This document shows positions 1-53,590 of a stretch of 53,590 nt of DNA, piece by piece (position 1 is the stretch's first letter; every line of letters begins with the position of its first letter). The notes under the pieces were generated by a model, which worked only from the letters and a program-made list of their open reading frames with translations, was not told the origin of the DNA and did no database searches. Source of the stretch: a virus (taxonomy: Duplodnaviria; Caudoviricetes); the IMG/VR virus record IMGVR_UViG_3300046804_003838, positions 1 to 53,590 of that record. One strand, 5' to 3'. The translations under genes and the position numbers were made by a program.

Positions 1-378
1 GTGTAAAATTTTACCTGTTTGAGATCCAATAACTTGAAATTTATCTAAATTTAATCCTGTTATTCCTTCTAGATCTCTCTTTTTCAATCGACCTTCAATG
101 TTTAGATAATACACATTCCTACCATCAGAAAAAGAATCTGATCCATATTCTGGTCTTTGTGCTGTTGCAGCAAATGCCAGACTTGTTGTGGTTTTACCAC
201 ATTTAGGCTGTCCTGTTAAAACAACAAAACTTCCTTCTGGAATTCCTCCTCCAAGAACCATATCTAGCGACGGACTAACAGGAATGATAATAGACTTTTT
301 ATCTACAACCGAGGATGCACTCAGAATAATATTCGCTCCAAAATCTTTAGTAACGCTATCTTTTAATTTAGTGCTCAT
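1..378 (-). CDS. recA: RecA/UvsX-like recombinase, N-terminal part (runs off window)
   Basis: Not in ORF track. Manual translation from ATG at 378: MSTKLKDSVTKDFG...SPSLDMVLGGGIPEGSFVVLTGQPKCGKTT...VYYLNIEGR, with the RecA LD-x-LGGG-P motif and Walker A. Confidence 0.85.
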   Translation of the reverse strand, partial: MSTKLKDSVTKDFGANIILSASSVVDKKSIIIPVSPSLDMVLGGGIPEGSFVVLTGQPKCGKTTTSLAFAATAQRPEYGSDSFSDGRNVYYLNIEGRLKKRDLEGITGLNLDKFQVIGSQTGKILH

Positions 379-787
379 TGTCAATTTCCTTTATAAGATC
401 TAATATATTCTTTGATTTTATGTGTTGTTCACCGCTAGAATTTGATACTCTTTTTATATCCTGAGTTTGCTCATTAGTTTGTTGATCCAGTTTGAGTTGC
501 TCTTGTTGTATTATAGCAAGAAGGTGCGGTGCTCTCAATGAATAAATTTTTTGAGCCTTTGTTGTCTTCAAAGCATTGATGATTGCTTTAGGATTATACG
601 TTTTAAGTAATTTATTAGCAGTAAAGATCTGAGACTTGTAAAATTTTGCCCATTCTTTATTGATCCAAAACTTATAATGTAAATCTTTTTTATCTTTTAA
701 TGCCAGATGTTCACATATTATCTCTGTAATATATTGAGCGGCTGACACGCTCTTGCCGTTAGAATACTTTGACGGATATTTTTGCAT
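368..787 (-). CDS. hypothetical protein
   Basis: 139-aa ORF overlapping the recA start; no motif recognised. Confidence 0.7.
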   Translation of the reverse strand: MQKYPSKYSNGKSVSAAQYITEIICEHLALKDKKDLHYKFWINKEWAKFYKSQIFTANKLLKTYNPKAIINALKTTKAQKIYSLRAPHLLAIIQQEQLKLDQQTNEQTQDIKRVSNSSGEQHIKSKNILDLIKEIDNEH

Positions 788-791
788 CTAT

Positions 792-1118
792 TTATTGGCG
801 AGGCTTATAGATATGATTAGAGTCTGTTTTCTTTGAATAAGTAGCCCTAGCAGCATCGGACATTTCCGAAGCCTCTTTAGTCATAATAGCCACACTGTTG
901 GTCTTTTTGTCTCTAGTGTGTCTTATCATTAAGTCACTGGCAGTAACTTTTGATGTCGTAGTTGCCAAAGTATTATCTGTAGACGCTGGCTTATTTTTTT
1001 CAATAAATTTTTCAACATTCGCTAGTGGGATCTTTAATTCTGTTGAAATGTCAATAGATGTTTTGTTTTGGGCTAATAAATACTGTATGGCGTAAGATTG
1101 TGTCTTAGTCAATTTCAT
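792..1118 (-). CDS. hypothetical protein, possible N-terminal HTH
   Basis: 108 aa; LTKTQ...KTSIDISTELKIP resembles an HTH; ATGA-type overlap with upstream gene. Confidence 0.6.
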   Translation of the reverse strand: MKLTKTQSYAIQYLLAQNKTSIDISTELKIPLANVEKFIEKNKPASTDNTLATTTSKVTASDLMIRHTRDKKTNSVAIMTKEASEMSDAARATYSKKTDSNHIYKPRQ

Positions 1119-1489
1119 CTTAATTCTCTTTCTGCTATATTTAAATGTGCTACGTTCTTTGTTCTTAAGAAGGATAAATACATATCAAATATTTTTTGAT
1201 TTACTTCTGTAAAATCCCATTCTGGTTTTCCTGTTCTTTTAGAAAAATTATTTCCACGACCTTCTGAAAAAATACCGATTGGATTATAAATCTTACCATG
1301 AGCACCGACCTTGATAAAATATCTTGTTCTATCTGAATATTCTATCTTTTTAGCTAAAACATCTTTAGAATCTTCTGATACAAGAGGGTTATTATCGTTA
1401 TCAAACGATTGTTGTTTTCCTAATATTGTATAAGTATAAACTGTTCTTGATTGATCTTCTTCAGGTTTCGGATTGTATATTCCCATCAT
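1115..1489 (-). CDS. hypothetical protein
   Basis: Start moved to ATG 1489, which follows an AGGAGG SD. Confidence 0.65.
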   Translation of the reverse strand: MMGIYNPKPEEDQSRTVYTYTILGKQQSFDNDNNPLVSEDSKDVLAKKIEYSDRTRYFIKVGAHGKIYNPIGIFSEGRGNNFSKRTGKPEWDFTEVNQKIFDMYLSFLRTKNVAHLNIAERELR

Positions 1490-1889
1490 CTGATTCCTCC
1501 TTTTTGAATATTTTAGCACATGATTGCTCTAGTGTGGTTTGTATAGAAGAATAAAATTCATCTATTAAATCTTTGTAGTTTTGTGCTGTAAAGTCTATGA
1601 TATAATCTTTGTGTATTTTTTCAATTACTTTTGGTTCTTTATATTTGTCACTAGACGCTTGAGATATGTCCGTTGATATATTTATTTTTACAATAAATGG
1701 AACTGGACCAGCATTTTCTTCTATATTTGTTTCATACAAAGACTTATTAACTTCATATTCTTTCTCTGCAAGTAATTTTTCGGCTTGCATGACCTTCTCA
1801 CGCAGTTCAAAATACTTCATTAAATCTTCAATAGAAATTACTGAGGTAATAAGATCATTTGCAACTGCGTCTGTTAAGATTCTGTCCAT
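1461..1889 (-). CDS. hypothetical protein
   Basis: 142-aa ORF packed in operon. Confidence 0.65.
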   Translation of the reverse strand: MDRILTDAVANDLITSVISIEDLMKYFELREKVMQAEKLLAEKEYEVNKSLYETNIEENAGPVPFIVKINISTDISQASSDKYKEPKVIEKIHKDYIIDFTAQNYKDLIDEFYSSIQTTLEQSCAKIFKKEESDDGNIQSET

Positions 1890-2224
1890 TTTATTTTCCC
1901 TGTTTTTTTCATTCTACTCATGCCTTTAGGCAGAGGTTTTTCAGACTCTACTTCCTTATAGTCATTGTGCTTTTTATATAGTTCAGCTTTATGATCATCT
2001 GATAATCTATCTCTGTTTCTATTAGCTAAATCGCCAATAGTTTTTAACTCAGTATCTGATTTTTTAACAGATGCTGATTGTGTAGCAACATCTTTAGCAT
2101 ATTCTCTACATGTTTCGATAGATCCGCATTTAATACACGCAGGGTTCGATACATAATCTTTAATATAAAAGAATAGCTCAAAAGAACTATGACAATCCTC
2201 ACACTGATATGAATAAGTAGGCAT
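1874..2224 (-). CDS. FmdB-family zinc-ribbon protein
   Basis: MPTYSYQCEDC...CIKCGS signature; start moved to ATG 2224, coupled to HNH stop. Confidence 0.8.
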   Translation of the reverse strand: MPTYSYQCEDCHSSFELFFYIKDYVSNPACIKCGSIETCREYAKDVATQSASVKKSDTELKTIGDLANRNRDRLSDDHKAELYKKHNDYKEVESEKPLPKGMSRMKKTGKIKWTES

Positions 2225-2808
2225 TATATATATGATTCTGGCAAATAGGTCAACCACTCTTCGGGTATGTTACTTTTTATTTTAAGTAGATGGTGGGTGA
2301 TTGGCAAGTATTTGAAATGCTTCTGAGGCATACACGGTAAATTTTTAAGTGGCATATTCGCTTGTTTTGGTGTTTTATTTCCCTTTTTCCTGTTGCAGTG
2401 AACGCATGATGTTACAATATTCGTCCAAGAAGTTGGACTTGCTCCATTTTTATCTGACCATAGAGATTTTGGAATCACATGATCATATGTTAATTCTTTG
2501 GGTTCGTATATTTTTCCACAATATTGACAAGCATGATCATCTCTTATAAAAAGATTTTTCCTTGAGAACTTTACTCTATAATTTGATATCCTATAATATC
2601 GTGCAGTTTTAGCTACTGCCGGTATTGGATGTTTCTTATTATTTATTCCTAGTATATAGTCATCTTTATAGAAGTCAATAATTTCTATACCAATAGATTT
2701 ATTTTCATGGTATTTCAATGACCATATAATGGCTTTGGTCCAATCTATAATAGTTAAAGGTGTATAGTCTGCATTTAATACTAGACATTTACTATTTTGG
2801 GGCTGCAT
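2224..2808 (-). CDS. HNH endonuclease (McrA-like)
   Basis: RD-x-CQYCG...LTYDHVIPKS...WTNIVTSCVHCNRKKG. Confidence 0.9.
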   Translation of the reverse strand: MQPQNSKCLVLNADYTPLTIIDWTKAIIWSLKYHENKSIGIEIIDFYKDDYILGINNKKHPIPAVAKTARYYRISNYRVKFSRKNLFIRDDHACQYCGKIYEPKELTYDHVIPKSLWSDKNGASPTSWTNIVTSCVHCNRKKGNKTPKQANMPLKNLPCMPQKHFKYLPITHHLLKIKSNIPEEWLTYLPESYI

Positions 2809-3520
2809 TTTCGTATGAGTCTAAACGATTTAATATCTTGACTATAATTGGATTTCTAACGATATCTTGATGCTCTAATTGACAGATCCCTATACCTTCT
2901 ACATTTAGGAGGGCATCAATTATATCAGTAAAACCCCCTCTCATGTGTCTATGTAAATCACTCTGACCAGCATCTCCGGTCAATACCATTTTACTATCAT
3001 TGCCTGTGCGTGTCAAGAGCATTTTTAATTGCTCATAAGTTGCGTTTTGACACTCATCTGCTACAATAAAGGCATTATGAAAGTTTCGACCTCTCATCAG
3101 TCCTAGAGGCACAACTTCTATTTTATTATTCAATTTTAGACTTGCATAATGAGCTTGACTAATAAAATGATTAATTTCATCTAAAATTGGCAATAAATAA
3201 GGATGTAATTTTTCTTCTGCTGTTCCTGGCAAATATCCTATTTTTTCTCCTGCTTCTAATACTGGTCTGGTTATAATAATCTTTTTTACTTTATTTTCTA
3301 AAAGATATTCTAATGCCATACCTATAGCGATATGTGTTTTACCACTACCGGCAAGACCTTGACAAAAAGTAATAGTATTTTCTGCTATAGTTCTAATATA
3401 TTCTTTTTGATTTTCAGTTCTTGGTTTTAATCTGTTTCTATAAGCATGTGCGTTTTCATTAACAATAGGATTAGTTGCATCAATAACTTTCTTTTTCTTG
3501 CTTTTTGTATTTTTTCTCAA
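2792..3520 (-). CDS. phoH: PhoH-family ATPase
   Basis: GLAGSGKT, ITRP, GYLPG, MRGRNF, ADECQN, LLTR, GDAGQSD motifs; TTG start. Confidence 0.95.
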   Translation of the reverse strand: MRKNTKSKKKKVIDATNPIVNENAHAYRNRLKPRTENQKEYIRTIAENTITFCQGLAGSGKTHIAIGMALEYLLENKVKKIIITRPVLEAGEKIGYLPGTAEEKLHPYLLPILDEINHFISQAHYASLKLNNKIEVVPLGLMRGRNFHNAFIVADECQNATYEQLKMLLTRTGNDSKMVLTGDAGQSDLHRHMRGGFTDIIDALLNVEGIGICQLEHQDIVRNPIIVKILNRLDSYENAAPK

Positions 3521-3541
3521 TGGTTACCCTTTGCTATAGAG

Positions 3542-5737
3542 TTAAATTAGACACGCACCACCAGCACAACTAATTTCCTCTATACCAGCAGTATTGTCCT
3601 CAGTCTCAGATAGTTGTGTATAATCAACCTTTTTGAAACTATCAAACAGATCACAATATAACTTCCAATTGTGGACATCTTTCATACAATATGTTAGACG
3701 TTTAATATCTCCATCAAAATATTTACCAGCAAAATTTTTCATCTTTGTCATAAATAGTAATTTATCTTGACTATCATTTTCTTTGGCTTGATTCATACTA
3801 ACATAATCACACGCAGCCCATAAATTATTAGTAAAAGCATTTAAGGCCAACTCAATCAAACCAGAACACCATAATGCAGCATCTCCGTACTCCTTAACAA
3901 TTTCTCTACTAGTATAAACAGTAGTGAATGGAGCCTGTGGATAGTCTTTATCTCCGCTTTGTGGAATAAGACTAATACCAGCAAAATACTTACGATTATC
4001 ATAAATATATTTGGTAACATCATCCCACTCATCAGGTTTAACGGTAACAGTATTACTAACATTATGACTAAGATATTCTTGAGTACATAATGCTTTATTC
4101 TTACCAGAATTTACCCAGTGTCTTTGTGTGTCTTTGACTACACTAAGCATTTCTACTGCTGGTAATTGATTTTTTAATTTAGCCCCATCTGGAACCTCAA
4201 TTGGAAATTTAATTACCTCGTCAGTATTATTGGCCGACCACGAAGACTTTTCACAAGCCTGTGGGTTTAGTTTCTTGAAGTGTTGATATGGTGCTTCTAA
4301 AACATTGGCCTGTACATGACGTATATAGCGTTTAGCGTGATGAGGATGGATGCCAGAACTAGTTCCAAGCATACTACTGCTAGTACCTTCTGGTTTTAGA
4401 CAAGTTACTCTTGCGGCTTGATTGATGCCAATTTTTTTAGAGAATTCCTTATTGGTATCAACAGCAACTTTTGCTCCATTTCGTAATACCTTTTCAGATA
4501 ATACAATGTCATACTTTTCCATTGTTCCTGTTAAAGAAACACCAAGCAAAGATTCTCTTTCAAAAATCTTTTGGCTAATTTCTCCAAGATATTCTAACTT
4601 AGTAAATCCTGCTTGTAAAGTTCCGATAATTGCTGCTGCTCTACATCTTTCATAAAAATCTTCTTCATCTTCAATAGAGGAACAATTAATAGTAGAAAGA
4701 TTACATCCTTGCCATCCGCTTTTTCCGCTTTCTTCATCAACAGGCCACATGCCAATTTCAACACAAGGATTAAAAATCATTTCTGTTGATTCGCTCCAAA
4801 TAAATCCAGGTTCGCCAAACTCTTTGACGCTTTCCATTAATGTTTGGAATTCTTCAAATGTTGTACTATCTTTTAGTAATAAAGCGGAGTTATTACTTCG
4901 TGCTCTTTGTGGATTTTCAATATACCAATTACCTGTTTTAGCCTTTGCCATCTCTTCATCATCTGGACTAAATAATGCTAAACTAGCAGAGCGACGAACA
5001 CCACCGCTTAACACAGCATCGCTACTGTGCATAACAATATCGTAAGCATCAATAGGACGAAGTTTCTTTTGTCCATTAGTGATACAACGATCTAATAGAG
5101 TTCGAATTTTTTCTAAACCATTTTGCAGAGGTTCAAATCCTGGTGCTTTTCCAACACCGCTTGCTAACATGGATCCTTTTGGTCTAATATTAGAATAGTC
5201 GAATACTACATAACTATTCTTATACATCTTAAATTCTTCAACAGGCTTACTGAAATAACTACTAAGAAGAACTCCTAGAGCATCCGCCCATCCTTCAATA
5301 CTGTCATCAATAGTATATTTAACTCCTACAGCATTTCCATCTATTTCATGTTCAAGAGTCGGTAGTTTTGCTACATGGTGTTTTTGAACACTAAAGCCAG
5401 TTCCGCTGCCACAAAGCAATAGCCAAAAACATTCTTGAAAGAATCTTAATCTGTCACAATATGAACTAGTGCAGTTATAAATTTTGGCATGTCTTTTAAG
5501 AATAGGATCTCCACCAAACTGTAGACCTCTTTGTGAGCCTAGAACCTTCTTTTTATACATAATATCATAAGCCCAGTCGATATCTTCTGATATTCCGCAT
5601 TGATCATATTTGGTGTGCATCATATTACGCACACGGTCCACTGCTTCCTTCCATGTTTCACGGCGATTTTTATCTTCTAGCCAACGAGCATATTTACTAA
5701 CGAAGGTATAATTTTGCAATTCTTGAAGCGCAGACAT
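3542..5737 (-). CDS. nrdJ: class II (B12-dependent, monomeric RTPR-type) ribonucleotide reductase
   Basis: YNC, GGVRRSA, NPCVEI, CNLS, KPEGT and C-terminal CAGGAC redox pair; no small subunit adjacent. Confidence 0.9.
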   Translation of the reverse strand: MSALQELQNYTFVSKYARWLEDKNRRETWKEAVDRVRNMMHTKYDQCGISEDIDWAYDIMYKKKVLGSQRGLQFGGDPILKRHAKIYNCTSSYCDRLRFFQECFWLLLCGSGTGFSVQKHHVAKLPTLEHEIDGNAVGVKYTIDDSIEGWADALGVLLSSYFSKPVEEFKMYKNSYVVFDYSNIRPKGSMLASGVGKAPGFEPLQNGLEKIRTLLDRCITNGQKKLRPIDAYDIVMHSSDAVLSGGVRRSASLALFSPDDEEMAKAKTGNWYIENPQRARSNNSALLLKDSTTFEEFQTLMESVKEFGEPGFIWSESTEMIFNPCVEIGMWPVDEESGKSGWQGCNLSTINCSSIEDEEDFYERCRAAAIIGTLQAGFTKLEYLGEISQKIFERESLLGVSLTGTMEKYDIVLSEKVLRNGAKVAVDTNKEFSKKIGINQAARVTCLKPEGTSSSMLGTSSGIHPHHAKRYIRHVQANVLEAPYQHFKKLNPQACEKSSWSANNTDEVIKFPIEVPDGAKLKNQLPAVEMLSVVKDTQRHWVNSGKNKALCTQEYLSHNVSNTVTVKPDEWDDVTKYIYDNRKYFAGISLIPQSGDKDYPQAPFTTVYTSREIVKEYGDAALWCSGLIELALNAFTNNLWAACDYVSMNQAKENDSQDKLLFMTKMKNFAGKYFDGDIKRLTYCMKDVHNWKLYCDLFDSFKKVDYTQLSETEDNTAGIEEISCAGGACLI

Positions 5738-5738
5738 A

Positions 5739-5876
5739 TTATCTCCTATGAAGAATACTTAAAAGACCTAGTATTACCGTTCCTTTAAAAGAATTATCTT
5801 TCATTTCCATATTTCCAGTAATACTAAAATAGAAATAACAGAACATTATTAAGTAAAAACAAATATTGTATATCAT
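5739..5876 (-). CDS. small hydrophobic protein (45 aa)
   Basis: Manual: MIYNICFYLIMFCYFYFSITGNMEMKDNSFKGTVILGLLSILHRR; ATGA overlap with deaminase stop; ends 1 nt before nrdJ ATG. Confidence 0.55.
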   Translation of the reverse strand: MIYNICFYLIMFCYFYFSITGNMEMKDNSFKGTVILGLLSILHRR

Positions 5877-6343
5877 AATACACCAGCTAATTGTTTCAAC
5901 CAAGAAAGATCTACATCAACTCTTTCGATTTTTAGACCGCTTAGTTGAACAAACTGATCAAAAATCTTTTGTTGATTTTCATCAAATTTATGAGTTCCAT
6001 GACTATTAGCCATGACAATATGAGTTATACCTTCTTGCCATAAAGCCATAACACAATCGTTACAGCATTGACCAGTAACATATGCTATACCATTATCTGG
6101 TCTAACAACACAATTACTTAAAGCATTTCTCTCAGCATGGATCATCCAATCATATTTCTCTGGACGAGTCAATGGAAGAATGGAATCATCCATGCTCTTT
6201 GGGAATCCATTATATCCAACTCCTAATATTCTATGATTTGTGTCTGTAATTACACAACCATGTTGAGTATGAATATCATGACTTCTTTGAGAAGCTACTT
6301 TCGCCAGTCCTAAAAAATAATTTGTCCATGTTGGTCGTTTCAT
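5873..6343 (-). CDS. dCMP deaminase
   Basis: RPTW..YF, GYNG, HAERNA, CCNDC zinc motif (ComEB-like). Confidence 0.9.
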   Translation of the reverse strand: MKRPTWTNYFLGLAKVASQRSHDIHTQHGCVITDTNHRILGVGYNGFPKSMDDSILPLTRPEKYDWMIHAERNALSNCVVRPDNGIAYVTGQCCNDCVMALWQEGITHIVMANSHGTHKFDENQQKIFDQFVQLSGLKIERVDVDLSWLKQLAGVL

Positions 6344-6349
6344 GGAGTT

Positions 6350-6377
6350 ATTATAGTTGTGACCGGCGCTAAGTCAA
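6350..6377 (-). promoter_or_regulatory. sigma70-like promoter, probably leaderless
   Basis: TTGACT-N16-TATAAT, 6 nt before the deaminase ATG; spacer holds GCCGGT variant. Confidence 0.65.
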
Positions 6378-6379
6378 GA

Positions 6380-6628
6380 CTACTTTGTTGAGAGTTTATT
6401 GTATAGAATTAGGGTTACAATACCACCTGCTATGCCCATTATGATACCAGCAGGTGATACGGCATTATACTGTCCTAAAAGATACAGTATTGCTCCTCCC
6501 ATATATGATCCGGCCACGCCTAATGCGACAGTTTTTACAAAACCAAAATTTTCTTCACCAGGAACTATGCTTTTAGCAATAGATCCTACAAATAAACCAT
6601 AAACACACCATACAAGAATATTAAACAT
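6380..6628 (-). CDS. GlsB/YeaQ/YmgE-family stress-response membrane protein
   Basis: GLFVGSIAKSIVPG...TVALGVAGSYMGG...GIAGGIV; three TM helices. Confidence 0.8.
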   Translation of the reverse strand: MFNILVWCVYGLFVGSIAKSIVPGEENFGFVKTVALGVAGSYMGGAILYLLGQYNAVSPAGIIMGIAGGIVTLILYNKLSTK

Positions 6629-7022
6629 TTGATGCCTCCACTAAGGAATAAACTTCATCATCCGTGAGATTTTCGCCAACATCCATTAATGATTCTGTAA
6701 TTTTTATACCATACTTGTGGTAGTCTTCCGATGATAGTTGTTTTTTTAACACTCTTTTAATTCTTAGTCTTGTAAACCATCCACGTTTTTTACTGTATGT
6801 TCTGATAGCCTCGCCATATATAGAAGACTTATCTTTGCAATTCATATCGTGAGTTTTATTTTTATTACATTCTTGTAATACTCTAATAACTGTTAGTATG
6901 ATACTTACCATCATTAAAATAGCTATAATACTTCCGAACTTTTGATCATCAGGAATATTGGATTGCTTCAAAACTTTGTGTGCAATATTTTCAACTTCTT
7001 TATTTTGTATATTATCACTCAT
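6621..7022 (-). CDS. hypothetical membrane protein
   Basis: One TM segment (FGSIIAILMMVSIILTVI). Confidence 0.65.
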   Translation of the reverse strand: MSDNIQNKEVENIAHKVLKQSNIPDDQKFGSIIAILMMVSIILTVIRVLQECNKNKTHDMNCKDKSSIYGEAIRTYSKKRGWFTRLRIKRVLKKQLSSEDYHKYGIKITESLMDVGENLTDDEVYSLVEASNV

Positions 7023-7024
7023 AT

Positions 7025-7357
7025 TTACCTCGTCACTTTATTTGGTTGTGAACAAGTACCATTAGGGCATATCTGCTTTATTGTTGCTGGAGGATGAACT
7101 AATACTTTTGGAGGCTCTGTTTTTTCTGGCTCACAATATCCACAATCAACCATTTTGATACCATCTCCACTCAAATACTTTCCTGTTCCTTTGCATACCG
7201 GACAATCTTTGCGTTTATACTTTTTTATATTATCTACATCACGGGATTTAATAATGCTACCAGCCGCTGTTACTGCTGCTGTTGGTGAAACAGCAAAGGA
7301 CTCGACACAATGAAGAGCAAAAGAAAAACAGAGCAATATGATAAAAATGTTATTCAT
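7025..7357 (-). CDS. exported protein with CxxCxGxG zinc motif
   Basis: Signal-like N-terminus; CPVCKGTG...CGYC; start at ATGA overlap 7357. Confidence 0.65.
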   Translation of the reverse strand: MNNIFIILLCFSFALHCVESFAVSPTAAVTAAGSIIKSRDVDNIKKYKRKDCPVCKGTGKYLSGDGIKMVDCGYCEPEKTEPPKVLVHPPATIKQICPNGTCSQPNKVTR

Positions 7358-7509
7358 TTTTTTCTCCATCGTGGAAATATTTTTTTTGGGGGCTTTGGAA
7401 TTTCAATATCATCAATAGCTTTTGGAGCAAATATTTTAAGTAATCCTAATATAAAATTAGTAATTATACTAATTAAACGATTTAATGCTATTTTATCTAT
7501 TAGTCTCAT
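7354..7509 (-). CDS. small amphipathic protein (51 aa)
   Basis: Manual: MRLIDKIALNRLISIITNFILGLLKIFAPK...RWRKK; ATGA overlaps at both ends. Confidence 0.65.
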   Translation of the reverse strand: MRLIDKIALNRLISIITNFILGLLKIFAPKAIDDIEIPKPPKKIFPRWRKK

Positions 7510-8363
7510 TGTTGTTTTCTAATAAAAAAATTGTTTGTTGCTGGAGAGGACATATAGTTTGGACCAGGAACTCCACAATACATAGCATTTGATGCTGCTC
7601 CCCCACCCGGACAACAGTACCACCCATCTGGATAAATACCATCTGGACACTCTGTTGGTTCAGCATATGTTGGTGCTGCTAATTTTCTTATATTATAAAT
7701 ATTATTTTTAGTATGAACAAAATAACCTGAATAACTTGGAGTAACCTCGCCTCCTGTACAGGTTACAGACACTCTTGAAGTAGGAGTCTCTGTTAAACTT
7801 CCAACACCTGTCCAATATTCTTCAGTGCCGCTATAGTTACTAACAGGAGGAGTAGTAGAAGTTGATTGAAAATCACCATTATATAAAACTGTACCGGCAG
7901 AGTTAACTATTTTCCACATATTAGTTGCCCAATATATAGCTATTAAATTTGCTCCACTTCCTTTATAATAGCCAGAAACTGTGCCTACTCCACCGCCGAT
8001 GGATATAGAATTACTCCAAACATAAGTACCATTGACAGGACTCCATGCATCTGAAACCAATATAGATATTTCTGTATTTCCTGTAACAAATTCATATGTT
8101 TGTATAGGTGGAGATATTCCGCTTATAGATGTCCAACTAGTAGCACTAACAGGCAGAGATGAGTTAACTGTTGTTGATAGCCTATACAATACTGATGAAT
8201 AACCATTGCCATCTATAAGATCCCAAGTAGTATTGCTATTTGTTAAATAAATACCATAAAAAAATGGATCATCTACTTTTAAAAAAGTATCATTTTGAAG
8301 ATTACCTTCATAAATACCACTAGCTACTAATGAACCACCACAAGCAACATAAATATTACTCAT
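7506..8363 (-). CDS. Ser/Thr/Gly-rich beta-rich protein with duplicated domain, possible virion/adhesin protein
   Basis: Two related units (V..G/A..V.G.Y ... W.i...g..vLY ... pPvS ... W); Cys-rich C-terminus. Confidence 0.6.
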   Translation of the reverse strand: MSNIYVACGGSLVASGIYEGNLQNDTFLKVDDPFFYGIYLTNSNTTWDLIDGNGYSSVLYRLSTTVNSSLPVSATSWTSISGISPPIQTYEFVTGNTEISILVSDAWSPVNGTYVWSNSISIGGGVGTVSGYYKGSGANLIAIYWATNMWKIVNSAGTVLYNGDFQSTSTTPPVSNYSGTEEYWTGVGSLTETPTSRVSVTCTGGEVTPSYSGYFVHTKNNIYNIRKLAAPTYAEPTECPDGIYPDGWYCCPGGGAASNAMYCGVPGPNYMSSPATNNFFIRKQQ

Positions 8364-9289
8364 AAATAATCCTCAAAACCATAAGAAGGTAATTTTTGTA
8401 CTGGAAAGCCATCAAAATTACTAAAAGCATAACTTCCATTTTGTGCTAACATACCAGCAGCAACTTCTGCTCGTATTAAAAAACTACCATCTGGTATCGG
8501 ACCCCATTCTGGATGTCCACCATCGTTCCATTTTCCCCAACTATTTTGCACCAAGAATAATGGCTCACTTCCACTATCGTCACACGCTATCCAAGCCATA
8601 CAATGAGCCCAACTACCACTTACATTAGCAATTCCCTTTTTATCTCTTTTATTACTAAATCCATAACTAGAACATACTGCTAAACCATAACCATTAGCTA
8701 AAGCATCTCTAGCTTCTTCAATAGTTTTTGTTAAACTTACTGTTTTTATTTGGTGATCATTAGATAGATCTATCACAGGATCTGGTAATCCCCTAGCACC
8801 CCAACCAGCACCAAGATTACCATTATATTTAGTAAAATCTGCTACGCCCTTATAATTCTTCCTTAAAACTATGCCTCCATTTTTACTTACAAATTCAGCA
8901 GCCCGTGAACAACTCATACCTTGTCCACCATGACCTCTTGCCCCGTATATTGCTTCTGTAGCACCTCTAGCAATCCATGCTTCTCTTTCGCCACCAATAT
9001 CAATTTCTACTGCACGACTCACATCACATGCGTTTCTTGTTCCATGACTTACGCAATCTCCAGTAGTTTGTCTCTCTTCATAAGCTTTTTTATCAAACTT
9101 CAAAACACTTTTATATGGTGTCGATAGTTTACCTTTACCACTTCCAATTAATCGTTTACTGGCACCATCTCCAAATAATGGATATTTACTCACTTCCATT
9201 AAATGATCAAAAACGTGTTGTTCCCATAAACAACCGCTAAAACCTTTACGATAATTATTATATAGTTCTTCTGGAGAATATCTTGGCAT
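8360..9289 (-). CDS. papain-like (C1-type) cysteine peptidase
   Basis: Q-TTGD-C-VSH (oxyanion Gln, catalytic Cys), WA-H-CMA, LVQ-N-SWG. Confidence 0.8.
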   Translation of the reverse strand: MPRYSPEELYNNYRKGFSGCLWEQHVFDHLMEVSKYPLFGDGASKRLIGSGKGKLSTPYKSVLKFDKKAYEERQTTGDCVSHGTRNACDVSRAVEIDIGGEREAWIARGATEAIYGARGHGGQGMSCSRAAEFVSKNGGIVLRKNYKGVADFTKYNGNLGAGWGARGLPDPVIDLSNDHQIKTVSLTKTIEEARDALANGYGLAVCSSYGFSNKRDKKGIANVSGSWAHCMAWIACDDSGSEPLFLVQNSWGKWNDGGHPEWGPIPDGSFLIRAEVAAGMLAQNGSYAFSNFDGFPVQKLPSYGFEDYL

Positions 9290-9783
9290 TATTTACTTCC
9301 TTCATTACAGGCCCATGATAAAGCTTTAAAAGCTTCTACAGATTTTGCTCTAAGATCATCATTAAGTGAAACGGAATCGTCTCCGATAACACTAGTCACC
9401 AAATTGGTACATGCTTTAGCTAAATTGGAATATTTTCCTTTCATATCCATTTTTAACATTAGTCCAGCCAAAGAATTGGCTTGACGTATTTCATCAGTAT
9501 TTTTGATCACAACATCTTCACCACTTAAAGATATCAATGTAGCCAAATCATTATATAATTGAGCTAGTTTTACTCCGTCTTGTTTGCGATCAGACCCTCC
9601 ATTTTGTAGAGATTCTATAACGTCCACTGTAAGAGTCTGAAGGTCTTTGTTTGTGGGCTTATCTACAACCACAACAACCGAATCATCAACATGAACCGGT
9701 TTGATCCAAGATTCAAGATTAGGTTTGAATAAACCTATTGCTATTAGAGCAACGCCCACAGCTAATAATACATTCTTATTCAT
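9289..9783 (-). CDS. signal-anchored helical protein
   Basis: N-terminal hydrophobic anchor; coupled to peptidase. Confidence 0.65.
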   Translation of the reverse strand: MNKNVLLAVGVALIAIGLFKPNLESWIKPVHVDDSVVVVVDKPTNKDLQTLTVDVIESLQNGGSDRKQDGVKLAQLYNDLATLISLSGEDVVIKNTDEIRQANSLAGLMLKMDMKGKYSNLAKACTNLVTSVIGDDSVSLNDDLRAKSVEAFKALSWACNEGSK

Positions 9784-10163
9784 CAGTTATTCTCCTTATT
9801 TGATCCGCAAACTGTTGGGCTTAAATATGGAAACATTTGATCAGCTACTTTAACAGCTTCCGGACAATTGCTCTTTATGGCTAAATCTCTTGTTTGTTTC
9901 CATGATGCTACTAAGTCAAAAAATAATTTACCTTGATCAATAACAGCAGGAGGAGTGATTGAATTAACAACTGACTCCGAAGGAGCCTTGACTACTGGCA
10001 AATTACTCTTTGCTTTTGAAATTAATGTTGTTACAAATTCTTGAACTGGACTTAATTTATCTTTGAATAGTACCCAAAGAACTAATCCTGCTCCAGCGTA
10101 CAATGCTAAATCTAAAGTTGAAACCGACTTACTAAATTCTTCAAAACTTTGAGCGTAATTCAT
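9783..10163 (-). CDS. hypothetical membrane protein
   Basis: TM LALYAGAGLVLWVLF. Confidence 0.65.
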   Translation of the reverse strand: MNYAQSFEEFSKSVSTLDLALYAGAGLVLWVLFKDKLSPVQEFVTTLISKAKSNLPVVKAPSESVVNSITPPAVIDQGKLFFDLVASWKQTRDLAIKSNCPEAVKVADQMFPYLSPTVCGSNKENN

Positions 10164-10561
10164 TTTATCTCCTCATTCTTATTAAGATTATTTTTTATAA
10201 AAACACCGGTATTTTTAAAGATCGTAACAGTAGCGTCAATAGATGCTGAAACCATAATCATCAGTATTCCTTTAACATACCTATGTATAATAGGTTCGAC
10301 AAGTTGAGGAACAAAAGGAATGTCTATCACTACGAAAACTTTATCATAAAAACTATTTAGAGATTCCAATGCTAGAGTTTTTTTATCTTTTCCCTCTAAA
10401 TGAGCCGCTGTCTTTTCAATTATCTGTACAATTGATGCTGTAGATATTTGTAAAATTTTCCAAGCTTCATCTATTGCTACTTTTTTTACATTTCCTATAG
10501 ACTGTTTAGCAGCAATGACTAAAATTTCAGATTCAGCTTGTACTATTTCTTTTGGGGTCAT
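10160..10561 (-). CDS. hypothetical protein
   Basis: 133 aa; G.DKK motif and IDIPFVP. Confidence 0.6.
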   Translation of the reverse strand: MTPKEIVQAESEILVIAAKQSIGNVKKVAIDEAWKILQISTASIVQIIEKTAAHLEGKDKKTLALESLNSFYDKVFVVIDIPFVPQLVEPIIHRYVKGILMIMVSASIDATVTIFKNTGVFIKNNLNKNEEIK

Positions 10562-10889
10562 TTTTAGTTGTCCTTTTTTTAGTAGTCTTTATAGATTTTT
10601 TTGATTTTTTAGGAGTTGATGGGATAGACTTGACTGTCTCTATTCTTTCTTCTGGCGTGGCTGTACTCCACCAAGTTTGTTTAATCTGTTTTCTGCTATT
10701 AATATATTTCCATAAAATAGCTAATTGACCACCAATTAGAATAACACTTTCTACCCCATGACTAACATCTCTTATCAAATCTTCTTTTTGATTATTTTCT
10801 CCAATCAAACCCAATAAATATAAACCGCTAAATATAAAACTAACTAAAGTGAACCAAAATTCACTAGTTTTATACCCTGGTTTTATCAT
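10533..10889 (-). CDS. holin-like membrane protein
   Basis: KPGYKTSEFW N-terminus, two TM segments, very basic C-tail. Confidence 0.55.
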   Translation of the reverse strand: MIKPGYKTSEFWFTLVSFIFSGLYLLGLIGENNQKEDLIRDVSHGVESVILIGGQLAILWKYINSRKQIKQTWWSTATPEERIETVKSIPSTPKKSKKSIKTTKKRTTKNDPKRNSTS

Positions 10890-10891
10890 TT

Positions 10892-11095
10892 TTATGAGCC
10901 TTGAGTGCTGTTACCATAGTAGTAACTTGGATCATCAAATCTAGCGCCAAATTTTGCTTGTATATCTTCTATGGCTGGAGTATTTTTTACATATCCATCA
11001 TATTTAGAATATGAGCCTGTCCATGAAGTTGTGGTAATGGTAGTTCCATTTTTTATAGGATTGGCAGAAATTGCTTTTTTAATATCGTTAGCCAT
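10892..11095 (-). CDS. hypothetical protein
   Basis: GGAG SD; preceded by GGTGTAATATA motif. Confidence 0.65.
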   Translation of the reverse strand: MANDIKKAISANPIKNGTTITTTSWTGSYSKYDGYVKNTPAIEDIQAKFGARFDDPSYYYGNSTQGS

Positions 11096-11109
11096 TATTA
11101 TTCTCCATA

Positions 11110-11123
11110 AGGTATATTACACC
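11110..11123 (-). promoter_or_regulatory. GGTGTA-type putative phage late promoter
   Basis: GGTGTAATATA in intergenic gap; motif recurs at 17349, 31643, 33396(+), 38244, 39069. Confidence 0.5.
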
Positions 11124-11126
11124 AAA

Positions 11127-11447
11127 CTACTTATTCTCTATTCTATCTTCTAATGCTTCTAATGTTTTACCCAACATCGCAATTTGAACTTTTAGTTCAT
11201 TCATAACTTCGGTATTTTTTTGTAACATATTTGTAAGGGCGGCTTGACTTTCTTTATTAATAGCAAGTCTTTCCATAATAAATTGACGATCTTGAAGATA
11301 TGGTGATTTTGTTTCTATCATATCAGCAACCTCTGATTTGGTTGCCATATTTTTTCCTATTGCCACCCAAAAGCCAATCATAGTAACAATTATACCAATG
11401 CTAGTTGTTGCTATATTTTCCCAAAAATGGATAATAGTTTCACTCAT
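11127..11447 (-). CDS. TM plus coiled-coil protein (holin/antiholin-like)
   Basis: N-terminal TM followed by heptad coiled coil. Confidence 0.6.
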   Translation of the reverse strand: MSETIIHFWENIATTSIGIIVTMIGFWVAIGKNMATKSEVADMIETKSPYLQDRQFIMERLAINKESQAALTNMLQKNTEVMNELKVQIAMLGKTLEALEDRIENK

Positions 11448-11460
11448 TTTTTACCTTTTC

Positions 11461-11500
11461 AAGAAAAAAGCCACCGATACCTTTCAGTATGATGGCTTAA
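11461..11500 (-). terminator. rho-independent terminator
   Basis: Minus strand AAGCCATC-ATAC-TGAAAG-GTAT-C-GGTGGCTT followed by TTTTCTT, just after the 11526 gene. Confidence 0.75.
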
Positions 11501-11525
11501 TTCCTTTTTAAAGCCTTAAGTAAAA

Positions 11526-12107
11526 TTACCAGTTGGTCTTGCTCTTATATGCAGAATTTGCATCTGTACCACTTACTGGCTTGACACCACCAGCCAGATA
11601 AACAATTTGACCAGGAGCGCTTTGGGTTGGTGTTGCGGCAACGTCTGTTGCTAGAGTATCAGTAGCAACAGTTGGGTTTTGAGTCCCGCCTGTTTGATTA
11701 TTGATAAACTTGCCAGAGTAGATGTTCCATCGACCAGCCCTGATAGCAGTTGTGAGTCTGCGGGTACGTAATGTTTCAAGTTTATGAATACTTCTTACCA
11801 ATGATGGTTGAGAAGCGCCACTTCTAAGAACTGTATTACTAACACCAGAAAGTGTTGTTGTTACTCTTTTTGCAATTGGTCCTGGGTTGTCATATTTAAA
11901 AGTACCAGCAGAAACAGCTTCATTAGCCCAACTGTTATCAATTACTGTTGAACCGAAACCTGTATCTTTGGTTTTACCTAAAGACACTTGATCAACTAAT
12001 GTTGTTGTTGATCCGACATTAATTGCTGCACCACCTGTATTTTTTGTTGATGTGCCTGTCCAGTAAGTACCAGTTGTTGCACTACCATTTTGTTGAATTG
12101 AGGCCAT
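11526..12107 (-). CDS. Thr/Gly-rich probable virion structural protein
   Basis: Composition, GGAG SD before ATG 12107, own terminator. Confidence 0.6.
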   Translation of the reverse strand: MASIQQNGSATTGTYWTGTSTKNTGGAAINVGSTTTLVDQVSLGKTKDTGFGSTVIDNSWANEAVSAGTFKYDNPGPIAKRVTTTLSGVSNTVLRSGASQPSLVRSIHKLETLRTRRLTTAIRAGRWNIYSGKFINNQTGGTQNPTVATDTLATDVAATPTQSAPGQIVYLAGGVKPVSGTDANSAYKSKTNW

Positions 12108-12188
12108 TTTAATCTCCATGAAAGATGGTATTTAATTCTATATCTATAATACCCCTAAAATTTTGAATTTAATGGTTTTTTACAAAAA

Positions 12189-12872
12189 TTAATTTGGCCT
12201 ATTATTTGGCATATATAAATGGTCGTAAATTTTAATTATGCTGTTCAGAGTAAAACATTTAAAACCATATACATCTGAATTTTTGCAGATATTCTGAGCC
12301 TGTTTGTCGTTCCAAAGATTTCCGGTGGATATAATTTTAATACCCGGAACCTTTTTATTAACCAAAACAGTGGCGATTATATTATCCGAGATATCATCTA
12401 ATAAGTTGCCAGTTGAGGGATAAATGGTGAGTATTTCATTTTCTAATAATATTTGTGCTACTTTATACATTAGTTCTAGCGTAAAAACTCTATATTCTAG
12501 AACATACCTTAGTTCCACCTGATTGTTTAGACAGATGGTTTTAAATGCATTTATATCCTCTCTAAATTTATCATATTTTCTATTGCACAAATAGTTGTTT
12601 GGAGCTATTACCTCAAGAACTTTTGCTCCATTTTTTATGCAAAATTCAGCACACGACAGTCTAGTGCTAAGATCAGACTGACCATATGGATAATCTATAA
12701 CAGAAGATAACTTAATATTATTATGGTTAACTAGTAGTGGTTTGACTACTTTGAGATTATGAGGATATACTGATATAGTTTGTGGAGAGTATTTAATAAC
12801 GTCACTAATAAGATTCTTAATCTCTGTATCATTACTTGCTGTATCGTAATGACCAAATTCAATAATCTTCAT
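12189..12872 (-). CDS. DeoC (deoxyribose-phosphate aldolase)-like TIM barrel, apparently lacking catalytic lysines
   Basis: SVIDYPYG (cf. vgFPlG), CIKNGAKVLEV (cf. GAdEIDmV), YVLE, IYPSTG (cf. FVKTSTG). Confidence 0.7.
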   Translation of the reverse strand: MKIIEFGHYDTASNDTEIKNLISDVIKYSPQTISVYPHNLKVVKPLLVNHNNIKLSSVIDYPYGQSDLSTRLSCAEFCIKNGAKVLEVIAPNNYLCNRKYDKFREDINAFKTICLNNQVELRYVLEYRVFTLELMYKVAQILLENEILTIYPSTGNLLDDISDNIIATVLVNKKVPGIKIISTGNLWNDKQAQNICKNSDVYGFKCFTLNSIIKIYDHLYMPNNRPN

Positions 12873-12873
12873 T

Positions 12874-13560
12874 TTATTTTTTCTTTATATATGTTTTTAG
12901 ATAGTCTATATTAGGAAATTGTTTACTTCCTAATACACCATCAGCAAACCCATAATCAACTGACTCATCAGCATTTAATATCCAATCACATTTGTTGGCT
13001 AATTGTGAAACTATATGTTTTCTTGCCATCATCCTTTTCCAATTTTTATCTTTAGCTAAATTACCTGTCATGCACTTGTCAGTAAATATATCAATCATTT
13101 TATCACATTCTCTTTCATTCCATTGAATAGAACTTGCTGCCGCTTTGGAATGTTCATCATTAATACTAAAAGATCCATAATGAATAAGAACATTAGTATT
13201 TGGCATTAATATTCTTAAATTTGCAGATTGTAAAATGACACTACTTGCAGATTCAACACTGCCATATGCTAAAATCATTGTTTTAGATTTAGAAAATCTT
13301 ATTGCATCATAAATACCTAGACAGTCAGACCACATACCTCCTGGAAGATGCATATGTATTAGTATTGGTTCTAATGATACACTATCCAAATATCTAATAT
13401 TTTTTTCTAACATCACAGCACTTCTGTAGTCTACTCCTCCTTCTTCTTGATCTCCATAGTATGAATGTAAATATATTTCTCTATTATAGACATCAATATT
13501 ATATAGATGAATAGAATTTAGTATTGTCTCTATTGTTGTTTTTTCATTAAGATTTGTCAT
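12874..13560 (-). CDS. clpP: ClpP-like protease subunit
   Basis: REIYL, LPGG...GIYDAI, ESASSVILQS (Ser), LIH (His), DWILNADESVDYGFAD (Asp). Confidence 0.85.
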   Translation of the reverse strand: MTNLNEKTTIETILNSIHLYNIDVYNREIYLHSYYGDQEEGGVDYRSAVMLEKNIRYLDSVSLEPILIHMHLPGGMWSDCLGIYDAIRFSKSKTMILAYGSVESASSVILQSANLRILMPNTNVLIHYGSFSINDEHSKAAASSIQWNERECDKMIDIFTDKCMTGNLAKDKNWKRMMARKHIVSQLANKCDWILNADESVDYGFADGVLGSKQFPNIDYLKTYIKKK

Positions 13561-13985
13561 AGTTTATATAATTTTTTTTCTATTGATTGCATTACCTGTC
13601 TATCTTCAAAAGCTTTTCCAATACCTATTCTAAATCTATATCTTGTAAAAACATCCAATGTTTCTACCCCGTCAGTAGTTTCTATGGCAAATGCTACAGC
13701 ATCAATGATGTTGAAGTTGGTGTGTCCTGTCCAAAAATTAAAAATTTTACTACTAGCTGTATATTCGTTATAAGGTATAATCCCCATTGGAGTTGCTATA
13801 ACCCTGATTGGATCAGTGTGTTTTATCAAATTTGGTTTTTCGGCTTCTTCGTTATCTTCATCGTCATCATAAAAATTATCGGACACTTCATTAGAGAAAT
13901 TTGCATTATCAATATCTATTTCATTTTCATCGTAACCTATAAATGGATCCCTCCATTTTTCCCATATAATTTTTTTATTATTCAT
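13557..13985 (-). CDS. hypothetical phage protein
   Basis: Coupled ORF; FWTGHTNF...GVETLDVFTRYRFRIGIGKAF. Confidence 0.7.
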   Translation of the reverse strand: MNNKKIIWEKWRDPFIGYDENEIDIDNANFSNEVSDNFYDDDEDNEEAEKPNLIKHTDPIRVIATPMGIIPYNEYTASSKIFNFWTGHTNFNIIDAVAFAIETTDGVETLDVFTRYRFRIGIGKAFEDRQVMQSIEKKLYKL

Positions 13986-14398
13986 TATTTATTTCTAAAT
14001 ACGTTTATTGGTCTGATTAGAGGAAACCTATTTTTTCTATCTTTTTGTTTTTGTATTTCGTATTTCGCTCTCCAAAAAAATAAAACATTATTAACAAATA
14101 AAGAATGATTTTCTGATTGTTTAGACATAATTTCCATAGAATCAATCAATAAATCTTTTATATAGTTATTATCACCACAAAAATCATTAAGTAAAGCGGC
14201 GAAAGTCTCTGCTTGAGACAGAAACTTATTTTCTTCTTTTACAAAATCATAAGGAACAACATTAAATATTGGTATAATATTTTCTGTTTCTAAATCAAAT
14301 ATAAAATTAATATCTATTATATTCTGATGATTTGAAATTTCTAAGATTTTATTATTTTCTAATTCTTTTTTAAATAAGTTTTTAATATAGTTTATCAT
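13985..14398 (-). CDS. hypothetical protein
   Basis: 137-aa coupled ORF, TTA/ATA-rich. Confidence 0.65.
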   Translation of the reverse strand: MINYIKNLFKKELENNKILEISNHQNIIDINFIFDLETENIIPIFNVVPYDFVKEENKFLSQAETFAALLNDFCGDNNYIKDLLIDSMEIMSKQSENHSLFVNNVLFFWRAKYEIQKQKDRKNRFPLIRPINVFRNK

Positions 14399-14769
14399 AA
14401 TAAAAGAGCTTTTTTAATAATCTCACTTGTTTTTAACAAATCATTTGATACAATCCAGAATCCATTGCTGGTTATATTATATTTAGGAATAAAACATCCA
14501 TAAAAAATATGCGTGTAAATATTCTCTCCATCGCTCTGAATATCACAATCTAATAACTTAAGATTAGCCCATTTATAATCTATAGATACATATTCACAAA
14601 ATAATTTTTCGATAAAAAATTCTTTTTTACGATCCATTAATTTAAGACTGTCTATTTTATCAATTTCAATTTTTGGTAAAATTAAAGAATCTTGATTTGA
14701 AGATAATATACAGAAATTATCTTCACTTGCTGTATACAATATCAATTCTATATTAACTGTTTTTAGCAT
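14395..14769 (-). CDS. hypothetical protein
   Basis: 124-aa coupled ORF. Confidence 0.6.
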   Translation of the reverse strand: MLKTVNIELILYTASEDNFCILSSNQDSLILPKIEIDKIDSLKLMDRKKEFFIEKLFCEYVSIDYKWANLKLLDCDIQSDGENIYTHIFYGCFIPKYNITSNGFWIVSNDLLKTSEIIKKALLL

Positions 14770-15323
14770 AATTCTCGAATTATATTTAATCCCTTATTGA
14801 TATTCTGTCTGACGGCCTCTCTTGTAACACTATATTGCTTACCTATTTCCGATAGTGTCTTATTGTCATAATAGTATAACTTAATTTGCTCTCTCTGTCT
14901 AGATGATAATGGAGCTATATCTAGCAGAGTCTGAATATCTCTAACTAAATTCTCTTGTGTCTCATTGTTTTCTATTTCTTTAGCAGGGTTGCTGTGGTCT
15001 ATGTACTCTGAATTCTCAATTGCATAATTAATTTGTTTCTTATGCTTTTGACTCTTTTTATATTTTTGAGTTACATAGGTCTTTATGGCCCAAATAGCAC
15101 ATTGATTTCTATAAGAGTATAAATTTTTCCCCTTGCCGGATTTTAATCCTTTTCTATCTTTATCCCAATTCCAATCTGCTATCATGATTGCTTCTGCTAT
15201 TTCATAGACAGTTTCATCATTAGATAGCATTTCTTTGACTAAGCCAGGATACATTTTAGATCCAAACTTTGATATAGTTTTTTTAGCTATAGTCGTATAA
15301 TTACACAGAGTATCAAATTCCAT
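14763..15323 (-). CDS. RNA polymerase sigma-factor-like protein (sigma70 region 4 HTH)
   Basis: LSSRQREQIKLYY...TLSEIGKQYSVTREAVRQ; region-2-like WDKDRK...SYRNQCAIWAI; AAGGAGG SD. Confidence 0.75.
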   Translation of the reverse strand: MEFDTLCNYTTIAKKTISKFGSKMYPGLVKEMLSNDETVYEIAEAIMIADWNWDKDRKGLKSGKGKNLYSYRNQCAIWAIKTYVTQKYKKSQKHKKQINYAIENSEYIDHSNPAKEIENNETQENLVRDIQTLLDIAPLSSRQREQIKLYYYDNKTLSEIGKQYSVTREAVRQNINKGLNIIRELC

Positions 15324-15364
15324 AATCGTCCTCCTTAAAAGTCCTAAATCAATTTAAATTCTAT

Positions 15365-15838
15365 TTACTTGGTCAACTTTTTCCACTGATCACTATCTGG
15401 TCTTCCTTTATCTCCAGGCTTTGCTGGTTTATAGTTTTTGCCCATTCGTTCTCTTTTCTTACGAATATTCTCCCAAAGACCGGGCCTGTCTGCGGCAGAT
15501 ATAGTATCGGCAGCCTCAGAGACATACATGATAAAATCATGAATCGTTCTCATATAGTCCTCAGTAATGGCGATTTTACCCTGTAGCCAGCTTTCTGTCA
15601 AGTTTTCTTTTACTTTTGGATCTTCAAGGGACTCCAAAATGGCCTGACTATGACTCATTATTGCTTTAAGAGACCCTATGTTCATTTGATAAAAATCATT
15701 TTTATATTCCATAAGTTCAGTTTCTGGAGTCTCTACTTCAGTCTCTTCTATCTGTGTAAAGTCTCCTTCTTCAGCTTTGAATACTTTTTTGCTGACAGTT
15801 TCACTAACGGAATTTAAAATATCATGAATACGATCCAT
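15365..15838 (-). CDS. hypothetical phage protein
   Basis: WLQGKIAITEDYM domain plus basic PGLWENIRKKR tail. Confidence 0.7.
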   Translation of the reverse strand: MDRIHDILNSVSETVSKKVFKAEEGDFTQIEETEVETPETELMEYKNDFYQMNIGSLKAIMSHSQAILESLEDPKVKENLTESWLQGKIAITEDYMRTIHDFIMYVSEAADTISAADRPGLWENIRKKRERMGKNYKPAKPGDKGRPDSDQWKKLTK

Positions 15839-15840
15839 AT

Positions 15841-16266
15841 TTATACCTCATCAGTTAAAGGACCACCAGTTATCCATGCATCACAAGTACGATCACCAGC
15901 ACATTTGAAGTCAAATAATTCGCAATATCCAAGATTAGCGAGATCTACAATTTTACCAGCCTCGTTCATATCTTCTTCACAAATGCCTTTTTCAATACAT
16001 TGACGCATTTTATTTTTTACTATAAACGCAGCACAATTGCTGCATCTCATAGTTTTTGCTTCATCTATTGTTGTTTTGAATAAATCAGCTTTTTTTTGCC
16101 AAAATTCAGGATTATCTAACTGTGGATTTGCTGGTCCATAATTAGCCTTGTCAACACAAATTTTTCTATTAGCAAGATTCAGACTAATATCTTGAGTAGC
16201 AAGAGGGCACTCGATATTTGTCTGTACACTATCTAATAATTCTTCTGCTCGTGATCTAAAACTCAT
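15841..16266 (-). CDS. Cys-rich protein (CxxC...GYC...C.AW, HiPIP-like spacing)
   Basis: CSNCAAF, GYCELFDFKCAGDRTCDAW. Confidence 0.65.
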   Translation of the reverse strand: MSFRSRAEELLDSVQTNIECPLATQDISLNLANRKICVDKANYGPANPQLDNPEFWQKKADLFKTTIDEAKTMRCSNCAAFIVKNKMRQCIEKGICEEDMNEAGKIVDLANLGYCELFDFKCAGDRTCDAWITGGPLTDEV

Positions 16267-16268
16267 TG

Positions 16269-16808
16269 TTATACCTGTAGTGTTAAGAAATTATCAATAC
16301 CCATTTGTTCAATAAGTTTTAAATAACTTTCATATAGCTCTATGCCATCTTCACTACCTTGTAGTAATGGAATCATAGTGTTTGCTGTCAATTCATCTCC
16401 AACAGATCTGGCTGCTGTTATTGTTGCTCTTTCTGTTGCTGCTGCTTCTCTAACAGATGTTAGATTATATTGAATCATAGCAACCATATCGTGTCTAGTC
16501 CATGTTGGTGGGCTAATAACAAGAGGTTGATAATCAATATCAAAAAATTCTAATCTTTTAATATTAATAATAGCATGTTGATGTTCTTCTTCTGCATCTT
16601 TTCTGATAATCTCAGATAGTTTTTTATAGCCCCAACGTTCTAGATGGATTGCTTGTGCTGACAGTGCTGTTGTTTGTTGCCAATGAATATTTAAAGATTT
16701 TTTTAGTAATTCAATAACATCAAGGCTAGAATAGCCTTCTACACTTTGAGCCTCTGCCTTCATTATTGTACCCTCTTGTTCTTTAATTAGTTGTTCTATT
16801 TTTTTCAT
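16269..16808 (-). CDS. ferritin/bacterioferritin-like protein
   Basis: HLERWGYKKL, EEEHQHA, E.AA, GDELTA helical-bundle pattern; start moved to ATG 16808. Confidence 0.75.
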   Translation of the reverse strand: MKKIEQLIKEQEGTIMKAEAQSVEGYSSLDVIELLKKSLNIHWQQTTALSAQAIHLERWGYKKLSEIIRKDAEEEHQHAIINIKRLEFFDIDYQPLVISPPTWTRHDMVAMIQYNLTSVREAAATERATITAARSVGDELTANTMIPLLQGSEDGIELYESYLKLIEQMGIDNFLTLQV

Positions 16809-16812
16809 AATT

Positions 16813-17325
16813 TCACCATGCTTTGCAGGACCAGTAGCGAGCCTTCCATTTTGGACCAGGATTGTCACAATTATGTCTGGCTCTAAAACTTCTACGACGC
16901 TCAGGAATATTTTTCTTTATCTTCATATTGGGGTCGCCAAAATTTACTTTGACCACATTCCCTCTTTCATTTTTTACATAAACGCTAAACTTTTTTGGTC
17001 CATCTGGAGTACGAAATGGCTTATTAAGAGTTACTTTTCTGCCACCTTTTTCTGCGGCTATGACTTTTCCATCCTCATCATAAATTTCTGAAGCTTCTAC
17101 TTCCCAAACAAATTCATCCCATTCATCATCCCATGAACAATTATTAGCAAATAGTTCATCATGAACTTCTTCTATCAAAGAAGATTTATTTTTTTTGGTT
17201 TGTCCAAGACATATGGCAACTCTTTGTGCTGTGTCTGGATAGTCTTTCTTCATAATCTCGCTGCTCATGCAGCGGGAAACAAATTTTTTCTTGTCTTCAT
17301 TAGACTCTGGATTAGGAATTGGCAT
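16813..17325 (-). CDS. two-domain hypothetical phage protein
   Basis: MPIPNP..E...FVSRCM N-domain plus KKFSVYV..VNFGD..RRRSFRARH..ARYWS C-domain. Confidence 0.7.
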   Translation of the reverse strand: MPIPNPESNEDKKKFVSRCMSSEIMKKDYPDTAQRVAICLGQTKKNKSSLIEEVHDELFANNCSWDDEWDEFVWEVEASEIYDEDGKVIAAEKGGRKVTLNKPFRTPDGPKKFSVYVKNERGNVVKVNFGDPNMKIKKNIPERRRSFRARHNCDNPGPKWKARYWSCKAW

Positions 17326-17343
17326 AGAATATCTCCTTTTATT

Positions 17344-18432
17344 TTATATACACTTTAAGAGCTGATCAACCGAATTCTTCCAAGAGAATAGTTGACCTGT
17401 TTTAATACCTTCAGGATTGGTTCTTTTTCTTTGTTTGTACATACTTCTCATGTATTCTACCGCTTGATCTATTTGATTATCTCCAAGTTTAGCCCAATTA
17501 CCATTTCCAAAGAACCATTTACCATCAAATGCTGGCTCTGTTTCTGTAATTTCTACCAAGGATGAGTTCTGACTATTACAAAATTCAGTATGGGCCGAAT
17601 AATTTGTTGTTATGATCGCTTTACCCATACTCATCATTTCTAATAATTCAAGATTCCATCCCTCTGCTCTAGATAAGAAAATTCCGCAATCTGCTTTTGC
17701 CATTTTTTCGGCAATATCTCTTTGAGTCTTAAGTCTTGGGATAATAGTAATTTTTTCTTTTAAAGAAGATGTAAGATAATAGTTATGCCAGTCTGTTAAT
17801 TCTTTTTCAGAAAAACAGGTCTTATCCGATGATGCTGCTATCCACAATTCAACATTATCTTCTTTGGTAAAGGCTTTAGTAAATACATCAAGTAAAATAT
17901 CATATGCTTTTCTTATTTCCCATTTACCCCCAACCATAAACACATATGGATCATCATCTGTTTTGGATTTACATAATTCAGAATTAAAAATTTCTGTATT
18001 CACTCCTAATGGAACAATATCTATCTGAGTATTTATCCCATTATCAATTAATATATTTTTTGCCCAGTTTGAGGCGACCACCAGATGATCTGAAACTTTT
18101 AAATGTATTAATTCTTTAGGATTAAATTTATCTAACTCAAAGAATGGAAAAGCAATATATTTTCCTGTTCCTATACGTTCTGCCAAGTCAAATTGATGCC
18201 AAATTCTTACACAAGTTCCTTTAGGATCAAAGTCTTTATGCATCATTTGAGACAGTATTTTATCTTCATCTTCACTATCCAACTTTTGCATATTAGTGAA
18301 TCTGTGAGTGGTTATTGGAAATACTGTTAGATCTATATCCGATCTAGAATATAGTTCTTTGGCAATATTCCAACCAACAACTCCGTAACCAGTATATCCT
18401 ATTGGACTATTAAGTAATATAGATTTATTCAT
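17344..18432 (-). CDS. GT-B (GT4-like) glycosyltransferase
   Basis: TGYG, VPLGV, WEIRK, SRAEGWNLELLEMM; start moved to ATG 18432. Confidence 0.85.
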   Translation of the reverse strand: MNKSILLNSPIGYTGYGVVGWNIAKELYSRSDIDLTVFPITTHRFTNMQKLDSEDEDKILSQMMHKDFDPKGTCVRIWHQFDLAERIGTGKYIAFPFFELDKFNPKELIHLKVSDHLVVASNWAKNILIDNGINTQIDIVPLGVNTEIFNSELCKSKTDDDPYVFMVGGKWEIRKAYDILLDVFTKAFTKEDNVELWIAASSDKTCFSEKELTDWHNYYLTSSLKEKITIIPRLKTQRDIAEKMAKADCGIFLSRAEGWNLELLEMMSMGKAIITTNYSAHTEFCNSQNSSLVEITETEPAFDGKWFFGNGNWAKLGDNQIDQAVEYMRSMYKQRKRTNPEGIKTGQLFSWKNSVDQLLKCI

Positions 18433-19552
18433 ATAATTTATTATGTGTGTTATTAACTTGTATAAATGTTGTTTTTTTACCGAAATCTTTAATTTTATTT
18501 GCTCCAATATAAGTACATGCGCTTCTTATTCCACCATAAATATCTTGCAGTATTTCTTCTGCTGTGCCTTTATATGGAACAGTAACGCATTTACCTTCTG
18601 CTGTTCTGTATTTTGCGACTCCATTATGGTGTTTATTCATAGCGTTTGTGCTACTCATTCCATAATATTTAAGAGATATTTTACGCTTTATATTATTATT
18701 ATCAGGATTTAAAGGTTGCCAAAATCCAGGAGCTGATGATCCAGCCTCTACATAGTATTCATATTCCCATTCTCCTTCACATTCATCAGCACCGGCGAAC
18801 ATACTTCCTAGCATAACAAAATCAGTATTACCACCAAAAGCCTTGCAAATATCTCCGACTACTTTACATCCGCCGTCAGAACAGATGTGTCCACCAAGAC
18901 CATGAGCAGCATCAGCACATTCCATCACAGCACTTAGTTGAGGGTATCCGACGCCAGTTTTTAAACGAGTGGTACATACGCTGCCCGAACCTATACCCAC
19001 CTTGACTATATCAACCTGACCGTGCATAATAAGTTCTTCTGTCATTTCTGGAGTCACAACATTTCCAGCCATAATAATAGATTCTGGAAATAATTTTCTT
19101 ATATGAGCCGATGTTTTTACAAATTGTTCGGTATATCCATTTGCAATATCTAAACATATATTTGGGCCTGGACGATGCTTACCTTCTGTCAGATGGTTGT
19201 GTACATAAGACAATTTTTCTAGATCTTTTTGTCCAGTTCCAATGGAATAGAAAACTAGATCTTTATTGGGAATATTAGGATCACTATAAAAATCAATATA
19301 TTTATCTGGTGAATAATGCTTATGTAAACAGGTTATGGCGCTATGCTTGACTAGTGATTTAGCCATAGCAAAAGTTCCAACAGTATCCATATTAGCAACC
19401 ATTATCGGTGCGGCTAATAGTTTTCTGGGAGAATATTTGAACTTAAATTCTCGCTGAATACATACATCAGATCGACTATTTAGGGTTGATCTTTTTGGGC
19501 GAATCAACACATCATCGAAATCTAATTTAGTTTCATTAATTATTTTTTGCAT
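18425..19552 (-). CDS. guaC: GMP reductase
   Basis: LDFDDVLIRPKRS, ANMDTVGT, DIANGY, KVGIGSGSVCTTR, YGMSS, YRTAEGK; no CBS domains. Confidence 0.92.
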   Translation of the reverse strand: MQKIINETKLDFDDVLIRPKRSTLNSRSDVCIQREFKFKYSPRKLLAAPIMVANMDTVGTFAMAKSLVKHSAITCLHKHYSPDKYIDFYSDPNIPNKDLVFYSIGTGQKDLEKLSYVHNHLTEGKHRPGPNICLDIANGYTEQFVKTSAHIRKLFPESIIMAGNVVTPEMTEELIMHGQVDIVKVGIGSGSVCTTRLKTGVGYPQLSAVMECADAAHGLGGHICSDGGCKVVGDICKAFGGNTDFVMLGSMFAGADECEGEWEYEYYVEAGSSAPGFWQPLNPDNNNIKRKISLKYYGMSSTNAMNKHHNGVAKYRTAEGKCVTVPYKGTAEEILQDIYGGIRSACTYIGANKIKDFGKKTTFIQVNNTHNKLYE

Positions 19553-20202
19553 TAATAGTACCTATTTTTCCATTCCATACTTGACGGATGCCACTGATGT
19601 ATTAAATTTTTGCATTGTTCTCTAACTTTAGAACATTGTAGACTATCGTGAAAATCTGAATCTTCTTTGCCCCACTGAGTATATTCTGGTATCTTATTGG
19701 ACTGTAACCAACATTCTTTTGTTATTGAAAAGTTTCCGTATCCAGGCTCAAGCCAGAATCCTTTTTGTTCTGTTGGGTCATTTTCGAAAGAATAACAGAT
19801 TGGAAAATAAGCGGATTTATTTAATATCGTGTGCTCTATTACATTTTCTATTAAAATAGAATCAAATGTCATATCTACATCTAAAAGTAAAATATTATCA
19901 AACGACGCATTAGATATGGCTAAATTAGCTCCTTTTCCTCTATTAAATTTTTCTTGCAAAGAAATATAATTCAATTGAAAAGATTCCCCTAACACATCAT
20001 AAATATACTGTTGCATATCCTGGATATCTGTTGAATCAAAATCACAGACAACTAATTCTAGACGGCAAATTTCTTTTTGATTAACTTCTGCTATTGATTG
20101 TAAAAATTTTTTAAATAAATATCTTGTTCCATGATCAGTTTCAACAACTGTCCTATTTTTGATAGTTGTACAAATTGATATTTGCTTATCTGTAGTTGTC
20201 AT
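19552..20202 (-). CDS. GT-A glycosyltransferase (GT2/GT7-like)
   Basis: DFDSTD, FNRGKG, DVD motif, WGKED. Confidence 0.75.
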   Translation of the reverse strand: MTTTDKQISICTTIKNRTVVETDHGTRYLFKKFLQSIAEVNQKEICRLELVVCDFDSTDIQDMQQYIYDVLGESFQLNYISLQEKFNRGKGANLAISNASFDNILLLDVDMTFDSILIENVIEHTILNKSAYFPICYSFENDPTEQKGFWLEPGYGNFSITKECWLQSNKIPEYTQWGKEDSDFHDSLQCSKVREQCKNLIHQWHPSSMEWKNRYY

Positions 20203-20909
20203 ATAAAGTTATTTGATGTATACGGAGTATGATGATGTTGTTTATGAAAATCAGGATCTTGTAACCATGTTCCGTCATTTGATCCTATGTTCTGAATTCT
20301 TGATATTACTGGTCTAATTTGATATAAATTATTAGGAATAAATACATTCTGATTAAGATGACTATCCCAAGACATAGAATTATTTTCCCGATTCATATAA
20401 GGTATCCAATTTTCTAATAATATTTGACTTTTATATCTCCAGAATCCACATCCCCAACAAGTAAATCCTATAGTTTTTATAGTCTCATTAATCATATCCG
20501 GCATTGGCTCTGTTGTCCTGTTGTAGCCGCCAATACAAATAATGTCTGAATGATTATAATATTTATTTATATTTTCTACAAAAAATTTAATGCAATCTTT
20601 TGCAGGAACTGTGTCATCCTCTAAGTGAATTATCGCATCATTATCATTCAAGCCCATAGTTATTGCTAATTTAGTATTTTTATTACATCCAACGCTTGGA
20701 TTATTGATGGATATAGTTGTGTCTGTCCAATCTATTTTTTGTATATAATTTTTTATAGAATCATCATAATAATCTACTGAAAATAATATTGGAAGATATA
20801 TATTAGAATATTTAAAACTTTCATGTAAAGCATCTAATGTTTGCTTTAAATAATCTAATCTTTTGAAAGCAGTGAAAGTGACGCATATTTTCAAATTATT
20901 CATTGACAA
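20199..20909 (-). CDS. GT-A glycosyltransferase
   Basis: FKRLDYL, HLEDD, CWG, SWD, SRIQNIG. Confidence 0.75.
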   Translation of the reverse strand: MSMNNLKICVTFTAFKRLDYLKQTLDALHESFKYSNIYLPILFSVDYYDDSIKNYIQKIDWTDTTISINNPSVGCNKNTKLAITMGLNDNDAIIHLEDDTVPAKDCIKFFVENINKYYNHSDIICIGGYNRTTEPMPDMINETIKTIGFTCWGCGFWRYKSQILLENWIPYMNRENNSMSWDSHLNQNVFIPNNLYQIRPVISRIQNIGSNDGTWLQDPDFHKQHHHTPYTSNNFI

Positions 20910-21378
20910 TATTTTCTTTCTCTACTACAACTTTTTCTCTGTTTTTAAAGTATTTATTACCGTATGTAACAAATATCTCCTGACCATCATTGATAGGTCT
21001 ATTCGCTATTATATCGACATATAAATCTTTGTGATGAAACTTCATATCTGCATTGTTATCATCTTGATGATTGTATATCATACCATGACCAAGCACCATG
21101 TAAAAAATAAAACCATGATTTTTACATTCAGAACAATCACATACTGGCTTAGTATAGCAATATCTCCAAATTGAAGAATCTGATTGATATTTAGACCTAT
21201 GATCTAAAGGAACCAGAGGACATCTTTCTATTAGTTCTCCTTCTTCTATGTTGGATGTTGCAAAAACTCCTCGTCCTCCTACAGAAGAATGACCAAATTT
21301 GATTTTATAATTATGAACGAAATCATAATCTTTGATCACGCTAGTATCACCGTATAATGTTATTATTTTTTCTGTCAT
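20896..21378 (-). CDS. SET-domain lysine methyltransferase
   Basis: GRGVFAT, YNH...NA, GQEIFVTYG. Confidence 0.85.
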   Translation of the reverse strand: MTEKIITLYGDTSVIKDYDFVHNYKIKFGHSSVGGRGVFATSNIEEGELIERCPLVPLDHRSKYQSDSSIWRYCYTKPVCDCSECKNHGFIFYMVLGHGMIYNHQDDNNADMKFHHKDLYVDIIANRPINDGQEIFVTYGNKYFKNREKVVVEKENIVNE

Positions 21379-21381
21379 GAT

Positions 21382-21921
21382 TTAAAAAAAATACCATCTA
21401 TTAAAAGTTTGAATTTGTTCTGAATTATTAACAGTAACTAAATAGTTTTTAACCTCTTCCCACGAAGAAAAAATCATTTGATGAGGTATTGTTCCAAAAA
21501 GCCAGTCTGGAGCATGATTCTTTCCTTGAACCATATGTATTATAATAGGTTTTTTCTGTCGATTTGCCCAGAAGATTTCTTCATAAGTTCCGCACGGATG
21601 AATATCTAAATCAAGATTTACTATTAAAAAATCACTGATATCAACTAATCTTAAATCTACAGCCCTTATGACTTTCATTAAAGATGATAATTCATCATAC
21701 TGTTGTGATAGTTTATATTGTTTTTTTAGTTGATGTGCTAACTCATCTTCTTGTCCTATAGAAGTTGGTTTTTTGATTGGGTTGAAAACAACAATCTGTA
21801 ACGATTCTAAAAAAGGAGTAATACTATCTCTCCATCCGTTACCTCTATCAGCAACACGATCCATCGCTCCTGCCAAATAAACACGCTGGCTTGAAAGTCT
21901 ACCGTTTAGAAAACAATCCAT
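21382..21921 (-). CDS. nucleoside 2-deoxyribosyltransferase-like protein
   Basis: VYLAGAM, FNP, DL..VD.SD, GTYEE. Confidence 0.75.
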   Translation of the reverse strand: MDCFLNGRLSSQRVYLAGAMDRVADRGNGWRDSITPFLESLQIVVFNPIKKPTSIGQEDELAHQLKKQYKLSQQYDELSSLMKVIRAVDLRLVDISDFLIVNLDLDIHPCGTYEEIFWANRQKKPIIIHMVQGKNHAPDWLFGTIPHQMIFSSWEEVKNYLVTVNNSEQIQTFNRWYFF

Positions 21922-21984
21922 TTAAAATTCCTATAATAATCATTCCCATCAAGATATAATAAAATTTAATGTCTATATTCATGA

Positions 21985-22260
21985 TTACTCAAAATAAAAA
22001 ATAAATCCATTTTTGTTATTTGGATTAGTAATTTCAACACTTTTTAAGGATTCAATAGATGACAAATCATTTAGAATAGCGTCTATATTAGCAATCGTTG
22101 CCGACATATATTTTTTAAATACCGCAGACATTGTGTTAAAATCAGACATATGCTGTTTCACACTTTCTTCTTGACTTAAAGAAGATTGTGTTATAATCTT
22201 AACATTCATCGTAGATAGCGAAAAATTAGTAATAATTTCTTTTTTGTTTAAAGTTAACAT
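21985..22260 (-). CDS. hypothetical protein
   Basis: 91-aa ORF in operon. Confidence 0.55.
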   Translation of the reverse strand: MLTLNKKEIITNFSLSTMNVKIITQSSLSQEESVKQHMSDFNTMSAVFKKYMSATIANIDAILNDLSSIESLKSVEITNPNNKNGFIFYFE

Positions 22261-22262
22261 AA

Positions 22263-22799
22263 TTATTTTATATATATAAAGGTGTCAAAATTTTTCCATG
22301 TATCAATAATTAATTCTTGTATAAAGTTCCAATCTCCTCCTGCTAATCCGGATCCAAATTTTGGAGCATGAATCTCTACCTTTGTAGAGTCCAATAAATT
22401 TTTAAGATCAAGACAATAATTCTTAACATCTGTCATGCAGAATGATAGGGCCGCATAATTTAATGGTCTTGGATTTTTTGGTCCAATAGTACCATTTTGG
22501 GCTATCATATTTGCTATAACAAGTTTGTATCCATAATGACTATTTTTAGCCACTTCTACATATTGTACTTTTCCTAACTTTGGATTAGATAAAAGATGAA
22601 AATTTTCTTTTACAATAGGATAGTTAAAGGCAAGGTCTTTGGTAAATCCTCCACCAAAAACATTGACATTATTACAAACATGAGGTATTACAACGCTCGA
22701 CCCATTACGGTCAGCATTAATCCTATCAAGTGCTGCTCTAAAGATATCTGTTCTTAAAATAGGAAATCTTGTATCAAAACTTTTTTGTTTAATTTTCAC
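22263..22799 (-). CDS. macro-domain (ADP-ribose processing) protein
   Basis: HVCNN..FGGG, NMIAQ, PKFGSGLAGGDW. Confidence 0.75.
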   Translation of the reverse strand: MKIKQKSFDTRFPILRTDIFRAALDRINADRNGSSVVIPHVCNNVNVFGGGFTKDLAFNYPIVKENFHLLSNPKLGKVQYVEVAKNSHYGYKLVIANMIAQNGTIGPKNPRPLNYAALSFCMTDVKNYCLDLKNLLDSTKVEIHAPKFGSGLAGGDWNFIQELIIDTWKNFDTFIYIK

Positions 22800-23047
22800 G
22801 ATATCTTACTCCATTTTCCTTTTGGACACTCTTGATCTGCCCAGGCCAATTTGTTCATAAATATTTTCTTTGTTGAAAGGTTACATCCACATACCAAACA
22901 TTGACTATTCTTAGCATCAAATAGTTCACAATTCTTACAAATATTGAATCTATATTCTATTTGTTCTTTGGTGGATTTTGGAAATCCTGCCCAAATATGC
23001 CAGAATAAAGATTTAAAAAATGTTTTGATTTTGAGTATTAATTTCAT
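22796..23047 (-). CDS. Cys-rich small protein (DUF6171-like)
   Basis: R..ICKNC...CLVCGC...CPKGKW. Confidence 0.7.
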   Translation of the reverse strand: MKLILKIKTFFKSLFWHIWAGFPKSTKEQIEYRFNICKNCELFDAKNSQCLVCGCNLSTKKIFMNKLAWADQECPKGKWSKIS

Positions 23048-23261
23048 TGCTAATTTTTACTTTGATGAGATTATTATTTTTATCTAAAATGAATAAATCA
23101 GTAACCTCACACATAGTATCTCCATCAAACCATCTTGATAATCCATTTGATAAATCAATTGCTTTCCGTTGTCCATTTTGCTTAAAATCAGAAGTTAGAA
23201 CAAAAATACTATTTTGATATGCAAAAGAACTGCCCGTATCAATTTCTTCTATGTATTTCAT
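23013..23261 (-). CDS. hypothetical protein
   Basis: 82-aa coupled ORF. Confidence 0.6.
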   Translation of the reverse strand: MKYIEEIDTGSSFAYQNSIFVLTSDFKQNGQRKAIDLSNGLSRWFDGDTMCEVTDLFILDKNNNLIKVKISNEINTQNQNIF

Positions 23262-23436
23262 TCTCCCACTCTTCCCATAATTCCTCTTGTTCCATTTCTT
23301 CGATTTTTGATCTATATTCTTTTTTGATTTTTTTAATATCTTTATAAGATTGATCTAAATCTTTAGAAGTTTTTTTCTTATTAGACAATTTTTCTCGACG
23401 GTAATTTTTTCTATCTTCAAAATCGTTGTTGTACAT
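23239..23436 (-). CDS. hypothetical charged protein
   Basis: 65-aa ORF behind sigma70-like promoter. Confidence 0.6.
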   Translation of the reverse strand: MYNNDFEDRKNYRREKLSNKKKTSKDLDQSYKDIKKIKKEYRSKIEEMEQEELWEEWENEIHRRN

Positions 23437-23440
23437 ATAT

Positions 23441-24262
23441 CTATTTACTTGGTAGAGTATTCAACACTATTGTAGCAGAAGGGAGTTCGTTGTCAAGCCC
23501 CGACGTTTCAATTGAAATAATTTTTTCTATCCATTCGGCATGATCGCTAACTCTTGTGTGTCCAGATTCATCGGTATAAGAAGAGTTTGTTTTTTTATCA
23601 GACGCCATAACACATGAATTAATACCAGCTAATTTTTGAGATATAAATAATCCACCACCACTATCTCCGCTGGCAATTAAAAATTCTAAAGATGTTCTAT
23701 TTGCATCGTCTGGCTTGCATATCAATAATCCTTTATCTATATAATCTACAATATTTGATCCGGCTCTTCTTTGAGTATCCATATGAATAGCACCACTATC
23801 AAATGTTCCATATATACCAAAACCAGATATTGAAACTGTTTTACCTATTTCATCTTTTTCTTTATATAAATCTGGATAAAAATCTTGTTTCATATCTTCT
23901 GACGTAAACCCTACTGCTATGTCATTTAATCCAAAAATTTTTTCATCAAAATCTTTAGGAATAATAACTTTTGTAAGATGTATCTTATTATTGTCTAGGA
24001 CCACATAACATTCTTGACTATTAGATATAACATGTGCTGCTGTCAATATAACTTTTGGTTTAATTATTACAGAAGATGCTTCATAATATTGATTATCTTT
24101 ATATTTTCCAGCTAATTTAGCAACACATCTAAATTTTCTTCCATACTCAATATGTTTTGAGTCTGAAGTATTAGGATGTCGTGTTCCTCCAAGGACTATA
24201 CTATTTAAGACAAAAAATATACATAAAAATATTATTGATTGTCTCATTGTATGATCCTTCAC
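23441..24262 (-). CDS. exported trypsin-like serine protease
   Basis: Signal peptide; LTAAH, DIAV, GDSGG catalytic triad. Confidence 0.9.
   Translation of the reverse strand: MKDHTMRQSIIFLCIFFVLNSIVLGGTRHPNTSDSKHIEYGRKFRCVAKLAGKYKDNQYYEASSVIIKPKVILTAAHVISNSQECYVVLDNNKIHLTKVIIPKDFDEKIFGLNDIAVGFTSEDMKQDFYPDLYKEKDEIGKTVSISGFGIYGTFDSGAIHMDTQRRAGSNIVDYIDKGLLICKPDDANRTSLEFLIASGDSGGGLFISQKLAGINSCVMASDKKTNSSYTDESGHTRVSDHAEWIEKIISIETSGLDNELPSATIVLNTLPSK
23469..23496 (-). promoter_or_regulatory. sigma70-like promoter
   Basis: TTGACA-N16-TACAAT with TG extended -10, inside 3' end of trypsin gene. Confidence 0.6.
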
Positions 24263-24272
24263 ATAGAAAGAC

Positions 24273-25274
24273 TTATAACACTTTTGACGCTATTAAGCAC
24301 CCCTTTGATACTGCATGAAGAGGATCTGCTGCGTGTTTTATCTCTTTGACAGATAATGGGAAATCATTTCCTTTTAGTTTTTCTTCAAATTTTTCTATAT
24401 AACCATTAGCCTGTGATGTTCCGCCAGCAACCACAATTTTTAATGGGTCTTTAAATTTTGGAAGTAATTTATGTCCTGTTAAAGCTGCACTTAATTGTTT
24501 TGTAGTATAATCTATTAATCTATCATAATAGGCTGAAACAGCCGCCAATACCGGATTTTCGTTGGGTTCGCCTATTTTAAAGTTGCCTCCCTCTTTCTCT
24601 GCCTGAACTACACTGTCTGGTTCTCCGGTGGCTACAGCACTCATACGATCAATCCAATCCCCAGACTTTGTTGTGCTAAAGACAACTGTGGGTTCTCCGT
24701 TTAACATAACGCATACGTTAGTCATACCAGCACCACAACTAATACCAATACCTGTATAATCTGTATCTTCTAATTCAGCATAGCATAGTGCTTCAGCCTC
24801 ATTAATTGCTTTGGCATCATAACCACATTCGGCTAAAATGGTTTTGACTACATCTTCGTGATATCCTACATCAAAATCTTCATCTTCTTGATCTACTGGT
24901 TGTGCAGGAACGCAAAATACTAATTTTTCATTTGGCTCAGATGCTTGACCGGCTACTTCTTTGAGGATAAATGCTAATATTCTTTTTGCGTCTTTTTCTT
25001 TTGCCGATACAACGCCCTTAAACATTGGTCTTTTTGCTGTATCATTTCTTTCTATGGCTTTTTCTATAGCGTCTTTACCCAAGAGAATGAATGAGCCGTC
25101 AGCGTCTTTAATAAAAACTTTGCCCGACAATCCTTTCTCTATCATTTTTGTAGCAACTGGGGTCGTTGGTTTGATGATATAAAAAGCATCTCTAAAATCT
25201 TTATAGACTATACCATCTTTAGCGTCTGAAGATAGAACTATAAAACTAGTGCCTACGTCTAAACCTTTTGCCAT
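24273..25274 (-). CDS. actin-like ATPase (MreB/FtsA/ParM superfamily)
   Basis: Phosphate-1 GLDVGT, connect INEAEA, phosphate-2 ISCGAGMTN, SGDWID, EKE, adenosine VAGGTS, DP..AVSKG. Confidence 0.85.
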   Translation of the reverse strand: MAKGLDVGTSFIVLSSDAKDGIVYKDFRDAFYIIKPTTPVATKMIEKGLSGKVFIKDADGSFILLGKDAIEKAIERNDTAKRPMFKGVVSAKEKDAKRILAFILKEVAGQASEPNEKLVFCVPAQPVDQEDEDFDVGYHEDVVKTILAECGYDAKAINEAEALCYAELEDTDYTGIGISCGAGMTNVCVMLNGEPTVVFSTTKSGDWIDRMSAVATGEPDSVVQAEKEGGNFKIGEPNENPVLAAVSAYYDRLIDYTTKQLSAALTGHKLLPKFKDPLKIVVAGGTSQANGYIEKFEEKLKGNDFPLSVKEIKHAADPLHAVSKGCLIASKVL

Positions 25275-25275
25275 A

Positions 25276-25596
25276 TTATCCTCTCATATTTTTTAATTTA
25301 TTAATTGCTGAAGATATTTGTTCAGAACTTTGTTTTGTTTCTCCAAGATTATCATATCTTTTTTGAAGATTATCCGTTTTTATATCTATAACAACTTTAG
25401 TAGAATCTATATCAATTTTTTTTGAGTTCTTATCCTGTTCTTGTGATTTATTCTTTGCAAAAAATGATTGGGACTGATTTTGACTATTATCATATACACC
25501 ATTGGTATTATTTAATCGACCTAAAATATAGCCAAAAACAAAAAACAGAATATTAAATAGTATTAATATTATATGAATTATATCTATAGTTATCAT
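25276..25596 (-). CDS. membrane-anchored hypothetical protein
   Basis: N-terminal TM, polar C-terminus; between ruvB and actin gene. Confidence 0.65.
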   Translation of the reverse strand: MITIDIIHIILILFNILFFVFGYILGRLNNTNGVYDNSQNQSQSFFAKNKSQEQDKNSKKIDIDSTKVVIDIKTDNLQKRYDNLGETKQSSEQISSAINKLKNMRG

Positions 25597-26483
25597 ATCT
25601 TACCCAATACTCTGCCTTTACTAGTTTTTTGAATAAAACCCTTTCTAAGAAGAAATGGCTCTATGCTATTTTCTATAGTATCAATTGCGATTCCTGTCAT
25701 TGATGAAATACTTTTTAGACCCAATGGATTACCAATATTCTTCTTCAGAATATTAATATATGCACGATCATAAATATCAAAACCATTTGAATCAATACCT
25801 TGAATATCAAATATCTCATCAATAGACATTGGATTCTTTTGAGTAAGTACACAATTTCTATACCATTGCAGTCTAGAATTTAAAATCCTGGGAGTACCCT
25901 TGCTTCTTTTAGCAATTTCTAATAGGTCATCTTCTGAAACATTTAGTCCGAACTTTTCGGCGTTCAATCCTGCTAGTTTTGCTAACTCACTGTCATTATA
26001 GAATGACAAATGTTCTTTAATAGAAAACCTGTCATAAAAAGGTTGACTCAAACTTCCTCCGCTTGTTGTCGCACCAACAAATGTAAACATTGGAAGTTCC
26101 ACGGTTTCCGGCTCTTCTTTACCAGATAGAGTTAAAACAAAATCCTCCATTACAGGATACAAAAATTCTTCTACAAGTTTTGGAAGTCTATGAATTTCAT
26201 CTATAAATAGAATAGACCTGGGAGCAATACCCATAAGATATGGAATAATATTTTTAGCACTTCTAATACTAGCAGCATTGAGTGTATATAGATTAACATT
26301 TAGTTCATTGGCAATAGCACTAGCAATAGTTGTCTTTCCAAGTCCAGGCGGTCCATCAATTAGAATGTGCGGAACAACACTGTTACTAATTTTACAACCA
26401 GAGATAATAATATTTAGTCTGTTGATGACATCTGATTGCCCAATAATATCCGAAAACTGTGTTGGCCTGATAGAATTTGTCAT
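25593..26483 (-). CDS. ruvB: Holliday junction branch-migration helicase RuvB
   Basis: RP..F..IIGQ, GPPGLGKTT, FIDEIHRL, GATT, DRF, GTPR, IEPFL..G.I.KT.KGR. Confidence 0.92.
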   Translation of the reverse strand: MTNSIRPTQFSDIIGQSDVINRLNIIISGCKISNSVVPHILIDGPPGLGKTTIASAIANELNVNLYTLNAASIRSAKNIIPYLMGIAPRSILFIDEIHRLPKLVEEFLYPVMEDFVLTLSGKEEPETVELPMFTFVGATTSGGSLSQPFYDRFSIKEHLSFYNDSELAKLAGLNAEKFGLNVSEDDLLEIAKRSKGTPRILNSRLQWYRNCVLTQKNPMSIDEIFDIQGIDSNGFDIYDRAYINILKKNIGNPLGLKSISSMTGIAIDTIENSIEPFLLRKGFIQKTSKGRVLGKI

Positions 26484-26494
26484 TTTTTCTCCAA

Positions 26495-26908
26495 TTATTT
26501 AATGTCTTTAATATCTTTAATCCAAAAAACAAAATCATTCTGATCTTCGTCGTATGCTGTCTCTACCAATCCTTTGTTTACCAAACCATGAAGTATATTG
26601 CTTACCATTCGGTCATTTAAAGAAGTAAGCATTTCCAAATATAAATTATCATTTATTAAAAAACGAATAGAGTTATTGTTTTTATGTTTTTGTTTTTTAA
26701 TGAAATCATCTATAATAGTTTTTGATTCATCAAATGATAATATTTTATCTATTTCTTCTATATCGTCTGGGTGAATACTAAAAGCCAATGAGTCAAAATC
26801 TTCTTCATCTTTATTTCTACCAAAATTATTAAATACTAATGCTCTGGTAGCGTTTATAAAATTATCTAAATCCTTGATTACAAACCAATCTTCATTTGTA
26901 GAACTCAT
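26495..26908 (-). CDS. hypothetical protein (paralog of 39366..39776)
   Basis: C-terminal L..LV.KGLVETAYDEDQNDFVFW. Confidence 0.65.
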   Translation of the reverse strand: MSSTNEDWFVIKDLDNFINATRALVFNNFGRNKDEEDFDSLAFSIHPDDIEEIDKILSFDESKTIIDDFIKKQKHKNNNSIRFLINDNLYLEMLTSLNDRMVSNILHGLVNKGLVETAYDEDQNDFVFWIKDIKDIK

Positions 26909-26916
26909 AATGTTTC

Positions 26917-27294
26917 CTAGTTAAGTATTTCGTACAATCCTTTGTAATATTTTGGCTGATATAAAAAATGGTTTGAATGAGATTGTAGATGTTTAATGTA
27001 TTCACTTTGTAATTTGTCGTGTACAAAGTGTTTCTTTTTCCACACTCCTTCGTTCCAATAGTTGTTCCCCAGATACAGGGAGGACGAATCCCCCGCTGTA
27101 TTGGAGAACCAACTATTCACAGGTAACGATTTGTATGGAAATCCTTCTACATTTTTTATTTCGTAATTGAACCCAGACTCTGATAATTTCTTGACTATTT
27201 GATCAATATACTTTCCTATCCATTCAGTATCAATTTGAAAAAAGAATTTATAAGGATCATCTGGAGCATCTTCATTATCATAAGGTTCGTGCAT
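26917..27294 (-). CDS. hypothetical protein
   Basis: Start moved to ATG 27294; the longer track ORF overlaps a structured RNA. Confidence 0.6.
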   Translation of the reverse strand: MHEPYDNEDAPDDPYKFFFQIDTEWIGKYIDQIVKKLSESGFNYEIKNVEGFPYKSLPVNSWFSNTAGDSSSLYLGNNYWNEGVWKKKHFVHDKLQSEYIKHLQSHSNHFLYQPKYYKGLYEILN

Positions 27295-27310
27295 ATAAAA
27301 CTTTCTAAAA

Positions 27311-27396
27311 TAGCGGGAGAGGAATCGAACCTCTCTCACATAGCGTTTGTCGAGTTTCCCAACCAGAGGCTATGATCTCAGTCACCAGACTCCACT
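27311..27396 (-). ncRNA. tRNA-like RNA of unknown function
   Basis: T-arm GAGAGG-TTCGATT-CCTCTC; closing stem AGTGG/CCGCT; D-like hairpin AGTC-TGGT-GACT; CATAGC/GCTATG helix capped by a GAAA hairpin instead of an anticodon loop. Confidence 0.6.
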
Positions 27397-27409
27397 TTCT
27401 TTTTAAGAC

Positions 27410-28282
27410 TCAGTTATAATCGTCGTAATCTTCTTCGTCATCATAATCTTCAGCATAAGCCTCATCATCTTCGTCATCGTTCCATCCCCAATCATAATCG
27501 TTGTTATACTCCTCTTCATCATCATCTTCATAATCCACACCGCCATCTAGACTAGCCGAATAAAGAGGCTTGAGAAGTTCGCCTTGATACTCTCCGACAA
27601 CTTCATATCGGCAAGTGCGAAGTTTCTCATAATTACAATCACTAGGAACACTAACAACATCACGAGGATTAATCTTAACAATAACAATCTTATCGCCAGC
27701 CTCAAGACTACCATAACCAGCAACATAGTTCAATGCACCAGCATGAAGTCCATTAGAACAACCTCTAGCACGATCATCGTCAACCTTTGATCGTGTCATT
27801 TCGCAAACATTTCCAACATGATTGTCGAAAACTCCACGATACTTATCCATATAATCATTCCTAACTGCCTTATAGGCAAGAAAATGACCATCCTCAGTAA
27901 TTGGCAGATGTTCATGCTCAAGGAAATCATAAAGTTCCTTCTGACTCTGCATACTAGGATTTTCCATAAGATTATTCAGGAATGTAACAAGGGGCTGGAA
28001 AGGTAGACCCTTGCTCATAAACTCCAGAATACGCTTACTGATACTACCATGAACAACTTCACCCTCATAAGTGACCTGTCCATTCTTAATCTCAACAAGA
28101 CCGTCACTAAATGCCGCGACTGCCTTTTCTACATCCACAATCTCCAGCAATTCATCAGATGTTGCAGTAGGCAGAGCCTCCAGAATCATCTTATAGTTAA
28201 TATGATCAGGCAGAACCTGATAACTCTTGTTGTTTAGAACAACCGTCAGATTACCATCAACAAACATAAACGGAACAGCCAT
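27410..28282 (-). CDS. rIIB: rIIB-like protein
   Basis: NLMENPS...ELYDFL..LPITEDGHFLAYKAV, VDDDR...CSNGLH, KINPRDVVSVP.D..KLRTCRYEV; follows rIIA. Confidence 0.88.
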   Translation of the reverse strand: MAVPFMFVDGNLTVVLNNKSYQVLPDHINYKMILEALPTATSDELLEIVDVEKAVAAFSDGLVEIKNGQVTYEGEVVHGSISKRILEFMSKGLPFQPLVTFLNNLMENPSMQSQKELYDFLEHEHLPITEDGHFLAYKAVRNDYMDKYRGVFDNHVGNVCEMTRSKVDDDRARGCSNGLHAGALNYVAGYGSLEAGDKIVIVKINPRDVVSVPSDCNYEKLRTCRYEVVGEYQGELLKPLYSASLDGGVDYEDDDEEEYNNDYDWGWNDDEDDEAYAEDYDDEEDYDDYN

Positions 28283-28310
28283 AATTAAAACTCCTTGTTA
28301 CCTGTGAAAT

Positions 28311-30971
28311 TTACTTAATAAGACTACTCAACTGAATCTTGAACAGTTCAATCTGCTCATCATTCATACTTTCGACCCATATATTGCTACCCTTACCATA
28401 ATAATTATCAGCAAATTGAGAGATAGGATTATACTTGCTATCCAAATCTCTAAGATTGCCATTAATCTGGTTGCTTCCCATAATATACTTGATCATCGGG
28501 TTCCTGTCAACCTCGACTTTAAGATTTTTCTTGAGTTCTGCCATTTTGGTCAACTTATGCTTGATTGCTTTAGTCTCAGACTTAAACAATTTAACATACG
28601 ATTCAGCATCATCATGATGGGCAAACATCTCATGTTCAATCTTATTTACCAGAGTATTATACTGTACATTTTTCTTCTTGAGTTCCTTACTGTCAAGATT
28701 ATCAATGCCTCGATCCTTGAGCAAAGAGTTAATATGATCAAAATATTCAGTCTGAGAGAATCGCTTCAGATCAAAAGTTGCTCTGTGCATAGTATCAGCA
28801 AAGAATTCCATTACAAGAAAATTATCAATAACATTAGACAGTTCAGTATTCTTGATATATTTCTTATAGTCAAGACCAAAAATACTCAACATATGACAAG
28901 AAAATTGATTAACCAATGATCCGTGAATCCGATAATAGTTATGTTGATCATCATCTCTAGCAGCATACTCCTTTTTGTAGAATTCAACAATAGAGTTGTA
29001 TTCATTGGCACTATTGAAGTAGTCCTTAACATAAGTTGAAAGAATATTCTTTAGCCAAGTATTAAAGTCAGTAAGATTATATCCTTCATTTTGAAGTTTT
29101 GATACAAAATTACTCTTGATAGCATAAACCTTGACATTGCCAAATAGACTCTTGATATTTTCGTTACTAAACAATCCTACAATGTTACTAATCTTAGGAA
29201 ATTCTGGTGTGCTTTGATAACGCAAAATAGGAACGTAGATAATACTATCTTGGTCGATAAGTTCATCAAGTTCGTCACTCGTAAGAGTTTTCAGATTAAG
29301 AGCGTCATTATATTCTACACTAAGACTACCAGCATTTTTGGATGCTCCATTAATAAAGAATATATCTTGATCGCTAACACTACCCTTAGAATTTCTAACT
29401 CCAGTCTTTCTAGGCGAGTTGCTCTTAATCAAGTCCTTATAGTCGCTGACCTTCAGAATATTGTGACTACCAACATCTTCAATAAGTTTATCAAAACCCT
29501 CATTAGACTTTGAAATATCCTTACTGTCAATCATCAAGTAGGCAAAACAATCCTTCTCGTTACAATAACGAGTCACGATCTTCTTAGCGGTTTCTTCGCT
29601 CTTAATGTCACAAACAAAGAAAGCAAGTGGCCCAGTTTTACGCTGACTACTATAATAGTATTCACCCTTACCAGTAAGAGTATTATGGTGAAGATGATTG
29701 GTCATGTAAACCATGCGACGAGAACGATAGCCAGCACTTCTGTAGTTAAAAACATACAGAGCCTTTCCGGCAGGAATCTTATATTCAATATCCTCTCCGC
29801 TGTTGATATTGTGGGTCTTGCCATTACTATCGGTCCATGAAGCACCAACGCCCCATCCACCAGCAAGATCATTCAACTGATAATATGTACTGATTGCTTC
29901 GATTCTGGTTTTAGCAGCAGCAATCTTCTTGCTAAATTCTTCCTTCATCTCAAGATAAATACCCTGAGTCTTATCACGCAGGGCTTTAATGACAGCCTTG
30001 GTATACTGCAATCCTTCACGGGAAACATCCATCTCAAGTTCCCCGATACCAAAATCCAGTTCAAGATAAAGGTTCTGGTTAAGAATTTCTGTTACAAAAC
30101 TCTTCCAACTATCAATATCTGCCTTACCAAAGGCTCTATTCCACTTGGCAATATGCTCTGACTGTTCTACTTTTTGTTCTCCAACAAGTTGAGAGGCAAC
30201 AACAGGATACGCAATATTACCCATGAGAGCAACAATACCACTATCAATATGATGATATGTGCTAGGATAATGATTATGGTCATTAGAAAGTCGGCAGACC
30301 CTCCAACCTTCACCACTAATCACAATGTTCTTATTGCTATAAGCATGATCCTTGAGAGAAGGAATAACCCCACCTTCAATAATCGGCTTCATTCTAAAGT
30401 AATGAAAAATACGAATAGCCTTCTGACTAAATTCAGTAAAATCATACTGCTTAACAGCAAAACTAATCTCAAGACCATTAGGTTCGTCAGTTTCGCAGAC
30501 GTTAAACAGATTAAGAGTCGGCACACCATTATCATCAATGGCAGCAATATAAGTGTACTTTTGACCATTAAAATAAGAACTGGTCGTAAAACTCTTGGTA
30601 TAAGCAAAAGGACTCTTAGACCCTAGACCAAGACAACCAACAAAATCATTACTATCATTCTTGTTGGATGCACCATAGGTAGTGTAAAGGTTCTCCATAT
30701 CGGCCTGACTAAGACCAGTGCCGTAATCACGCACGATAAAATTCGGATTAGCAGCAGTAGGCAGCGTAACCTTAAAAGGATTCTTATTACCAGCACTAAT
30801 ATGACTGTCATAAGCATTGGTAGACAGTTCACGAATAACTGCCATCACCTTATCGGAATAAAGAGAGTCCGACAGAATCTTAAACATTTTGCTGGTTTGG
30901 GCAATCGTAAAACCCGACGCACTCTGAACACCAGCACTGTGAGTCTCAATAACACGGTCAGCCAACTTCAT
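28311..30971 (-). CDS. rIIA: rIIA-like protein (N-terminal GHKL ATPase)
   Basis: LSDSLYSDK.AVIRELSTNAYDSH, VRDYGTGLS, GCLGLGSKSPFAY, GEL....SRE.L. Confidence 0.88.
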   Translation of the reverse strand: MKLADRVIETHSAGVQSASGFTIAQTSKMFKILSDSLYSDKVMAVIRELSTNAYDSHISAGNKNPFKVTLPTAANPNFIVRDYGTGLSQADMENLYTTYGASNKNDSNDFVGCLGLGSKSPFAYTKSFTTSSYFNGQKYTYIAAIDDNGVPTLNLFNVCETDEPNGLEISFAVKQYDFTEFSQKAIRIFHYFRMKPIIEGGVIPSLKDHAYSNKNIVISGEGWRVCRLSNDHNHYPSTYHHIDSGIVALMGNIAYPVVASQLVGEQKVEQSEHIAKWNRAFGKADIDSWKSFVTEILNQNLYLELDFGIGELEMDVSREGLQYTKAVIKALRDKTQGIYLEMKEEFSKKIAAAKTRIEAISTYYQLNDLAGGWGVGASWTDSNGKTHNINSGEDIEYKIPAGKALYVFNYRSAGYRSRRMVYMTNHLHHNTLTGKGEYYYSSQRKTGPLAFFVCDIKSEETAKKIVTRYCNEKDCFAYLMIDSKDISKSNEGFDKLIEDVGSHNILKVSDYKDLIKSNSPRKTGVRNSKGSVSDQDIFFINGASKNAGSLSVEYNDALNLKTLTSDELDELIDQDSIIYVPILRYQSTPEFPKISNIVGLFSNENIKSLFGNVKVYAIKSNFVSKLQNEGYNLTDFNTWLKNILSTYVKDYFNSANEYNSIVEFYKKEYAARDDDQHNYYRIHGSLVNQFSCHMLSIFGLDYKKYIKNTELSNVIDNFLVMEFFADTMHRATFDLKRFSQTEYFDHINSLLKDRGIDNLDSKELKKKNVQYNTLVNKIEHEMFAHHDDAESYVKLFKSETKAIKHKLTKMAELKKNLKVEVDRNPMIKYIMGSNQINGNLRDLDSKYNPISQFADNYYGKGSNIWVESMNDEQIELFKIQLSSLIK

Positions 30972-31015
30972 TGTTTTTCTCCAAAAATCCTGTGAATCGT
31001 TCCTGTGATGCTTCC

Positions 31016-31043
31016 ATCATACCATACGTTATCGGCTTGTCAA
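31016..31043 (-). promoter_or_regulatory. early-type promoter of rIIA/B
   Basis: TTGACA-AGCCGATAACGTATGG-TATGAT (N16, TG extension). Confidence 0.75.
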
Positions 31044-31044
31044 G

Positions 31045-31281
31045 TCACCTTTCTTTAGATTCTATCGCCTTCCATCCTAAAAATGCTGTAAGGAGTCCAA
31101 AAAATCTTAGAAAATTTACTGGCAAGAAAAACCAATATAATCCAATTCCTATACTAAATAATCCCATAAACCATATAATTGGTCTTGGTATGTATTCTGA
31201 TTTACTTAATAGCCATGTTGCTGGCCCAAGCAATATTACAAATAATAGCATTAAACAAACCAATAATGCTAAACTAGCCAT
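31045..31281 (-). CDS. small multi-pass membrane protein
   Basis: Three hydrophobic segments. Confidence 0.65.
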   Translation of the reverse strand: MASLALLVCLMLLFVILLGPATWLLSKSEYIPRPIIWFMGLFSIGIGLYWFFLPVNFLRFFGLLTAFLGWKAIESKER

Positions 31282-31601
31282 TAATATCCATTCTCTGTAT
31301 CTTCTTCATCATCTTCATCATCATAATATTCGTCGTACTCTGATTGAATACCGTATGGATTCCATGATTCTTCTACTTCTTCATCAGTATCTAATTCTCC
31401 TTGATCTTCTGCTTCTTCTATAAAAACAGAAATAGTATTTAGAATTTCAAACATTCTATTTACAGTATCTTCCATACTGTATATTTTATCTTCTATATTT
31501 TTTATAGATTTTTTAACTTTTAATATGTCTTTTGAAATATTCAAATCACTATCTTGCATTTCTTTCATTAGATTCACTACGTCTGAATAATCATTAGACA
31601 T
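31281..31601 (-). CDS. acidic coiled-coil hypothetical protein
   Basis: 106 aa; preceded by GGTGTATA motif at 31643. Confidence 0.65.
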   Translation of the reverse strand: MSNDYSDVVNLMKEMQDSDLNISKDILKVKKSIKNIEDKIYSMEDTVNRMFEILNTISVFIEEAEDQGELDTDEEVEESWNPYGIQSEYDEYYDDEDDEEDTENGY

Positions 31602-31652
31602 ATTTTATACTCCTGATAAAATTATAAATAATCTCTTTTTTATACACCACCA

Positions 31653-32183
31653 CTAATAATTCCAACATTGGCATGAAAACTGATCACATAGGGTGCATTT
31701 TGGGCCTGGATTTTCATTACCCCAAGCATTACACAGTGGACTAAAACTTTCTTTTCCGGTATCAATACAAACCAATTTAGCCTTATTTTTTCTTTTAACA
31801 TATCCAAGATTATAATAATGACAGTCCCAAAATTTTAATTGAGTTTTTTCTTGAATATTATTTACTAGATTTTGTATCTCTTGAATTTTTTTACCAAAGG
31901 TTTTTTCTGTTAGCACTTTTGCTTTTTCGGTTATGAAGCCCCAATTAGTTTTATCTTTATAATAACCTAAATCTATATTTAGTTTACAAACTTTTCCTAT
32001 TACTTTGGGAGCCAAGCCCAAAGATGACAATAATTTTTGTTTTTGATAAGCATAATTGGCTTCTTTTTTAGAAGAGAATTGTTTGAATCCTAAATTTTTA
32101 TTTTTGTATATAGGATAAAACTCAGCACTACCGCCCTCATTGATAAAGTCTGATCTAATTATATATTTCATCTTCTTTAACAT
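31653..32183 (-). CDS. minimal protein-kinase-like protein
   Basis: EGGSA Gly loop, GFK, LAPKV, ITE, catalytic-loop DCHYYN, IDTG (DFG equivalent). Confidence 0.65.
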   Translation of the reverse strand: MLKKMKYIIRSDFINEGGSAEFYPIYKNKNLGFKQFSSKKEANYAYQKQKLLSSLGLAPKVIGKVCKLNIDLGYYKDKTNWGFITEKAKVLTEKTFGKKIQEIQNLVNNIQEKTQLKFWDCHYYNLGYVKRKNKAKLVCIDTGKESFSPLCNAWGNENPGPKCTLCDQFSCQCWNY

Positions 32184-32487
32184 TATTACCAGTTAACTGC
32201 TCAACAATATAAATGGCAACTTTTAAGTCTGGAGTTTCAAAGATTTTAATTGGCCCTCTTGGAATATCCATCTTAAATGTGGCATAGACGGCATAATACG
32301 GATCATCAACACCCATCAAATCTGTATTAAAATATTCCTCAAGACTATCTACTTCTTCTGGAATTGTGCCACCAGCATAGTCAGTAATGTCTCGCACAGT
32401 ATAAATATGATAATGAAGAATATGAGATCGTGGATTACCTTCATTAGAACACCAGCCTTTAAAGAGTCTATTTGGATAACTTACCAT
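32155..32487 (-). CDS. hypothetical protein
   Basis: 110-aa coupled ORF. Confidence 0.6.
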   Translation of the reverse strand: MVSYPNRLFKGWCSNEGNPRSHILHYHIYTVRDITDYAGGTIPEEVDSLEEYFNTDLMGVDDPYYAVYATFKMDIPRGPIKIFETPDLKVAIYIVEQLTGNNVKEDEIYN

Positions 32488-32767
32488 ATTTTTCTTTAAA
32501 CTCCTTTAAGTTGCAATATAATGGGATTAGAGTATTTTCGTCATGAAATCTATTATAGTGTAAAGTTAAATTATAAAAATCTCCACGATGATTAATGCTG
32601 GCCCAGGCAACATTTTGCATTTGTAAATCGTCTACTTGTTTTCGTAGTCTGTTAAGTTCATCTTTAGCATTGAGAATATTAAACTTGGTAAGAGTACAAT
32701 ATCCAGTATCAACTTCTGTTTCACAGCACTCTATAAGATGGTCAAGTGGATTTGAGTCTTGTTTCAT
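32468..32767 (-). CDS. hypothetical protein
   Basis: 99-aa coupled ORF. Confidence 0.6.
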   Translation of the reverse strand: MKQDSNPLDHLIECCETEVDTGYCTLTKFNILNAKDELNRLRKQVDDLQMQNVAWASINHRGDFYNLTLHYNRFHDENTLIPLYCNLKEFKEKYGKLSK

Positions 32768-33147
32768 TGGTTTTCTTCATCCTTCATTAGATACTCTATT
32801 GCTCTCCATAATCTTTCTTTATCATGATTAAAATTACCTATTGCCCTATTGCAATTATGGCATAAATGACCTCTAAATTTATCTGTTTGATCATTATGGT
32901 CTGCTGCCCATGTTCCTGCTCGTCCTCCAGTACCAGTTAAATCATGTTCTTTTCTATGGCATATAGGACAATAATAATCGTCTGGAGGATTCCCTGATTC
33001 TTCTTTAATTTTTTTACGAATTTTTGCTAACTTATAAGCACATTGTCTACATTCTGGTCTTTTATATTTTCCTCCGCCAGAAGGAGAAAAACATGATATG
33101 TCTAATTCTAGATGACACTTATTACATTTCTTAGTTTGTTTAGACAT
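32764..33147 (-). CDS. endonuclease VII-like protein
   Basis: CxxC...CxxC, CPIC, DH..T..FRGHLCHNCNRAIG. Confidence 0.8.
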   Translation of the reverse strand: MSKQTKKCNKCHLELDISCFSPSGGGKYKRPECRQCAYKLAKIRKKIKEESGNPPDDYYCPICHRKEHDLTGTGGRAGTWAADHNDQTDKFRGHLCHNCNRAIGNFNHDKERLWRAIEYLMKDEENQ

Positions 33148-33152
33148 AAATA

Positions 33153-33368
33153 TCAGACAAATCCGATTTTAGTTTTTTCTGCTACTGTAACTTCAATATC
33201 ATTGGATGAAAAGTGTTGTGTTGTATAAGAGCGACTGTTCCACCAGCCACATTCATAATTAACATTATTATCTCCAGTGATATGGATTCCAATAATAGTT
33301 GCATAAACATCATCAGCCAATTTGACCTTGCTGCCAATCTTATATAGTTCCAGAGTATTTTTGCTCAT
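33153..33368 (-). CDS. small SH3-like hypothetical protein
   Basis: KIGSKVKL...YECGWW. Confidence 0.6.
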   Translation of the reverse strand: MSKNTLELYKIGSKVKLADDVYATIIGIHITGDNNVNYECGWWNSRSYTTQHFSSNDIEVTVAEKTKIGFV

Positions 33369-33445
33369 TTATTTTCCTTGTTCTTAAAAGGTTTTGGTGT
33401 ATATCTATACTAGCGTTTGCTTTTTGAATGTCAAGAGGAGCGATT

Positions 33446-33904
33446 ATGAATAATAAAAATCATTATACAAAAGAAAATTTATCTAAAATTTGTTCAGAAT
33501 CTTTTAGTTATCGTCAATGTCTACAAAAAATGAATATCGCTCCAGCAGGAGGAAACTATGCCTGTCTAAAGAAACATATTAAATTGTATGATATTGATAT
33601 TTCTCATTTTACTTTACAGGGTTGGAATAAAGGTCAAAAATTAGGTCCAAAAAGATCTATTCAAGATTATCTTTCTAATAAACAAACTATACAAAGTTGG
33701 AAACTTAAAAAAAGACTAATCAAAGAACAAATTTTTGAACACAAATGTAATAACTGTAAACAAAAAACTTGGCTTAATCAAGTTATTCCTATTGAATTAC
33801 ATCATAAAGACTGTAATAATTTAAATAATACTTTATCCAATCTTGAATTACTTTGTCCTAACTGTCATGCTTTAACTGACAACTATCGTGCAAAAAATAA
33901 ATAG
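33446..33904 (+). CDS. free-standing HNH homing endonuclease
   Basis: Only credible plus-strand gene; GAGGAG SD before ATG 33446; CNNC...ELHHKD.N..NN...NL.LLCPNCH; stop abuts tRNA-Leu 3' end. Confidence 0.85.
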   Translation: MNNKNHYTKENLSKICSESFSYRQCLQKMNIAPAGGNYACLKKHIKLYDIDISHFTLQGWNKGQKLGPKRSIQDYLSNKQTIQSWKLKKRLIKEQIFEHKCNNCKQKTWLNQVIPIELHHKDCNNLNNTLSNLELLCPNCHALTDNYRAKNK

Positions 33905-34182
33905 TGGGGCTTGTGGGAATCGAACCCACATGGATTTCTCCGAGGGATTTTCTTACTACTATAGTTTTCACTACCCTTTCGGTTTGTAGTCTGGACTTTA
34001 TCTTAACCATAATTTTCATTTTAGGTTCCTGCCGTCAAGTCTCTACACCTTCATATTTCTATGCTTGGCTCGGTATTAGCAGTTAAGCCTTCACCGAATT
34101 TGACAGGTTCTACTATAAAGATTTCTCCTTATGCACTCAAATTGTATAAGTCCCTTGCGTCTGCCTGTTTCGCCAAAGCCCC
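33905..34182 (-). tRNA. trnL: tRNA-Leu(UAA), split by group I intron
   Basis: Exon 1 34182-34148 GGGGCTTTGGCGAAACAGGCAGACGCAAGGGACTT; exon 2 33951-33905 AAAATCCCTCGGAGAAATCCATGTGGGTTCGATTCCCACAAGCCCCA; GGGGCTT/AAGCCCC acceptor; long variable arm; spliced loop CU-UAA-AA; no encoded CCA. Confidence 0.92.
33952..34147 (-). mobile_element. group I intron (IC3-like, 196 nt, no ORF) in the tRNA-Leu anticodon
   Basis: Inserted after U34; ends in G; core elements CAAATTCGGTGAAG, GCTAATACCGAGCC, GTAGAGACTTGACG, AAGATAAAGTCC resemble trnL(UAA) introns. Confidence 0.88.
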
Positions 34183-34193
34183 ATTAAAGTAAC

Positions 34194-34259
34194 CGACTAC
34201 TATAATCACTGATTTGAGGTTGATTGTTGTGTGCCTCATCATATTAACTATAGTAGCCG
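34194..34259 (-). other. long imperfect hairpin upstream of tRNA-Leu
   Basis: 13-bp CGGCTACTATAGT/ATTATAGTAGTCG outer stem with inner TGAT/ATCA and GAGG/CCTC pairs. Confidence 0.55.
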
Positions 34260-34273
34260 ATCACTTATGATTG

Positions 34274-34555
34274 TCAACCGTTAGAATTAGCCTTGATCCT
34301 ACGAACCACTTCAGCCATAGCCTCGACATTATCCACTGTCTTAACTGGCTTTGCACGTTCCATAGTAGGAAGTTCAATACCCTTTTCCTTGAGAGCCTCC
34401 TTAGTACGAGCATATCGTGCCATTGTAGAAGCCACCTTCTGTCCAGTCTTGCTAGCAATCTCAGCATAAGTTCTGGAAGAATAAACAGCCTCAAGAAACT
34501 GCTCATCAGAGCAACGGACACGACTCTGCTTCTCAACCGTATTAACTTCACCCAT
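34274..34555 (-). CDS. small probable DNA-binding (HTH-like) early protein
   Basis: GGAGG SD before ATG 34555; TYAEIASKTG; no TTA or ATA codons. Confidence 0.7.
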   Translation of the reverse strand: MGEVNTVEKQSRVRCSDEQFLEAVYSSRTYAEIASKTGQKVASTMARYARTKEALKEKGIELPTMERAKPVKTVDNVEAMAEVVRRIKANSNG

Positions 34556-34632
34556 AATCAACCTCCAAATCATTTCCAATTATTATCAATTTGAGTCAGT
34601 CACGCGACTGATTGCCTCTCATTGACTCCTTC

Positions 34633-34660
34633 ATTCTATCCTGTGTTATCGACTTGTCAA
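34633..34660 (-). promoter_or_regulatory. early-type promoter
   Basis: TTGACA-AGTCGATAACACAGGA-TAGAAT. Confidence 0.7.
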
Positions 34661-34771
34661 CAGCCTTCCTTGAATTTTTTTTGCTTTACCAAAAATTTTT
34701 TCCCAATTTTGATCCCATGTGGCATTGTCCACAGTTTTAGGTCTTGATCTACTGCCTTTTCCATTAGACAT
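34646..34771 (-). CDS. small phage peptide (GKGS.xRP...NW..IF type)
   Basis: Manual: MSNGKGSRSRPKTVDNATWDQNWEKIFGKAKKIQGRLLTSR. Confidence 0.6.
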   Translation of the reverse strand: MSNGKGSRSRPKTVDNATWDQNWEKIFGKAKKIQGRLLTSR

Positions 34772-34773
34772 AA

Positions 34774-35478
34774 TTAATCCTCAAGAACAAAACTCCAGTA
34801 TCGACTATCTTCCTTCTTTTGCAGGGCATCCCAGTAGATCGACCGTGCAATATACGATGGAATCTTATTTTTACCACAATTAACCATCCAATGTCTCTCC
34901 ATCTTCTTATACATGGTAGAGCCGCTCTTGCTCTTATTATACTTCAAATGTTCCATATCGTAAAGTCGCAATTGATGAATATCTCCACACAATACTCGTG
35001 CCTCATTAGGATGGATCATTTCAAGAGCAAAACTAATTTTAGCCAGACCAATCCCACTGATCTTACTCAGAATACTGTCACGCTTCTTAACATGACCCTT
35101 CTTTGAAGTAAAATAAAAATCCTTTGGATTAGCCCAAAACTTCTGAGAAAAATCCCAAATATAATTAGTACGATTGTTATGAAGTCCTACTCCGCTCTTG
35201 TGAAGTTTATTTAGCAGAGTTTCCTTGCTGTCAATCCATTCGTTAAAGTTCTTGATGGCACTATATCCTGCACAATTGCCCTTCCATGTAGTATGAACGC
35301 TGCAATAGGCAAAAAGATAGCGACGAAAAATATCATCATTATTTTGAGGACGAACACTTTCCCAATATTCCTTGTAAGAAACTACCTTGTCTCGCGGAAA
35401 AGTTTCAAAGAAAATATCGGCCTTGCTCTTGTCCATAACATTCTTAATCGGTTCAGCGACAGTATTCTCAACAATCAT
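34774..35478 (-). CDS. HhH-GPD superfamily DNA glycosylase-like protein (Ogg-like)
   Basis: HhH motif ISGIGLAKISFAL followed by conserved Asp in CGDIHQLR; GGAGA SD before ATG 35478. Confidence 0.55.
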   Translation of the reverse strand: MIVENTVAEPIKNVMDKSKADIFFETFPRDKVVSYKEYWESVRPQNNDDIFRRYLFAYCSVHTTWKGNCAGYSAIKNFNEWIDSKETLLNKLHKSGVGLHNNRTNYIWDFSQKFWANPKDFYFTSKKGHVKKRDSILSKISGIGLAKISFALEMIHPNEARVLCGDIHQLRLYDMEHLKYNKSKSGSTMYKKMERHWMVNCGKNKIPSYIARSIYWDALQKKEDSRYWSFVLED

Positions 35479-35506
35479 AGTTTTCTCCAAAAGCGTGTAT
35501 GCTACG

Positions 35507-35535
35507 ATTCTACATTAGAGAGATCGGCTTGTCAA
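35507..35535 (-). promoter_or_regulatory. early-type promoter
   Basis: TTGACA-AGCCGATCTCTCTAATG-TAGAAT (N17). Confidence 0.7.
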
Positions 35536-36038
35536 GTACGCAAATTTAGTTTTTCTAAACGCCGGTTGTATCCTTCGATTCTTGTCATAATATTATTATA
35601 TTTAACGTGCAGTTCTGGAGTAGTGTCTCTATAATCATACTTATGTAATTGTGATAGTCTTGCATTGTCTCCAAAAACTAAAATATTTTTATTATTTAAT
35701 TGAATGGTTGAAATATCCGTATCAATCATATTTTGAGATTTAATCATAAAATCTATTTGATAAGTATTATAAATATATCTATGCAATAAATGTCCATCAT
35801 TTATATTCTTAAAAGAAGCAGTTCGTGTCAATGTATTTAATGGATCGTCTTTATTTATTTTCGCTTTATTACGGACACTCCAATACATATCATGTTCTAT
35901 AATAAAATCGAAATCTTGTACAAATTCATAATTTATATTAAAAAAATCAGCACAACTACCAGTTAGAATACATTTATAATTAAATATAAAAGAAACATAT
36001 TCAACTATATTATAAATTTCTTCTTTAGAAAGAATCAT
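35532..36038 (-). CDS. nucleotidyltransferase-like protein
   Basis: LTGS...DFD pol-beta-type motif. Confidence 0.5.
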   Translation of the reverse strand: MILSKEEIYNIVEYVSFIFNYKCILTGSCADFFNINYEFVQDFDFIIEHDMYWSVRNKAKINKDDPLNTLTRTASFKNINDGHLLHRYIYNTYQIDFMIKSQNMIDTDISTIQLNNKNILVFGDNARLSQLHKYDYRDTTPELHVKYNNIMTRIEGYNRRLEKLNLRT

Positions 36039-37339
36039 ACATCCCTACGAACTCCATGCAAAATCTTGAATGTGGGAAATCTTAAACTAATTCCACCATC
36101 TTGGTTTTTAGTTTCCTCAAAATATTGAACCGTGATAATTTTTCCAAGAATTTTACATGGATTGCAATAGAACTCCTGTCTCTGGTCAATAGAGAAACCA
36201 CTACCAACACGAACAATATGTTCTTTATGCTTAATCATTACGCAAGAAAGCATAGTTTCCTCATGCTCCTTACCGTCCAGTACATATCTAAATGGTCCCA
36301 TTTCAACATCAACTACTTCATATTCATCATCATTGAAACTTTTAAATTTCAAGAGGTCTTTGGATCGCTTGCCTTTATATGGCTCGTCAGCACGAAGCAT
36401 AAGACCTTCCCAGCCATATTCTTTTGCTTTTGCTGTCCACTCAGAAAAGTGATCATCATCTTTGATAAGTTCTTGACCAAGAACACTAAGACAAGTACAA
36501 GTATTGTTCCTCATAACTTCTCTTAGATTATTATAGCGATGAGTATAAGTTTTATTCTTATCTCCTTTCTTACTATAAAATTCATCGTGGCTAATCATAT
36601 CAAAAATTTTATATGATGGATTAGTAATAGTATGATCCTTCTTTTTCAGTTGCTTCATAATGCCCTGAAAATCCTCATTACCTTCATCATCCACAAGACA
36701 AAGTTCACCATCAAAAACTACGTTAGTAATGCCCAGATTCTTGATGCCAGTAGCAACAATATCAAGAGTATCAAACTCTTTTCCCGTACGGGAATAAAAG
36801 GTAGTGTTCCCGCTATTATCAACAATAGCAACGCATCTAGCACCATCAATCTTTCTGCTAACATACCAACTATCCTTCCAATGTACAAGTTTAGGCTCAT
36901 ACTTATCTGCCAGAGCAACACTAAACTCTGGAATATGGTCAGGAATAGCCTTATTAATAATCTTGTCACCAGCACGGGTTTTCAAATCTTTATCAACAAT
37001 ACAATAAATTAGTTGACTGAATTCATTATTCTCAATAAAAGTATTAACAGCACCAATAGCGTCGTGACCAGTAATCTTTCGATTTTTTAGATCATCAAGA
37101 AGGTCAAAAAGATTCTTATATTCTTTTCCGCGAAGATGACTTTTCTTTTGCAGATTATCGCTGGTCACATTATATTGCCAAAGCGGATGATAAGTATACA
37201 ACAAAATTTTCTTAGCAAAATTTGCTGACGATGTATTTTTACCACAATATTCTAGAATGATACCTTCCTTATCTTTTGTACTACTGGTATCTCTAAGGTC
37301 GCTAACCATGTTCCAAACATAATTAAAATCGTGAATCAT
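36035..37339 (-). CDS. lig: ATP-dependent DNA ligase
   Basis: KIDGAR, FDGE, FD, EGLMLR, LLKFK, VGSGF, SLRFP. Confidence 0.95.
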   Translation of the reverse strand: MIHDFNYVWNMVSDLRDTSSTKDKEGIILEYCGKNTSSANFAKKILLYTYHPLWQYNVTSDNLQKKSHLRGKEYKNLFDLLDDLKNRKITGHDAIGAVNTFIENNEFSQLIYCIVDKDLKTRAGDKIINKAIPDHIPEFSVALADKYEPKLVHWKDSWYVSRKIDGARCVAIVDNSGNTTFYSRTGKEFDTLDIVATGIKNLGITNVVFDGELCLVDDEGNEDFQGIMKQLKKKDHTITNPSYKIFDMISHDEFYSKKGDKNKTYTHRYNNLREVMRNNTCTCLSVLGQELIKDDDHFSEWTAKAKEYGWEGLMLRADEPYKGKRSKDLLKFKSFNDDEYEVVDVEMGPFRYVLDGKEHEETMLSCVMIKHKEHIVRVGSGFSIDQRQEFYCNPCKILGKIITVQYFEETKNQDGGISLRFPTFKILHGVRRDV

Positions 37340-37363
37340 TCCAATTTCTCCTAGTGTTTAGTC

Positions 37364-37392
37364 AGTATACCGCACAGGATCAGTATTGTCAA
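37364..37392 (-). promoter_or_regulatory. early-type promoter of ligase
   Basis: TTGACA-N17-TATACT; CCGATA lies just upstream of the -35 and ACTGAT in the spacer. Confidence 0.65.
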
Positions 37393-37403
37393 GTATCGGT
37401 AGT

Positions 37404-37610
37404 TTAGTTTTTATTCTTGAATCGTTTGTTTAAACTTCTGACTAAATCGCTTCCTGCTGTTGGAAAAAAACAAGGCAATACAGAATGTATGATTAAAAGA
37501 ATTCCTGCAAAAATACAAGAGCATCCATAGAAAAGAGCAAATATAAGATGCTCTATATATGTCATATTATTTTCTTTAAGATGATTAATCCATTTTTTAT
37601 ATATATTCAT
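37404..37610 (-). CDS. small membrane protein (DUF6356-like)
   Basis: HL....TY.EH..FA...IH...P pattern. Confidence 0.6.
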   Translation of the reverse strand: MNIYKKWINHLKENNMTYIEHLIFALFYGCSCIFAGILLIIHSVLPCFFPTAGSDLVRSLNKRFKNKN

Positions 37611-37613
37611 GAA

Positions 37614-38213
37614 TCACCTATTGTATAGTTTTGAATATTTCTTTAAATAAAATTCTTTTCTTTCTAAAAATGGACCAGCTAAATGTGCTATAAAAGATTT
37701 ATCTGTTGGTTCTATATTTATAGTATTAAATATTTCTGGTTCAATATATTCAATATAGTAATTGATACCATTATAATTTTTTGTTATCAAATCAATTAAT
37801 GCTGCTTGTTCCCACCATTCATGATTAAGATATTGAGTTAATGTCCACGCTTTAAGCAATAGATTTTTTATCTCTATATGATTCTTTATTAAAAGAACCC
37901 CACTATTAATATTATTATGATCTTTGGACAAATATAGGAATTTGTTTGGTTTAACAAATGACCATAAATCAATATTCTTATTAACTATGACAGCATCACT
38001 GTCTATCCATAGAGTATAATAATTTGGTCTTTGATCTATTTCTTTAAGAAGATATTCTATCTTTGCCCAAGGTGCTGGCCTAAGATAGTTATCTGATATG
38101 ATATATTCTTGATATTGATATTTGTGATATAAGCAATAGTCACGAAAAATTGGAGTGACTATATTGGCTAATGTTTCATATCTATGATTGTATGCTGTAA
38201 TAATTTTAAACAT
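37614..38213 (-). CDS. GT34-like (GMA12/MNN10) glycosyltransferase
   Basis: WAKI, LWIDSDA, D...INSGV, WEQAAL. Confidence 0.8.
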   Translation of the reverse strand: MFKIITAYNHRYETLANIVTPIFRDYCLYHKYQYQEYIISDNYLRPAPWAKIEYLLKEIDQRPNYYTLWIDSDAVIVNKNIDLWSFVKPNKFLYLSKDHNNINSGVLLIKNHIEIKNLLLKAWTLTQYLNHEWWEQAALIDLITKNYNGINYYIEYIEPEIFNTINIEPTDKSFIAHLAGPFLERKEFYLKKYSKLYNR

Positions 38214-38255
38214 ATTTATTAGTAATTAAGTTATACTAATAAATACACTATTTAA

Positions 38256-38611
38256 TGGAGGCGAGGGGAGTCGAACCCCTGTCTTATCATAATCTCAAGA
38301 ATATCTTCTACAAGTTTATTTCATTCATAAATTAAACTAGAATATAGAACGAACAAGATTTTTCTAGTCTTACCAACTGCTCTTAACCTACAACCCGTTG
38401 GATATTGTAAGTGCAGAGGGATTTAACGACAGACTTTTGATTCCTACCCTCATTCGGTATCGCAGTCTGTTACTGCCCTTTTTTTGTCAGGCAGCAAGTG
38501 CTAACTGAGTTTCGCCAGTTAAAGCGTTTAATCGACTTTTAAAGTGGCCTGTCGATCAACCACTACTTGCTAATACAATCTTAATTATGTAATCGAATCC
38601 GTTACGCCCCC
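38256..38611 (-). ncRNA. ssrA: tmRNA
   Basis: 5' GGGGGCGTAACGGATTCGA; 3' GGGGTTCGACTCCCCTCGCCTCCA with G3:U70; pk1-like region; tag frame 38516-38487 GGC GAA ACT CAG TTA GCA CTT GCT GCC TGA = (A)GETQLALAA. Confidence 0.93.
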
Positions 38612-38829
38612 TAATTAGTAAATTTTGTTGGTGGAACTATCTGATATTTTTCATTATCCAGACGATCAATCTCTTGGCGAAGGTGATCAAATTCATCAAC
38701 AGTCATCCAAGGATTCAAACTGGTGATAAATTCATTCAGAATAATTATTCTACTATAAAGTACACAATTAATTCCTACTGAAAATAACAGTAGGCCAGAC
38801 AGGATTAAATTTAATGGTGAAATTTTCAT
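38611..38829 (-). CDS. small membrane-anchored protein
   Basis: N-terminal TM; stop overlaps first G of tmRNA. Confidence 0.6.
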   Translation of the reverse strand: MKISPLNLILSGLLLFSVGINCVLYSRIIILNEFITSLNPWMTVDEFDHLRQEIDRLDNEKYQIVPPTKFTN

Positions 38830-39002
38830 TCTGTAGCCTCGTTAAGTTGAGTAATAAAATTTTGAATGACCAATTTATTATATTCGTTATCCATTTTATG
38901 TAATGATTCTGCTCGTATTAGAGCGTCATAGTGCAAAAGATTAAAAGAAAAAGAACCAAAAAGTAATGACAATAAAAAAATTACAATTAGTCTATATTTC
39001 AT
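38826..39002 (-). CDS. small membrane-anchored protein (58 aa)
   Basis: Manual: MKYRLIVIFLLSLLFGSFSFNLLHY...; ATGA overlap with next gene. Confidence 0.6.
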   Translation of the reverse strand: MKYRLIVIFLLSLLFGSFSFNLLHYDALIRAESLHKMDNEYNKLVIQNFITQLNEATE

Positions 39003-39084
39003 ATATTGTTCTCATTAAAGGTAGGAGAGAAACAACCTTGCTTCTCTATAAGGAGGGACAATATGTATTACACCATTTGATAAA

Positions 39085-39158
39085 TAGGGCGTGTAGGAGT
39101 CGAACCTACCTTTTGAATACCTTATAAGAGTATGTGCAACTACCGGCTGCAACGCCCC
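39085..39158 (-). tRNA. trnI: tRNA-Ile(UAU)
   Basis: GGGGCGT/ACGCCCT acceptor; ATACT-CT-TAT-AA-GGTAT anticodon arm; GTAGG-TTCGACT-CCTAC T-arm; short atypical D-loop; no CCA. Confidence 0.85.
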
Positions 39159-39190
39159 AAATTTTTAAAGATCAATCACCGTCTACCAGC

Positions 39191-39218
39191 ATTATACCAT
39201 CGTCATCTGTCCTGTCAA
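39191..39218 (-). promoter_or_regulatory. sigma70-like promoter of tRNA-Ile
   Basis: TTGACA-N16-TATAAT with TG extension; spacer has ACAGAT variant. Confidence 0.75.
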
Positions 39219-39235
39219 CCCTTGAGAAAATTTTT

Positions 39236-39442
39236 CTAGTCGTTGTGGTATAAATTCTTTAAATTCCTTATTTCTTCTTGATATTTTTGAATATTATTAT
39301 ACATCTCATTACAACTCACACAAAAATCTGATGAGATATATGCCTTGCAGTCATGTATTTTATCTTCAAGATCCCGTATCTTTCTTCTTATTTCTTCGTT
39401 TGATGGATTTGTCATTGGTTTTCTTTCTTTTTTCTTTAACAT
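39236..39442 (-). CDS. hypothetical coiled-coil protein
   Basis: Track ORF; true start may be the internal MTNP. Confidence 0.55.
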   Translation of the reverse strand: MLKKKERKPMTNPSNEEIRRKIRDLEDKIHDCKAYISSDFCVSCNEMYNNIQKYQEEIRNLKNLYHND

Positions 39443-39776
39443 CTGTCAAAGGATTTGCCCAAAAAACCATTTCATTACTTTCATTATCCCAAGCACACTG
39501 AATCAAATCTTGAGCCGCAAGTTTTGCCAGCCCAACATTGTTGATCCATGTTACTGTAGACTCCCAAATTTGTTCATTAGTTTCTTCATTAAGAAGTGGT
39601 CTATCATTATCATCAAAACCTATGCAGTTTTCTTCAATGATAGAAATCATCTGCTTCAGATTAATATAGGCATCAAGATCGTCATCGCAATCATCTGAAA
39701 TAGCATTGGCGGCGGCTTGCCTCATCTCTGTGGCATATCCTTCAATATTCGTAATAGCATAGACTTCGTTGTCCAT
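39366..39776 (-). CDS. hypothetical protein (paralog of 26495..26908)
   Basis: LAKLAAQDLIQCAWDNESNEMVFW; GGAGA SD. Confidence 0.65.
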   Translation of the reverse strand: MDNEVYAITNIEGYATEMRQAAANAISDDCDDDLDAYINLKQMISIIEENCIGFDDNDRPLLNEETNEQIWESTVTWINNVGLAKLAAQDLIQCAWDNESNEMVFWANPLTDVKEKRKKTNDKSIKRRNKKKDTGS

Positions 39777-39790
39777 TTTATTTCTCCAAA

Positions 39791-40060
39791 TTAGATATAT
39801 TTAGATACACCTTTGTCGGACCCATTAAACAATTTGTCCTCTATACGATGAAGAGTATAATCCATACTATATTCTCCACGAGGAAGATATTGAGTATTAT
39901 CTTTTAGGGCTGTTTTGATTTGAGGTATCCAATGTTGTGACGCAACAGCGTACTCTTCTGGAAAGTTTACTCCAAGTATAGCCTTAATTTCAGCCAAATT
40001 ATTCTCAATTTGTTCTCTATATGAGTAGAGTTTAGAGAGAGCCTCATTTTGATTACTCAT
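39791..40060 (-). CDS. hypothetical protein
   Basis: 89-aa coupled ORF. Confidence 0.6.
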   Translation of the reverse strand: MSNQNEALSKLYSYREQIENNLAEIKAILGVNFPEEYAVASQHWIPQIKTALKDNTQYLPRGEYSMDYTLHRIEDKLFNGSDKGVSKYI

Positions 40061-40464
40061 ACGATATTCTCTTTCTGTTTGAGTTTGATCAACTTATGTT
40101 TGGTTTTCCAAACTCCAGTTTCTTTATTTTGAATATCTCCACCCATATAAATATGACAGAATCCAGCACTCTTGTCAATACCCCAGGCAAGAATACCATG
40201 CTTGTCAACACCCTCAACCACAAATCGTCCTCTATAACCCATAGGAATAAATTCGCCCTTACTGACAAAGTATGGGCCTCCGGTCACTTTGATACGATCA
40301 CCCTTAACTAGTTCACGCCAATTAACATTTTGAATAATTTTGGTATTCTTTGCTTCTTTGCTTTTAGGCTTGAAGCAAAAAACGTGATTACATTTCGAGC
40401 AACAATATGCTCGCGGTCCAGTTTCATGCGAACAATTCGGACAAGTTTTCTTACCTTTGGGCAT
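40057..40464 (-). CDS. zinc-ribbon early protein
   Basis: MPKGKKTCPNC...CSKC; no TTA or ATA codons. Confidence 0.7.
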   Translation of the reverse strand: MPKGKKTCPNCSHETGPRAYCCSKCNHVFCFKPKSKEAKNTKIIQNVNWRELVKGDRIKVTGGPYFVSKGEFIPMGYRGRFVVEGVDKHGILAWGIDKSAGFCHIYMGGDIQNKETGVWKTKHKLIKLKQKENIV

Positions 40465-40491
40465 CGTATATCTCCTGTGAAGTATGCTCTA

Positions 40492-40519
40492 AGTATACAT
40501 CAGTTATCGGCGTTGTCAA
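40492..40519 (-). promoter_or_regulatory. early-type promoter
   Basis: TTGACA-ACGCCGATAACTGATG-TATACT. Confidence 0.75.
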
Positions 40520-40524
40520 GTGGG

Positions 40525-40752
40525 CTACTTTAGAATAATTCCACTAGGGCCACTTATAATTTGAAGTTTACCGGGATTATAGTGACAAAAATAACTGCTG
40601 TGAATACGCTTTTTAGTCAGATTATCTTCTTCAATTTCAATATAGACATTAATTCGGTAACGATTTTCCCAGACATTAATAATCTTAGTCATAAGATGAT
40701 GTTTAGGCTTTTCGACTTGTTTAAAAAGAAGGCTTTCAATTTCAAGATCCAT
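40525..40752 (-). CDS. hypothetical protein
   Basis: INVWENRYRINVY...SYF. Confidence 0.65.
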   Translation of the reverse strand: MDLEIESLLFKQVEKPKHHLMTKIINVWENRYRINVYIEIEEDNLTKKRIHSSYFCHYNPGKLQIISGPSGIILK

Positions 40753-40965
40753 TTAAACAGTCTCCATATTTGTGTTAGAGGTATCAATACTCAGAGAAAT
40801 CTTATTGTCGGGCATCTGAATAAAATCAGTAGAATAATAATCCAAAGTTTCCCAATCAAATACTTGTACATTTTCTTGCCAAGGAAAACTACCGGGATTA
40901 CTAATATCGTTTGCTCTTTCATAAAGAAAGTTATATAAATCTAACCAAGTCATTTTATTTTTCAT
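40753..40965 (-). CDS. hypothetical protein
   Basis: 70-aa coupled ORF. Confidence 0.6.
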   Translation of the reverse strand: MKNKMTWLDLYNFLYERANDISNPGSFPWQENVQVFDWETLDYYSTDFIQMPDNKISLSIDTSNTNMETV

Positions 40966-41180
40966 CTGGCTCTCCTATTTGCCCTATCAAGAATACGGAT
41001 AGTTTGTGTTGCATTTGATGGGACCATAACAAGACTAGGGGCGGTTTTATGTCCCCAATCCATAAATCCAACAGCACGATTTTCGACACTACAATCTTTA
41101 CAAATAATTTTGCGACCAGTTTCTACGAGAAACTCGTAGCGATCAATACCAACACAGTTTTTGCAGTAAATGCAGTTCAT
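40962..41180 (-). CDS. DksA/TraR-like C4 zinc-finger protein
   Basis: CIYC...I.R.E.L.....CKDC spacing; GGAGG SD. Confidence 0.55.
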   Translation of the reverse strand: MNCIYCKNCVGIDRYEFLVETGRKIICKDCSVENRAVGFMDWGHKTAPSLVMVPSNATQTIRILDRANRRAR

Positions 41181-41199
41181 GGTTTCCTCCGTACAGCGG

Positions 41200-41227
41200 A
41201 TTATACCATCATCATCGGCATTGTCAA
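41200..41227 (-). promoter_or_regulatory. early-type promoter
   Basis: TTGACA-ATGCCGATGATGATGG-TATAAT, overlapping the last codons of the deaminase. Confidence 0.75.
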
Positions 41228-41659
41228 GGACTCTGCTTGAATAGAATCTCCAAAACTGTCACTAAAACCACCGTCATCATTACTATAATAAACAGTATTT
41301 AATCCTACTGCATTAAGAAGTTTGTCACAATTTTCACAAGGTTTACTTCCTAAAAGTAATCCTTTTCGATTAATTCGCAATACAACCACTGACCAATTAG
41401 AATCAATGGTATTATACCTATCCAGCAATTTAGAAATAAGATGAGATTCAGCGTGTACAAAAGGAAACTCCTTATATTTGGGCAAATTAAATTGTTCACC
41501 AATTCTGTAAGCCCTAGCGTTTGTTTTAATTGGGTTATTTTGGGTAAAACAAATCATTTTGTTACCATCAAATGCAGCAGCATAATGATAGCACCTAATT
41601 AGAGGATTCGGATTCCAATTCTGATACGCTTTGCGAATTGTCTTGTTGATGATTTTCAT
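41201..41659 (-). CDS. cytidine/deoxycytidylate deaminase-like protein
   Basis: H.AA, HAE, SKPCENC, VYYS. Confidence 0.75.
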   Translation of the reverse strand: MKIINKTIRKAYQNWNPNPLIRCYHYAAAFDGNKMICFTQNNPIKTNARAYRIGEQFNLPKYKEFPFVHAESHLISKLLDRYNTIDSNWSVVVLRINRKGLLLGSKPCENCDKLLNAVGLNTVYYSNDDGGFSDSFGDSIQAESLTMPMMMV

Positions 41660-41772
41660 TTTTTATCCAAATATCATTTTCCATTTCAATATCATATTTA
41701 CTGGTCGAAGGTAGAATAAGTTCTAAATGGTTTGTTTGTTTTATTTCTTTTGATTCTGACATGATTTTATGA

Positions 41773-41919
41773 TTATTTAGAGGCTAACATATATAAACCA
41801 ACATTAGCAAAAGCATAACCAATATAAGTAATTAACATACCAATATTTCCTTTGTACCCTTGTTCAGCAGCGACATAAAGGTAGCAACAACCAGTGAAAG
41901 CAATTAGCCAAGCACTCAT
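41773..41919 (-). CDS. small membrane protein (48 aa)
   Basis: Manual: MSAWLIAFTGCCYLYVAAEQGYKGNIGMLITYIGYAFANVGLYMLASK; ATGA overlap with uvsE. Confidence 0.7.
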   Translation of the reverse strand: MSAWLIAFTGCCYLYVAAEQGYKGNIGMLITYIGYAFANVGLYMLASK

Positions 41920-42830
41920 ACATTTACTCCTTCAATAATGTGTTTATATTTTTCAATAGCATAATCTTTCATCTTTAATTCCATATCTACATCAAAATCT
42001 AACCCATAGTTATTAAATGGATTTTCAGCATAATCAGCATGAGCCCTTGGATTATTGCCGATTCTACTTTCACTATAATGAAAAAGCGGACGAGTTTGCC
42101 AAGTGTCATAGCACATATTAATAGCCTCAACTTCTGTCAAGTTATTAGGATGACACTTATGATGAAGATAATCGAAACAAATTGGAATACGAGTAATAGG
42201 ATGAAAAATATCTACAAGTTCACGAACACTCCAGCAATTAAGTTTATCATCATTTTCTATAGTAAGCCTTGCTTGACAATTTTCATCAAGTTTCTTAAAA
42301 TTCTGATAAAAACGATGGCTAATTTCTTCTCTAGTTCCATTATTATTATGAACGTGTAGGTTCATTGGGCTGAGAGTATTTGCTGGCAAACCGATTCTAT
42401 CGAAGAAACTGCTGTAGAAATTGAGTTCTGTGATTGTTTTTTCCACAACTTTATCGGAGAGACTTGAGAGTGAATTAAATTCACTAGGATGACAAGACAC
42501 ACGAACATTAGTATTGGTAATAGTTTGTGCAATATTATCAAACTCATCTTGAATTTCATCATGATTAGGCAAATCTTCTAACGAAACATTTGCTGCATCA
42601 TAAGTAATAAGCGGGAAAATATCGCTACTAACACGATAAACATAATTATTCTGTCCGCAAAATTCAATAGTTTTACGAGTGGTGACAAGATTATTAAAAA
42701 TCCTATCTCCAAGAATCGTCAAGGATTCTTCTCGCGGCAGAGAATTGAATCGTTTAAAAGTCATGGTCTGATGACCAATATCTTGTTCTTTAAGTTTGAG
42801 GCTAATGCAGCACAGACCGTACTTATTCAT
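41916..42830 (-). CDS. uvsE: UV-damage endonuclease
   Basis: GLCCI, YRVSSDIFP, HP, NLHV, TIENDD, FDYLHH, FHYS, AHADY, ELKMKD; start moved to ATG 42830. Confidence 0.9.
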   Translation of the reverse strand: MNKYGLCCISLKLKEQDIGHQTMTFKRFNSLPREESLTILGDRIFNNLVTTRKTIEFCGQNNYVYRVSSDIFPLITYDAANVSLEDLPNHDEIQDEFDNIAQTITNTNVRVSCHPSEFNSLSSLSDKVVEKTITELNFYSSFFDRIGLPANTLSPMNLHVHNNNGTREEISHRFYQNFKKLDENCQARLTIENDDKLNCWSVRELVDIFHPITRIPICFDYLHHKCHPNNLTEVEAINMCYDTWQTRPLFHYSESRIGNNPRAHADYAENPFNNYGLDFDVDMELKMKDYAIEKYKHIIEGVNV

Positions 42831-42848
42831 AATTTCTCCGTTTGTAGC

Positions 42849-42876
42849 AGTATATCTCATTATCGGCTACTGTCAA
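42849..42876 (-). promoter_or_regulatory. early-type promoter of uvsE
   Basis: TTGACA-GTAGCCGATAATGAGA-TATACT. Confidence 0.75.
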
Positions 42877-43064
42877 GCCACAACTTGAGAAATTTCTTCA
42901 ACACTGTAGATTTTTAATATTTTGTAATCTAACAAAAAAAAGTTATAAAATAAATCAATCGCTTCATTTTCTGTTAATGCGGAAACTACATGATTAAAGA
43001 GTATGGTCTGCTTATAACTATCAAATTTATTATAAACCTGTGCCGTAATATTATACTGTTTCAT
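42873..43064 (-). CDS. hypothetical protein
   Basis: 63-aa coupled ORF. Confidence 0.55.
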   Translation of the reverse strand: MKQYNITAQVYNKFDSYKQTILFNHVVSALTENEAIDLFYNFFLLDYKILKIYSVEEISQVVA

Positions 43065-43698
43065 TTTTCCAACCTAAAGCCTCTCCAATTGTAGGAAATT
43101 GTTCAATAAAAATTTGTTTACATTGATTAGCAATGGTCATATGTTCTTTTTGAGTTCCATGACCAGAACGTAATTCAATATAATGTATCCATGAACGTGC
43201 TGTGCCACTCATATAAAGTCGTGTAGGAGTTGCCAGAGGCAATATAAATCTAGCACATTCTTTAGCGATCCCATCAGCAATCATACCATCATATAATGCT
43301 TTGGCTTTAGCAAAATGCTCTCGTATTTGGGTATTCCATTTAACGATCATTTCATGATTAATATCATCAATACTATTTTGTCTGTTCTTAGTATCTTGTC
43401 TACGCAAATCAAATAATGGAATATCTTCTGCTAACAGTGTCGTATCGGCATATCTCTGCGAGAATTCTTGAAAAGTAAACGATCTATGTCTAAGAATTTG
43501 AGCAGCAAGTCCTCTCGTGGTATTAATTTCTAAGGTCATGAACGCCTGTTCAAAAATAGAAAAATGTTTATGATCTATACAATACTTTAGTAGTTTAGCA
43601 TAGTTTTCATTATTCTGGTTATTTGGATTTGATACCCTGGCACAGTAAGCCATTAATTTTTCAGCATCTGGAGTAACACTAACTAATTTTACATTCAT
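43051..43698 (-). CDS. thyX: FAD-dependent thymidylate synthase
   Basis: ARVS, H.S.FE, RHRSFTFQEFSQRY, ECARFILP, TQKEH. Confidence 0.95.
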   Translation of the reverse strand: MNVKLVSVTPDAEKLMAYCARVSNPNNQNNENYAKLLKYCIDHKHFSIFEQAFMTLEINTTRGLAAQILRHRSFTFQEFSQRYADTTLLAEDIPLFDLRRQDTKNRQNSIDDINHEMIVKWNTQIREHFAKAKALYDGMIADGIAKECARFILPLATPTRLYMSGTARSWIHYIELRSGHGTQKEHMTIANQCKQIFIEQFPTIGEALGWKNETV

Positions 43699-43931
43699 AT
43701 TTGATCCTCTGTATATGATATTTCAAATTCTTCTAGTTGGCAAAGTTCTTCATCCCAAAAACCATTTTTTAAACCTCTGCCAAGAATATGACCAGCTTTT
43801 TTCCAAATATTATTATAATCTTCTTTAGTCATTCTTTTTGAAGTTCTTCCCCAATCACATATTGTAGCATCAAAAACTTCTGTTCCAGAATCGAACCATT
43901 CGTTATCTTTTGATATAAATTTTACATACAT
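43695..43931 (-). CDS. hypothetical protein
   Basis: 78-aa coupled ORF. Confidence 0.6.
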   Translation of the reverse strand: MYVKFISKDNEWFDSGTEVFDATICDWGRTSKRMTKEDYNNIWKKAGHILGRGLKNGFWDEELCQLEEFEISYTEDQI

Positions 43932-43937
43932 AATATT

Positions 43938-44234
43938 TTAATAATCGCTTGTTGTAAATTTGGTTTCTTGTTTATTTTCTTGAAACTTTTTTTGATGATC
44001 CAGCCATTTATTATCGCTAAGATCATTATAAATTGCCGTAGCAACTTTGCTAACACTCAAAGCAACACCAGTTACAGCAGGATTAGAATCCTTACACCAG
44101 TAATAACTAGCACCATTGATGCTATCATCTTTCTCTTTAATTATAGAGTAGCCTTGTTCTTTTGCCCAGCGTTTGATTTCTGTGATTTTGAACATATCAA
44201 CAGCCCATTGTATCAGTTCGTTTGGGTCTGTCAA
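43938..44234 (-). CDS. hypothetical protein
   Basis: Track ORF; true start probably MFKITE near 44195. Confidence 0.55.
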   Translation of the reverse strand: MTDPNELIQWAVDMFKITEIKRWAKEQGYSIIKEKDDSINGASYYWCKDSNPAVTGVALSVSKVATAIYNDLSDNKWLDHQKKFQENKQETKFTTSDY

Positions 44235-44496
44235 GATGTTCAGTAAAAACAGATTCGTCTTTGTCGTATCTTTTCCATGCCACTTTATGTTTTATTGCCA
44301 CAATTGTCTTTGTTTGTTCCGATATATATTTTCTTTGATAATCAATAAGATTCCATAATTCTTTAATATAATCTAAACATTCGTGATCTTTATATTTAGT
44401 TAGAATATTATTTATAGTAGAACTACTCATAGGCTCATACTTTAAAGTCATATCAAACTCTTGACTCCAATCGTCAGCATTATACATTGGACTCAT
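44197..44496 (-). CDS. hypothetical protein
   Basis: 99-aa coupled ORF. Confidence 0.6.
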   Translation of the reverse strand: MSPMYNADDWSQEFDMTLKYEPMSSSTINNILTKYKDHECLDYIKELWNLIDYQRKYISEQTKTIVAIKHKVAWKRYDKDESVFTEHLDRPKRTDTMGC

Positions 44497-44684
44497 TTTT
44501 GCAGATACTCCTGTGCTGTTATTTTTTGTTTATGTTGAAAGCCAGCGGCAAATCCTTGCATATATAGTTTTTTCATTACCCCTATATGTTGTTTATTATT
44601 CTGAATAAAATCTAAATTATTTGCTACCCATTCATGATAACTTTTTTCTTCATCACACAGTTCATAATCTTCTGGATCATACAT
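44493..44684 (-). CDS. hypothetical protein
   Basis: 63-aa coupled ORF. Confidence 0.6.
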   Translation of the reverse strand: MYDPEDYELCDEEKSYHEWVANNLDFIQNNKQHIGVMKKLYMQGFAAGFQHKQKITAQEYLQK

Positions 44685-45304
44685 TATTTCTTAACCTTTT
44701 CCACATTGTATTTATTAAAAATTTTGTTAACGCCAGCAATAATTGTTGGACAGGTATTATTTATCAATTGATTATCGTCATTATCTGTAATGTAAGCCTG
44801 TATCTCATCATATAAAACATCTTCACAATATCCTTTATCTAGAATATATTTAGCAGTTGTTTTTAACTTATTTTTATGTTTATTTAGAAACTTATTGATT
44901 TCATTACGATACTTGTCATCGGAAGCATACAACGCATGAGATAGTTCATGTCTTAATGTGCTAGTGTTTTGTGCTCCTATAATATAGAAATTATCACTAC
45001 GATATTTGAATAAATCTAGTAATCTCTGTTCTTCTGTTGTAAGGGGATCAAATAATCCTTCTCTGAAAGGAGTCAAAGCGATACTGGGAAGATTAAAACC
45101 TATCCAAGTTGTATGATAGTTATTTGCTCCATAAGTTTCAGAATACCATCTTTTTAATTGTCCTAATGTAAATATTTTTCCTCTAAAATTTGGATTAGCA
45201 CTTTCGTAATGTTCTTGAAAACGCATAAAAGTTAAGCCTAATTCTTCCTGAGAATCTGCCCAAACCCAAACACTGTTATATGGTTTTTTTATACAATTAA
45301 TCAT
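44684..45304 (-). CDS. HExxH zincin-like protein
   Basis: FMRFQEHYES, RHELSHALY, DEIQAY. Confidence 0.6.
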   Translation of the reverse strand: MINCIKKPYNSVWVWADSQEELGLTFMRFQEHYESANPNFRGKIFTLGQLKRWYSETYGANNYHTTWIGFNLPSIALTPFREGLFDPLTTEEQRLLDLFKYRSDNFYIIGAQNTSTLRHELSHALYASDDKYRNEINKFLNKHKNKLKTTAKYILDKGYCEDVLYDEIQAYITDNDDNQLINNTCPTIIAGVNKIFNKYNVEKVKK

Positions 45305-45510
45305 CTTAGTCCTAATTTTGTGACATCGCTCTCACCATCTGGAATATTCCATTCTGGATCAAACCCAGGTGGCAAATCATTATCAAGAATTGTTCGTCTT
45401 TCCTCTCTAAGAGAGGCTATTTCTTTTCTTTGTGTCCTTATTTCTAATTTTAGACTATCAATAATATTTTTAAGATTATTATTTTCTTTAATCAATGAGT
45501 CAATATCCAT
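45301..45510 (-). CDS. coiled-coil hypothetical protein
   Basis: 69-aa coupled ORF. Confidence 0.55.
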   Translation of the reverse strand: MDIDSLIKENNNLKNIIDSLKLEIRTQRKEIASLREERRTILDNDLPPGFDPEWNIPDGESDVTKLGLR

Positions 45511-45721
45511 TTGTCCACTCTTTTTCTAATTTGTCTAATGTAAAACGAACAGTTCCATCATTATAATAACAATCATAAGTTTTTTCTGTTACTATCTCGT
45601 TATATTTAATGGGCCATACACCATGTAAAACATTCATAATAGTTTGACCATAACGCCACTCGAAACTATGCTCATAGTATGTTTTATCAACTAAATTCAA
45701 ATACTCTTTAAATGAGATCAT
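45500..45721 (-). CDS. hypothetical protein
   Basis: WRYGQ..MN.L...D.YY. Confidence 0.6.
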   Translation of the reverse strand: MISFKEYLNLVDKTYYEHSFEWRYGQTIMNVLHGVWPIKYNEIVTEKTYDCYYNDGTVRFTLDKLEKEWTNGY

Positions 45722-45987
45722 AGAATTGCTCCGCCATAAAATAATTCTAAGCCTACAGAGTGTATATGTCCTTCATTAGTTATGATATGAGTTTCATCAA
45801 TAATTTTTATACTTTCAGTTGTCCATAATACATGACCAACTTTCATATCATTATCAAAAAAGAAAATATTTTGTCCACTAAATTTCCAACGAGTATAATC
45901 ATGTGCTTTTCCATCATAAACTAATCGAATCATACTAACGCCATCAAATTTATTCTTATTTTTAATCCAATCAGAAAGAGTATTCAT
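45718..45987 (-). CDS. hypothetical protein
   Basis: ATGA-coupled to a 36-aa ORF at 45984..46094. Confidence 0.55.
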   Translation of the reverse strand: MNTLSDWIKNKNKFDGVSMIRLVYDGKAHDYTRWKFSGQNIFFFDNDMKVGHVLWTTESIKIIDETHIITNEGHIHSVGLELFYGGAIL

Positions 45988-46096
45988 TCTACACTGTACC
46001 ATTCTTCAAATTCCATAAGATATATTTCGGCAAATGGTTCATTCGATCCATTGATTATATTACCTAATATTGGTAGTTCTTTGTCTTCATTCATAT

Positions 46097-47155
46097 TCAA
46101 TCAATATTTCCTAATACTTCTCCGTCATTAGGATCACACAATCTTCTAATAATGCTAACATCAGAATCACCGTTAATAGTTCGAACACTACCATCAGCAA
46201 ATCCTGCCATAGCCATATCGCCAGCATGAAAACTAAATGGCTCATCATTAGGGCCACAATTATTTGTTGTCCAAAGACAAGTAGTTGGGCCACCAATAGG
46301 ATTGCTATTATTGTTTACTATTTTTCTTCCATTTGTTACAGTTTCGGTATCTGGACTTCCACTAACTCCACTAGAATTATCTGGATCAGCCCATCTATTT
46401 GGAACAGTATTACCTGATGGAAATTCTGTGGCGTTTGCTGCTACCCAATTAGAATCTCCGGATTGAATATTAACTGCTTTTCCTCCTGCTGACCTAATCC
46501 AATTAGTATTTCCACCCAATTGAGTTTGTCTTTTACCAAGATGTTGAGTATTTCTTCCAGCATCTTCAAAAAATATGACAGTTTTGCTTGTACCATCTTT
46601 TGCATGAGATACTCTTGAAGATTGATCGTATGTTAACAATCCAGACTTATAAGAATTTCGTGTTGTTCCAGAAGCCTTATTTCTACTTCCATTAGTAGGA
46701 TGAAGGTCAGTATATGCTACTGGCATATAATCATTTGACCCATAATCGCCGCCAGTTTTAGCATCAGAATAAGGATTACTTGGACAATTAAAAGCGTTAA
46801 CCTTTGCTCCTGCTAAAGTTTTATTAGTTTGATGCCAATATGGTTTCTTTTTGTCCCAATTTGATGCTAGTGATGATTCTTCCATAAAACCTAATACTTG
46901 AACATGAAAAGACTCTACATTTAGGCAATCTTTTCCAATGCTAAAATCGAATCCTTCTCCGCTAGTTGGGTATCTGCTATTTGCACTTTCATAATTAGCG
47001 GCTGCTAATCCTATTTGTCGTACATTATTTGAACAGGCACTTCTTCGTGCTGCTTCTCTGGCCGATTGAACTGCTGGTAGGAGTAGTCCTATTAAAGTGG
47101 CTATAATAGCAATAACGACTAATAGTTCTACTAATGTAAACGCTTTTCTACTCAT
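46097..47155 (-). CDS. DUF1559 prepilin-type N-terminal cleavage/methylation protein (Planctomycete family)
   Basis: RKA|[52 protein letters not shown]...FADGSV; start moved to ATG 47155. Confidence 0.92.
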
Positions 47156-47178
47156 TATAAATTCCTTTTTAGGCGGGA

Positions 47179-47235
47179 TGTATAGAATTCTGATTATATT
47201 TGTCAATATTATACTAAAAATAGTGATATTGTCAA
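47179..47235 (-). promoter_or_regulatory. tandem sigma70-like promoters of DUF1559 gene
   Basis: TTGACA-N16-TATAAT (47235-47208), then TTGACA-N16-TATACA (47206-47179). Confidence 0.6.
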
Positions 47236-47238
47236 GGA

Positions 47239-47427
47239 CTAATTAAGTCTATAATTTTTATTATATTTTCTGGCAGGATCACGCCTTTTTGGTTTACTAT
47301 GATGAGTGATTCTTATTGTTTGTTCAACAGTATAAGGATACATATCATTATACATAACAGGCACTGTTTGTGCAACAAGAGGTTTAGATTGAGTAAAGTT
47401 ATCCCAGAGTTCTTTAAATAAATTCAT
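47239..47427 (-). CDS. hypothetical protein
   Basis: 62-aa coupled ORF. Confidence 0.5.
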
Positions 47428-47642
47428 TTAATCATCCTAAAATAGTCAACAATCATTCCTGCCGTATCTGGCACATTATTTCCACCCATGTAATGACGCC
47501 CAACTATATCAAAAAGTTGGTCAATATTTTCATCCTTAAAATATTCTTTATGATACTTTGGTTTGTATTCTAAATGAATATAGTCACCAACATCATTATA
47601 AAAATCTGTAATATCTTCCATCATTCTGTCATTCATGTCCAC
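47424..47642 (-). CDS. hypothetical protein
   Basis: 72-aa coupled ORF. Confidence 0.55.
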   Translation of the reverse strand: MDMNDRMMEDITDFYNDVGDYIHLEYKPKYHKEYFKDENIDQLFDIVGRHYMGGNNVPDTAGMIVDYFRMIK

Positions 47643-48268
47643 AAATCCTTTCGTATATTAATAAGACTAATAAGCATTTTGTTATCTTCCTCATACCACT
47701 TATCTAGTTCAGGATTTTTACGTTTTGGTCTTTTCTCTGTCCACCAAACATACAAACGCTTAATCTCTTTGCAACTTTTTGCGAAAGGAGTTAGTTTGCC
47801 TTTATACTTATATTTCATTCCCCAATCTAAATAATCCAATCCGGCTTGTTTACATGATCCATTCTTGAATTTGTAAAGATGTTTAACTTGTTTGGGTTTT
47901 CCATAAATCCAAGCACATTCTGTCTCGACAAAAATTACCAATTCATTAAATAAACCATGAAGAATCCTATAATCTAGATCATAGTATTCTCCTGGCTTTA
48001 ATCCAGTGTGCAAGTAATGAAGTTTATCAACATAACGATTATTAATATAAGTCTTTATTGTATGATAAAGATCATATGGATAATATATTGTATTCTGTAA
48101 CTTTTTTAAACCAGTTTCAGCAATCCAATATCGTACAGGATGTTTTTGTTTTGCGGATTTGTGCCAACTGTCCCATTCGTTCCACCCAAGAGCAGGTGGT
48201 TTTTTGGTTCCTCTAATAAAATCAGCGAACTTTGAGCAAGTCCAGTGATGAAAACGTGGTCTAATCAT
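47633..48268 (-). CDS. hypothetical phage protein
   Basis: 211 aa, Trp-rich; FNELVIFVETE, GLDYLDW. Confidence 0.7.
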   Translation of the reverse strand: MIRPRFHHWTCSKFADFIRGTKKPPALGWNEWDSWHKSAKQKHPVRYWIAETGLKKLQNTIYYPYDLYHTIKTYINNRYVDKLHYLHTGLKPGEYYDLDYRILHGLFNELVIFVETECAWIYGKPKQVKHLYKFKNGSCKQAGLDYLDWGMKYKYKGKLTPFAKSCKEIKRLYVWWTEKRPKRKNPELDKWYEEDNKMLISLINIRKDLWT

Positions 48269-48334
48269 ATATGAATATTAATTTTCTTCAAGAAATATAT
48301 TAGTGTTCGTGCCAGTATAATCCCCAGGCTAACC

Positions 48335-48475
48335 TCAAATATTTTGGATAGACTCAGGTATAACATAACTCTTTGACTTTCTTTGGTATCCTAGAAATAC
48401 TTGGCTAGTTATAACCCCCATACCGGCTACGAGGGTTACAACTATGCCAACTATAAATATGGCAAAATTGCTCAT
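48335..48475 (-). CDS. small membrane protein (46 aa)
   Basis: Manual: MSNFAIFIVGIVVTLVAGMGVITSQVFLGY...; ATGA overlap. Confidence 0.6.
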   Translation of the reverse strand: MSNFAIFIVGIVVTLVAGMGVITSQVFLGYQRKSKSYVIPESIQNI

Positions 48476-48630
48476 TTCAGCAAATTCCCCAGACTAAGAA
48501 TACTGGGAACCCACAGGCCCACAAAAATAGCCTGATGCTTATTTACGTCAGCATCTCCCAAGAACCATAGCGTAACACTAAAAACAAAACTACCAAAAGC
48601 CGCCAATAGAAAATAATTCTCACTCTTCAT
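48472..48630 (-). CDS. small two-TM membrane protein
   Basis: SVTLWF...AIFVGLWVPSIL; start moved to ATG 48630. Confidence 0.6.
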   Translation of the reverse strand: MKSENYFLLAAFGSFVFSVTLWFLGDADVNKHQAIFVGLWVPSILSLGNLLK

Positions 48631-48652
48631 AAGTAAATCAACCTTTCTTAAT

Positions 48653-48835
48653 TTAAGTTCTAATTTCTCTGAGTATTTTTCGTGCCAACGCAGCACCACC
48701 CACTATCCTTCCTTCTGTATAATCGTCCAAACCATACCCAACGGTACTTTCTCTTTTCTTCTGTTTCTCTATTGCTTCAAGACACAATTTTTCCACAGTA
48801 AGTTTAAGTTGATCGTACTGTTTTGTATTTTTCAT
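48653..48835 (-). CDS. hypothetical protein
   Basis: 60-aa coupled ORF. Confidence 0.55.
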   Translation of the reverse strand: MKNTKQYDQLKLTVEKLCLEAIEKQKKRESTVGYGLDDYTEGRIVGGAALARKILREIRT

Positions 48836-49233
48836 TCTTGTACCATTTGTCCATCACGAACATTATAATAAACCACCTTACCAGATGATCTAATATATGC
48901 TCGTCCACCATCAATCATATTTCCGCTATGAAAACTTTTATAATCGTGATGAAATTGAGAATACTGTAAATCTCCATCATCATCTTCTACCATAGCAAAA
49001 GTTAGTTTTTCTACATCATCAGCATTACCAATATAAATTTTACCATCATGCACTCTTATAGAAAAGTATCTATTACCAAATGATGGATGAGGAGTTTCTC
49101 TATAAAAAATATCTGCTGGACTATCATCACTATTTAAATCGGTGGTGCAAACATAGGTGATTGGAACATTGTCTTTTTGAGAATAATGCTCAATTACTTT
49201 ATTAATATCGGTAATAGGAAAATGCCTAATCAT
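48832..49233 (-). CDS. hypothetical phage protein
   Basis: PHPSFGNRYF, YS..HDY, MIDGGRAY. Confidence 0.7.
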   Translation of the reverse strand: MIRHFPITDINKVIEHYSQKDNVPITYVCTTDLNSDDSPADIFYRETPHPSFGNRYFSIRVHDGKIYIGNADDVEKLTFAMVEDDDGDLQYSQFHHDYKSFHSGNMIDGGRAYIRSSGKVVYYNVRDGQMVQE

Positions 49234-49346
49234 TTAATTTTATTGCTTCCTTTGATATATTTTGGAATATAGGGGCAATTTAAACATTTTCGCCCACAAC
49301 ATTCTCCTCTACTAATTAAAAATTCTCTAGTTAACGGTTGGCTCAT
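49230..49346 (-). CDS. DUF5522-like Cys-rich mini-protein (38 aa)
   Basis: Manual: MSQPLTREFLISRGECCGRKCLNCPYIPK...; RG.CCG..C..CPY motif; ATGA overlap. Confidence 0.7.
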   Translation of the reverse strand: MSQPLTREFLISRGECCGRKCLNCPYIPKYIKGSNKIK

Positions 49347-49554
49347 CTTTGTATCCATCAAGTTTATAAACCTGAGTAAAAGTATCAAACAACTTATCAG
49401 TATGAAGTTTGAGCATAACTGCTAGACCATCAATAGCATTAACAATTTCGTCATTTGTCATACCAATTTCAAGAACTCCATAACTAATATCATTAAGAGT
49501 ATCGACAAAATGATAAGTCTGATTGATTTTATTTTCCAAATCGAAGCGATCCAT
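49327..49554 (-). CDS. hypothetical early protein
   Basis: AAGGAG SD before ATG 49554 (MDRFDLE); no TTA or ATA codons. Confidence 0.65.
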   Translation of the reverse strand: MDRFDLENKINQTYHFVDTLNDISYGVLEIGMTNDEIVNAIDGLAVMLKLHTDKLFDTFTQVYKLDGYKDEPTVN

Positions 49555-49570
49555 AGTATCTCCTTTAGCC

Positions 49571-49810
49571 TCAGTATACCATACCATCGGCAATTGTCAA
49601 TCCTGCTCTTGATCTTTTTTCCAAATCTTTTACTTTGTCGTGAAGTAAACTAAATTGTTCTTCAGTAATAAGTTCTATAGTAATAAGTCTATTAATAGAA
49701 TCATTCATTACTTTTAGTCGTTCATTTTGAACATAAACTATATTAAAGAATAATCCTATACTAAAATATACTATAAGAATAAGACAGAAATTTATATTAT
49801 CTTTCTTCAT
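49571..49810 (-). CDS. membrane-anchored hypothetical protein
   Basis: N-terminal TM plus coiled coil. Confidence 0.55.
   Translation of the reverse strand: MKKDNINFCLILIVYFSIGLFFNIVYVQNERLKVMNDSINRLITIELITEEQFSLLHDKVKDLEKRSRAGLTIADGMVY
49573..49600 (-). promoter_or_regulatory. early-type promoter
   Basis: TTGACA-ATTGCCGATGGTATGG-TATACT. Confidence 0.75.
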
Positions 49811-50015
49811 TTAAATTCACCGTTATTTCTACTCCATCAAATTCGGTCACATAATGACAGTCTTGTGGATATTGAGAAGGAATTTGTCTTTGAGTTAGTT
49901 TAAACTTTACGTCAAATATTCCACTAATCCCCTGAGAATCATAGAGTTGTTTAATCAACAAATCTTTTGTATCCTCAACAGTTAATGTTATATGTTTTTT
50001 ATTACTTATTTTCAT
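49797..50015 (-). CDS. hypothetical protein
   Basis: 72-aa coupled ORF. Confidence 0.55.
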   Translation of the reverse strand: MKISNKKHITLTVEDTKDLLIKQLYDSQGISGIFDVKFKLTQRQIPSQYPQDCHYVTEFDGVEITVNLNEER

Positions 50016-50671
50016 ATTTCCTCTTGTTTTATAAATTCAATATCCCAGCGATTCAGCCTATGTTGTTTATATCCATATTCTATTAAATAATTTGATATAT
50101 TATTTATATAATCTTGAGATCTATCTCCATGTTCTATTGTCATGAATTTAATATCAATCATTGAAAAATTGAATCCTTGTAATACTTCTAATTCTGCTCC
50201 CTCTACATCAAGACTCATATAGTCTATTGATAAGGGTAAATTATAATAATTTTCAATAATACTTGTAACTGTTTTAGACTGAACCGTTACTATTGATTTA
50301 CTTTCATTGAAATGATTAACAAAATGTTGTTGATTGTTATTTAGTTCTGCTACTCTTGATAAAAGATTCCCAGGTATTCCATTGAAGCAAGAATCTGATA
50401 CCTCTAGTTGTATCTCACCTTCAGATTTCCATGCCGCACAATTAACAATTACAGAGTTTGGTCTATTTAAAGATAATTTATTAATTAGATTTGGATTGGC
50501 TTCTATACATATTCCTTTCCAATCATAATGGAATTCTAGGGCAGCAGTATTACTATCCGTTATACCATCATTTGCACCTATATCTAAAAAAATACCATTC
50601 TTTTTATATTTAGATATGTTTTCAATATAATATTGATCTTGAGCTATTTGACTATAATACTGTTTACTCAT
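50012..50671 (-). CDS. FkbM-family methyltransferase
   Basis: YSQ..QD, FLDIGANDG..SNT, W.G.CIEAN, IDYMSLDVEGAE. Confidence 0.88.
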   Translation of the reverse strand: MSKQYYSQIAQDQYYIENISKYKKNGIFLDIGANDGITDSNTAALEFHYDWKGICIEANPNLINKLSLNRPNSVIVNCAAWKSEGEIQLEVSDSCFNGIPGNLLSRVAELNNNQQHFVNHFNESKSIVTVQSKTVTSIIENYYNLPLSIDYMSLDVEGAELEVLQGFNFSMIDIKFMTIEHGDRSQDYINNISNYLIEYGYKQHRLNRWDIEFIKQEEI

Positions 50672-51974
50672 TTATAATTTGTCCACGGTATGAGTTACTA
50701 AAAAAGTAGTTAGAAAATAATTTTCTATATAAATTAGGATCATCTAGAATCGCATTACACATTGATATATAATATTCTAAAAGATTTCTTTCTTTTACAA
50801 AACGAATAAATTCGTCAATAGTGTCATGTATAATTTTAATATATTCAATACTATTTTCATTTTCATTACGAACAAAAACACCATCTTTATAATCTATTAA
50901 TGTTCCGACAGTATCTCTATTGAGTAATTCTATATAATCATCCATTGTATGCTCACAAGAATATGACAATTGATCATATTTTGGGGCTGATTGATTATAA
51001 CACAAAAGATGAACTCTAGGCAACTTGCCTATAGCCTTTGTATACAAATCTCTACCAGACTTGAAAGCCCCATTTAAATCAATAATAATACTTTGATCTG
51101 TATAAATGTTTTTTACATATTCTATGTATTCTTCATTATGGTTTTGATTAATTAATCTACTATTTTCATAGATAACAGTATTTATTTCAGGGAAAAAACA
51201 GTAAAATAATTTTTGCAGCAAGCAACAATCTCTGGTAACGAATAAAATTTTATCTAGATTTTCTTTTTCTATGATGCTTCTAATTTGACAACAAAAAACA
51301 GATAAAATTAAAATATTTGATTTACATTGCTCATTATATAATTCGTATTCAAAAGTATGTTCGCAATAACTATTTTTAAGTCTGAACTCTCTAATTATAT
51401 TTGCTAAGTCTAAATGAATTTCATTTTCTAGTTTAGTAAATTGATGGGCAGAGGTATGAACTGTTTTTATTCCATACTGATTTGCCATATGAATATCAGA
51501 ATGTGGATTGTCACCTGTATGAATATTAATCTTATATTTTTCTAATAATTTTTGATAAATATATCCTTGATGTTTTCCATCCTTAGAAACATAAACTTCT
51601 GTATTTTTATTCAAGCCAACAGTTTTCAAGAAAAGTTTTAATGTATTTTCGTCTAGATACATATCAGATACTATTATATCTGAATCTTGGACTCTAGAAA
51701 TATTAGTTTGTATTGGTATAATATTTTCTAATTCTGTAAGTATCTCAATTTGTTTTATTCTTTCTTTTTCTTCCTCAGTAATATTTTCAATTCTTGCATA
51801 GTGATTATATATATCGTCTAAAGTCCCATTAGATGATATTTCCGCTCTAACTCTATTTGAAGCAAAATTTGATATTTGATATTTATATTCTATAATAGAA
51901 AAAATATCTATTGGTTTCTTTACTTTTCGTGTTAGTAGAGTATCGAATATGTCAAAAGAATTTACATTCTGCAT
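50664..51974 (-). CDS. HAD-superfamily hydrolase (surface-glycan associated type)
   Basis: SFDIFDTLL, SDMY, K..G, HTGDN..SD, FVTRD. Confidence 0.78.
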   Translation of the reverse strand: MQNVNSFDIFDTLLTRKVKKPIDIFSIIEYKYQISNFASNRVRAEISSNGTLDDIYNHYARIENITEEEKERIKQIEILTELENIIPIQTNISRVQDSDIIVSDMYLDENTLKLFLKTVGLNKNTEVYVSKDGKHQGYIYQKLLEKYKINIHTGDNPHSDIHMANQYGIKTVHTSAHQFTKLENEIHLDLANIIREFRLKNSYCEHTFEYELYNEQCKSNILILSVFCCQIRSIIEKENLDKILFVTRDCCLLQKLFYCFFPEINTVIYENSRLINQNHNEEYIEYVKNIYTDQSIIIDLNGAFKSGRDLYTKAIGKLPRVHLLCYNQSAPKYDQLSYSCEHTMDDYIELLNRDTVGTLIDYKDGVFVRNENENSIEYIKIIHDTIDEFIRFVKERNLLEYYISMCNAILDDPNLYRKLFSNYFFSNSYRGQIINE

Positions 51975-51975
51975 T

Positions 51976-52119
51976 TTAGTTATTTGTTATTGTTTTTAAC
52001 TTTTTCTCTATATTATCTAATGTTTTAACAACAGCCCCACTAAGGGCATAGTCTTTTTTATATGATAGTAAGGCATCCAGTATCTTCCAAGCCTCATTTT
52101 TACTAATATCAATTTGCAT
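51976..52119 (-). CDS. small hypothetical protein (47 aa)
   Basis: Manual ORF MQIDISKNEAWKILDAL... filling the gap. Confidence 0.5.
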   Translation of the reverse strand: MQIDISKNEAWKILDALLSYKKDYALSGAVVKTLDNIEKKLKTITNN

Positions 52120-52450
52120 CTAAATTCTCCAAGTATCCTTGTGTTTGTGGTTCGCCGTATTCATCATAGGATGCTGTCATTTCGTTTCTGTGCCACTTTT
52201 TTACTTCTGCTAGTGCTTCCGTAAGACTATCAAAATAGTGGCTTCTGGACGGGCCTAGAACGTATGAATATATTTCAACTCCGGTAACTTTACATTCACA
52301 ATCTTTATCTTTCCAGTAGTCTCCAAAATCTAAACCAATATGTCCTTCACTAATTTTACAGTGGCCGTCACTGAACTCAAAATAATGGTCATATGCTTCT
52401 TTAAGAAGTTTTCGTATCTGTATTAGTTTTTCAAAATCTTTTGTGTTCAT
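52109..52450 (-). CDS. hypothetical protein
   Basis: 113-aa ORF. Confidence 0.6.
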   Translation of the reverse strand: MNTKDFEKLIQIRKLLKEAYDHYFEFSDGHCKISEGHIGLDFGDYWKDKDCECKVTGVEIYSYVLGPSRSHYFDSLTEALAEVKKWHRNEMTASYDEYGEPQTQGYLENLDAN

Positions 52451-52614
52451 ACGAATAATCTGTCTTTTAGTAATTCTGAAATAGTTTTATTAATATTAAT
52501 TCCATTTACAATAATCTCTTTATCAGAATCATATTCATCAATTTCCATATATTTCATAGCATTATTGAAACACCAAAAGATAGCAAACTTTTGTTCAGTT
52601 GTTAGGTTCGTCAT
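52447..52614 (-). CDS. small hypothetical protein (55 aa)
   Basis: Manual ORF MTNLTTEQKFAIFW...; ATGA overlap. Confidence 0.55.
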   Translation of the reverse strand: MTNLTTEQKFAIFWCFNNAMKYMEIDEYDSDKEIIVNGININKTISELLKDRLFV

Positions 52615-52618
52615 TTGG

Positions 52619-53188
52619 TTACTTTATTTTTTCTGGATTAACTATTGCTTTCCATGATGCTATCATATTCCATGTATGGTCTGGTAATAATCTATAATGA
52701 AAGTAGTTTATATCAATAATTTTTCCTTCTTTTACTCTAATATCTGCTACTTTAAAATCCTCAAAAGTTTCTGGATTTTCTATTGGGCCACTTTCATATT
52801 TTCCATGCTCAACCCATGTTTGGGTAAGGTCTTTAACATTAAGATTAAGATTGCCTCTCATTACTGGCATGAAATAACCTTTGCGACCAACTGGCTGAAC
52901 AACATCACCATACATAACCCATTCATCGCAATATTCAAAATATTCTAACTCTATGCTTTTTATGGGAACAACTTCTGTGCGTCCCCAAGGATGAATACTT
53001 TCAACATTGCCAGTAATTTCTGTTGATGTTATTGTTTGTCGATCAACTGGTTTGGGTTTGATATTTTTTTTGATATTCTCTTTGTATCCAAAACCTAAAA
53101 CTACCCCTAACAGTATTAGAGATATGATTAAAAAAACTACTATTAATGTAAATATTAATTCCATTTTATTATCATCTCTCATAATCAT
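52619..53188 (-). CDS. membrane-anchored hypothetical protein
   Basis: N-terminal TM; 189 aa. Confidence 0.6.
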   Translation of the reverse strand: MIMRDDNKMELIFTLIVVFLIISLILLGVVLGFGYKENIKKNIKPKPVDRQTITSTEITGNVESIHPWGRTEVVPIKSIELEYFEYCDEWVMYGDVVQPVGRKGYFMPVMRGNLNLNVKDLTQTWVEHGKYESGPIENPETFEDFKVADIRVKEGKIIDINYFHYRLLPDHTWNMIASWKAIVNPEKIK

Positions 53189-53427
53189 TGTTCTTCTAGT
53201 TCTTCTCCGGTATTATAGTCAAGTACGGGCTTTTTACAAGCCTCTAACATTCTTTCTAAACTCCATTGTAATGATTCAACATCATCTCCCGTAGGAAATG
53301 ATAGTCTACCAATATTAACAATATCTAGATTTTCATCAAGATATACATCATGAATTTCATAAGTAATATCAGTTTCGCCAAGAGGAATCTTGGTTACTTT
53401 TTTAATGACACGGTAATTCCAACTCAT
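53185..53427 (-). CDS. hypothetical phage protein
   Basis: MSWNYRV...YEIH.VY...L..M.EA..KP. Confidence 0.7.
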   Translation of the reverse strand: MSWNYRVIKKVTKIPLGETDITYEIHDVYLDENLDIVNIGRLSFPTGDDVESLQWSLERMLEACKKPVLDYNTGEELEEQ

Positions 53428-53590
53428 ATCATTCTTTCTACCTTTCCACTAGGCCCATTAATGATTTCCAATATTGCTCTCATATTCATGTCAACATCAT
53501 AAGCAAACTCAGCAAATTCACTATTGTGATAGTCTGCCTTGGAAGCAATTTCTTGTACATCTATAACAATAGTTTTAATATCGTTTATAT
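53424..53590 (-). CDS. hypothetical protein, C-terminal part
   Basis: Open frame from window edge ending in ATGA overlap at 53424. Confidence 0.5.
   Translation of the reverse strand, partial: INDIKTIVIDVQEIASKADYHNSEFAEFAYDVDMNMRAILEIINGPSGKVERMI

Follow-up and report, generated by a model that had tools for sequence, protein, structure and literature searches.

The locus examined here raises the question of whether the early genes of a phage avoid the leucine codon TTA and the isoleucine codon ATA as part of an early/late switch gated by phage-encoded tRNAs that read these codons. The stretch of DNA analyzed (53,590 nt, hereafter the window) is most likely the early/middle arm of an uncultured freshwater phage with a genome of about 150 kb and a GC content of 33%. 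Cultured phages are unrelated to its group: a megablast search with 20 kb gave no matches, and the best hits of rIIA were less than 40% identical. The genes of this phage are written in two codon dialects. In the 104 ORFs, which were called as longest-ORF heuristics so that some start codons may be a few codons off (e.g. UvdE and 49593), TTA makes up 36.7% of Leu codons and ATA 35.6% of Ile codons, and this average conceals an uneven distribution. All window features given below lie on the minus strand.

The four large depleted genes, encoding rIIA, rIIB, DNA ligase and an Ogg-like glycosylase, together contain TTA at 1 of 139 Leu and ATA at 2 of 123 Ile codons, while in all genes outside these four the counts were 481 of 1097 (44%) and 489 of 1174 (42%). 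Closer examination of rIIA (28311..30971; PHROG 612, 6e-111), the first gene behind a promoter at 31043, revealed 0/67 TTA and 2/66 ATA (binomial tails 4.7e-14 and 1.6e-10); the original prediction had called its first ~270 codons clean, and over all 886 codons TTA is absent and ATA occurs only at codons 537 and 864. The second gene of this unit, rIIB (27410..28282; PHROG 609, 5e-72), has neither codon (0/25 and 0/10). The ATP-dependent DNA ligase (36035..37339; promoter 37392-37364; PHROG 114, 2e-79), predicted to be clean over ~120 codons, has TTA 1/33 and ATA 0/31 (tails 5.5e-6 and 1.2e-6), with its single TTA at codon 419 of 434. Similarly, the Ogg-HhH glycosylase-like protein (34774..35490; GCCGAT promoter 35535-35507; Pfam PF22175, 31.1 bits, cut-off 27) showed TTA 0/14-15 and ATA 0/16. 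Smaller genes following this pattern include 34274..34579 (no assigned function; promoter 34660-34633 with the variant GTCGAT; TTA 0/4, ATA 0/5), 40962..41180 (GCCGAT promoter 41227-41200; TTA 0/3, ATA 0/6) and 49327..49593 (ATG at 49554; GCCGAT promoter from 49600; TTA 0/8-9, ATA 0/5). Three small genes at 39366..40464 (GCCGAT promoter 40519-40492) have TTA 0/4, 0/8 and 0/8 and ATA 0/10, 3/7 and 1/12, the first value of each series belonging to the gene at 40057-40464. The UvdE UV-damage endonuclease (41916..42860, real start probably near 42830; GCCGAT promoter 42876-42849; Pfam PF03851, 3e-41) has TTA 3/25 and ATA 1/24. Every gene that had been named as free of both codons was checked and the zero counts were borne out. 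The bulk of middle-type genes (1..27339), encoding ribonucleotide reductase, clamp loader, glycosyltransferase, dehydrogenase and others, is heavy in TTA and ATA, and the gene at 14398 opens with ATG ATA AAC TAT ATT AAA AAC TTA, as originally quoted. The avoidance of TTA and ATA is confirmed as genuine and lies far above chance level.

The depletion was found to follow first place behind TTGACA(-GCCGAT)-TATAAT promoters. The sigma70-type promoter of rIIA (31016..31043) reads TTGACA-A-GCCGAT-N9-TATGAT, and a terminator-like hairpin with a T run (27317..27335; no match in Rfam) lies directly past rIIB. The hexamer GCCGAT was observed 18 times against 6.4 expected (at least 18 in 0 of 100 shuffles), and six copies abut a TTGACA -35 box on its downstream side. 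Most depleted genes are indeed first or second behind a GCCGAT promoter as predicted, with the exception of the ligase, whose promoter (37392) lacks the hexamer. Promoter class as such was clearly associated with codon choice, since promoter-proximal genes of the window (sigma70-type) carried TTA or ATA at 22 of 372 positions compared with 936 of 2263 elsewhere, a value equally low in none of 100000 permutations. To judge by the promoter consensus, promoter-first genes would be expressed early. One gene departs from the rule and counts against the reading we favor: 46097..47206 has a perfect promoter at 47235 and TTA 8/22 and ATA 7/20. This region (46082-47243) is probably an insertion, because blastn found no match of at least 300 nt in the complete 153-kb genome of a relative (G001).

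The avoidance is specific to the reading frame, with in-frame ratios of 0.04 (TTA) and 0.03 (ATA) and out-of-frame ratios of 1.23 and 1.38 (TTA) and 1.02 and 0.61 (ATA), and it therefore acts at translation. From the remaining genes to the depleted class, T3 rose from 0.42 to 0.50 and A3 fell from 0.37 to 0.21; GC3 does not account for the depletion, although the remaining U34-read NNA codons are also reduced, less strongly. In an independent gene class defined by promoters alone, the ratios were 0.13 for ATA, 0.16 for TTA, 0.42-0.92 for other NNA codons and 1.68 for CGA, which is read by an inosine tRNA-Arg and, unlike the U34-read NNA codons, is not under-used in the early class. The depletion of TTA and ATA is thus the extreme of a wider avoidance of U34-dependent NNA codons. 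Codon meaning is kept: in alignments, 85-88% of TTA codons stand opposite a Leu codon and 79% of ATA codons opposite an Ile codon, rates similar to those of the controls CTT and ATT.

The phage encodes tRNAs for both codons. The class II tRNA-Leu(UAA) (33905-34182; promoter 34277-34250), read from the sequence, consists of a 35-nt 5' exon and a 47-nt 3' exon separated after U34 by a 196-nt group I intron (Rfam RF00028 at 33970-34157, 57.8 bits, gathering score 50), and ARAGORN detected near-identical intron-bearing genes in relatives, e.g. at loci L010 and L016. The tRNA-Ile(UAU) (39084-39159) has a perfect sigma70 promoter (39218-39191). Downstream of it and of two small ORFs lies a tmRNA (38253-38611; tag GETQLALAA; Rfam RF00023, 118 bits) that the original prediction did not include, and the promoter scan gave no strong match between these genes and the tmRNA. 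Both tRNA genes stand as predicted, but their sigma70-type promoters do not form a separate class, the tRNA-Ile promoter of G001 carrying GCCGAT. Since the tRNA genes lie behind early-type promoters, no delay in their expression would be expected. Among related loci, tRNA(UAA) is present in 43, tRNA-Ile(UAU) in 12 and the tmRNA in 23, and all three are conserved in the clade. The intron occurs in only 15 of the 43 tRNA(UAA) loci, so the gating by tRNA self-splicing that had been proposed does not belong to the scheme. Another relative, G002, has 12 tRNAs, some of which read ACA, AAA, AGA, CAA and GAA, NNA codons that are likewise depleted in early-class genes.

The same pattern recurs in related phages. 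In G001, the 22 promoter-first genes have TTA 14/226 and ATA 11/223 and the other 198 genes TTA 1591/3600 and ATA 1245/3549, with TTA 4/102 and ATA 10/91 in the promoter-dense region at 144.9-151.9 kb. At rIIA, TTA and ATA are each at or below 9% in 42 of 42 related loci, at amino acid identities down to 54%.

Depletion also extends to the late gene of the major capsid protein (match to PDB 6wkk Gp27, 8e-10), which has TTA 3/36 and ATA 1/14; its three orthologues are all likewise depleted (TTA 3-4 of 35-38, ATA 1-2 of 15-18), and the SSB gene is also low in both codons. A general codon score that leaves out the codons of Leu and Ile placed no structural gene other than that of the capsid among the top 30, with SSB at rank 29; over 133 genes this score correlated with the TTA+ATA fraction (rho -0.38, p 8e-6), while for structural genes only the correlation was weak (rho -0.30, p 0.08, n=35), which counts against the favored reading. 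The depletion of the capsid and SSB genes indicates that expression demand counts and that timing is not the sole factor.

The explanation we favor, at a probability of roughly 60%, is selection against codons badly served by the host pool, strongest in the first- or most-translated genes, while the phage tRNAs would make up for the drift of the bulk towards AT. The first dialect comprises genes that take the first place, or the first two places, after a strong host-type sigma70 promoter (rIIA/rIIB, DNA ligase, the Ogg-like glycosylase, UvdE and small proteins), and the second the remaining genome, whose codon usage is close to its AT-rich mutational equilibrium; TTA and ATA there account for ~40% of Leu and Ile codons. 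The tRNA pool of the uninfected host most likely decodes TTA and ATA poorly, and both codons would have been purged from genes needing immediate translation, ahead of phage tRNA build-up, as well as from genes whose products are made in bulk (major capsid protein and SSB). tRNA-Leu(UAA), tRNA-Ile(UAU) and the tmRNA would be expressed from the same early promoter type as the early genes, and the function we infer for the tRNAs is to render the drifted bulk translatable.

A true translational timer, in which TTA/ATA-rich mRNAs, even those co-transcribed with early genes, would stay silent until phage tRNAs accumulate and the delay would be selected as an early-to-middle switch, appears rather unlikely, although several features of gene order speak for it. 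The partition is near-binary and linked to position in the transcription unit: with gene rank past the promoter the TTA fraction climbs from 0.17 to 0.43 and the ATA fraction from 0.15 to 0.38, and TTA-rich genes in places lie immediately 3' of depleted genes, some with stop/start overlap, as with the gene overlapping the ligase (TTA 6/14, ATA 7/19), an arrangement that counts against the favored reading. Between depleted genes and directly following TTA-rich genes the promoter scan found no strong sigma70-type match, inspection of the intergenic gaps for a second promoter motif showed nothing obvious, and the tRNAs are conserved clade-wide. Such a timer would parallel bldA, or the recoding of stop codons in gut phages, at the level of sense codons. 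The tRNA-Leu(UAA) bldA gates development in Streptomyces and accumulates late, and TTA is rare there and limited to a few regulatory genes. The codon and the tRNA are identical here, as would be the use of a single-tRNA supply to time TTA genes, but in most phage genes TTA outnumbers every other Leu codon; TTA and ATA lie near the expectation from AT drift in most genes and are not confined to a few regulators, and the undelayed tRNA genes share the promoters of the early genes. Nor would a pure timer predict the avoidance in the late capsid gene and SSB. Phage precedent for a code difference timing late genes is found, in the portion of the report drawn on here, in the recoding of stop codons, where phage suppressor tRNAs may time late genes (bioRxiv 10.1101/2021.08.26.457843); early genes readable by the naive host and later ones needing a phage tRNA would be common to both systems, except that codon meanings are unchanged here. 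Of the switch originally proposed, a frame-specific, GC3-independent and promoter-tied avoidance matching conserved tRNAs stands, and a deliberate bldA-like switch appears rather unlikely.

Less probable still is a response to host defence or shut-off, in which host U34 or lysidine tRNAs would be cleaved or lost in infection, by a host anticodon nuclease or by phage-driven destruction of host nucleic acids, with the phage supplying replacements and critical genes avoiding the vulnerable codons. The under-use of every U34-dependent codon but not of I34-read CGA would fit, as would the conserved tmRNA. In most relatives the tRNA(UAA) is unusual in being of class I, 74-76 nt long and without a long variable arm, and in one relative a CAU tRNA replaces the UAU tRNA, which suggests turnover of tRNA bodies. 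Phage tRNAs are considered in connection with both counter-defence and host shut-off in the part of one report used here (PMC12482277). On the other hand, nuclease, tRNA-repair and tRNA-ligase genes were not found among the 50 window proteins scanned, early genes are translated ahead of any tRNA loss so that their avoidance needs a separate reason, and a late takeover by phage tRNAs predicts a capsid gene favoring TTA and ATA when it avoids both.

Hardly credible is a compositional mosaic of genes recently gained from a GC-richer genome and incompletely drifted: the depleted genes are somewhat higher in GC (0.35-0.40 vs about 0.30) and include repair enzymes with cellular homologues, but the depletion is frame-specific, the shift from A3 to T3 exceeds that to GC3, phage-specific rII genes and family-less small genes are included, no close cellular homologue of UvdE was found among 185,579 genomes (all three confirmed hits were related-phage contigs binned in MAGs), and persistence in rIIA/rIIB orthologues down to 54% amino acid identity shows the pattern to be old and actively maintained.

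Selection against poorly served codons presupposes a host short of Leu(UAA) and Ile2 tRNAs, a shortage suggested solely by the phage's codon choices. The GC-rich host of the original prediction was an assumption; an AT-rich host is more usual for a phage of 33% GC, which counts against the favored reading. Relatives of the phage have contigs that were binned into AT-rich MAGs, and the hints conflict. A Chitinophagia MAG (34-36% GC) that bins a relative's contig has TTA at 21 of 28 Leu codons of EF-Tu, which would contradict our model if this organism were the host, and a Saccharibacteria-like MAG, which encodes its own tRNA-Leu(UAA), likewise counts against it.

The pattern matches those of T4 and of cyanomyoviruses. 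The tRNA set and stage-dependent codon usage of T4 were reportedly treated by Cowe & Sharp 1991 and by Kunisawa 1992. T4 is large and lytic, has rIIA/rIIB and expresses its early genes from host sigma70 promoters. Among its U34-type tRNAs are Leu(UAA) and one for Ile that reads AUA, and the codons of these tRNAs are commoner in late than in early genes. These features are shared here, but the split is near all-or-none (about 0-2% vs about 40%), tied to the place behind individual promoters and served by only two or three tRNAs. T4-like cyanomyoviruses, in the part of the source used here, likewise combine low-GC genomes with U34 tRNAs for GC-richer hosts, their mostly T-starting anticodons being proposed to offset a host pool poor in NNA decoders (PMC3152331); a promoter-proximal class free of tRNA-read codons is not described in that part. 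In Shigella phage Sf14, with 26 tRNAs and a known host, gene groups also differ in codon use and phage tRNAs chiefly serve late and structural genes, with differences by tAI and RSCU that are graded, according to the portion of the report used here (PMC12482277).

The codon partition is, on the reading we favor, a particularly clear-cut case of a known phage answer to a mismatched host tRNA supply. If this holds, delayed translation of TTA/ATA-rich genes would be expected, as a by-product and not as a demonstrated switch.

A subset of genes in this phage genuinely and strongly avoids TTA and ATA codons, and this avoidance is conserved. Across the 104 ORFs obtained by longest-ORF calling in the window (53,590 bp constituting the whole IMG/VR record, CheckV completeness 39%, 33% GC, with nearly all genes on the minus strand), TTA accounted for 36.7% of the Leu codons and ATA for 35.6% of the Ile codons. 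All genes listed in the original prediction as free of both codons were confirmed in this ORF set. Where isolated occurrences had been reported, the 886 codons of rIIA included two ATA but not a single TTA (binomial tails 1.6e-10 for ATA and 4.7e-14 for TTA), and the 434 codons of the ligase gene a single TTA but not one ATA. Pooling of rIIA, rIIB, the ligase gene and the Ogg-like gene yielded TTA at one of 139 Leu codons and ATA at two of 123 Ile codons. The 90 ORFs that do not belong to this depleted group used TTA at 481 of 1097 Leu codons (44%) and ATA at 489 of 1174 Ile codons (42%), with TTA being the top Leu codon in these bulk ORFs taken together. The phage tRNA-Leu(UAA) and tRNA-Ile(UAU) match these frequent codons, which are under-used in early compared to later genes, early status being assigned from sigma70-type promoters alone.

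Recognisable genes in the window include rIIA and rIIB as well as those for thymidylate synthase, endonuclease VII, clamp loader, ribonucleotide reductase, glycosyltransferase and dehydrogenase, while no structural genes were found within it. Three repair enzymes are encoded on the minus strand by promoter-proximal, codon-purged genes, an ATP-dependent DNA ligase (36035-37339), an Ogg-HhH glycosylase-like protein (34774-35490) and a UvdE-type endonuclease (41916-42860), which suggests that genome repair after injection is an immediate-early task. A 197-aa protein without a family match (11526-12119, minus strand) makes up a separate unit that is followed by a hairpin and a T run; its gene has no ATA among ten Ile codons, its G001 orthologue has TTA 1/13, ATA 0/6 and AAA 1/11, and it may be an abundant middle protein. 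No near relative of the window was present among 50,697 deposited phage records. The search for cultured relatives produced no megablast match with 20 kb of the window, only rIIA tblastn matches below 60% identity, no match for a 728-aa structural protein and, for the capsid protein, a weak match to Bacillus phage G only. Searching IMG/VR with rIIA identified 69 related loci, among them G001, a 153,002-bp record rated 100% complete that is collinear with the window at ~81% nucleotide identity.

The hexamer GCCGAT occurs 18 times in the window compared to 6.4 expected copies, a number reached in none of 100 shuffles. Six minus-strand copies (31031-31036, 35523-35528, 40506-40511, 41214-41219, 42862-42867 and 49586-49591) are located 1-3 nt past a perfect TTGACA and 7-10 nt ahead of a TATAAT-like box, and these sites are therefore canonical sigma70-type promoters with an extra spacer element. 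This element may be the operator for a regulator of early transcription. Other intergenic promoters with a perfect TTGACA precede the ligase gene, gene 34579 (GTCGAT variant), gene 33368, gene 47206 and both tRNA genes; those of the tRNA genes are of perfect or near-perfect sigma70 type and resemble the early-gene promoters. The GCCGAT spacer element was also observed in G001 promoters, including the one of tRNA-Ile. Inspection of 22 intergenic gaps by eye revealed no common motif of a second promoter class. A terminator-like hairpin resembling a tRNA T-arm and followed by a T run is positioned directly after rIIB (27317-27335, minus strand) and had no Rfam match. In G001, a 380-aa primase-like gene (32509-33654) directly follows rIIB, with no 300-nt match to the window among the blastn matches listed.

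The association of codon avoidance with promoter class held when analyzed window-wide. The ten protein genes positioned first behind a promoter contained TTA or ATA at 22 of 372 Leu and Ile codons, compared to 936 of 2263 in the other 90 minus-strand genes (Mann-Whitney p 1.3e-6), and none of 100000 permutations gave a value as low. Among these, gene 46097-47206 alone contributed 15 of the 22 codons. Because blastn gave no match of at least 300 nt between G001 and the window stretch around it, this gene looks like an insertion that brought its own promoter.

The depletion recurred in related phages. In G001, the 22 promoter-first genes contained TTA at 14 of 226 and ATA at 11 of 223 positions, compared to 1591/3600 and 1245/3549 in the other 198 genes. 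At 144.9-151.9 kb of G001, a block of small genes densely set with promoters (TTA 4/102, ATA 10/91) differed similarly from the structural module on the opposite strand (TTA 789/1552, ATA 473/1378). This module also encodes giant proteins of 2254 aa (86178-92945), 1862 aa (92935-98526) and 3169 aa (104413-113925), and four of five structural-module proteins had no match in a PHROGs scan. In rIIA, both codons remained at or below 9% in all 42 loci examined, which represent about 27 distinct codon-count profiles with amino-acid identities down to 54%, while the pooled ORFs flanking these loci used TTA at 20-52% and ATA at 14-50%. Since synonymous sites have turned over at 54% identity, the comparison of these loci indicates that the avoidance in rIIA is maintained by selection.

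Timing is not the whole story behind this avoidance. The G001 gene 133374-134402, situated inside the structural module, matches Gp27, the structurally solved major capsid protein of Bacillus phage G (PDB 6wkk, 8e-10; tblastn 1e-6), and contains TTA at 3 of 36, ATA at 1 of 14 and AAA at 3 of 12 positions; its orthologues in three other genomes have 3-4 TTA in 35-38 and 1-2 ATA in 15-18. Similarly, the SSB gene has TTA 2/8 and ATA 0/6. When genes were ranked by a score of likeness to the early class from which all Leu and Ile codons had been excluded, no structural gene other than that of the capsid protein reached the top 30, and SSB took rank 29. The score correlated with the TTA+ATA fraction across 133 other genes (rho -0.38, p 8e-6) and weakly within 35 structural genes (rho -0.30, p 0.08). 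TTA and ATA thus seem to be poor codons at every stage of infection, purged according to the urgency or abundance of protein need. The best reading, to which we assign a probability of roughly 60%, is translational selection against codons poorly served by the host, combined with compensation by phage tRNAs.

A less probable alternative is that the two codon dialects constitute a functional translational clock in a widespread freshwater phage clade. A naive host could then translate the promoter-proximal immediate-early genes, with functions in abortive-infection defence, DNA repair and host take-over, while other ORFs, including those on the same transcripts, would be poorly translated until phage tRNA-Leu(UAA) and tRNA-Ile(UAU) build up. 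The phage tmRNA would free stalled ribosomes in the meantime; that it rescues ribosomes at scarce codons might be considered as an idea. The association with promoter position is what such a clock would produce, but the late capsid gene and SSB avoid the same codons, and we regard the clock as unlikely. A gate of the type exerted by bldA, the Streptomyces tRNA-Leu(UAA) to which the original prediction had likened the pattern, fails on one defining feature, because its gated codon is rare and confined to few targets whereas TTA is not rare in the phage genes. A timer based on code change, in which a recoded stop codon is read differently in late genes, was rejected because codon meaning is unchanged here: the window ORFs are open under table 11, and TTA and ATA correspond to Leu and Ile in comparison with G001.

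ARAGORN and Rfam analyses of the window identified tRNA-Ile(UAU), a tmRNA and a group I intron (RF00028, 57.8 bits compared to a gathering score of 50). The tRNA-Leu(UAA) gene (33905-34182, minus strand) is of class II and is predicted to be spliced at an intron after U34, the junction being read from the sequence; in near-identical relatives ARAGORN placed the intron after anticodon base 1. The tmRNA gene (38253-38611, minus strand; Rfam 118 bits), which is preceded by tRNA-Ile and two small ORFs, encodes the tag GETQLALAA and is conserved in the clade with the tag variants GTNQLALAA, GNNQLALAA and GVNQLALAA. Among the rIIA-linked relatives, loci L003-L071, 43 have a tRNA(UAA) located 2-3 kb upstream of rIIA, and the intron is present in only 15 of these, while tRNA-Ile(UAU) was found in 12 and tmRNA in 23 loci where the flank reaches. 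An HNH endonuclease gene (33428-33904, plus strand; PHROG 10822, 4e-38) directly borders the intron-bearing tRNA-Leu gene at its 3' end and may encode a free-standing homing endonuclease tied to the sporadic presence of the intron. In L004, a relative with 95% identity in rIIA, the slot of tRNA-Ile(UAU) is occupied by an unrelated tRNA (257-330) whose anticodon is CAU and which may be either a tRNA-Ile2 of the lysidine type or an elongator tRNA-Met. The RNA set of G001 is limited to Ile(UAU), Leu(UAA), Glu(UUC) and tmRNA, and another relative, G002, carries 12 tRNAs including readers of TTA, ATA, ACA, AAA, AGA, CAA and GAA.

At the conserved locus, tRNA(UAA) exists in two forms, class II of 82-87 nt as in the window and class I of 74-76 nt, which lacks a long variable arm, in most relatives (e.g. 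L009:7277-7350), and both can carry a group I intron after U34. Sense-codon reassignment through the class I form was rejected: when the window and G001 were aligned, TTA was matched by a Leu codon at 85-88% of positions and ATA by an Ile codon at 79%, values close to those of the controls CTT (86-91%) and ATT (81-85%). Judged by these alignments, the meaning of both codons is unchanged.

The selection against poorly served codons that we favor extends beyond TTA and ATA. In the class defined by promoter position alone, and hence independently of codon content, ATA (0.13) and TTA (0.16) had the lowest ratios among A-ending codons, followed by ACA (0.42), TCA (0.45), AAA (0.53), AGA (0.56), CTA (0.60) and GTA (0.65), with milder values for CCA (0.71), CAA (0.73), GCA (0.79), GGA (0.87) and GAA (0.92). 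CGA was enriched (1.68), and the trend was the same in the codon-depleted gene set. The loss of TTA and ATA is thus the extreme end of a broader codon pattern. CGA is the sole NNA codon that bacteria decode with an inosine tRNA-Arg instead of a U34 tRNA, and for Glu there is usually just a UUC tRNA. With CGA enriched and U34-read NNA codons depleted, the avoidance therefore looks directed at codons that need a U34 or lysidine tRNA rather than at A-ending codons per se. Higher GC3, which had been named as a potential explanation together with equal loss of other A-ending codons, was ruled out as the cause, as T3 rose from 0.42 to 0.50 and A3 fell from 0.37 to 0.21 while GC3 shifted only from ~0.21 to 0.29; other U34-read NNA codons were indeed depleted, less so than TTA and ATA. 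A DNA or RNA motif as the avoided element, for example an AT-rich cleavage site or a -10-like TATAAT, was likewise ruled out because in nine promoter-first genes plus rIIB, without the exceptional gene 46097-47206, the ratios were 0.04 (TTA) and 0.03 (ATA) in frame, a ~25- to 30-fold depletion, compared to 1.23 and 1.38 (TTA) and 1.02 and 0.61 (ATA) in the other two frames.

Judged by the codons, the host should decode NNT/NNC, NNG and CGA well but TTA and ATA badly; a GC-rich host, as in the original prediction, would be one candidate. The exact tag GETQLALAA was found in eight of 185,579 species genomes, always within real tmRNA genes, including five Chloroflexota (loci of 50-69% GC), one Sumerlaeota and one Salibacteraceae. 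Whole-tmRNA identity was 39-50% to all ten tmRNAs compared (44-51% in a four-sequence alignment) and thus uninformative on the host. Contigs of relatives were binned in MAGs of Chitinophagia (three contigs; 34-36% GC; EF-Tu with TTA at 21 of 28 Leu codons), Flavobacteriales and a Saccharibacteria-like organism. The EF-Tu of the latter is 84-87% identical to Saccharibacteria/Patescibacteria; this MAG (41-43% GC) has its own Leu(UAA) tRNA and uses TTA at 3/26, ATA at 0/28 and AAA at 10/31 positions in EF-Tu. These mutually discordant bins may reflect just similar base composition. RSCU correlations with highly expressed genes of two MAGs ranged from 0.32 to 0.77 and were indecisive. SD-like motifs were present upstream of 94 of 181 phage ATG genes compared to a background of 9%. 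Bacteroidota promoters and SD usage are unlike TTGACA/TATAAT and frequent SD motifs, and the sigma70 consensus and SD frequency of the phage therefore argue against a Bacteroidota host.

In T4, codons read by phage tRNAs are biased toward late genes. Published reports describe compensation of low-GC cyanomyovirus genomes by U34 tRNAs (PMC3152331), a late-gene bias of phage-tRNA codons in Sf14 (PMC12482277) and a survey of early-versus-late codon differences across phages (PMC5683454). Full-text searches covering the main articles of mostly non-subscription journals gave no description of near all-or-none, promoter-position-specific codon avoidance. The avoidance is probably an unusually sharp, new form of the known compensation by phage tRNAs.

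The purpose of phage tRNAs is an old and still disputed question, with compensation, host range, post-shut-off replacement and escape from tRNA nucleases as candidates. The contrast that nature provides in this clade is unusually clean, with two to three tRNAs and a near all-or-none, frame-specific, promoter-keyed and conserved partition, and precise predictions are therefore possible: the ORFs expected to stall without the phage tRNAs, the codons the host reads poorly (those read by U34, not I34-read CGA) and the presence of Lys(CUU) and Gln(CUG) tRNAs in the host. If true, the clock would do with sense codons what stop-codon recoding does, without a change of code, and if the delay is functional, sense-codon choice alone can set the timing of translation. 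The pattern could mark immediate-early genes in uncultured phages from sequence only and also serve as a host fingerprint.
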